From contig BDIP01000057.1 of the NCBI GenBank assembly GCA_003568945.1, positions 1-35,579 on the forward strand: a DNA stretch of 35,579 nt, written 5' to 3'. The DNA is from Kipferlia bialata (Eukaryota). The notes beneath the pieces are model-generated. The model was not told where the DNA came from and did not search any database. It was given only the letters and a program-made list of their open reading frames with translations. The position numbers and the translations under genes were made by a program. Of this stretch, positions 1 to 35,579 are shown piece by piece. How positions within the stretch are numbered: the first letter of the stretch is position 1; the number at the start of each line of letters is the position of its first letter.

Positions 1-18
1 TCTAGACCCTTATATCAG

Positions 19-3000
19 GATCAAGACCTCCAAGTGCAGCAGGATCTCCAACATCATGTTTGAGCTGCCCAAGGACTTCAACTCATTCAGTGCAGGTATA
101 TATATATATATATTATATTATATTCCACTATACACATGTATATATATATATTTATATATGTGTGTCGGTTTGAGCTGCCCAAGGACTTCAACTCATTCAG
201 TGCAGGTATTCATATGCATGTATACACTATATATATATGAATGTGTGTATGTGTATTTGTATATACTTCCACTCATCCCAGGCCTGTGGCTCAAGGTCCA
301 GAACTACCTCCAGCTGGACAACGAGGTGGGTATCACATATTATATATATTTATTGGTATGTTCATATTAGCCTTCACATACACATGGATAATAGGTCCAG
401 AAGTACCTCCAGCTGGACAACGAGGTGTGTAGCACGTATTATATATATATTGGTATTATGATTTTCTTATGTGTCATACCAAAGCCTTCCGCATTTACTG
501 TGGTGTTCCCCCATAACTATTCCTTCCTTCCACGTCCGTCCATTCTTCTCCCTTGTCTCACCGGACGTGTTATCCCTTTTCAATGTTGTATTTGATTTCT
601 CATATATATATTCGTAATCTCTCTAACCCCAGGGCAGAGAGGCCCGAGACGAAATACTCTATTGTGCATATGTATATTACATCTCTAGTATATTCATATT
701 ATATACATATTGTATACAAGTATGTATCTTCTCTCTGACCCCAGGGTAGAGAGGCCCGTGACGGGGACGACGATGAGGATGGTGAGTAGTACGCTATACT
801 ATATATATACATCAATAGATGGATACTATGAATAAGTATATAGGGATATATATATATATACATATATTTGTGACGGGGACGACGAAGAGGATGGTGAGTA
901 CATGGTAATAGTATCCCATATTGAGCCATTTACTCCTTTTAATGTGACATAGATTCACTCTCACTCAGAATCTATCTCTCTCTAATTATATTCTGTATAT
1001 TATTATTATTAGTATTACTACTTCACATATACCTGACCCCCAGACAAGCACCGTGACTCTCTCTCTCTCCCCCTATCTCTCTCTCTATATATACATATAC
1101 TGTTATGTATGTACCTGTACTGTATATATATACTATCTTACTATCAGACAAGCACCGTGACAGAGAGCTGCCCCACATCACAAGGGAGTTCTTCTTCCAG
1201 GTGTGTGTCTCTCTCTCTCTCTCTCTCCCTCTACACCCTTATTCTGTAGAACCACATCACAAGGGAGTTCTTCTTCCAGGTATCCCTCTCTCTCTCTATG
1301 TCTCTCTCTCTCTTTCTACACCTTTAGATTATCGAACCACGTCAGTAAAGAGTCATTCTTCCAGGTACATATATGTATAGATGTACAATATCTCCCATAT
1401 TCCACGGAACTCATCATCCGACATTTGTCTCTCTTTCTTTCTCTCTCTCTCTCCCTCTACACCCTTAATCCATCTCTCTCTCTTTTAGTTCTCTCTCCCT
1501 CTACACCCTTNCTACACCCTTAATCCATCTCTCTCTCTTTTAGTTCTCTCTCCCTCTACACCCTTAATGCATAGAACACTGTCATCCAACAGCTATCTCT
1601 CTCTCTCTCTCTACACCCTTATTAACTAGACCACTGTCATCCAACATTAATCTCTTTTATACTTATCCCACCATATACTCCCCTAATACCCAGAACAATG
1701 TTATCCACTGCATCTCTCTGTCTCTCTCTCTCTCTCTTCCTCTACACCCTTAATGCATAGAACACTGTCATCCCCTGCATCTCCCTCTCCCTCTACACCC
1801 TTAATGCATATATATATATATCTCTCTCCCCCTCTACACCCTTAATGCATAGAACACTGTCATCCACTGCATCTCTCTCTCTCTCTCTCTCTCTACACCC
1901 TTAATGCATAGAACACTGTCATCCACTGCAGTCAGAGGAGGCGCTACCTGCTGTTCTCATGTCCCAACAGCCAGTTTGATAGGTATAACATATACATTAT
2001 ACATACTATATAGGTGTATTGTATATATATAGTGTATATATAGTGTATATATGGTGTATATGTATTGGTATATACCTGCTGTTCTCTTATGTCCCAACAG
2101 CCAGTTTGACACAGGTATTCTCTTTACAATATTCACTGTATAATAAATCATGTAGATATATGGTTATAGGTATGCTGATACTGATACTGATAATTGATAG
2201 AATATATTATTCTCTAATTGATATGTGATGTAGCTCAATGTGTATAATCCCTCTAACCCTCAGGTTCTGGACGCAGAGGGTGGACAACGAAATACCTTAT
2301 CTGTATAGTATATATGGTGATTGCAGAATCGCAATATGGTTGTGTTTTGTGTATATATTGTATAGTAACCGTCAGGTTCTGGACCCAGAGGGTGGACAAC
2401 CGCAAGCTGGTGTTCTGGAGACTAGGTAGAGACTGTATGTATACTGTCTAGGCATCCCCGAGTTCGTGAGGGAGAGCTGTTTCCATGAATCACATACATA
2501 TAAGACATATATTCACTATTCATATAGGTATATATATATGTATCAATATTGTAGTATTCATATAATTATATGTACATACCTCACCCTAGGCATCCCCGAG
2601 TTTCTGAGGGAGACATATGTCCAACACTTCCTATCCCATTCATATATATATCATATATGTCCATGTATCATATATATGTCTGATATATATAATATATGTC
2701 ATGTATACGTCATTCATGGTATCTATATAGATATCTGACTAGTTAGGCATCCCCGAGTTCTTGAGGGAGAGCTATGTCCTGCACCCCGAGATGTCACAGC
2801 AGTTCCAGGTATATACTATATATGTATTATATATAATATCTATATATGTATATAATATACTACATATAGTATAGTATATATATAGTTGGAAATATATATA
2901 GTATATGTCCTGCACCCCGAGATGTCACAGCAGTTCCAGGTATGTATCGGTATTATATAGTGCATTATATTATATATACATATATATATATATATATGTA

Positions 3001-3750
3001 TACTATAGTATATATATATAGTATATAGTATATGTCCTGCACCCCGAGATGTCACAGCAGTTCCAGGTATAGATATATATCTATATATATATATATATAT
3101 GCACCCACTAATATGGATATGTATATATACCATACCATAATGTGTAGACCCACCACATATATATACCTTAATATACCTTAATATTGTATATATTCAATGC
3201 ATCACTACCCCCAGGGTGGCCAGTTCCCCATGCACCCACTAGTGAATATATGTATATGTATTATTACACACCACATATATACCTACGTAATGTGGTATTA
3301 TTATATATTATTGTATATATACCATAATAATATATATATATTTACTATCTCACCCTCCAGGGTGGCCAGTTCCCCATGCACCCTCCCCCTCCCATGCACC
3401 CACAGACGTTCCTACCAGGTCCCCCACACGTGGTACGTCAAACGTCAAACGTCAAACGTCAAATGGATATATATATATATATATACTTCCTACCAGGACC
3501 TCCACACGTGGTACGTCAATGAACTTCAAGTGATACATTGTTGTATCTCTCACTGTAGCAACTCTCTTTCTCTCTCTCTCTCTCTCTCTATCTAACAATA
3601 GCAGCAGGCTCTTGCCCGGATGGCTGCCCATGGACATATGCCCCCCCACCCACACCCCCACCCACACCCACACCCACATGGACATGGACACCCACACATG
3701 GTATATAGTATATATAGTATATATAGTATGTATAGTAAGTATAGTATATA

Positions 3751-3783
<33 letters not shown>

Positions 3784-6700
3784 CACATGGGCATGGACAT
3801 GGACACCCACACATGGACCCTCACATGGTGAGTATTATAATGCGATGATCGTATGCCATATACATATTAATAGTATATATACCCTACATATGGACATGGA
3901 CACCCTCACATGGACCCACATATGGTATGGATATATATAGTGTGTATATATATATATACATATACGTAGTATATGTGTACCCACATATGGTATGTGTATT
4001 AGTACCTATACACAATATATTTTCCATTGGAAGGATACACATACATATGTAGATCCATATACTGGTTTAGTGTATATACATAATATTATGTATACGTACT
4101 GATGTGTCTCATCTCCCCCCCAGTTCCATTGTGAGAAGATATATTTGCATGGACATATATATTAGTATGTCTGTGTATACTGTCTTGGTATACTGTGTTA
4201 GTATTCTATCCCACCCCCAGTATAGGTATATATATATATTTGTATTGTATACTAGTATAAAATACATATGTACATCTCTGTGTCTCACCCCCAGTTCCAC
4301 CATGGCCCTCATATCGTAAGATAATATGCATGTGTATACTAATATACATATATATATATATATAGTAATTGTATTATACATGTGTATCTCACCCCCAGTT
4401 CCACCATGGCCCACCTGGACACGGTCACGGACATGGTACGTATATTCATTATATATATAGATGTATACTACTTTTTATGAATAGTATATATAGATGCATA
4501 GACATATATTGGTGATGACCCACCTGGACACGGACACGGACATGGTACGTAACATATATATTCATATATAAGTATATATGTAGATAGGATGATAGATGTA
4601 GTTAATACTTATATATATACATGTCACCTGGACACGGGCACGGACATGGTACGTATATATATACTAATATATATATACACGCCAACCCAGACCCTGGACA
4701 TGGGCATGGTATGTAGGTGTATGTGTATTCGACAGACACACATATATTAGTATGTATCTATGTCTGTATATACCCTAACACATCAGACTCAGGCAGGGGC
4801 CACAGACACAAGCATAGATATCAAATTCTATGAATGTATACATATGTTAATTATTAGGGATGTATAGATATGTGTGTGTGTCTATATAGTGTTGTTATGC
4901 CCTTACCATCAGGCCCAGGCAGAGGCCACAGACATATATGTATATGTACATACATATGTGTATATTGTTTACTACTAACCTATATATACACACACACACA
5001 CATATATATACATATATACCCTAACCCATCATAGTGTTGATATACTTATACATACTTATATATACTTATATATATACTTATATATATATATGTACTTACT
5101 GTCAGGCCCAGGCAGAGGCCACAGACACATGTATGTCCAAGTGCATATATATTTGTATATATCCACACATTACTATATATGTAGGTAGGTATATACCCTA
5201 ACCCATCAGGCCCAGGCAGAGGACCTAGACATATATGTATATGTATATTCACCTTCTGTGTGGTATTTACTAACCTATCTACTTATATATGTGTATAGTA
5301 CTATGCCCTTACAATCAGGCCCAGGCAGAGGGCATAGACACAGGCCCAGGCAGATATATATATATATATACATATATACCCTAACCCATCATAGTGTTGT
5401 TATGTACTTACTATCAGGCCCAGGCAGAGGGCATAGACACAAGCACGGACACGGGATGGGGAGGGGGATGGGGAGAGAGGTATGAATATAAAGATGAAAA
5501 GTACATTCCCTCTCCACTATTCTTCTAGGCACAACATTGCATGATGGATCAGACATATATTTGTATACTGCTGTATAGTGTGTATATTTATATGTACCAA
5601 GTATACATGTACGCACATCCTATAGCCTTCTGTGCTACACCCTTTATCCATGCCTCTACACCCTTATATGACAGGCCCTGCAGTGCATGATGGAGCAGAC
5701 CCATGCCGCTGGTGTGCAAGAAGAGAGGGAGAGGTATTATTAATATGTATATATATATGTATATAGGCTATATGTATATTGGCTCTATGTATACATATAT
5801 AAACTATAGTATATACATTCATTATGCAAATATGAATATCAAGAGAGGGAGAGGTAATATATGTAAAGATATATACACATATATATATATATACGTATGT
5901 ATTGGACCATTGTATATACCTGACCCCCCAGACACCAGACTCTCTTCATTTGTTTCTCTCTCTCTCTCTATGTTTACACTCTCTCTGTCTATTCTATGTA
6001 TATATATGTGTGTTAGACTAATACATATATCTGACCCCCCAGACACCAGAGTACGATGCATGGGGACACAGACATGGTATCCAGGTATGTGCATGTATAT
6101 ATATATATGTGTGCGGTATATTATTAGAAACAGTATTCATTAGTGTATAAAATGATGTTTCTTATCCATAGATGTAGAGACAGCCAGTGCCCCAAGTGAG
6201 AAGGAGAGGGAGAGGGAGAGGGAGAGAGAGACTGAGTCCCGTGAGGAGAGTGATCTGCACCATGGCCTGTCGTCACTGGCTGAACTGGCATCCGAGATAG
6301 ACACGGGTGGGTTTATATATATGTATATATATATACTGAGAGAGCTGACTGTATCATACTCATTGTATACATAAACTACATATTGCTATTGCACTCATCG
6401 TCAGGTGCCAAGTCCTCGGCTAAGAATGACACTGGGGGAGAGAGGGAGAGACAGAGGGAGAGGGAGAGGGAGAGGGAGAATGTGCCTGATGGGGCAGTAG
6501 GTATGTATAGTGTAGATAGATGTATATATCTATACAACTATACAGTATATACACTCTAACAGTAGGCCAGACAGGAGACAGAGAGAGAGAGAGAGAGATG
6601 CATACTCACACCCATGATAGGGAGAGAGAGAGATCTGCAACATCGACAGAGAGAGAGCATGGGGGAGAGAGAGAGAGAGAGAGGAGCACATCGGATACTA

Positions 6701-6834
6701 GGGAGAGAGAGAGAGAGAGAGATGACAGAGAGTCATTGGAGGACAGGCAGAGGGCCTATAGAGAGCACTTCATGCACATGCACGGGAGGAGGTATACCTA
6801 TATGTGGATATCTATAGTTATGAACATATATATG

Positions 6835-6867
<33 letters not shown>

Positions 6868-7201
6868 GGGGGGCACTTCATGCACATGCTCGGGAGGAGG
6901 TGTATATCAATATGTACATACATACTGTGACCCCCATAAGAGTAACTGTATATCAGAGTTCCTTATTACAATGCCCTTATTCCAATAGCACTATTCTAAT
7001 TGCAGGATGCACATGAAGCGCCAGTATATATGCATATATATATATATTTATATTGCTTATTCTAATGGTCTTATTCTAATGACAGGATGCACATGAAGCG
7101 CCAGTACATGCAAGGGATGAAGGGTGCAGTCAACCCCAGCATGTTTGGCGGGGGGACAATACCAAGGCCAGGTATATATCTATAGATATATATACATATA
7201 T

Positions 7202-7241
<40 letters not shown>

Positions 7242-9282
7242 CTGTATCCTATACACAGAGACAGAGAGATTTATGATAATATGCTTACATGTATGTATCA
7301 ACCCCAGCATGTTTGGAGGGGGGACAATACCAAGGCCAGGTATATATATATACACAGATATATATATGTGTATATTTGTGGGGAGAGAGAGAGAGAAAGA
7401 CTTTGGTGAGTGGGGACAATACCCAGACCAGGTGATTGAGTTGTTTGCTAGAAATATACTTTGCTATATATATAAAGAGATTGATGTGAATGAGTTTATA
7501 TATGGCTACCCAAGCATGGTTGGAGGGGGGACAATACCCAGACCAGGTATATATATATATAGATATATACACACATATATATATACCTGTATCCTATACA
7601 CAGAGACAAAGAGATTTATGATAATATGCTTACATGTATGTATCAACCCAAGCGGGTTTGGAGGGGGGACAATACCCAGACCAGGTAGTGTAGTATATGT
7701 AAATGGTATATATATATATATAGAGAGAGAGAGATAGAGATTGAGAGATGACTCTTCCAGTATGATACCTCTCCCTCTAGCCCCTTATTCCTCTCTGGTT
7801 ACATAATGAGACTATTTTATATGTATCATCTCTCCTCTCTCTTTGCCCCATGTGTCTCTCTGGTTATGTAGCATTATTCTCTCCCTCCCTCTAGCCCCTT
7901 ATATCAGGCAGTTGTTTGCACCAGTGTGTTCTCTCTCTCCCCCTCTACACCCTTATATCAGGCGGCTGTATGCACGGTCATGGCCCAGGGCCATACGGGT
8001 TCCCATCAGGTGAGTGTATTTTCTATGTTCTCTCTCTCTCTCTCTCTCTATGTTACGTGTCATATCCACCTCTCTCTCTCTCTCTTTCTCTCCCTATAGA
8101 TAGGTATACTCTTACAGTCATTCCCCGAGTACTTCCGTGCCATATTCACCTTTCTCTCTCTCTCTCTATCTCCCTCTCTCTCTATATATATATGTATATA
8201 CATATTCTAACCCCCCAGTCCCCGAGTACTTCCGTGCCATATCTGTGATGCCCCCAGAGACACAAGTGGTGCATGTACGTGTGTATGTTTACCCACATGT
8301 TTACCCTAGGACATATACTAGTTTATTGACCTTGTATGTAATATATAAGTATACATATCTGATGTGCCATATCAGTGATGCCCCCAGAGACACAAGTGGT
8401 GCATATACGTGTATATATATATACATATGTATATATATATGTATGCACAGTCCTGTACACATTGTTGTGATGCCCCCAGAGACACAAGTGGTGCATGTAA
8501 GTATATATATATACATATACATACATACACCTATACTGTACACTACCATATTGGAATATACATACTTACATAATGATATATATATGCATATATATAGTAC
8601 ACCTCTGGCACAAAGTGTGGAGACTCTTAGATTACACATTTACTATTGCTATATTATATACTACAACAATTGCCATGTCCATATGTACCTGACCCCCCCC
8701 CCCCCAGGTCCCTACTATTATATATGTATGTGTGTGTGTATATATATAATGATGATATGGGATGTATATACTGTCCTGGCACAGGGTGTCAAACAATTAC
8801 ATTCTATCTTACTATTAAATAATTATTGTTACAAAAATATGAAAATTGTATTATTATTTTACACACATAGAATTAATGATTGTTCAATGTATACTATTAC
8901 AATGTATATACCTGATACCCAGGTGCCTGTCCCGTGGCACAAGGTGCCTGACGTACTGCACATGCTGCTGGAAGGTATACAGGGATATATATATATATAT
9001 ATATATATACTCCTATGCATATACTATAGATATACTATATATATATATGTACATATAGTATTATATATACAAGGTGCCTGATGTGCTGTACATGCTGCTG
9101 AAAGGTATGGATACAAGGATATAGTGCATACGTATATATACTTATATATATGATATACTGAAGACAAGCATACATACTGGTGTATGGAAGAATAGAGTGC
9201 CTGATACACACTATTATATATGTACATATAGTAATATATATACAAGGTGCCTGATGTGCTGCTGGAAGGTAACACCTATTTC

Positions 9283-9337
<55 letters not shown>

Positions 9338-10461
9338 CCCTACACCCTTAACACCCAGGCCTTGATGACATGAACCACATGATCAGTGATGTGCCCAGCA
9401 CAGACAGGTATATATACATATATATATGTTAATAGTTAAGATTCAGTATATACATACAATGTATAATATATATATAAATATATATGGTGTGTACTTATGA
9501 ATATATGAACCACATGATCAGTGATGTGCCCAGCACAGACATGGTATGATTGAGTATGGAGACAATATACATTAATATATATGAATATATATATATAGTG
9601 TATAATATGGTGTATACTATTATATTTGTATATATATAATGATGACTATTATGTTGGATATCACTTGTATGTATGTATTAGTCTTATCCCCCAGGTGCCC
9701 ACCCATCAATGCTGCCCAGAATGTCCACTGGCTCTCTCTCTCTCTCTCTCCCCCCCCCTCTCTCTCAATATATATACATATTCGCATACTCATTAACCCT
9801 AAGGGTTCCACCCCGCAATGCTGCCCAGAATGTCCACATGTACAGAGACGCCATTGACAGTGACAGGTACTGATACACTTTGCATATATACTATATATAT
9901 ATATATAGTATATATATATATAATGTATGTCCACATGTACAGAGACGCCATGGAGGGGGAGAGGTATAGAGGGTATATATTGTATCTACTCTATCTATTG
10001 TATATATATAGTATGTACTCATACCAGGTCCAGACCCATGTCCCAGCGACCCCCCTCTCATATGGGCACACCAGGCGACAGGGGTAGGGAGAGGGAGAGA
10101 GAGAGAGACATGCCCACAGCCACAGTGGCATCCCTGGAGACAGAGCAGCAGGTATATTGTTATATACATATACTATATACTATAGTGCCTATATACTATA
10201 TATAGTGGATATACTCAATACTGCCACAGTGGCATCACTAGAGACAGAGCAGCAGGTATTTATACTATATACATCCTCTACACCCCTAATGATTTTGCTC
10301 ATCTCACCCTTCAGGTCGAGAGGGAGAGAGAGAGAGAGAGAGTCCTCGCCCAGGAGAGAGAGGTCAGACGCGTGCCCCAGGGTGGGGAGAGAGAGAGAGA
10401 GAGAGACCAGGGGTATGGGCACGGTACTCCCGCCAAGAGAAGACCCTCTTTCACAGGATGA
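19..10461 (+). CDS. Gene 1: multi-exon hypothetical protein (5' end outside window), ~610 aa visible; globular-looking N-terminal part followed by His/Pro/Gly-rich and Glu/Arg-rich low-complexity regions
   Basis: Manual GT-AG exon chain: 19-95, 282-325, 745-781, 1148-1200, 1912-1982, 2376-2425, 2747-2808, 3361-3432, 3602-3700, 4399-4435, 5418-5479, 5675-5733, 6043-(6050 or 6084), 6172-6306, 6405-6500, 6566-6791, 7086-7171, 7962-8009, 8219-8268, 8923-8974, 9359-9407, 9804-9866, 10028-10151, 10315-10461 (TGA). It reads IKTSKCSRISNIMFELPKDFNSFSAGLWLKVQNYLQLDNEGREARDGDDDEDDKHRDRELPHITREFFFQNTVIHCSQRRRYLLFSCPNSQFDRFWTQRVDNRKLVFWRLGIPEFLRESYVLHPEMSQQFQGGQFPMHP...GYGHGTPAKRRPSFTG*. Phases agree at all junctions except around 5675-6172. 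No family recognised. Confidence 0.8.
168..900 (+). repeat. Intronic partial copies (echoes) of gene 1 exons 1-3 including splice sites
   Basis: 168-209 is identical to 58-99 (exon end + GTAT). 393-427 matches 294-328 with 1 mismatch. 623-651 copies the acceptor and start of exon 745. 870-900 copies the end of exon 745-781 + GTGAGTA. Confidence 0.95.
1033..1871 (+). repeat. Echo array around exons 1148-1200 and 1912-1982
   Basis: Acceptor echo at 1033-1057 and donor echoes at ~1252-1283 and ~1336-1367. Five acceptor echoes of (CTACACCCTTAATGCATAG)AACACTGTCATCC occur at ~1556, ~1625, ~1690, ~1743 and ~1834, separated by (CT)n tracts. Confidence 0.93.
2073..3237 (+). repeat. Echo array around exons 1912, 2376, 2747 and 3361
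   Basis: Donor echo at 2073-2117. Acceptor echoes at 2253-2288, 2449-2480, 2588-2622 and ~3206-3237. Two perfect donor echoes, TATGTCCTGCACCCCGAGATGTCACAGCAGTTCCAGGTAT, at ~2904-2943 and ~3031-3070. Confidence 0.95.
3436..3463 (+). repeat. Heptamer tandem repeat (CGTCAAA)x4 directly after a splice donor
   Basis: gtaCGTCAAACGTCAAACGTCAAACGTCAAAtgg follows exon 3361-3432. Confidence 0.9.
3781..5352 (+). repeat. Echo array around the His/Gly-rich exons 3602, 4399 and 5418
   Basis: Several GGACATGGACACCC...CATGGT copies at 3781-3995. CCCCCAG|TTCCA acceptor echoes at ~4113 and ~4285. CACCTGGACACGGNCACGGACATGGTACGTA donor echoes at ~4519 and ~4625, with a degenerate one at ~4693. Five TCAG|GCCCAGGCAGAGG-type acceptor echoes at ~4783, ~4909, ~5102, ~5206 and ~5314. 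Confidence 0.93.
6873..10259 (+). repeat. Echo arrays around the 3' exons of gene 1
   Basis: Donor echoes at ~6873; ~7297, ~7400, ~7508, ~7642 (GGGGACAATACCMAGRCCAGGT x4); ~8363, ~8466; ~9069, ~9243; ~9505; ~9928; ~10221. Acceptor echoes at ~6991, ~7892, ~8110 and ~9683. Confidence 0.93.
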
Positions 10462-10780
10462 AAGTTCTCTCCTGCACCCTTTTGCCACCCATGTTGTCGG
10501 GATGAGCAGAAACAATACCGTTCCAATTGTTTTCATGTATTTGTGTTCTCACTGTTGTGTTGTACAATAGACATTATTGAATGACGAGTGATGAATGATC
10601 AGAGTGAATTCTCTTGATTGTAATCGTGCTCTTTGTTTGCATAGTTACTAAATGTATGTTCCATGTGACTAATAAGGATATGCTTACGAATCTATTACTG
10701 TAATGCAGTAATCGAGAGAGAGATGAATGTGCTTGTATGTATATGTAATGAATATTTACATATGCAGAACAAAGAGAGAC

Positions 10781-11032
10781 CAAGTGGTCCAGTCCTGAGA
10801 TTTCTCTCTCTCTCTATCTCTCTCCCTCTACACCCTTAATCCAGGTCCCACTGTGTCCAGTCCCGAGACGCCTCGTTCTCTCTCTCTCTCTCTTCCTCTA
10901 CACCCTTAATCCAGGTCCCACTGTGTCCAGTCCTGAGAGGCACGCATCGACTGCTCAGCTGCTAGCTTCTGCTGCTTGGCACGGAGTCTCTCCATGGCAG
11001 CCTGAGATAAGGGGTACAGTACGAGTAGCGCA

Positions 11033-11069
<37 letters not shown>

Positions 11070-14000
11070 AGACTCTCTGTCTATACATATACTATAACAT
11101 ATCTTACCTGTCTCTCTCTCTGTTGTAGGGCGAGCAGTGCCTGTCTCTCCCGTGTCTCTCTCTCTCTCTCTTCTCTCTAGACTCTATATCTATATACACT
11201 ATTATATATCCTACCTGTCTCTCTCTCTGCTGCAGTGCTAGCAGTGCCTGTCTCTCCCGTGTCTCTCTCTCCCGCCTCTCTCTCTCTAGTCTGGCTCTGT
11301 TGTGCACAGCTGAGAGCTTGCCCTGACTCCTATGATTAGATGCGTTAGAGTGTATATACATATATGATGTATGAATTGCATTTATGTCTATATGTATTAG
11401 CCTGGCTCTGTTGTGCACAGCTGAGAGCTTCCGCTGACTCCTGAGGTTAGATGCAATAGAGTATATGTATATAGTCGCCGCTCTCTCTCTCTCTATATAT
11501 ATATATAATATCTCCATGACTTCATTATAGTAGCACTGTTACCTTACGTAACCCTTGCCCTCATGTCTCCGGACTCTCTCTCTCTGTGCCTGGGCTGCTC
11601 TATCAGCCTCAGTCTGCACTGCCTTCTCTCTCTCTCTCTCTCCTTGTGTGGAGGAAGAGGCCTCTGTGGCCTCCCTCCCTCTCTCATCTCTCTGTTCTCT
11701 CTTTCGCTGCTCTCTCTGCTGACGTTCTACCTCCCTCTGTCTCTCAGCCTCCTTCTCCGATCTCTCTTTCTGTCTGCGTATCTCCTGCTCCTGCTTCTCC
11801 CTTGCAACCCTCTCCCGTCGCTCCTTGGCTACCTAACTAGTGAGACTGATGACTAGTCCCACGTAGAGTCCACAATGATATTCATACTCGGAGAAGGTAG
11901 TGATTGAACAGTCAACCATAAGGTGAGATACACTAAATGAACTCTCGTACCTCGGCCTCTCTCTCCCTCGCTGCTGCCTCCTCTCTCTCCCACCGCTCCC
12001 TGTTCTCCCTCTCTCTGGCCTGGGCATAAGGGTTGAGAATAATAACCAGCTGATAGTGAAGCCGATAGATCTATACAAATTCTATGTATTGTGATCTATA
12101 GACTACATTTCATATACCACATACCTCTCTCTGTTCCTATGTCTCATTGTTGTACTACTTGTCTAGCCTAGACTCTAGGCTATATATGTACAAATTGAAT
12201 AATACAATAGATATATCTATATATATACAGTATATTACAATTAATGTGGATATATTATGTATATGTACATACCTCTCTCTGCTCCCGTGTCTCATCATTG
12301 TTCTGATTGACCTTGGCTCTGGCCCTGGCAGCAGCAGCCTCTGCCTCTCTCTTGACCTAGGGGTGAGAGTGGGTTACTCGTTATAACAACTTGTTATTAT
12401 CGCACTCCTTATAAACGAGTGATTACATATGTGTGGTGAGAGTGTAAGGACATACTATCAACTATTATAAGAATACATGGGTTGTGCTATTCCTAGCTCC
12501 CTCTTGACCTAGATGTGAGTGTGTATATTGACGACCGTATAGAACTAATGCCCCGGTAATAACCTTGCGTGTACCAACATACACATAGTACACATACACA
12601 AATGTATAATACCACATGGAGACTGGTACACAATATATAAACATATACAACATGTCATTCTACAAAAGAGAGGATTAGAGAATGCATGGACCCCACTGTA
12701 GCATCCCAGGCCCTCCTAGCGGCCTCCTCTCTCTTCTTCTGTGCCCGTATAGAGCCATATACAGAGACTTAGATTGTGGCATTCTATGCTAGAGAGATTG
12801 CATGTGTGTATAGTACCTTGGCGTCCCAGGCCCTCCTTGCAGCCTCCTCTCTCTTCTTCCGTGCTGCTTCCTTGGCCTTCCTCTCAGCAGAAGTCTCTCT
12901 CTTGGTTTCTCTCTTAGTCTCTCTCTGAGGTTGTGGCTTAGAGGCCTTAGCCTGACATAAGTATGATAGATACATAGAGTTGTTGACAAGCATCGGGGTT
13001 AGGTATACTAGCAGTGGTGAGATATATGCTTTGGGTGGGTATGAGTTGGAGGTATAAATGTCCGATACCTTCGCATTGCCAGTAGTGTGTGGTCTAGTCC
13101 CCTTAGCACCCTTAGTCCCTCCACTGATGCACTTGCAGTACTTGTCATAGGCTGCCCTCTCATCTGCATCACTCAGGGTCTCATAGGCACACTGTAATAA
13201 GTATACAGTCATTTACACTCATACATATCTATATACACAAGTATATCATATATCATATACTATATGTACATGTCCTCTCATCTGCATCACTCAGGGTCTC
13301 ATAAGCAGCCTTAGGATATATATATATGTATATGTACATGTCCTCTCATCTGCATCACTCAGGGTGTCATAAGCGGCCTTGAGTTAGTGTACACACAAAC
13401 AAGTATACATATATCGTTGTTTGCAAGAGATCACAAGTTGCTGGGTACTGTATGTACCTTGAGACGCTTGAAGACCTCATATACCTCAAAAGATACAAAA
13501 ATACCTCCTATAATGGTCACAATACAAAGGTGCAAGAGACCACTGTAATAATTGATACCTTGAGACGCTTGAAGACCTCTGTGGCCTCCTCTGATCTGTC
13601 CAGATTGCGGTCTGAAAAGTGAGCGAGAGAACAAGATACAATTTCTTTTACAATCAGGTTATAGAACATCTAACACTAGATAGCTGTCTGACCAGTGAGA
13701 GATGGTGCAGAGGATGACGCGAGGACAAAGATATATACATTACTATTATATAGTCTATAGTCTATAATCAATGGTCTACACTTATACTCACCAGAGTGCC
13801 ACTCCAGGGCCATCCTACGATAGTACGTGCATACGAATTGTATATAGCACATACAGTACATGTAGAAGGTATTACTATGTAGTGTAACAGTATGTAGTAT
13901 GTACTCACCAGGGTGCCACTCTAGTGCCAGCTTCCTGATCTACCATGATACCATGGTATATAGTGATATATATATATAGTGCTCTATAGTCTACTATATT

Positions 14001-16617
14001 ATATATATATACATTATATACATTATATATATACTATATATATATATAATATATATATCATATATGTAATATGAGTACATACTCACCAGGGTGCCACTCC
14101 AGGGCCAACTTGCGGTATGCCTTCTTGATCTCAGACACAGTGGCAGAGGGGGTAACGCCAAGGCTCTGGGGTTGGAATACGATACATATAGTATTGGTAC
14201 AGTACGCCGTCTTGATCTGAGGGACAGTGGCAGAGGGGGATTCATATACTATTAGAGTCAATATATTAGTGTAACCATACATGAATACATACACATAGAT
14301 ATTCGTATTGAAGATAGTATTCAGTGGCAGAGATAGACTACCTCAGGTAGTGACACCAAATGTGAAAGGATTAGGCAGTGCTATATAATTGCTATAATGG
14401 CAATTGTGCTTGATACTATACTAATGTAGTACACTATACGATTCAATTCTCAGGGACAGTGGCAGAGGGACGCCAGGACTCTGATGGTAAACTATGGTAT
14501 ATGGTATATGGTATACACATACCTTATAGTAGTACTCTTGACACGAACTAGACTTGGTGGCCAATGAATGATACTTGGCAAATACACAATAATTCACATA
14601 CCTATCAATATGTATATATATGTGTATCTTACCTTATAGTAGTCCTCTTGACACGAACTATACTTGGTGGCCCTGGCCCTAGCATTGGCGTTCTCCCTCT
14701 TCCGTCTCTGCCTCTCCTCCTCATCAGCGACATCTCTCTTCTCTCTCTCTCTCTTCTCTTGCTCCTTCCTCTCCTTCTCTCTCTGCTTCTTCTTCTGCCT
14801 CATCTCATTGGCCACTCTCTCCCTCTCTCTTGCATTCTCCTGCGCCACTCGCTCTCTCTCCCTCTGGCGCCTGGCCTCGTTGGCCCCGCTGCTCTCTCTC
14901 TCCCTCTCTAGCTGACGCGTGAGTGATTGCACTTGTCTCTCTGCTTTAACACGTGCCTCTCGCTCAGTCTCAGCCAAGCCTGATAGTTTGGCGCACTCCA
15001 CCTCTAGTCTCTCTCTGAGTCTCTCGTACTGCCGGGTCTTGTCGTCTCTGTTACGCTCAGCCTTCTCCCTGGCCTCCCTCTCCAGCTCTCTCTCCCCAAT
15101 GAGCACGGCAACCTGTATTGGTAAGTGTCCTTGATATATCCCCTAATATCAATATGTATATGGAATAGCCATGCAATATTACAATTACTCCTATGCACCC
15201 ACCTGTCTCAGCAGCTCAGTCTCGCCCAGACTGTCGGTCTTGTCCCCATCCATCTCATAATCCCTCTCTCCCTCTCCGTCTATCTCTCCCTTCTCTACTA
15301 CATCACCGGTATGACCAGCTGTCTCTGCACTCTCAGAATCTGGAGCATGTAGAGTGACAGATGGTGTCTCGGCAGGAGTGCTCTTGGCGCTCAGTTGGGC
15401 CTCAAGTTCCTATACGTAAGAGTATATATATGTGCAATAGTGTACCCGTTAACACACTGTCACCGACAGACTAATCCTACCACGTACTAGATCTATATGG
15501 CAACCATAAAGGAAATAATATGTGTATGTGGAAAACGGTTTGGGCCTCCAGTTCCTATGGATAGGTGAATGAATACTGGTAGAGGTATAGATCTAGGCAG
15601 TAACCCACCTGTATCCTGGCATGTAGTGACGTGTTCTCTGTCAGAACTGAGTTCAGTGACTGCCTAGAACGTTAGTCAAACGGTATTCATTGGAACAAGT
15701 GATAAGATACTATATACTCACACTATACATTGTAGTATATATTCACCTCATCGTTTCCTTCTCCTGTCTCTCGCTGTCCCTCTCCTTGCTGTATAGGGTG
15801 GCCTTCTCCTTGAGGGACTCGATAGTCATCCTGATGTCAGTGCATATGGTTTATGGTATATATATATATATATGTATATATATATCATTATACATATAAT
15901 ATAAACATATGATAACAATAGGGTAGTCTTCTCCTTGAGTGATAGTTATCCTGCAGTGTCATGTACACATTTTGTACATACACCATATAAGTAGTCTATA
16001 CGAGTATATCACATGTGCATACCTGCAGTACTTGCTCATCACACCCCTCTGCACAGTGGAGATATACATGTATACATATACACATGCATATATCACATAG
16101 GTATTCTATGGGAGTTTGGGTTATATACCAAGTGCATACCTGCAGTACTTGCTCATCACACCCCGCTGCACAGTGGAGATACGGCGCTGGGGTAAGTAGT
16201 GAGTCTCAATACTATTTATCTCTTTCTCTCAATTTGAAAGCAAAAGAATATGTGCATTGACACCTCGAAGAATGGATAGCGGAGGCTAAAACTTGTATAC
16301 GAGGTATAGAAGATTGGTCTGAAGTGGGTCTAGATTTCTATATATCACCTTAGCTGCTGCCAACTGTGATGCCAGTGCCATTGCCTGACTCTGTGCTGTG
16401 TCTCTCTCCTCCCTCAGGGTCTGGATCAGTTCAGCTGCCCTCTCCTGTTGTGAGGATATATATAGAGGGTATAGATACTCACTGTCTCTCTCTCTGTATA
16501 TATATCGATATATATTGGTTTCTCATGGGTCGGGATGAGTTGGGCAGTCCTCTTCTGCAGTTAGAGATTCAGAAGATACACGCTACATGCTGCCCCCTGC
16601 TACCACCCCAGCACTTT

Positions 16618-16650
<33 letters not shown>

Positions 16651-16703
16651 TGTACAAGTATATATATATGAATCTTTGTCGTACCTCCTCTCCCTCTCTG
16701 CCA

Positions 16704-16736
<33 letters not shown>

Positions 16737-16942
16737 CATGAATCTTTGTCATACCTGCTCTCCCTCCCGGCCCCTCTGCTCCTCAGAGAGATGGCGCTGG
16801 GGTTAGAAGGATCACTTCAGAGAGACAAGAATGACAGAAACTAGGGTATGCATTAGATTGAAAGAGCTCGAGGTGTTCTGATCGTTGTACTATACCTGTG
16901 TGTCCTCCAACCTGGCAGCTTGTCTCTACTGCTTGTCTCTAT

Positions 16943-16973
<31 letters not shown>

Positions 16974-19650
16974 TCATTAGATGGGTATATATATACATAC
17001 ACTATACCTGAGCGTCCTCCAGCCTGGCATTGAGGCTGGCTATCTGTAGGGTGGCACGGTGGAAGGCCTGGGATAAGATATTCGTGGACTCAATGGATCT
17101 AAGTATATGAATATGTCTATAACAATCATATACTGAGTTACCAGTTGGCTATCTGAAGGGTGGCACGGTGGAAGGCCTACGAGTACATCATACCTCCTGA
17201 CAGCACCTCAGGGAGGTGTAATCCGTACGGTGATTGGTGCCAGCTGATGCTGGGCTAGGTGCTTCTGGATCCGAGGCGTCTGGCTCTGAAGCGCCGAACG
17301 GTGTACGGTTGACGGTGTACGTTGCTGGCTCCGAGGCGTCTGAGTCTGTGTCCAAGTCCATATCCACTGGGTTTTCATTGAACACATCACTCTCTCTCCC
17401 CCCCTCTCTCTCCCTCTCTCTCTCCCTCTCTCCACCTTCCTCTGCTTCTCTCTGTGTTGAGGTCTGGTCACCCAAGTCGGAGGACTCACTGAACCCATCA
17501 CTGTACTCTCTCTCTGTGTCCTGCTCTCTCTCCCCCTCTGTTGACTTGTCACCTTTCTCTCTCTCTCCATCTGCTCTCTCTCTTGACATGTCATCGGAAC
17601 CATCACAGTCCCAGTACCACCTGTCCCCACCACTCTCTCCCTCTCCCTCTCCCTTTGCATCCGGCTCTCTGTCTCCCTCTCCATCTATGCCATCAAGCTC
17701 AGAGCCTTCACTATCACTAGCTGGCTCCACCTCTCCCTCTCTCTCTCCCTCTGTCTCTGCTACTCTGAGTGGGACACCCTCACCACTAGGGGTTGTGACC
17801 CTAGAGCCTATGCTAGAGTCAGGGTCAGTTGTCACCCACACAGCCTCTGCTACCCGCTCATGCACAGAGGACGTAGCAGTATCAGCACCAGTTTCATGAT
17901 CTGCAAAGGTGCACTCATGGACAGAAGACGCAGACACACTCTCTAAGGGAGTCTCTACTAGAGTCTCTTCCTCGCCTTCCCGGTCTCCATCTCCTAGTAT
18001 CTCACTCTCCAGTTCCTCTGTGGTCTCAGACCCTGCACCAGAGAACTCCTCTCCCTCTCCCTTTTCATCTCTCTGTGACCATCTCCCCGCCATAGGGAGA
18101 TAGGTATCAGTATAACTACCACCCACACTCTGGGCCTGGGCTGTATCCTCTCCCTCTCTCTCCCCCCCTCTCTCTTCCCCTCCCTCTGCCCATCTCCACT
18201 CCCCATAGAGTGAGGGAGTATGAGTACGAGTACTAGCACCACTCACACTCTGGGTATGTGCTGTATAGGCAGCATAGCCAAAGCTCTCTGTGTCCCTCTC
18301 TCCCTGTCCTACTTCCCGTCTATCTACCTCTCCTACCCCTACAGTTGGGGTGTATACCTCATATGTATACAGAGGATACACCTTAGGCCAGGGATCCTTC
18401 TCTCCCCCTTCTCCTCCCTCTTCTATCCTAGTGCGAGTACCTACAGTACCAATAGTCTGAAGACTCACATTCTCCTCTCTCCCTCCCTCCCCCACTGCCA
18501 TAGGCCTCTTGCCCTCCCCATGTCTCTCGCCCTCCCACTGCTTAGGTCTCTCCCTCTCTCCTCCCATGCCCCCTTCTACCTCTGGTGGCTCTAGAGGCCT
18601 GTCGAATCCCCTGCGGCTATAGAGTCTCGGTCCAGTGCTGGGTCTCTGGGTGGTACTGGGAACGGTGTGCGGTGTACCGGGTACAGCGACGTTGGGTAAC
18701 GTGTAGAGACGTGAAATGGGTGTACCCAGAGAAGACCCTCCAAGGTGGTAGTAGGGATAGACTGGAAAGGCTAGAGGAGGCTCAGGTGCCTAGAGAGTCA
18801 GAATATATAGATAGTATGTATTAATATAGTATATATATATATATATATAGTATAACTATGACTCTCAATGTTCCGTGCACTATAAATAGATATACACATA
18901 TACATATATATATATATGTGTGTGGGTATTGATATGTATATATATATATGCATACCCTGGGTGGCTCAGGCACAGACTCAAGCATTTAGTATATAACACA
19001 CCCACCCACTATTCATAGTGTATTATCCTTATATAGATGTATATATGCAGTATATATACCTTGGGTGGTGGTTCAGGCGCATACTCCAGCATCTAGTATG
19101 AACCGTACCCACACTATTCAATGAATAGTATTCGTGGTGTCCACTATGAATAGTATTCATAGCGTATTATACATATGTATATACAGTACACATATACCTT
19201 GGGAGGTGGTTCAGGCACAGACTCCAGCAGGGCAGCCACTAGCTCTGTGAATCTGGCTGTTAGACTAGTATGATCCTGAAAAATAGACAGATAGATACAT
19301 GTATATTGCACACACTCTATAGTAAGGTAGATAACATTATACATGCATAGTATATAATGTGAATATGTCTTGCTTCTCTGGGTCCACCTTCCTCACCCAG
19401 TACCCTCTCTCTATACACACACATATATATGTGTATATGTATACATTCATCTATATACCGTACCTCTCTGGGTCCACTTTCCTCACCCAGTCTGCGAGGC
19501 CCTGGGCCATCTGGGACTGGGTCTAGGGGTAAGAATGGGTATATATATACACATACATCAAATAGATACTATTTGTATACGATAAGTATTATGTAGTATC
19601 TGTCAGTCTGAGAGGCACTGTGCCGTCTGGGACTTCTGTATGCTGGGGGG
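10781..19650 (-). repeat. Partial exon copies (echoes) throughout gene 2 introns and just past its stop codon
   Basis: Examples: 10781-10800 and 10826-10870 (terminal codons + TAA); 11104-11180; 11398-11455; 12121-12152; 12495-12513; 12700-12745; 13273-13315; 13340-13385; 13455-13480; 13786-13823; 13903-13936; 14202-14240; 14449-14484; 14521-14563; 15541-15558; 15918-15953; 16015-16062; 16671-16702; 16893-16917; 17146-17179; 18953-18984; 19058-19092; 19374-19401; ~19606-19637. Polarity matches gene 1 relative to the transcribed strand. Confidence 0.93.
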
Positions 19651-20070
19651 TGACAGAGAGGAGAGGGTGTATACGGTAATCTATACCATGTACTGTATAT
19701 ACGTATGGGGTGAATATGTGTACCCCTTCTGCTATCAGTATAATCTTGTGCTACGTAGTGAGGAAGAGAGAGTATACCCAGAAACACATTACACTAAGAA
19801 TAGCACACACATGGGAGAGAGGGAGGGAGTATATGGATCTACGTTTGAGTATGAGGGGGGGGGAAATGTGTGTGGTGTTAGAGGGGATAGAGGGAGGGAG
19901 GAGGTGTTGGAGGGCAGTAATTAATACAGTATAGTATGCAGAAGTTTGGTATGATGTGGGAGGGGGGAGGGGTATTCAAAGTACATCACATACCTCATAA
20001 CCATCTGGAATGATTCCGAACTGTGGTAGTCCCTGAGCCATGTCATACACAAATACCAGGTGGGTATGGT
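10906..20070 (-). CDS. Gene 2: large (~1300 aa) coiled-coil/low-complexity protein with an internal DnaJ (J) domain; true 5' end not identified
   Basis: Minus-strand exon chain with consistent phases: 20070-19994, 19522-19464, 19264-19198, 18789-17194, 17067-17008, 16796-16755, 16444-16349, 16186-16140, 15830-15747, 15663-15609, 15409-15203, 15112-14633, 14165-14087, 13611-13559, 13191-13069, 12951-12817, 12356-12273, 12019-11951, 11832-11543, 11329-11215, 11001-10906 (…SQDWTQWDLD TAA). It includes ORF-track segments 17188-18567, 14594-15106 and 12784-13212. Confidence 0.85.
13144..14647 (-). other. J-domain of gene 2, split over four exons
   Basis: Spliced sequence EDYYK|SLGVTPSATVSEIKKAYRKLALEWHP|DRNLDRSEEATEVFKRLK|CAYETLSDADERAAYD matches the canonical J-domain pattern (DYY..LGV...A...EIKKAYRKLA...HPD…F..I..AYE.LSD...R..YD). 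The Asp codon of HPD is split by an intron. Confidence 0.95.
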
Positions 20071-20099
20071 CTGGAATGAGTATTGTATAATATACTTAC

Positions 20100-20423
20100 A
20101 TAGAGGTATATATATATGAAGAGAGAGAGGACCCCACTCGTACAGATGCACAAGGTGGGTATGGTCTGGAATCAGGACAAACTAAAATACTTACACAGAT
20201 GTATATAATATGTATATGAAGAGAGAGAGGGGACCCCACTCGTACAGATGCACAAGGTGGGTATGGTCTGGAGTGAAATAGTTCAGTCTACTGCAGGAGA
20301 GAGAGGGGGGTGGGACAACTACTCTTACATGTCATACATATACATAAGGTGGGTATGGTCTGGAATGAGTACTGTATAAAGAGAGAGAGAGAGAGGGGGG
20401 GGGGGGGGCAACCACTCATACAG
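20100..20423. repeat. Tandem ~95-100 bp unit (3 copies plus a partial one) between genes 2 and 3
   Basis: The unit is GAGAGAGAGG(G)n-ACCCCACTCGTACAG-ATGCAC-AAGGTGGGTATGGTCTGGA, at ~20121, ~20221 and ~20297. A fourth unit at ~20381 runs into the gene 3 exon. Confidence 0.9.
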
Positions 20424-23400
20424 CACCTGCCCCCCTTCTCATCCCAGTCCCTGAGAGAGCTAGACATCTCCTTCAACCCCCTGTCCAGTGTCAATGAGTT
20501 GGCCAAGCTCAGGAACCTAGGCAACCTGGGGGCACTCTCAGTCATGGGGTGCCCAGTGGCTGAGGTATAGATCCAGTGAATACTATATATTCATATATAT
20601 ATATATGTTACTATTTACTCACTTCCTCAGGTTGGCCACTACCGCTCCTGCACTGTGTACTTCCTGCCCCAGCTGTCTTCGCTTGACTCTGCCCCTGTCT
20701 CACAGGAGGAGAGGGTGATTGCATCGGACAGGTACTCCAAGTATAGATAGTATAGTATTGTATACTCTCAGCTAGTGATTGGATATATGTCTGTTCACTA
20801 TGACACTACTCCATGTATACTTGAATCTAGTGTTTGATTATATATTGTCACTATGATACTGACCCAGGTTCTCTAGACTGGCGCTAGATGCCGCACTGGC
20901 AGACGCTGACGCTGGTAGAGCCAGGGTATGCATGTGTATCTATGTGGTAATGAAGGGATAAGTATATATATATATACATATATAGTTATATAATCCTCAC
21001 CCCCAGATTGTTGAGCTGCAGGAGGAGATGGGTAGTGTGGTTGATAGGGAGGGTGGGCTGAGGGAGGACCTAGGCCGTGCCCAGGCCGAGATTGCCTCTC
21101 TCAGGCATGATACTGATACTGACACCTATACTGATATTGATGCTGATACTGATACTGATACTGATACTGATACAGACACCTGATAGAGGCAGCCACCAAG
21201 AGAGACGGGGTGCAGAGACAGCTGATACAGGACAGGAACAGCCAGCTGGCAAGGGTACGCGGACGTATATTTATCTCTGAGTATATACTGTATATGTATA
21301 TACTGCATATATATATACTGTATTCCTCCTCACTCACACTTTCTGTTATCACTTTCTGTTCATTGTCACTGACCCCCAGATGAGTGGCCATGCCATACTA
21401 ATATGTGCTATGTATTTGTATGTGATGTTTCCTATGTCTTTCTACACGTCACCCGTCTTTCATTGTACTGACCTCCCAGATGAGTGGCCATGCCATATAT
21501 ATGTGTGCATACTATATGTACCTTCCTGTTCAATGTCACTAATTACTGACCCCCAGATGAGTGGCCATGCCACAGCCCAGATGGACGGAGGGTTCCACTC
21601 TGTATCACTGGCCATGTCTGCCACTCCCCAGGCATCGCAGCAGCCTGTGGATGGAGAGAGGGAGAGAGAGACTGTGCAGGAGGAGAGGCAACCCCTCTCC
21701 CCGTTCTCCACTGCCTCCCTTGACCACTCTCCCCAGACCCAGGGGGGTATAGAGGGTATAGAGGGTATGGGCATCCAGGATACAGACTATGCCGCTGAGG
21801 TGGCCAGGCTGACCCAGGCCCTGAGAGATGCAGAGACCAGGGAGAGACAGGGGGGGGAGAGGACTAGACAGGCGATGAAAAGGGCAGAGTACCTCTCGTA
21901 CCAGGTACTCACTATATCTTCTGCTATACATATATATATGCAGATACATTTATATATATATATATATATACATATTCTCAGTCCCCCCTCACTCCCAGGT
22001 CCAGGAACTGACATCACGCGTTACCGCAGCCGAGGCCAAGAACGGAGCAGAAGGGGATAGGGGAGCTGTGGAGAGAGACTGGGCCCAGAAGTTGGATGTG
22101 GCACATCACAGGGCACAGTCTGCAGAGAGACGGGCTGCAGAGGCAGAGGCGCTGGTTGCTGAGGCAGAGCAGAGAGAGAGAGAGTCGCTGGAGAGAGAGA
22201 GGGAGAGGGAGGGGAGGGACGGGGACATTGGGATGGCGCTCAGAGAGGCAGAGAGGGAGAGAGACTCTGCCGTGAGAGAGAGAGACGAGGCAGAGGCAGA
22301 GAAGGCTGAGTCTGAGGCATCCACGTCTACTGAGTTACACGCCCTCTCTCTCAAGGCAGAGACGGCTGAGAGAGAGAGAGACACCGCCCTGGACTCTCTC
22401 AGGGATGTGAGGGAGCAGGTGGAGGCGGCACAGGCTGAGTGTGACAGACTCAGAGCTGTGCAAGCCACATACTCTCCCCCTGCCGTCCACTACACCCCTT
22501 CCAAGGCTGCCCGTCCCGATCTCTCTGCGTTGGTGTCTGCTGTTCGTGACCTCTCCACCTCCCTAGGTGTCAGGATGGAGAGGGGCACTGCTTCCGCAGA
22601 CACCCAGTCCCTAGTTGACACTCTGTCCCAGTGCACCTCTGAGGCCAGGAGGCAGAGGAGACAGGGGGAGAGAGAGCGGCAGAGACAGGCCAGGTCACCC
22701 TCGAGCACCGACTCTGAGGCATCTGACTGCATCGCTAGGATCAGAGGTGCCCTATTTATGGGAGGACTGGATATGCCTGCTGACTCTGACCCCGCTGAGG
22801 TGGTGGAGCAGATACTGGCCGAGAGAGACACCCTCTCACTCAGACTCAGGACAGCTCAGGCAGAGCTGGATGCACAGGTATCAACTATTGACATACACTC
22901 AAACCCTCTCCCCTATAGTGTATTGTACTTGAGACATAATTGAATGTATTCCTCACCCTTCAGGCTGCCTACATGGCTGACCAGTCAGACTCTGACACAG
23001 ACACAGAGGGAGATGGTCTGGGAGGTAGAGGAGAGAGGGAGAGGGCCCTTGCTGCCCAACTCTCACAGGCTGAGGACAGGTGCACATCCCTCAGTGCAGA
23101 GCTGAAGGAGAGAGAGAGAGCTATGGCAGCCTTGACAGCCAGGCAGACCCAGACACTAGAGGGACACAGGAGTGATCTCCGTGCTGCACGTAGCCAGGCC
23201 ACTGAGGCAAGGGAAGAGGCAGCCACTGCTTCTGCCAGTGTCGCCTCCCTTACTGACCAGTGCTCTGCCCTTCAGACCCAGCTAGATGCAGAGAGAGAGC
23301 GGTGCCACGCTGCCGAGGAGAGCCTCCAGGAGGCCCTCGCTACCCCTTCAGTCACTACTACCACTGAGCCCGGTGAGGTGGATGCTCTGAGAGAGCAGGT

Positions 23401-26400
23401 GGTAGCTCTCCAGGCCGACCTTGAGCAGGCAGAGAGAGATGCTCAGGCTGCACGGGATGAGGCTGCAGCTGCAACGCTCTCTATGTCGACAATGGCATCA
23501 GGTATGGCTACCGATACTCAGCTCCAAGAGCAGCAGAGGCAGCTGGAGGATCTGACTGAGCAGCTCGAGGAGTCTGAGGGTACCCGCAGACACCTGACTG
23601 CCACTCTGAGTGCTGAGAGGGATAGGGAGAGAGAGACAGCACAGAAGCACGCAGAGGAGGTAGCATCACTGACTGCTGAGGTGGACACTCTGAGGGAGGA
23701 GGCGTCTACCCTCAGGGGTCAGCTAGAGGAGGCCCGTACACCTGAGACCCACACCCCGACCCCCCCCCCCTCCCCCCTGTCTGTCACTGTTGACAAGATA
23801 GAGACCATGCTGGGTCAGGCGGGTATGGGGGCAGAGGGGGAGCGCCCATCATCCCCCCAGGCACTGGAGTTCCGGCTCTCTGTGCTGATAGCAGAGAGGG
23901 ACAGGCTGAGGGAGGACCTCCAGACTGCTCTCTCCACCCACACCCAGCCTGCCTTTGGCTTCGTAGAAAGGGTGCAGGGAGGGGAGGGGGACGCTACACC
24001 CACTGCCGCTGAGGCCCTGGCCTTGACTAGCAGGGTGCACCAGCTCGAGGAGTCTGTTGCTACACTGCAGGCAGAGAGAGACGCACTATCCGGCGTGGCC
24101 ACCTCTCTTGTGGCACAGAGAGACGCCTTGCGCCAGGAGAGCCAAACGAGGGTGGAAGCCCTAGAGGCAGAGGCGGACTCTCTGGCGGAGGAGAGGGACA
24201 GACTGCAGTCAGAGACTACTAGGCTGGAGGGGCAGGTGGAGTCTCTTGCTACAGAGAGGGATACCATCTCCAGTGACAGAGACTCACTCTCTTCTGAGAG
24301 AGATAGACTGCTTAGTGAGAGAGATCTACTCGCTGCCAAGGCTGATCGTGCTGATGTCCTAGAGGCTGAGTGCGCCAAGGTATCCGAGGAGAGAGACAGC
24401 CTGTCTCTGGAGAGAGATACCTTGCTCGGTCAGATCACCTCCCTGGAGGCCGAGGGGGAGAGACTCACGGCAGAGTGTGAGACACTGCGTGAAGCGGCCG
24501 CTGAGAGTGATACTGTGGCAGAGGGGGCAGAGGACAGTACCATCCCATCCCTCACGGCCACCGATGCCACTGCTCTCGAGGACATGACTCTGATGAGGGA
24601 CACTGCCCTTGGAGAGAGGGATACTGCTCTTGAAGAGAGAGATGCTGCTGTTGGAGAGAGAGATTCTGCTCTTGAGGAGGTGGACCGACTCAGCCAGGTG
24701 GTGACTGACACCCAGATACAGCTGGACGAGGCATCCGCCAGGGTGTCTACCCTGGAGGGGACCGTTGCCACTCTGGTTGCAGAAGCCGATGGTCGCAGGG
24801 GGGAGCTGGCTGGGTTGGAGGCTCACGTCACAATGGACCAGGAGGCAATGCACGCAGCAGAAGAGAGAGAGAGGGTACTCACTCAGGAGAGAGATGCAGC
24901 ACGTACAGACCTCTCTCAGGCGATGGAGAGAGAGGGAAGGCTGCAGGCTACCGTCGCTGAGAAGGAGGCGAGGATAGCTGAGCTTGCCACCTCCCTCCGT
25001 ATTGTACAGGAGGACAACGACACCATCAACCCTGAGTATGCCATGCTGAGGGAGAGGTACTACGAACAGGCTGATACCCTGGCACAGACTCAGCGGGAGG
25101 CAGCGACAGCTCTTGGGGAGGCCACTGCCAAGAGTGCCTCTCTCACTGAGGAGAGAGATGCCCTGCTCGCGGGTGTCTCTGAGGCCCAGACTGCACTGGC
25201 TGCAGAGAGAGAGCAGCTGGGTAGGGCCCAGGAGAGAGTGGCCTCTCTGCAGGCTAAGGTGGAGCAGGGAGAGGAGGCCCTGTCTACTGCTGAGGCCGAG
25301 GTCAGGGTGCTGAGGGAGAGGGAGAGAGAGCTGCAGGAGGAGAGAGACGCCCTGCAGGTCTCCCTGACCCAGACCCAGGCCAGACTCTCTGAGGTTGAGG
25401 AGGCTCAGACACTCACCTTAGAGGAACTAACACCCTCCCCCTCACCCTTCCAAGTGACAGAGACTGTGCGTGCCACTGCTGAGCTGTGTGGTGCCCTGGG
25501 TGTCGAGGCCCCAGCCGATGGGTCCCTGGAGGGTGTGGCCTCTGCCCTCATGGCATGCACCCACAAGGCATCGAGGGCGGCACCTGCCAGCCCAGACTCT
25601 GATGCACTGGCCAGGATCAGAGGTGCCCTCGCCATAGCTGGCATGGTGTCAGAGGGTGTAGGGGCAGAGCAGGCGGTGGAGCAGATGCTAGTTGAGAGAG
25701 ACGCCCAGGCTCTGAGACTGCGTACCCTGGAGAGGGAGCTTGAGATGCAGCAGACATTCATAGCATCCATCGGTCCTGATCAAGAGGCAGCTAGGGAGAG
25801 AGACGAGGAGGCAGAGGAAGACGCCAGTGTGGTAGAGGAACTACGCGATAACCTGGACGCTGCACTGCAGAGAGAGGAGCGTGCAGAGGCTGAGCTTGAG
25901 GACGCCACCGAGGCTCTCTCTCGGCAGAAGGAGGAAGCGAGAGAGAGGGAGACTGCACTGAGTGAGGAGATTGCCGCTGCCAGGTCACAGATCGAGTCCC
26001 TTCAGACCCAGTTGGACACTGTTAGAGGGGATGCTGTGAGGGCCGCGCTGGAGTCTGGCAGTCAGTCCCCGTCCTCCTCCAGTGATGCGAGTGACCTGGC
26101 GGACAGGGCAGAGACTGCTGAGAGGCAGGTGGCCAGTCTGCTTGTGCAGCTCTCCTCTGCCAGGAACAGTCTGCAGGAGGCACAGGCTAGGAGCACCGGT
26201 CTGACCCAGGAGGTGGAGGCCCTGGAGTTGGTGGCGTCTAGGGTGAGACAGGAGGAGAGTCAGCTGGGGACTGCTCTCGGCCAGTCTGTGAGTGAGAGAG
26301 AGAGTCTCTCAAAAAGGACTGAGTCCCTGTCTATGGAGAGAGACGCCCTTATGGCAGAGAGAGACAGTCTGGCCCTTGAGCTAGTGTCAGCCAAGAGACA

Positions 26401-29400
26401 GACAGACACCCTGCAGAAGAAGCTGGAGTCTCTGTCCACTACCCATGCCACTCTACAGACTCAGCTGGCAGAGAGGGAGAGAGAGATGTCTGCTCAGCTG
26501 GCATATGCCGAGGCCGCTAGGGATAGGGTCACAGCTGAGAGGGACGCCCTCGATGCAGAGAAGGCAGGTGTCCTAGAGCCGGTGCAGGAGATGCAGAGTA
26601 TGATACGCACCCTGACTGCTAGGGTGCAGGAGGCTGACACCCTGAGGTCAGAGAGTGAGGCCAAGGTGACCGAGGCTGAGGAGAGGGAGAGAGAGAGTGA
26701 GGCCAAGGTGGCTGAGCTGGATGCTGAGCGTATCACTCTCCTGGCAACGGTGGCTGATGTTGAGGAGAGAGAGAGAGAGACTGAGGCCAGAGTGGGCCAG
26801 GCTGTCTCTGCCCTAGCAGCTGCAGATGCCCGATCTGCCCACCTGACCCAGGACCTAGCCTCCTGCCGTGCCAGACTATCTGAGGCAGAGGCCAGGGTGG
26901 CTGAGGCAGTGTCTGAGCTAGGTATGGCCACAGAGAGAGAGGGGGCGATGGAGGCCATGATAGAGGAGGAGCAGGGCAACACGGCAGCCGCACTCAAGCG
27001 TGCACAGGCTGCAGAGGCCAAGGTTGGCGCTCTGGAGAGACAGGCCAAGCAGGGCGTGGCCACTGCTTCTGAGGTCGAGACTAGTCTGCGCTCTGAGCTA
27101 TCCAGCATGCAAGGCGCTCTCGAGACAGAGAGAGTGGCCGCTGAGAAGAGTGCTGTTCAGGCTGCGAGGAATCTAGAGGAAGCAGAGAGACAGAGGGTGG
27201 CACTCGAGGAGCGGGTGTCTGGTCTGACTGCCAGGCTGGCCTTTGAGGCTGAGGAGGCAGCCCAGAGGGAGACTGTGAGTGCTGCCACTCTCCGTGCATG
27301 TCGCGAGGAGGTGGCGTCATGCAGGGCCACCCTATCCGAGGTGACTGACCAGCTGCACACTGCTAGGCAGGAACTCTCTGTTGCCAGAGAGTCTGAGGTG
27401 TCTCTGCAGCAGAGACTGACTGCCTCTGAGGAGAAGGTGACTGGTGCGGCGTCTGTGCTGTCTGAGAGTGGAGAGAGACTGGTGGCACTCGACACGCAGT
27501 GCCGCACACTGACAGGGAGACTGGCAGAGGTTGAGGGAGAGAGAGAGAGAGATGCTGCCAGGTCTAGGGAGACCATGAGTGCTCTCCGGAGTGATGTCAC
27601 TTCTCTCAAGGCCACTCTCCACTCTGTGGAGCAGGCCAGAGACACAGCTGTGTCAGAGCTGGCCGAGGCCCAGGGCTACATCGACACGCTACGCGATAGG
27701 GCAGAAGGCGCAGAGACACGCTTTGGCCAGGTTCAGGGACAGCTCTTAGGAGAGGTGAAGAGAGCCTCAGATGCCCAGGTACACACTGGTAGAGTAATTG
27801 TGTATATTGTTTCAGTACTACCTTGCTTGACTGACTCCAGAACCAGGTCCTAGCTGCCAACAAGAGGTGTGCCGCCCTCGAGACCCAGCTGGAGAGTGCC
27901 CAGCAGGCCGTGGCTGCAGCAGGTGCCAGGCACTCTGAGGCTATGTCTGAGGCTATGGAGCAGGTACAGCAGGAGACCACATTCCAAGTGGGCCAGGCCC
28001 AGATGAGGGAGAAGGCGGCCGAGGGAAGGGCCAAGGAGGCCCAGGCCAGGCTGGGCGAGGCTGTCAGCAGGGTCTCGTCCCTGCAGGCCTCTCTAGCTGA
28101 GTCTGGGAGTGCCCTGGATGAGACCAAGGCTGAGTTGGGACGGGCTCAGGCACAGAGACTGGGAATGCAGGAGGAGCAGACACAGTCAGTCAGAGAGGCA
28201 GAGAGAGAGAGGGACACGGCCAGGAGAGAGAGAGACGAGGCGCAGCAGGAGATGGCACGCACTGAGGCTGATCTCACTGCCAAGCTCCAGGCCATGTCTA
28301 TGCGGATCGAGGCAGCAGAGACACTCCGGGACACATCATCTGTAGGTGCAGGCAGGGGCCTCACCATGGGTAACCTTATGGACGGGTCCTCTAGGGTATC
28401 TGACGCAACACTATCTACTGATGAGGTGAGCGAGGTGCTGCGGCTGACGGGAGAGCTCTGCCAGTCGATGGGCGTGGACGTGCCTCCCTCCAGCTCAGTC
28501 GAGACTGGACAGTCGACAGTGGCACAGGGAGACACACAGGGACAAGCAGAGAGAGAGAGACGCCACCTGCAAGAGGTAGCCGAGGCTCTGGTTGCATGCC
28601 GGCGCCGGTCTGACTCCCTCTCCCTCTCTCGGCAGAATGGGATCCCCTTCATCACCAAGGGACCCCTGTCTCCCCTCCCGGGCGGTTCCTCGTCTCCCCC
28701 CAAGCCCCTCTCCCCCCACCAGGCCGAGGCCCTTGCCAGGATATGCGGTGCCCTACACGCTGCTGGGCTGGACAAGGGGATGGATGCTACAGACACCGGG
28801 GTCAGCTCACTTACGGTGGCAGACAGGGTGACTGACGTGCTGACTGACAGATACCACCTGGGGCTGAGGCTGGAGGCAGAGAGGGCGGCACAGGACGCCA
28901 GGCCCCACACCCCTGTGTCATCTGGGAGGGTACATGTCTCACCGTCTCTCTCGCCCAAGGAAGACGGAGAGAGAGGGAGGGAGAGAGAGAGAGAGACTGC
29001 TGGTGAGCACTCTGGATCGTGGCACACACCCCACTCTGGTCGCTATGGTAGAGAGGGGTCCCCAGCCGGACCCAGTCCCGCTGAGGGCCCTAGAATGAGT
29101 GACCGCTACGGTTCCTCTGGGGCTGTGCGTCCCTCCCAGCTTGGCAGTGGTCTAGAGTCCCTCGGTACCCTTCCTAGCTGGGTGAGGCACATGGTTGTTA
29201 GGGTGGACGCCCTTGTGAAGGAGGAGGGGCCTGGTCTGGAGGTAGTAGTGCTGTCCAAGAAGCAGTACCGGAGCCTCAAGGACTCTGCTATTACTCAGCT
29301 CTATGACCAGGCCAGAGAGTTCCACGGGATGGTCACGAGTCCAGACGTAGTCGTTCCCAGTGCTAGGGCCAGCAGGGTCTCCCAGTCATCGGGTAGACTG

Positions 29401-29526
29401 TACGCTGGGTCTAGGAGGCACCTGGGTGACACCCCCTCCTCTGCATCCCTTGGGGCTAGGGCTAGGTCTAGGGGTAGGGCAGGGGACACCAGGCGGCCGT
29501 CAGGTGTATCTCCCTCTCCCACTTAA
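20424..29526 (+). CDS. Gene 3: ~2700 aa protein with N-terminal leucine-rich repeats + LRRcap followed by a very long coiled coil (centriolin/CEP110-like architecture); first exon uncertain
   Basis: Exons: 20424 (or 20448)-20564, 20631-20731, 20868-20925, 21007-21104, 21176-21254, 21557-21904, 21999-22877, 22964-27778, 27841 (or 27847)-29526 (TAA); all phases agree. The N-terminus HLPPFSSQSLRELDISFNPLSSVNELAKLRNLGNLGALSVMGCPVAE|VGHYRSCTVYFLPQLSSLDSAPVSQEER is an SDS22/U2A'-type LRR with LRRcap (YR..V...LPQL..LD...V...ER). The remainder is A/E/R/L-rich heptad sequence. Orthology to centriolin is inferred from architecture only. Confidence 0.88.
21105..21175 (+). other. Non-canonical GC-AG intron composed of (CTGATA)n hexamer repeats
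   Basis: CTCAG|GCATGA…CTGATACAG|ACACCTG. Read-through hits TGA at 21181. Removing these 71 nt gives in-frame ...EIASLR HLIEAATKRDGVQRQLIQDRNSQLAR ending at a GT donor. Confidence 0.8.
21368..21497 (+). repeat. Two acceptor echoes of gene 3 exon 21557 (last clear echoes in the window)
   Basis: CTGACC(T)CCCAG|ATGAGTGGCCATGCCA occurs at ~21369 and ~21467; the true acceptor ends at 21556. Confidence 0.92.
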
Positions 29527-29801
29527 CCCTTCTGTGGCAGAGTAACTCTTTCTACGATGGCCAGTTTTGGCCCAAGTGCTTTCCAACGTGTGTATGTAAC
29601 CTTGTATAGTTGTGTGTTCTTTGTGTGTACTGTTATGTTCGTTGCCGAATAGATCAGGCAATGGTGACTCCAGTGATACCGAATCTATTATTATTATGGG
29701 CCTATGACAAAGACATGATGGCTTCCAATCACACACATCTCCTCTCAGCGTCTACCCCTTCCAATTATCACTGTGAAGTATGTACACCAAACACTTAGAC
29801 T

Positions 29802-32800
29802 TCAGTGCCTCCGTCCCTTGTTCTTCTTCTTCTGGCCTCCCTTCTTGGACTTGCTACTGGAGATGAGACAATAATACTACTAACATGATACTATCATTTT
29901 ACATGGCAAAATGTATCCTACTATATCACGCACCGAGCCTTCTTCGCTGCCTTCTTCTGCTGTGCCTCTTCAGCCTGTCTCTGCACGTCCTCCTCGTGCT
30001 GCCTCAGGGCAACGGCAAAGGGCATGTCTGAGGTCAGGGGAAATGTACTTGTGAAGGTCAAAAGTAATGCAGATGTGATTAACAATACGATAGTCGCTAT
30101 CGAGAAAGGTACGAGTGACCCACCTGGATCTCTGTCGACATAGGGGAACTCGAGGGGCTGGGATGAGAGCAAGCATAGACCTGAAACGCAACTACTATGA
30201 CATTCATGTTATGACACTGAATCTCCCATCCAGTAGACTAAGGGTGTCAGACACTCAATACCTTGTAGTACTCGCAGGTACTTCCCTTCTCTCCCCTTGC
30301 AAGGGCAGGGCGCTGGTGTGAGAAAACAACACTCTATAGATAGCAGAGAAGTATGGTACGTCTGTGAAGACTTGACCGCACCTCAGCCCACGCCTTGGCC
30401 TGCTCTAATCCCATGTGGTCACCCTCAGACAGCATCTGAAATGAGGAGAGATCCAAAGAGAATGATTAGAAAAACACAACACACGCGACCATTCATTTGT
30501 TCGCCGCGTGCATACCTTGCACTTCAGGGCCTCCAGGGCGTGATATCCAGCAGCGTCGGACCTAGGCTCGTCCTCCAGTGCAGTGAACAATGCCATGGTG
30601 TGGCTGGGAATTAGGATGTGTCAACGCTTCACAACATACTCACACCACATGTTTCATCATAATACAGGATCGGGTAACGTACATGTCCGCGACCAGGAAA
30701 GGGCTCTGGATGTCCTCCTCAATGAGGGAGATCAACTGGTATGAGCACACTATGTATATATATGATGTTGCATCCAACATACACTCGTTCCTTAGTCTCA
30801 GTGTCAATATGACAGCAACCTACCTCCTTTAGCTTTGGCAGCTGTCCCGGCTGGTAGTAATTCTTGGACTGTGGTAAGACACAAAACATCAAGAGAGAAG
30901 AGCAGATTACTACTGCTATTCGAACCTCATCATAGAGAGCCTGCATCTTCTTCCTTCTCCTGCGGCTGCGTGCCAGGGCCGGCCCTGTTAGAGAACACAG
31001 CTCACAGTCGCAGCTGCTGAGGGGAAGAGTGGGGTGGAGAATCGGAGATTACATTCAGTAAATGCATGTCTCTGGCCGTCCAACACAGAAATACAATTCC
31101 AAATAGGAATTTCCAATAGTGTACCTAACTCTACGCTGTTCCAGCAATGTATCGAGCTCCTCCTTGCCCATGCTGATGTGAGAAAGAAGTAATATATAAT
31201 ACATATATGCTAATGAGTATTAAATATATATTACCGTGAGCAACGTATAGAGTCTGAAAGCTATACGTAGTAGTGTGGTATATATATATCCGGGTATCAC
31301 CACGTACGTGAAGTTGTGGTCGTCGATGACGTATGCCACAGTCATCTCCTCCCCCTCCTCAATGTCACGCATGGCACGGTACCGCATGTGGTTCTGGAGT
31401 AAACAACTCCAACGACGCGCAACCACCATAACATGTAAGGCCGATGATAATATGAGAGAGTCATACAATGCATATATACGACAGAATACCTTCTTGGAGA
31501 GAGTGTCGAGACCCAACACATTTGGCACGCAGTTGTGACGGAACCTGAGTCAACAAGGTACACTGAAGTAGAATTAGAAGTATCTAAACTAGATTACCAC
31601 TATCTAGTGTCCACACCTGCAACCAAAGAGGTAGACATGCATTCTGTCATCTGCTCCAGTTGTACTATTGCACATGAATATGCTGCTAGCCCTTGCAGCA
31701 GAGCCAACGTCACTGAAGATGAGAGCGCAAGGCGGAGAAACTAAATACGCATTGTTGGTGTACAGACATCTAATCACAGTAATACCAGTATGCGCACCTG
31801 TCTGATGTCTCTCTCAGCTGCCAAAAGGCTGCTCTCTGAGCCGGAGATATTCTCTGCAGCTTATCCAAAAGAAGACTGCCAATACTGAGGTAAGAAGAGA
31901 ACGATACAGACACAAGACTGCCTCCGACTCGGTCACGGGTAGTTGACTAATATTTCAAGTACTTGTGCTATTCATCATGATTACTACTTACTCTCTGACA
32001 TATATGCATTTCATAAACGGGCAATAGGTGTGTGAGAGTTAGCAGTACCTAGCCCCACTGCCTCCGATGAGGTTTGCGTCAAGTTGGGTCAGGGATAGTA
32101 GTGGAGCCTCGTCCAGGATCAGCTCTCCCTGAGGGTCAGATCACACATAGACAACCACACTCAATCTAGATATGCTTACCCTGATGATGTGTCTTGTGGC
32201 CACCACTCCCATGCCCTTTCCCTCTATGGGCACCACTGACATGGGGGAGTAGCAAGGTGGGACAACACGACCGGCAGCAGAAAGGTCTGGTGACTCCCTA
32301 GACGTCAGTGACCTGACAAACCACCATATACACTATACACACTATATATAGCTATGCCCTACGGACTGATAACAAACTCATACACCATATGTAGATATGT
32401 GGGTGAACGTACGCTGGAAGGGAACCCACGCCAAGAGCCATGGCACCAGGGTGGGAGGATGGGCACTATGGATCAGTACCAGAGGTATCAATGTGTATGG
32501 AGAGCATACTGCAGCGCCACCAATACATCATGTTAACAACAACCACTGACTGGCCTTCACTATAGTTCACTATACTCCCACTGCCCACCTTTGCATACTG
32601 TCTGAACCTCTCGAGGCCCTTGTGACCACCCTCTGTGACAAGCTGGGGTGGATGAAAGGGGAGCGTGCAAGTAGACGACTAACTGGATATATACATATTT
32701 ACACACTAGACATGGGTATACATGCTAGCTCTCACCCTGACTCTCACTGTCTCGTCAGCGTACTTCTGAGCTAGCTCTGGCTTCTTACAGAGCAGAGCAA

Positions 32801-33685
32801 GAACCATAGCCCTCTCTGACCTGGAGTAAGGCACTGTTAACAGCATATGCACTGCACCTCTGACTGTGGTAGAACAGTGTATTCAGACGACGAATATTGT
32901 GGTCCACTCACATAAGAGGTATGGTAGGCTCACAGAAGAGCTCAGTTCTGGCTATATCTAATGCCTGGGATGAGACCACACGAGAGTGAGTGGGGGAGGG
33001 GGGGGGGGGTACTATAACAATTTTCAACCATTGGTGTATGACGTACATCAGATCAGTACTAAGACAATCCCTGACACACAACAGACAAGGCATGGCATCC
33101 ATACGACACCCACCTCCTCTACCTCTGTCAAGAGGTCCTCTGGTGTACTGTGTTCCAGACACATAGCAAGGTTCTGTGCCACCTACGGGTAAGACACAAG
33201 TGGAGTATAGTATATATCGATAGTCCGGATTGCTCGTCGTGAATAAATGGCTTGTGAGTAGGTGTTTTCAAAGTGAACAATATATGTATACCTTGACCCT
33301 GAGGACTGCTGCTCTCTCTCTCCTTCTCTCACTCTCCCTCATGGCCTCTCCTGTGAGAGAGCAAGTGCTACACTTGCAAGTGAAGTCATACATACGTTCC
33401 AGGTATTCGTGTCTCTCCTGCCTACACAGCCTGAGCGTTAGTAGGGTGCAAAAACCTCAGACTTAGACTGCTGCTAGTAACAGTGAAAAGAAATGAACAC
33501 CCACAGCTCATATGCGTATTCTGTACACATACCAGGGGTCGGTATAGCAGAGAGTGAGTTCCTGCCCTTCACGAACGTCGCATGCTGTGCGGATCATGGC
33601 TCTTCCCTGGTGTAAAAATGTATCATTGAAGAGACGGAGGGGGAACTAAGTCCCTTAGTGACAAATGGGTCTTCTATCTAGCAAA

Positions 33686-33730
<45 letters not shown>

Positions 33731-34559
33731 TATAAACATATGTGACACTACCTGTGTATCCTCTCTGTGTGTCATGGTCAGGTTGGGGGCACAGGAGTGG
33801 TTGATCCTAGCTGTCAGAGTGCATCGGCAACGTCTATCATACTATCCGACATATGCAGCGACAGAATGTGATAATATGCAGGGGGGGGGAGGGGAGCTCT
33901 TGACAAAGATGCCAATGTTTTGATTTACACAGATGACGAGATCCATATGAACACACCGTACCTTGCGGCCGTAGGAAAGAGAGCGTTCCCCAGAGGACAC
34001 CTATATGCGTTAGTAATGAAGACGCCCTCGGGGGTCTTGGCCCCACCATGGGTGCTGGGGTGGGTATGGTCAAGGAAGATAGTAGAAACTAATACCATGT
34101 TGCTCACACAGTGTACTTGCAAACAAGATAGGGTACCTGTTGACATCAAACAGCTCCATCATCTGTCTCTGCTTCTTGGGATGGAGCTTCGCAAACTCTT
34201 CCTGAACAAGGAGATCGTTGCTGGTGGGTGAGATGCAGAGAGATTCCAGAGAGTATAGCTATGCTGCATAATACATATAATGTACACAATATAGACGTCC
34301 CCCTCCACAGCATCACAAACAATACCCACCTCTTTCCAGGAATGAAGAGGACTGGTAACTCACTCACCACTAGAGAGCCCTGAGATGAGCGATGCACTAA
34401 CTACATACATGCTACGATATGCTATGAGATGAAATGGAGTTGTTAACAGTGTATGGACCGCTCATTCACCGTTAGTACCTGCTTCAGGTCTCTTGCGGCC
34501 ACCAGCCCCATGCCCTTGCCCTTTATCTTTGTCAATCGGTATGCAGCGGCCTTCATCAT
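29802..34559 (-). CDS. Gene 4: tandem double SET-domain protein (SMYD/Set5-like split SET without MYND finger, post-SET CxCxxC and helical C-terminal module, duplicated); putative lysine methyltransferase
   Basis: About 28 short exons from ATG at 34559 to TGA at 29804-29802. Unit 1: MMKAAAYRLTKIKGKGMGLVAARDLKQGSLVVSELPVL…GVFITNAY…ALFPTAARINHSCAPN…IRTACDVREGQELTLCYTDPW…YDFTCKCSTCSL…LVTEGGHKGLERFRQYAKCPSSHP. Unit 2: VVPIEGKGMGVVATRHIIRGELILDEAPLL…IFMCN…VYLFGCRFRHNCVPN…YRAMRDIEEGEEMTVAY…SCDCELCSL…MLSEGDHMGLEQAKAWAERP, then a basic tail KKGGQKKKNKGRRH*. Confidence 0.92.
33689..33729. repeat. (TA)n microsatellite in an intron of gene 4
   Basis: About 20 uninterrupted TA units. Confidence 0.95.
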
Positions 34560-34728
34560 TGTCGAGTGCGTCAGAACGAAGTGGAAACACCAGACCACAT
34601 GTTTTTTGTGTCTTCAGAGAAAAGGGTGTAGTCACTCCTTTTTTGCGAAATAAGGGTACACAGTAAACCGTCATGCCTCATGACCAAACAGAGTCTATAG
34701 GGTGGCTGGCTGTCGATAGGACTCGGAG
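34560..34728. promoter_or_regulatory. Short divergent intergenic region, probable bidirectional promoter
   Basis: About 170 bp lie between the ATG of gene 4 (34559, -) and the proposed ATG of gene 5 (34729, +), with T-tracts. No specific motif is assigned. Confidence 0.5.
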
Positions 34729-35528
34729 ATGCCTCCAAATTCAAAGGACCCATTGCATCAGATGGGTATCGAAGACCAGAAGTGTTGTGAGATCATAGAC
34801 CGTGATATCCGGCACCTTACAAGCTATTTGTACGTGATTATATATATCTGTCCTTGCACGTGAGGTCTCTCCTCACAGTGTGGGATACTAGAGGCTATTC
34901 TTGTTCTTTCTCTTGGTGTTAAACGTGTCAGTTCCCCTTGCGACAGTGCATCACTTCTTCTCTCATTTGTCATCAAATACTTCTACTGTTTGGCCACCCC
35001 CTATACTAGTGATACTCACTCCAGGTATCCAATTACGGCTGTAGCGAAGTTCGAAAACATGTGGGACACAGTGGTTGACGTTAGACTGATTCTCTGTGGA
35101 AGGTATTCAGTCCAAGTATCTGTATATAGCTGACAGTTAAGTGTCATCCATCATGAAAGTGCCTGAGTAGTAGTAACAAGACCTTGAATGCATCAGTAGG
35201 TGTACTGGGACTAATTTGATTGAATTGCACTGACTCTAAGGACTAAGACGAAGTTTGGTCCCCGGTTCTTTGATGATGGGTTCCCACATTGCAGGGTATG
35301 GTTGGATACTATATACTGTATTGACACTTGAGCACTCGCCATTGGTTGGCTGATCTCTTACTATTGTAGACAGTTCGTACCCCCCCCCCCTCTCTCTCTC
35401 TCTCCTGTGTACCCCTCTTCTCTCTATCTTACCCCCAGGCTAAAGACATTCCTGACACTGCGGCTCTAGAGAAATGGCTGCAGCGGCAGGCTGACGATGA
35501 GTTATCTGCGATGTACATGGATTACAAG
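34729..35528 (+). CDS. Gene 5: hypothetical protein, first four exons (continues beyond window)
   Basis: Exons 34729-34829, 35025-35103, 35241-35295 and 35439-35528 have consistent phases: MPPNSKDPLHQMGIEDQKCCEIIDRDIRHLTSYL|YPITAVAKFENMWDTVVDVRLILCGR|TKTKFGPRFFDDGFPHCR|AKDIPDTAALEKWLQRQADDELSAMYMDYK. The first exon is less certain. Confidence 0.7.
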
Positions 35529-35535
35529 GTACAAT

Positions 35536-35569
<34 letters not shown>

Positions 35570-35579
35570 CCTCTTTCTT

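Follow-up and report, generated by a model that had tools for sequence, protein, structure and literature searches.

The closest described counterparts of the repeats analyzed here are the mirages of amphioxus, reported in Adh3, the globins BflGb6 and BflGb9, troponin C and PGBD5 (PMC3087553; PMC3902484). Mirages are head-to-tail copies of 10–160 bp that span an exon-intron boundary, at either boundary, many with the AG or GT kept and with regular splicing unaffected; they occupy a few animal loci, their units are well conserved (81–100% for BflGb6), and they bear signs of concerted evolution. A 37-bp VNTR in intron 7 (IVS7) of human F7 carries several functional donors, only the most upstream of which is used (PMC1557585). 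Tandem genomic duplication is also a route of intron gain, whereby the duplicated segment becomes a new intron (PMC3265369, and the Rogers model as outlined in PMC3087553). Tandem duplications also arise in C. elegans mutants of helq-1 and of brc-1, by aborted SDSA plus TMEJ, and are joined by polymerase theta (PMC8654963).

The window analyzed here comprises 35,579 nucleotides of contig BDIP01000057.1 and holds four modelled genes (Table 1). It belongs to Kipferlia bialata, a free-living fornicate protist. Copies were called where an exon-only query scored at least 26 in local alignment against the adjacent intron, a score reached by only 0.26% of 9,192 cross-gene exon-intron pairs. This yielded 67 exon-derived copies, hereafter echoes, in introns adjacent to their source exon, in line with the more than 60 counted by eye in a first-pass annotation of this DNA. 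That annotation placed them in most introns of genes 1 and 2 and the start of gene 3, which holds for gene 1 (45 echoes over 20/23 introns) and gene 2 (20 echoes over 13/20); the two acceptor echoes of gene 3 share one of eight introns. Gene 4 serves as an internal control, with echoes in 0/27 introns; echo-bearing introns number 33/43 in genes 1 and 2 (Fisher p = 3e-11 against gene 4) and 34 over all four genes. Thirty-seven echoes are donor-side, downstream of their exon, and 30 are acceptor-side, upstream of it. None of the 67 has the wrong polarity, none copies a whole exon, and 0/173 tests for inverted copies matched, so the strict polarity and direct orientation described earlier hold throughout. 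The splice dinucleotide is retained in most echoes (GT in 33/37 donor echoes, AG in 28/30 acceptor echoes).

Table 1. Genes, echoes and echo clusters in the window. Positions are those of the window; position pairs such as 95/282 are spliced junctions.
Feature	Position	Strand	Description
Gene 1	19..10461	+	orphan protein; 24 exons in window, start outside window
Donor echo of gene-1 exon 1	168..205	+	38/38 nt identical; skipped, junction 95/282
Gene-1 intron 2	393..651	+	donor echo 393–424, acceptor echo 633–651; both skipped (325/745)
Gene-1 intron 3	870..1057	+	donor echo 870–893, acceptor echo 1044–1057; both skipped (781/1148)
Donor echo with AG in front	1250..1279	+	30-nt in-frame pseudo-exon; skipped in spliced contig
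Acceptor-copy chain before gene-1 exon 5	1545..1911	+	copies 1575, 1694, 1761, 1853
Five acceptor echoes of gene-1 exon 11	4787..5417	+	three flank types, repeated twice
Four donor echoes of gene-1 exon 17	7230..7684	+	mosaic pattern as in intron 10
Two copies of gene-2 coding end	10787..10871	-	3' region; one runs through stop codon
Gene 2	10906..20070	-	J-domain protein, NCBI name KIPB_000497; 21 exons
Donor echo of gene-2 exon 20	11108..11167	-	20 codons, peptide unchanged
Two acceptor echoes of gene-2 J-domain exon	13265..13377	-	read AAYE and AAYD
Three acceptor echoes upstream of first modelled gene-2 exon	20149..20359	-	outside the 67
Gene 3	20424..29526	+	long coiled-coil-like protein; 9 exons modelled, 2732 open codons
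Gene 4	29802..34556	-	SET-domain protein, KIPB_000499; 27 plain introns, 51–164 nt

The gene models differ in their basis. The first four junctions of gene 1 were taken from a spliced contig, which carries 607 nt upstream of position 17 and so places the gene start 5' of the window; exons 9, 11, 12, 16 and 17 are our own inferred models, the exon-12 donor being putative. No Pfam family matched gene 1. The open frame of gene 2 corresponds to protein P0003 over all 1290 aa.

Each echo is a head-to-tail duplicate that spans a single splice junction. The ~110-nt step is narrow, the unit comprising ~30 nt of exon and ~80 nt of intron, and one unit lengthens a plain intron (~100 nt) by ~134 nt. Tandem duplication across junctions, one of the origins suggested at first, is borne out by TRF, which finds arrays with a period of 55–131 that take in whole exon+spacer units. 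Strict polarity is no evidence for a functional system, as it results whenever a head-to-tail duplication spans a single junction with the exon left intact. On the intron side of the units, residual identity is 0.43–0.50 against a null of ~0.31, and spacer similarity is significant in just 7/37 donor-side and 4/29 acceptor-side neighbour pairs. The free ends do not generally dissolve into (TA)n, (CT)n or (GA)n, as had been proposed, since only 34/67 adjoin such a run against 37% of background windows. The one sign of junction microhomology is a slight excess of purine-pyrimidine alternation (0.48 vs 0.40), which is not separable from alignment overrun. Of the suggested microsatellite seeding, the association itself stands, with 32/34 echo introns microsatellite-rich against 11/44 plain introns, although this comparison is confounded by intron length.

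These echoes share with mirages a boundary-spanning head-to-tail unit of exon and intron sequence, duplication at both boundaries with AG/GT mostly kept, and regular splicing unaffected (at 4/4 junctions of one spliced contig). The repeat unit is thus already published, as amphioxus mirages (PMC3087553; PMC3902484) and as the F7 IVS7 repeat (PMC1557585), which does not bear out the first-pass statement that no description was known of it as a pervasive intron architecture. Whereas mirages are known from a few animal loci, the Kipferlia units occur in 33/43 introns of two protist genes with a 110-nt step and mostly scrambled spacers; mosaic patterns in gene-1 introns 10 and 17 may reflect concerted evolution within clusters. 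We found no published report in which boundary-repeat units dominate the introns of a protist. As in F7, donor copies lie downstream of the real donor and the most upstream one is used (4/4 for echoes); unlike that single locus of identical short units, which concerns donors only, echo units are not near-identical and also copy acceptors, of which the last wins. In common with intron gain, a local duplication carrying splice signals alters gene structure in one step, but here existing introns grow longer and new splicing was not seen.

Introner-type mobile intron elements spread one sequence family with terminal repeats through unrelated introns. We rejected such an element as the source: echoes match their own flanking exon, with weak matches to non-adjacent exons in 15/1,762 comparisons, the cross-gene rate at 0.26% and inverted copies at 0/173.

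Assembly stutter, the concern raised in the first-pass annotation, is contradicted at 270–1049, which a separate 907-nt contig of run X1 covers with zero differences. This contig crosses three complete echoes plus the start of a fourth, those of gene-1 intron 2 among them, at a depth of 412, where neighbouring single-copy contigs have 377–413. The assembly itself may derive from X1, so the contig represents a second assembly of reads rather than a second sample. X1 contains 0.90 of the words sampled from 1–10000, and its contigs, which drop variants, hold no alternative letters over 1–2013, the span of the read evidence. The 54 nt before the N at 1511 recur exactly after it (1457–1510 = 1512–1565), probably as a scaffold-gap artefact.

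Splicing was read from one contig of one run (X2, presumed RNA from its spliced record rather than its label), which covers 4/34 echo introns and in which minor isoforms are invisible. As anticipated, the first donor and the last acceptor are used in 4/4 introns; before exon 5 of gene 1 the last acceptor, at 1912, is joined to 1200. All ten catalogued echo sites in gene-1 introns 1–4 are skipped, including the AG-GT pseudo-exon, which arose by duplication of one entire short intron, and no duplicated segment at these sites enters the transcript as an additional exon or is removed as an additional intron. Nested or recursive splicing uses inner sites in intermediates; neither this role nor that of decoys, both floated earlier, gained support.

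Site strength does not account for the skipping, as acceptors are equal (echo 7.99, real 8.04) and echo donors just slightly weaker (8.43 vs 9.38, p = 0.04), with 18/33 donor and 15/28 acceptor echoes scoring as high as the real site. Masking by UA-paired RNA structure was likewise not supported, donor echoes being slightly more open (0.355 vs 0.31) and acceptors equal. A real-strength donor lies within 150 nt of 9/28 acceptor echoes and a matching acceptor for 0/33 donor echoes. That the last acceptor wins despite equally strong echoes suggests that splicing works by exon definition or that surveillance is strong, and 5'-to-3' scanning alone is insufficient to explain it; the outermost sites likely win through a putative pairing across the short exon.

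What is new here is the silent-site-biased divergence of the echoes and the preserved consensus of their flanks. Echo and exon differ at 31/183 4-fold sites (16.9%) and 25/833 0-fold sites (3.0%), a ratio of 0.18 (bootstrap CI 0.10–0.29; counting the nearest echo at each junction, n = 44) that is below 0.5 in each gene separately and becomes 0.17 after stratification by base and CpG. Two echoes adjoining gene-1 exon 12 were left out of the codon counts for their uncertain frame, and one echo acceptor was shifted manually by 7 nt. In the same pipeline, a simulated neutral echo beside a fully constrained exon gave a ratio of 0.50, and values of at most 0.18 arose in 0–0.5% of 400 runs per setting. 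Echo-echo differences show the same bias (4-fold 11/63, 0-fold 17/247, p = 0.014), with a ratio of 0.33 that carries no CI and may equal 0.5. Synonymous changes bunch in neighbouring codons (7 observed against 2.1 expected, P = 0.00025), the gene-2 exon-20 echo having four in a row; per echo they show neither overdispersion (p = 0.57) nor concentration toward the splice end. The amino-acid replacements show no significant tendency to be conservative (BLOSUM P = 0.17), and stops occur in 0/38 changed codons. The splice flanks differ at 32% of sites at donor +3..+6 and 41% at acceptor -14..-3, and these changes leave the consensus score undiminished (P<=0.0004 vs a decay simulation). In the 13 best-preserved units, differences number 129/477 in the intron part, 8/47 at 4-fold and 2/239 at 0-fold sites. 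The silent-site bias and consensus-keeping flank changes together suggest that exon and copy were both working sequences during their divergence. For mirages, no description of silent-site-biased divergence was found in the excerpts of PMC3087553 and PMC3902484.

To explain this, we favor, at a probability of roughly 0.55, a reading from sequence in which the echoes are junction halves captured from diverged working alleles by unequal or aborted repair, their presence being tolerated since splicing goes to the outermost sites. In a microsatellite-rich intron, a break or stalled fork would be repaired by homologous copying that aborts, followed by end-joining, or by unequal exchange between homologs. 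The template of the echo, or its partner in a later exchange, would be a working allele that had diverged, not an identical sister strand; with exons alone offering good homology between alleles, another allele would supply one half of the unit, and later short conversions would wipe out part of the differences. Use of 53/59 echo sites would bring a stop or frameshift, and units that make up a full second exon or outcompete the real site would be purged by selection. The reading assumes a diploid, highly polymorphic population with silent diversity of about 0.1 or more, in data from one sample; K. bialata is diploid by k-mers (PMC5874029), and its listed repair inventory includes polymerase theta but neither Ku70 nor Rad51A (PMC8516963 supplement). 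No close paralog was found as an alternative donor: gene 1 gave none, and the gene-2 paralog (P0004) has 56% identity across 286 aligned columns. The J-domain exon itself reads CAYE, P0004 reads AAYD, and the two echoes of this exon retain the paralog's residue. Against captured alleles, the constrained sites of the flanks differ more often than the 4-fold sites do, so that extra homogenisation of the exon part is needed; the worm duplications, a candidate mechanism, span 100 bp–10 kb with a median of ~1 kb in mutants, against 110 nt here; and the reading does not account for the sparing of gene 4. The spread of synonymous differences over and within echoes, the lack of a significant conservative bias in the amino-acid replacements and the echo-echo ratio of 0.33 likewise count against it.

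The echoes might instead be ordinary mirages, made by sister-strand tandem duplication, with AT-rich spacers scrambled by slippage, exon parts kept alike by conversion from the exon, and the silent excess an unmodelled mutational effect. This is a minor possibility, to which the perfect young tandems (1821–1938; TRF arrays), the microsatellite association and the precedent of concerted evolution in PMC3087553 lend weight; its expected ratio is at least 0.5, against an observed 0.18, and it does not fit flanks that keep their consensus despite 32–41% change. Nor are the spacers inherently hypermutable, as the young spacer+echo pair of exon 17 differs at 2/68 spacer and 5/42 exon-derived sites. 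Selection for the copies as spare junction halves, through pop-out or back-conversion swaps or nested splicing, with harmful copies purged, appears distinctly unlikely. Low 0-fold divergence, intact splice consensus and narrow unit size would suit it, as would mosaic exchange among copies, seen by inspection in gene-1 introns 10 and 17; among the exon-11 echoes, exon parts cluster by neighbourhood and flanks by higher-order duplication. By a verbal population-genetic argument of our own, exchange frequent enough for selection should erase the 17% silent divergence; nested splicing accounts for the flanks and not for codon periodicity; copies also form at the gene-2 stop codon, where two involve no splice site; and gene 4 does without echoes in 27/27 introns. 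Since the copies bear the coding-constraint signature, conversion cassettes stay in consideration, although capture of alleles is the simpler explanation of it. Equally unlikely is a cassette archive, assembled at almost all junctions of certain genes, in which Kipferlia introns would hold function-tested spare halves of ordinary exons with their splice sites, kept usable by selection and swapped back into the gene by recombination.

Retired mini-exons, once translated and then deprived of one splice site, would explain the coding constraint, and one AG-bounded pseudo-exon is known (1250–1279). They should also have left wrong-polarity remnants, seen in 0/67, and traces of the lost partner sites at the free ends; donor-like words occur at 12/30 free ends against 45% background, and acceptor-like scores there are lower than background, making this origin highly improbable. 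An artefact in which two diploid haplotypes were interleaved, rendering copies allele-like, would be in keeping with a diploid short-read assembly (PMC5874029) and the N-gap with its duplicated flank; we regard it as very improbable given the separately assembled contig at single-copy depth and the word content of X1, and two haplotypes cannot yield chains with as many as five copies that all differ from one another.

If the echoes are indeed captured alleles, one genome holds a readable archive of old alleles in its introns, intron growth here reflects mis-repair between diverged homologs rather than transposons, and the 0-fold/4-fold statistic offers a test in amphioxus mirages. Genes 1 and 2 also provide a natural experiment on competition between splice sites, set in a deep-branching eukaryote whose spliceosome is reduced (87/174 proteins; PMC6679479). 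Echoes probably also disrupt assembly and lead gene prediction astray in K. bialata. No related locus was found in a metagenome scan, which gave 0 matches for a recurrent CT-rich acceptor motif, and with the long gene-2 exon it returned four weak loci of 30–53% identity over 17–56 residues.

The window is one complete contig of 35,579 nt. Aligning each exon of the four gene models in it to its adjacent introns identified 67 echoes, or partial copies of an exon end, at a score cut-off attained by 0.26% of 9,192 cross-gene pairs; 11 were re-anchored across indels. The first-pass annotation had counted more than 60 such direct-orientation copies and called their polarity strict, and both statements are borne out: all 37 copies of an upstream exon are 3′ parts lying downstream of it, all 30 copies of a downstream exon are 5′ parts lying upstream of it, none of the 67 has the wrong polarity or copies a whole exon, and none of 173 inverted tests matched. 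Echoes occupy most introns of gene 1 (20/23) and gene 2 (13/20), as had been proposed, but only 1/8 in gene 3; gene 4 has none (0/27), and its plain introns have a median of 96 nt. Intron length follows 114 + 134 nt per echo (r=0.91, 51 introns). The median step between successive copies is 110 nt for gene 1 and 111.5 nt for gene 2 (range 59–230), echo spacers measure 36–153 nt (median 79.5), and several complete exon-plus-spacer units were detected as tandem arrays by TRF. The copied part in eight long exons is only 16–47 nt, a range shortened by masked GA runs. Free ends, all said to dissolve into microsatellites, adjoin one in 34/67 echoes, and the remainder do not; the background is already 37%.

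Gene models and other features of the window
Feature	Position	Strand	Description
Gene 1	19..10461	+	24 exons in window; 19 agree with partial annotated protein P0002, 5 inferred; frame across exons 11–13 rests on one assumed donor choice
Gene 2	10906..20070	−	21 exons; KIPB_000497 protein reproduced at all 1290 residues
Gene 3	20424..29526	+	Frame open over 2732 codons
Gene 4	29802..34556	−	28 exons, SET domain; exact reproduction of annotated protein P0005
CT-run with fixed 13-base word	1565–1632; also 1220, 5645, 7932, 9335, 10817
Same motif, antisense	10817–10914		Across gene-2 stop codon
Gene-1 exon 9 echoes	3602–3924	+	Extend 12 nt past modelled exon end before their GT
Octapeptide, acidic gene-2 exon	17600–17630	−	Trp/Cys-rich
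First modelled exons of genes 2 and 3	20070–20564	−, +	Each open with acceptor; no upstream start within about 350 nt
Gene-3 putative GC-AG intron	21105–21175	+	Packed with 6-nt repeat resembling multiplied branch points
Gene-3 single long exon	22964–27778	+	4.8 kb
Contig end	34600–35579	+ (exon)	About 1 kb non-coding-looking, then exon with acceptor/donor near 35438–35529; ends in poly-C run

The echoes in this window are real. A 907-nt contig of X1, a DNA run in assembled form, spans 270–1049 with zero differences, crossing three echoes completely and a fourth in its first part, at a depth (412) similar to its neighbors within the 1–2013 examined. Set against this contig, misassembly as the origin of the copies appears highly improbable. 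X1 contains 0.90 of the sampled words of 1–10000 and may be the assembly's source data; it is therefore treated as a re-assembly rather than as an independent sample. An exact 54-nt duplication (1457–1565) flanks the N at 1511, which is likely a scaffold-gap artefact. At 1–55, an 86-nt X1 contig that includes the exon-1 acceptor and the 5′ portion of that exon has a depth of 1822, about 4.4 times single copy; the excess probably reflects young acceptor echoes that were collapsed into one and interrupted the assembly where the contig begins.

Splice-site choice was assessed with X2, an assembled run that is presumed to be RNA. Its record 9 (1,464 nt) maps in five pieces, and piece offsets make the record coordinates consecutive only at four junctions, joining 95 to 282, 325 to 745, 781 to 1148 and 1200 to 1912. 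The expected use of the first of several donors and the last of several acceptors agrees with this one contig in 4/4 introns, minor isoforms being invisible in contigs; among the 10 catalogued echo sites that it skips is a 30-nt pseudo-exon, in frame and bounded by AG and GT. Echo sites score at least as high as the real site in 18/33 donors and 15/28 acceptors, and site strength therefore does not explain the choice. Hiding of echo sites by RNA structure is unsupported by predicted structures. Use of an echo site would cause a stop or frameshift in 53/59 cases. Reed and Maniatis reportedly found in 1986 that choice between duplicated splice sites depends on adjacent exon length. Gene 2 has a 1.6-kb exon and gene 3 a longer one, both beside neighbors of 40–60 nt, so an exon-definition model must permit very long exons.

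The architecture had been read as either microsatellite-seeded tandem duplication or a functional system, but the polarity calls for no system: when a head-to-tail duplication crosses a donor, the complete exon comes first and the partial copy follows, and across an acceptor the order is reversed, so that any such duplication across one junction yields the polarity seen. The stop-codon end of gene 2 is also copied into its 3′ region, and echoes themselves are re-copied inside introns, by the same process as the junction echoes. Placement is non-uniform: with evenly spread breakpoints, 18 of 44 copies should have been whole exons, yet there are none, probably because copies that win splicing were purged. 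Separately, exon 9 of gene 1 looks as if an in-frame shortening had accompanied the formation of a new donor at a duplication junction.

The divergence of the copies is concentrated at silent sites. Third positions hold 71/114 echo–exon differences (2/67 echoes left out for frame doubt). Because a non-coding copy drifts everywhere and its exon at silent sites only, the 0-fold/4-fold ratio should not fall below about 0.5; simulation through the same pipeline gave 0.50, with values ≤0.18 in 0–0.5% of runs. Among the 44 nearest echoes, 31/183 4-fold and 25/833 0-fold sites differ, a ratio of 0.18 (CI 0.10–0.29; 0.15 in gene 1, 0.21 in gene 2), which becomes 0.17 after base and CpG stratification and is weaker in the acceptor-only subset (0.26, CI 0.11–0.53). 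Comparison of echo with echo shows a like bias (11/63 4-fold, 17/247 0-fold). Adjacent codons carry silent changes more often than expected (7 against 2.1; one echo has four consecutive), identity drops at the splice site from about 0.85–0.9 to about 0.5 over a few bases, and changed echo flanks score equal to real flanks. In 13 units chosen for best-preserved spacers, 27% of intron, 17% of 4-fold and 0.8% of 0-fold sites differ, and two echoes retain a paralog's residue where the exon now carries another. Coding and splicing constraint must have acted on both copy and exon during their divergence.

We put at about 0.55 the probability that echoes derive from diverged working alleles. The simplest source would be another working allele, reached when presumably diverged homologs recombine unequally or when homologous copying from one to the other aborts, or by plain duplication and a later crossover inside the echo, with partial conversion as the last step of either route. 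Published work describes Kipferlia bialata, a free-living fornicate, as diploid by k-mers (PMC5874029), with PolQ present and Ku70 and Rad51A absent (PMC8516963), and tandem duplications in worms as arising from aborted SDSA and polymerase theta (PMC8654963). No close paralog was found as echo donor. Counted against allelic origin, echo differences show no overdispersion and no gradient along the echo, exon and flank divergence are uncorrelated, and amino-acid changes are not significantly conservative. Plain duplication would supply the polarity unaided, and would need an unmodelled bias to bring the simulated ratio down to that observed; we consider it unlikely. Backup cassettes maintained by selection are a little more doubtful still. 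Copies that are retired mini-exons are scarcely credible, as they have no remnant partner sites.

The first-pass annotation knew of no description of such echoes as a pervasive intron architecture; the echo unit itself is the amphioxus mirage, a head-to-tail repeat across an exon–intron boundary (PMC3087553, PMC3902484). Mirage features found here are the boundary-spanning unit, copies of both boundary types that mostly keep GT or AG, and regular splicing at the four junctions covered. The echoes also resemble the human F7 intron-7 donor repeat (PMC1557585). Searches of a mostly open-access literature found no report of such architecture in a protist or of silent-site bias in such copies, and "duplicat" occurs 0 times in the main text of PMC5874029. 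Echo density and allele-like divergence are the parts worth pursuing.

The CT-run motif recurs across unrelated introns, mostly just 5′ of acceptors. Its depth summed over X1 is 554,593 as compared with about 400, from which its copy number in the genome would be in the hundreds to thousands. A long exon of gene 2 matched KIPB_000497 of K. bialata at 100% identity in a protein search, and the octapeptide of the acidic gene-2 exon weakly matches four metagenome loci (L001–L004), probably by chance. Either the 5′ ends of genes 2 and 3 overlap or the scaffold is imperfect there. The first modelled exon of gene 3 is leucine-rich-repeat-like by eye, and the putative GC-AG intron of that gene is placed because the open frame needs it.

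Follow-up and report, generated by a model that had tools for sequence, protein, structure and literature searches.

Two neighbouring genes and their exon-edge echoes

The window, a 35,579-nt stretch of contig BDIP01000057.1, comes from the free-living protist Kipferlia bialata, and our analysis covers two neighbouring genes on this one contig.

19..10461, + strand: gene 1, product unnamed; 24 exons within the window, its 5' part lying beyond the contig
10909..20041, - strand: gene 2 (KIPB_000497), J-domain protein; 21 exons, from the unique, exact spliced map of P0001

Five exons of gene 1 (19-95, 282-325, 745-781, 1148-1200 and 1912-1982) are joined in a spliced contig, X2 record 9; the remaining 19 of the 24 were assigned by hand, with every intron GT-AG and a single open frame, and a database search for a protein matching gene 1 found none. 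The gene 2 product carries a DnaJ domain (PF00226) at residues 940-1003.

We find that 35 of the 43 introns of these genes hold "echoes", duplicated units of ≈110 nt that consist of a splice site, 12-70 nt of the exon edge and a piece of intron. All 64 lie on the side where splicing removes them, and whole-exon copies are absent among these 64 matches. The nearest echo is shifted by 59-178 nt (median 111), well within 5 kb of its donor exon, with 36-153 nt of intron-type DNA between the two. Intron length is ≈138 nt plus 118 nt per echo, and echoes account for most of it. Chance matches occur in 12 of 963 cross-gene exon-intron pairs; echoes are thus exon-specific and local. A short CT-rich acceptor motif is highly repeated.

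Gene 1 (+ strand):
168..205: downstream echo of exon end 58-95; 0 differences, donor kept
393..424: downstream echo of 294-325 (N/K), within a read-derived DNA contig, 270-1049
633..893: exon 745-781, echoes 633-651 (upstream) and 870-893 (downstream); shifts -112 and +112, halves overlap by 6 nt
1044..1364: exon 1148-1200, echoes 1044-1057 (upstream), 1252-1279 and 1337-1364 (downstream)
1575..2112: exon 1912-1982, five upstream echoes (1575-1871) and downstream echo 2073-2112 with a 2-nt insertion
2264..3066: echo 2264-2288 of exon 2376-2425; exon 2747-2808, echoes 2452-2484 and 2590-2622 (upstream), 2904-2939 and 3031-3066 (downstream), 7-nt overlap
3215..3912: exon 3361-3432, echoes 3215-3237 and 3487-3510; exon 3602-3700, echoes 3781-3815 and 3887-3912
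4295..4648: exon 4399-4435, echoes 4295-4308 (upstream), 4515-4544 and 4625-4648 (downstream), 7-nt overlap
4787..5345: five upstream echoes of exon 5418-5479; two synonymous states common to the three farthest
5529..6899: exon 5675-5733, echoes 5529-5554 and 5841-5853; exon 6566-6791, echo 6873-6899
7006..7684: exon 7086-7171, echo 7006-7029 (upstream) and four downstream echoes (7298-7684); four synonymous states common to several echoes, three replacement changes private
8122..8496: exon 8219-8274, echoes 8122-8145 (upstream), 8364-8404 and 8466-8496 (downstream), 9-nt overlap
9069..9542: exon 8923-8974, echoes 9069-9104 and 9242-9268 (9-nt deletion); exon 9359-9407, echo 9505-9542
9695..10255: exon 9804-9866, echoes 9695-9728 and 9927-9963, 8-nt overlap; exon 10028-10151, echo 10220-10255

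Gene 2 (- strand):
11108..11440: exon 11329-11215, echoes 11440-11398 (upstream) and 11178-11108 (downstream); shifts -111 and +107, halves abut
12125..12744: exon 12356-12273, echo 12156-12125, containing TAG; exon 12951-12817, echo 12744-12697
13271..14475: J-domain exons, echoes 13309-13271, 13377-13339, 13478-13458, 13812-13792, 13933-13909, 14239-14202 and 14475-14448
14523..16064: echoes 14562-14523, 15554-15540, 15950-15918 (5-nt deletion) and 16064-16023
16527..17176: echoes 16554-16527, 16707-16685, 16917-16896 and 17176-17146
18960..19638: echoes 18984-18960, 19091-19060, 19401-19374 and 19638-19604; the halves flanking exon 19522-19464 overlap by 4 nt

Where an exon has both an upstream and a downstream echo, the two halves sum to about one exon and are complementary, as if an old exon had been split. 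They overlap by 4-9 nt in 6 of 14 paired exons, a modestly significant excess (2.8 expected under the null; P 0.02-0.04), and in none of the 14 does the overlap exceed 12 nt; non-overlapping pairs mostly leave gaps, of 7-25 nt in 6 of 14, and fixing the true junctions would take an empty site. Within an array, break points recur from echo to echo and some states are held in common.

Silent and replacement differences in the exon parts

Between an exon-edge copy and the real exon, silent positions differ about five times as often as those that alter the protein. With one echo taken per exon side and codon-blind detection, differences occur at 25 of 793 zero-fold and 26 of 163 four-fold sites, a ratio of 0.20 (bootstrap 0.11-0.34; P = 8e-4 against 0.5, the floor for a copy dead from birth). 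Four detection settings place the ratio at 0.20-0.28; taken separately, gene 1 gives 0.21 and gene 2 gives 0.19, and the wrong reading frames give 1.4-2.5. Four-fold sites give a kappa of about 1 (13 transitions, 28 transversions), and pN/pS is 0.21-0.37 at kappa 1-2; at kappa 4 a plain synonymous/non-synonymous test is often not significant. Significance is likewise lost in some settings for upstream echoes alone (binomial P 0.07-0.31) and for gene 2 alone (P 0.014-0.09). Compared with one another, echoes give a ratio of 0.28 (11/191 vs 9/44), significantly below 1 (P = 0.006) but compatible with 0.5 (P = 0.15).

A sequence-only reading of the window had held that echoes differ from exons mainly at synonymous sites, and had named a pooled ratio of about 0.5 as the result that would speak against selection on them; we obtain 0.20-0.28 instead. 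Its echoes and nearly all of its codon pairs are recovered, at 11108-11178, 13909-13933, 10220-10255, 633-651, 3487-3510, 12697-12744, 16023-16064, 4515/4625, 15540 and 19374, as are the conservative replacements (HVSKES vs HITREF, 1337-1364) and the counter-examples, namely the TAG in 12125-12156, the 2-nt insertion at 2073 and the 5-nt deletion at 15918-15950. Two items, AGG/CGC near 13936 and YRRM in 13812, fall just beyond the codon-blind alignments and are seen by eye only. Taken as a count, "mainly synonymous" is not borne out, since 86.5 of 175 differences (49%) are synonymous in the loosest codon-blind catalogue (67 echoes); third positions hold 93 of the 175 (53%), barely above the half proposed as a yardstick. 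The earlier codon list was selective, missing replacement-only echoes, among them 393 (N/K), 870 (D/E), 6873 (H/L), 14523 (Y/S, D/Y), 2452 (three replacements) and 9927 (four), and leaving out a G/D in the cited 4515 echo.

Echoes dead from birth, with the low ratio produced by faster silent change in the exon lineage or by ascertainment, and with introns decayed by microsatellite slippage, would be in keeping with the replacements that make up half of the differences, the stop and frameshifts, the (TA)n-rich introns and the non-significant subsets. We consider this improbable. Echoes were detected without reference to codons, and in simulation the pipeline keeps the ratio at ≈0.53; four equal-rate dead-from-birth simulations give medians of 0.52-0.63, with P(≤0.198) of at most 0.002, and 26 four-fold differences are seen against a base-matched expectation of 9.6. 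Exons would have to mutate at least three times as fast as echoes (P = 0.015 at twofold, 0.146 at threefold), and the DNA adjoining the echoes evolves fast, not slowly. Gene-conversion donors within one haplotype, another earlier suggestion, are disfavoured on algebraic grounds, as such donors should be unable to bring the ratio below 0.5.

Intron parts, splice sites and transcripts

Sequence identity falls steeply where exon meets intron. Of the 42 nearest echoes, 19 have an exon part that differs by at most 5% (11/581); in these the exon part is 98% identical and the intron part 66% (453/681 aligned bases), exceeding the 95th background percentile in only 7 of the 19; across all nearest echoes, 13 of 42 are at or above that percentile. 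Identity at intron nucleotides 3-6 is 0.69 at donors (background 0.44) and 0.55 at acceptors (background 0.38), and it remains above background as far as 30 nt into the intron (40 of the 42 echoes, after removal of two that were mis-anchored), indicating that the intron parts are homologous but deeply split. The splice dinucleotides are kept in 30 of 36 downstream and 23 of 24 upstream echoes, which suggests that echoes have been dead only briefly.

A plain tandem duplication or splice-site VNTR predicts a ratio of at least 0.5 and an intron part as conserved as the exon part; we find neither. Its further expectation, that the first donor is used while inner copies stay silent, agrees with all 4 introns covered by the one low-depth spliced contig. 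A more elaborate version, in which the same allele is duplicated in tandem and allelic conversion, crossover or unequal exchange later swaps the exon or overwrites the echo, also traces the silent bias to allelic diversity in a very polymorphic population, arising after birth of the echo. It accounts equally well for the ratio of 0.2, predicts the reused break points and shared states of arrays through unequal exchange, and sits well with the intron parts that are clearly alike (the 13 of 42 above). Nevertheless it is unlikely, if the strongest of the competing explanations: intron parts should differ by only ≈6% (twice the zero-fold rate) unless exchanges replace them, whereas nucleotides 3-6 differ by 31-45%, and complementary upstream and downstream halves are not predicted. 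Old echoes in which spliced RNA or cDNA from one or the other allele renews the exon part alone would explain the sharp border, but a spliced template cannot restore GT or AG, which match in 92-100% of echoes at both positions, with nucleotides 3-12 above background; we regard this as highly improbable.

The earlier proposal that echoes are still translated, with minor isoforms keeping them under current protein selection, fares poorly, and we judge it very unlikely. In its favour, most splice sites are intact, RNA evidence comes from just one contig (depth ≈19), assembled contigs drop rare isoforms, which limits how absence from mRNA can be read, and downstream echo lengths are a multiple of 3 in 19 of 36, although alignment ends and sister echoes may account for this count. 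On the other side, echoes lack a second splice site (AG precedes 0 of 36 downstream echoes, GT follows 1 of 24 upstream echoes), which makes present translation unlikely; shifts are a multiple of 3 in 12 of 42, an in-frame, stop-free extension is possible for 4 of 42, and the spliced contig skips echoes, including those of exon 745-781 that lie within DNA contig 270-1049, with the outermost sites used in 4 of 4 introns. Duplicated cassettes or mutually exclusive exons were rejected on the same splice-site and open-frame counts and on the lack of whole-exon copies. The idea of protein selection on echoes thus falls for the present, and likely holds until recently.

Comparison with the assembled contigs covers bases 1-2005. 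Here we find no second allele or other letters, and one clean contig runs across 270-1049. An assembly artefact, in which two haplotypes of a heterozygous diploid are written in tandem, would yield both silent bias and diverged introns, and run X1 is a possible source of the window and hence not an independent sample. It is nonetheless the least credible explanation, as the separately assembled contig 270-1049 runs without a difference or gap through three whole echoes, junctions included, at a depth of 412, similar to other contigs of the run, and arrays of four or five different echoes exceed two haplotypes.

Captured alleles as a possible origin, and related systems

Echoes probably descend from other functional alleles. 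That they arise by inter-homolog break repair between divergent chromosomes with an end-joined junction is an evenly balanced proposition. A short exon would suffer a break; one end would invade the homolog, where only exons match, and copy ≈110 nt through the splice site into its intron, rejoined out of register; end-joining of the extended to the unextended end would make the new allele the exon and bury the old half, with its own splice site and intron, in the intron, this old/new polarity being our inference. An event would survive only if its copy spans the splice site, since the site closest to the body of the exon is the one that splicing picks. Echo and exon would both have been coding until the event, with a few neutral changes, stops and indels later, so that most differences (60-90% of four-fold divergence) would be allelic and silent. 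Unequal exchange could then multiply or collapse arrays. This preferred explanation combines two earlier suggestions that fit the data, unequal exchange between diverged haplotypes and retired ex-exons; of serial exon turnover, an ordered age ladder appears in two arrays only and not overall (4 concordant, 4 discordant, 3 ties; n = 11).

Weighing on the break-repair route, a single one-sided event does not account for two-sided cases, which would require a double junction or a break point used again, and the implied intron divergence between alleles is extreme, at least 30% at nucleotides 3-6 vs 16% at four-fold sites. No second allele appears among the protein clusters, where P0001 and P0002 are single-member, and none, nor another strain, in metagenome scans. 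By k-mers K. bialata looks diploid, in the available text of PMC5874029; that of PMC8516963 describes NHEJ as absent from metamonads, and Rad51A as lost, with two Dmc1 paralogs, in all fornicates examined, and the accessible part of PMC6719624 has Dmc1 stabilising mismatched joints. We offer only tentatively, and with more doubt than belief, the full scenario that in Kipferlia, which lacks NHEJ and Rad51A, exon breaks are routinely mended by Dmc1 with a highly divergent homolog as template and alternative end-joining as the last step; this would swap exon alleles, bury old halves at most exons and make introns grow in ≈110-nt steps, as a readable archive of past alleles. If true, population diversity and allele turnover would be measurable from one genome, and intact inner donors and acceptors in genes with 100-nt introns would imply splice sites paired across exons in a reduced fornicate spliceosome. 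The mechanism, if general, would be a new way for introns to grow and for exons to be replaced, linked to the unusual fornicate repair kit, and existing data could address divergent-homolog recombination, population diversity, and exon versus intron definition by the spliceosome.

One-sided invasion or templated insertion, with one homologous and one end-joined junction, gives local duplications; in the literature searched, it is nowhere described as giving rise to exon-edge copies on a pervasive scale or to captured alleles, and no account of such exon-edge echoes turned up either. Splice-site-spanning local duplications are already known as rare events; here they are pervasive and bear a quantitative two-allele signature. 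Duplications mediated by SDSA repair (Pace et al. 2009, PMC2671141) are likewise short copies close to their source, in some cases with exons and splice sites included; their junctions show microhomology, small deletions, filler or short target duplications, of which the overlaps and gaps of the paired halves may be counterparts. The text available to us counts 824 in a human genome, against echoes in 35 of 43 introns here. Unlike them, echoes are directly adjacent, splice-site-centred and ≈110 nt long, with a silent bias pointing to another allele as template. The donor-spanning minisatellite in intron 7 of human F7 (Borensztajn et al. 2006, PMC1557585) similarly has downstream duplicated donors of which the most upstream is used, but is, as excerpted, one locus of near-identical 37-bp units with donors only, whereas in Kipferlia acceptors are mirrored too (the last one used) and intron parts have diverged. 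Intron gain by tandem duplication (Hellsten 2011, PMC3265369; Ma 2016, PMC4974935; Lehmann 2010, PMC2891723; 10.1101/051292) also duplicates an exon and hides it by splicing, the new intron arising, in the portions available, from an AG|GT in the duplicated exon; in Kipferlia it is splice sites already present that are duplicated, and introns already present that grow by ≈118 nt per echo. We rejected this origin, since the intron is not built from the duplicated exon and intron-type DNA separates echo from exon. Introner elements are families of near-identical introns at unrelated sites; within the two genes analysed, echoes are exon-specific and local, and the CT-rich acceptor motif is highly repeated.

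Echo anatomy and distribution

Two annotated proteins of Kipferlia bialata anchor the 35,579-nt window, KIPB_000497 as a 100% match of a 531-aa exon and KIPB_000498 (gene 3) as the match of a long plus-strand frame, and echoes, i.e., intron-borne copies of the edge of a neighbouring exon with its splice site and a piece of intron, were followed in two genes:

19-10461, + strand: gene 1, 24 exons, the first five from a spliced contig and the rest by hand
20041-10909, - strand: gene 2 (KIPB_000497), 21 exons in a unique spliced map, DnaJ domain

The other 19 exons of gene 1 were inferred by hand with the aid of an automatic model, which skipped exons; every intron of the hand model is GT-AG and the reading frame is open. 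A 75-aa exon of gene 1 used as query gave no database match.

A self-comparison of the window returns 94 direct repeats less than 1 kb apart, all of them before 21.6 kb. We find 50-69 echoes, depending on threshold, in an anchored, gapless and codon-blind search of genes 1 and 2, with chance matches in 12 of 963 cross-gene pairs; sets of 67 and 60 echoes were mostly used. A downstream echo holds the 3' end of the exon and its donor, an upstream echo the acceptor and the 5' start of the exon, and the donor is retained in 30/36 and the acceptor in 23/24 echoes. All 64 matches of an unanchored search (two low-complexity hits skipped) lie on the expected side, where splicing removes them, and none copies a whole exon, which rules out whole-exon duplication followed by decay. 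At least one echo is present in 35 of the 43 introns of genes 1 and 2, and each echo adds ~118 nt to a base length of ~138 nt, with introns lacking an echo spanning 65-162 nt and the nearest echo shifted by 59-178 nt (median 111). A fixed tract length is unsupported (correlation of echo length with the intron part, rho -0.24, P=0.10), and no break-site consensus was seen by eye.

In a held-out search of gene 3, mapped up to residue 129, no echo was found in the first five exons. Repeats at 20058-20370 and at 21352-21572 lie in untranslated sequence or measure less than 20 nt, and near repeats are almost absent between 22 and 29.5 kb, where exons are long. Toward the contig end, a multi-intron region (29800-35579), one gene of which may by eye be SET-like, lacks near repeats and contains little (TA)n, compared with 5-25 repeats in every 2 kb of the first 16 kb. 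Echo density is regional. At 10787-10941, the gene 2 terminus, including the stop codon and a downstream motif, is itself echoed (one close and one partial copy), and the process thus extends beyond splice sites. Four copies of the donor region that surrounds the first coding exon (9 nt) of KIPB_000498 lie at 20058-20370; two of them contain the same ATG micro-exon, leaving the start ambiguous. By eye, the annotated protein also likely requires a GC-AG intron with a TGATAC hexamer repeat at 21105-21175.

Silent-site bias and intron divergence

The sequence-only reading had held that echoes differ from their exons mainly at synonymous sites; its examples are correct but selected, as 67 echoes give 86.5/175 synonymous differences and 93/175 at third positions. 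The pooled ratio is the sounder statistic, and here the core of that reading is upheld. The null, in which the copy is dead from birth and the exon next to it takes silent changes only, requires a ratio of replacement to silent rates of at least 0.5. When each exon side contributes its nearest echo (42 of 60), zero-fold sites differ at 25/793 and four-fold sites at 26/163, a kappa-free ratio of 0.20 (P=8e-4; bootstrap over echoes, 0.11-0.34) that is 0.21 in gene 1 and 0.19 in gene 2, 0.23-0.28 under other settings and 1.4-2.5 in wrong frames. Pooled echo sets give pN/pS of 0.21-0.37 at kappa 1-2 and 0.28-0.44 at kappa 4, where significance is often lost; kappa at four-fold sites is near 1. Simulation of birth, decay and detection (1000 runs per scenario) places dead-from-birth medians at 0.52-0.63, with P<=0.002 at equal rates; doubling the exon mutation rate raises P to 0.015 and tripling it to 0.146. 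In several settings the bias is not significant for upstream echoes by themselves or for gene 2 by itself, and the subset of eight echoes at exons with RNA support (2/130 vs 2/19) is uninformative. Same-haplotype conversion is ruled out by algebra, its ratio having a floor of 0.5.

The intron part of the echo units gives a second signal. A single-allele origin predicts that it differ by around 6%, roughly double the zero-fold rate, and yet in 19 echoes with 11/581 exon-part differences it matches at only 453/681 aligned bases. With two mis-anchored echoes dropped, intron nt 3-6 show an identity of 0.69 in donors (background 0.44) and 0.55 in acceptors (background 0.38), and at nt 7-30 identity stands 0.11-0.24 above background. 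Divergence rises from zero-fold (3%) through two-fold (7%) and four-fold sites (16%) to intron (at least 30%), an order that is the look of two functional alleles; in a simple mixture, 60-89% of the four-fold divergence dates from the time when both copies coded.

Proposed origin by break repair between alleles

We propose that a break within a short exon would be repaired from a divergent homolog, homologous only in exons; one end would copy past the splice site into the intron of the other allele and then end-join to the unextended end, so that the old exon half would come to lie, together with its splice site, within the intron. Events without a splice site in the copied tract would break the frame and be lost. 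The core claim is common to this reading and its main rival, in which echoes are born from the same allele and allelic exchange comes later. A second allele was found neither in reads on bases 1-2005 nor in metagenome scans for other Kipferlia, which were empty. In published work, K. bialata k-mer peaks are diploid (PMC5874029), NHEJ is absent from metamonads, while fornicates have lost Rad51A and carry two paralogs of Dmc1 (PMC8516963), and Dmc1 tolerates mismatches (PMC6719624); this context fits break repair between alleles without proving it.

Fourteen exons have echoes on both sides, and the paired echoes sum to about one exon: 6/14 pairs show an overlap of 4-9 nt (2.8 pairs expected under the null; P=0.039, and 0.016 when permuted within pairs), 8/14 leave gaps of 1-25 nt, and overlap never exceeds 10 nt (12 nt in the loosest setting). 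These complementary halves suggest an old exon split by an incoming new copy, a weaker signal than the ratio and the intron part. Far echoes in two arrays have silent states in common, and an age ladder as a general rule is ruled out (4/4/3 over 11 arrays). At 13191 (- strand), where the annotated J-domain exon begins with Cys, echoes 13309 and 13377 both read Ala and may retain the older residue.

Echoes fail the tests of a plain tandem duplication, of intron gain by duplication (mechanisms in 10.1101/051292) and of duplicated alternative exons. Echoes resemble repair-mediated duplication in mode of working (PMC2671141), and their splicing resembles that of the F7 intron-7 repeat (PMC1557585). 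The main text of the genome paper has no occurrence of 'duplicat', and a literature search, its coverage mostly outside subscription journals, returned no description of the echo architecture.

Echoes in reads and splice-site choice

Read evidence covers bases 1-2005 and comes from runs X1 and X2; runs X3 and X4 give no coverage and count neither way. A contig from sequencing run X1 (depth 412) spans 270-1049, including the echoes at 393, 633 and 870, with 0 differences and 0 gaps; X1 may be the source of the window, making this contig an independent assembly rather than an independent sample. A contig from run X2 (depth 19), RNA by guess and GT-AG spliced, joins 19-95, 282-325, 745-781, 1148-1200 and 1912-1982; in 4/4 introns the splice runs from the first donor to the last acceptor, and no variant letters are listed in this comparison. 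AG directly precedes 0/36 downstream echoes, GT directly follows 1/24 upstream echoes, 4/42 extensions are in frame and open, and the echoes contain one stop and several indels. Echoes are probably not translated at present, and rare isoforms may exist. That the last acceptor is used although the upstream copies are intact suggests, from four introns, pairing of splice sites across exons. PMC6679479 gives 87 of 174 spliceosomal proteins in K. bialata.

A CT-rich 17-nt motif precedes many gene 1 acceptors, with 16 matches against 0.01 expected at 1225-10908, all on the + strand, and its summed depth of ~290,000 in run X1 marks it as repeated genome-wide; two antisense copies, at 10822 and 10892, lie at the gene 2 stop codon. 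Only a few bases separate a branch-like CT(N)AY motif from the AG at acceptors of both genes, a placement that resembles the fused branch-point/acceptor of Giardia and Trichomonas.
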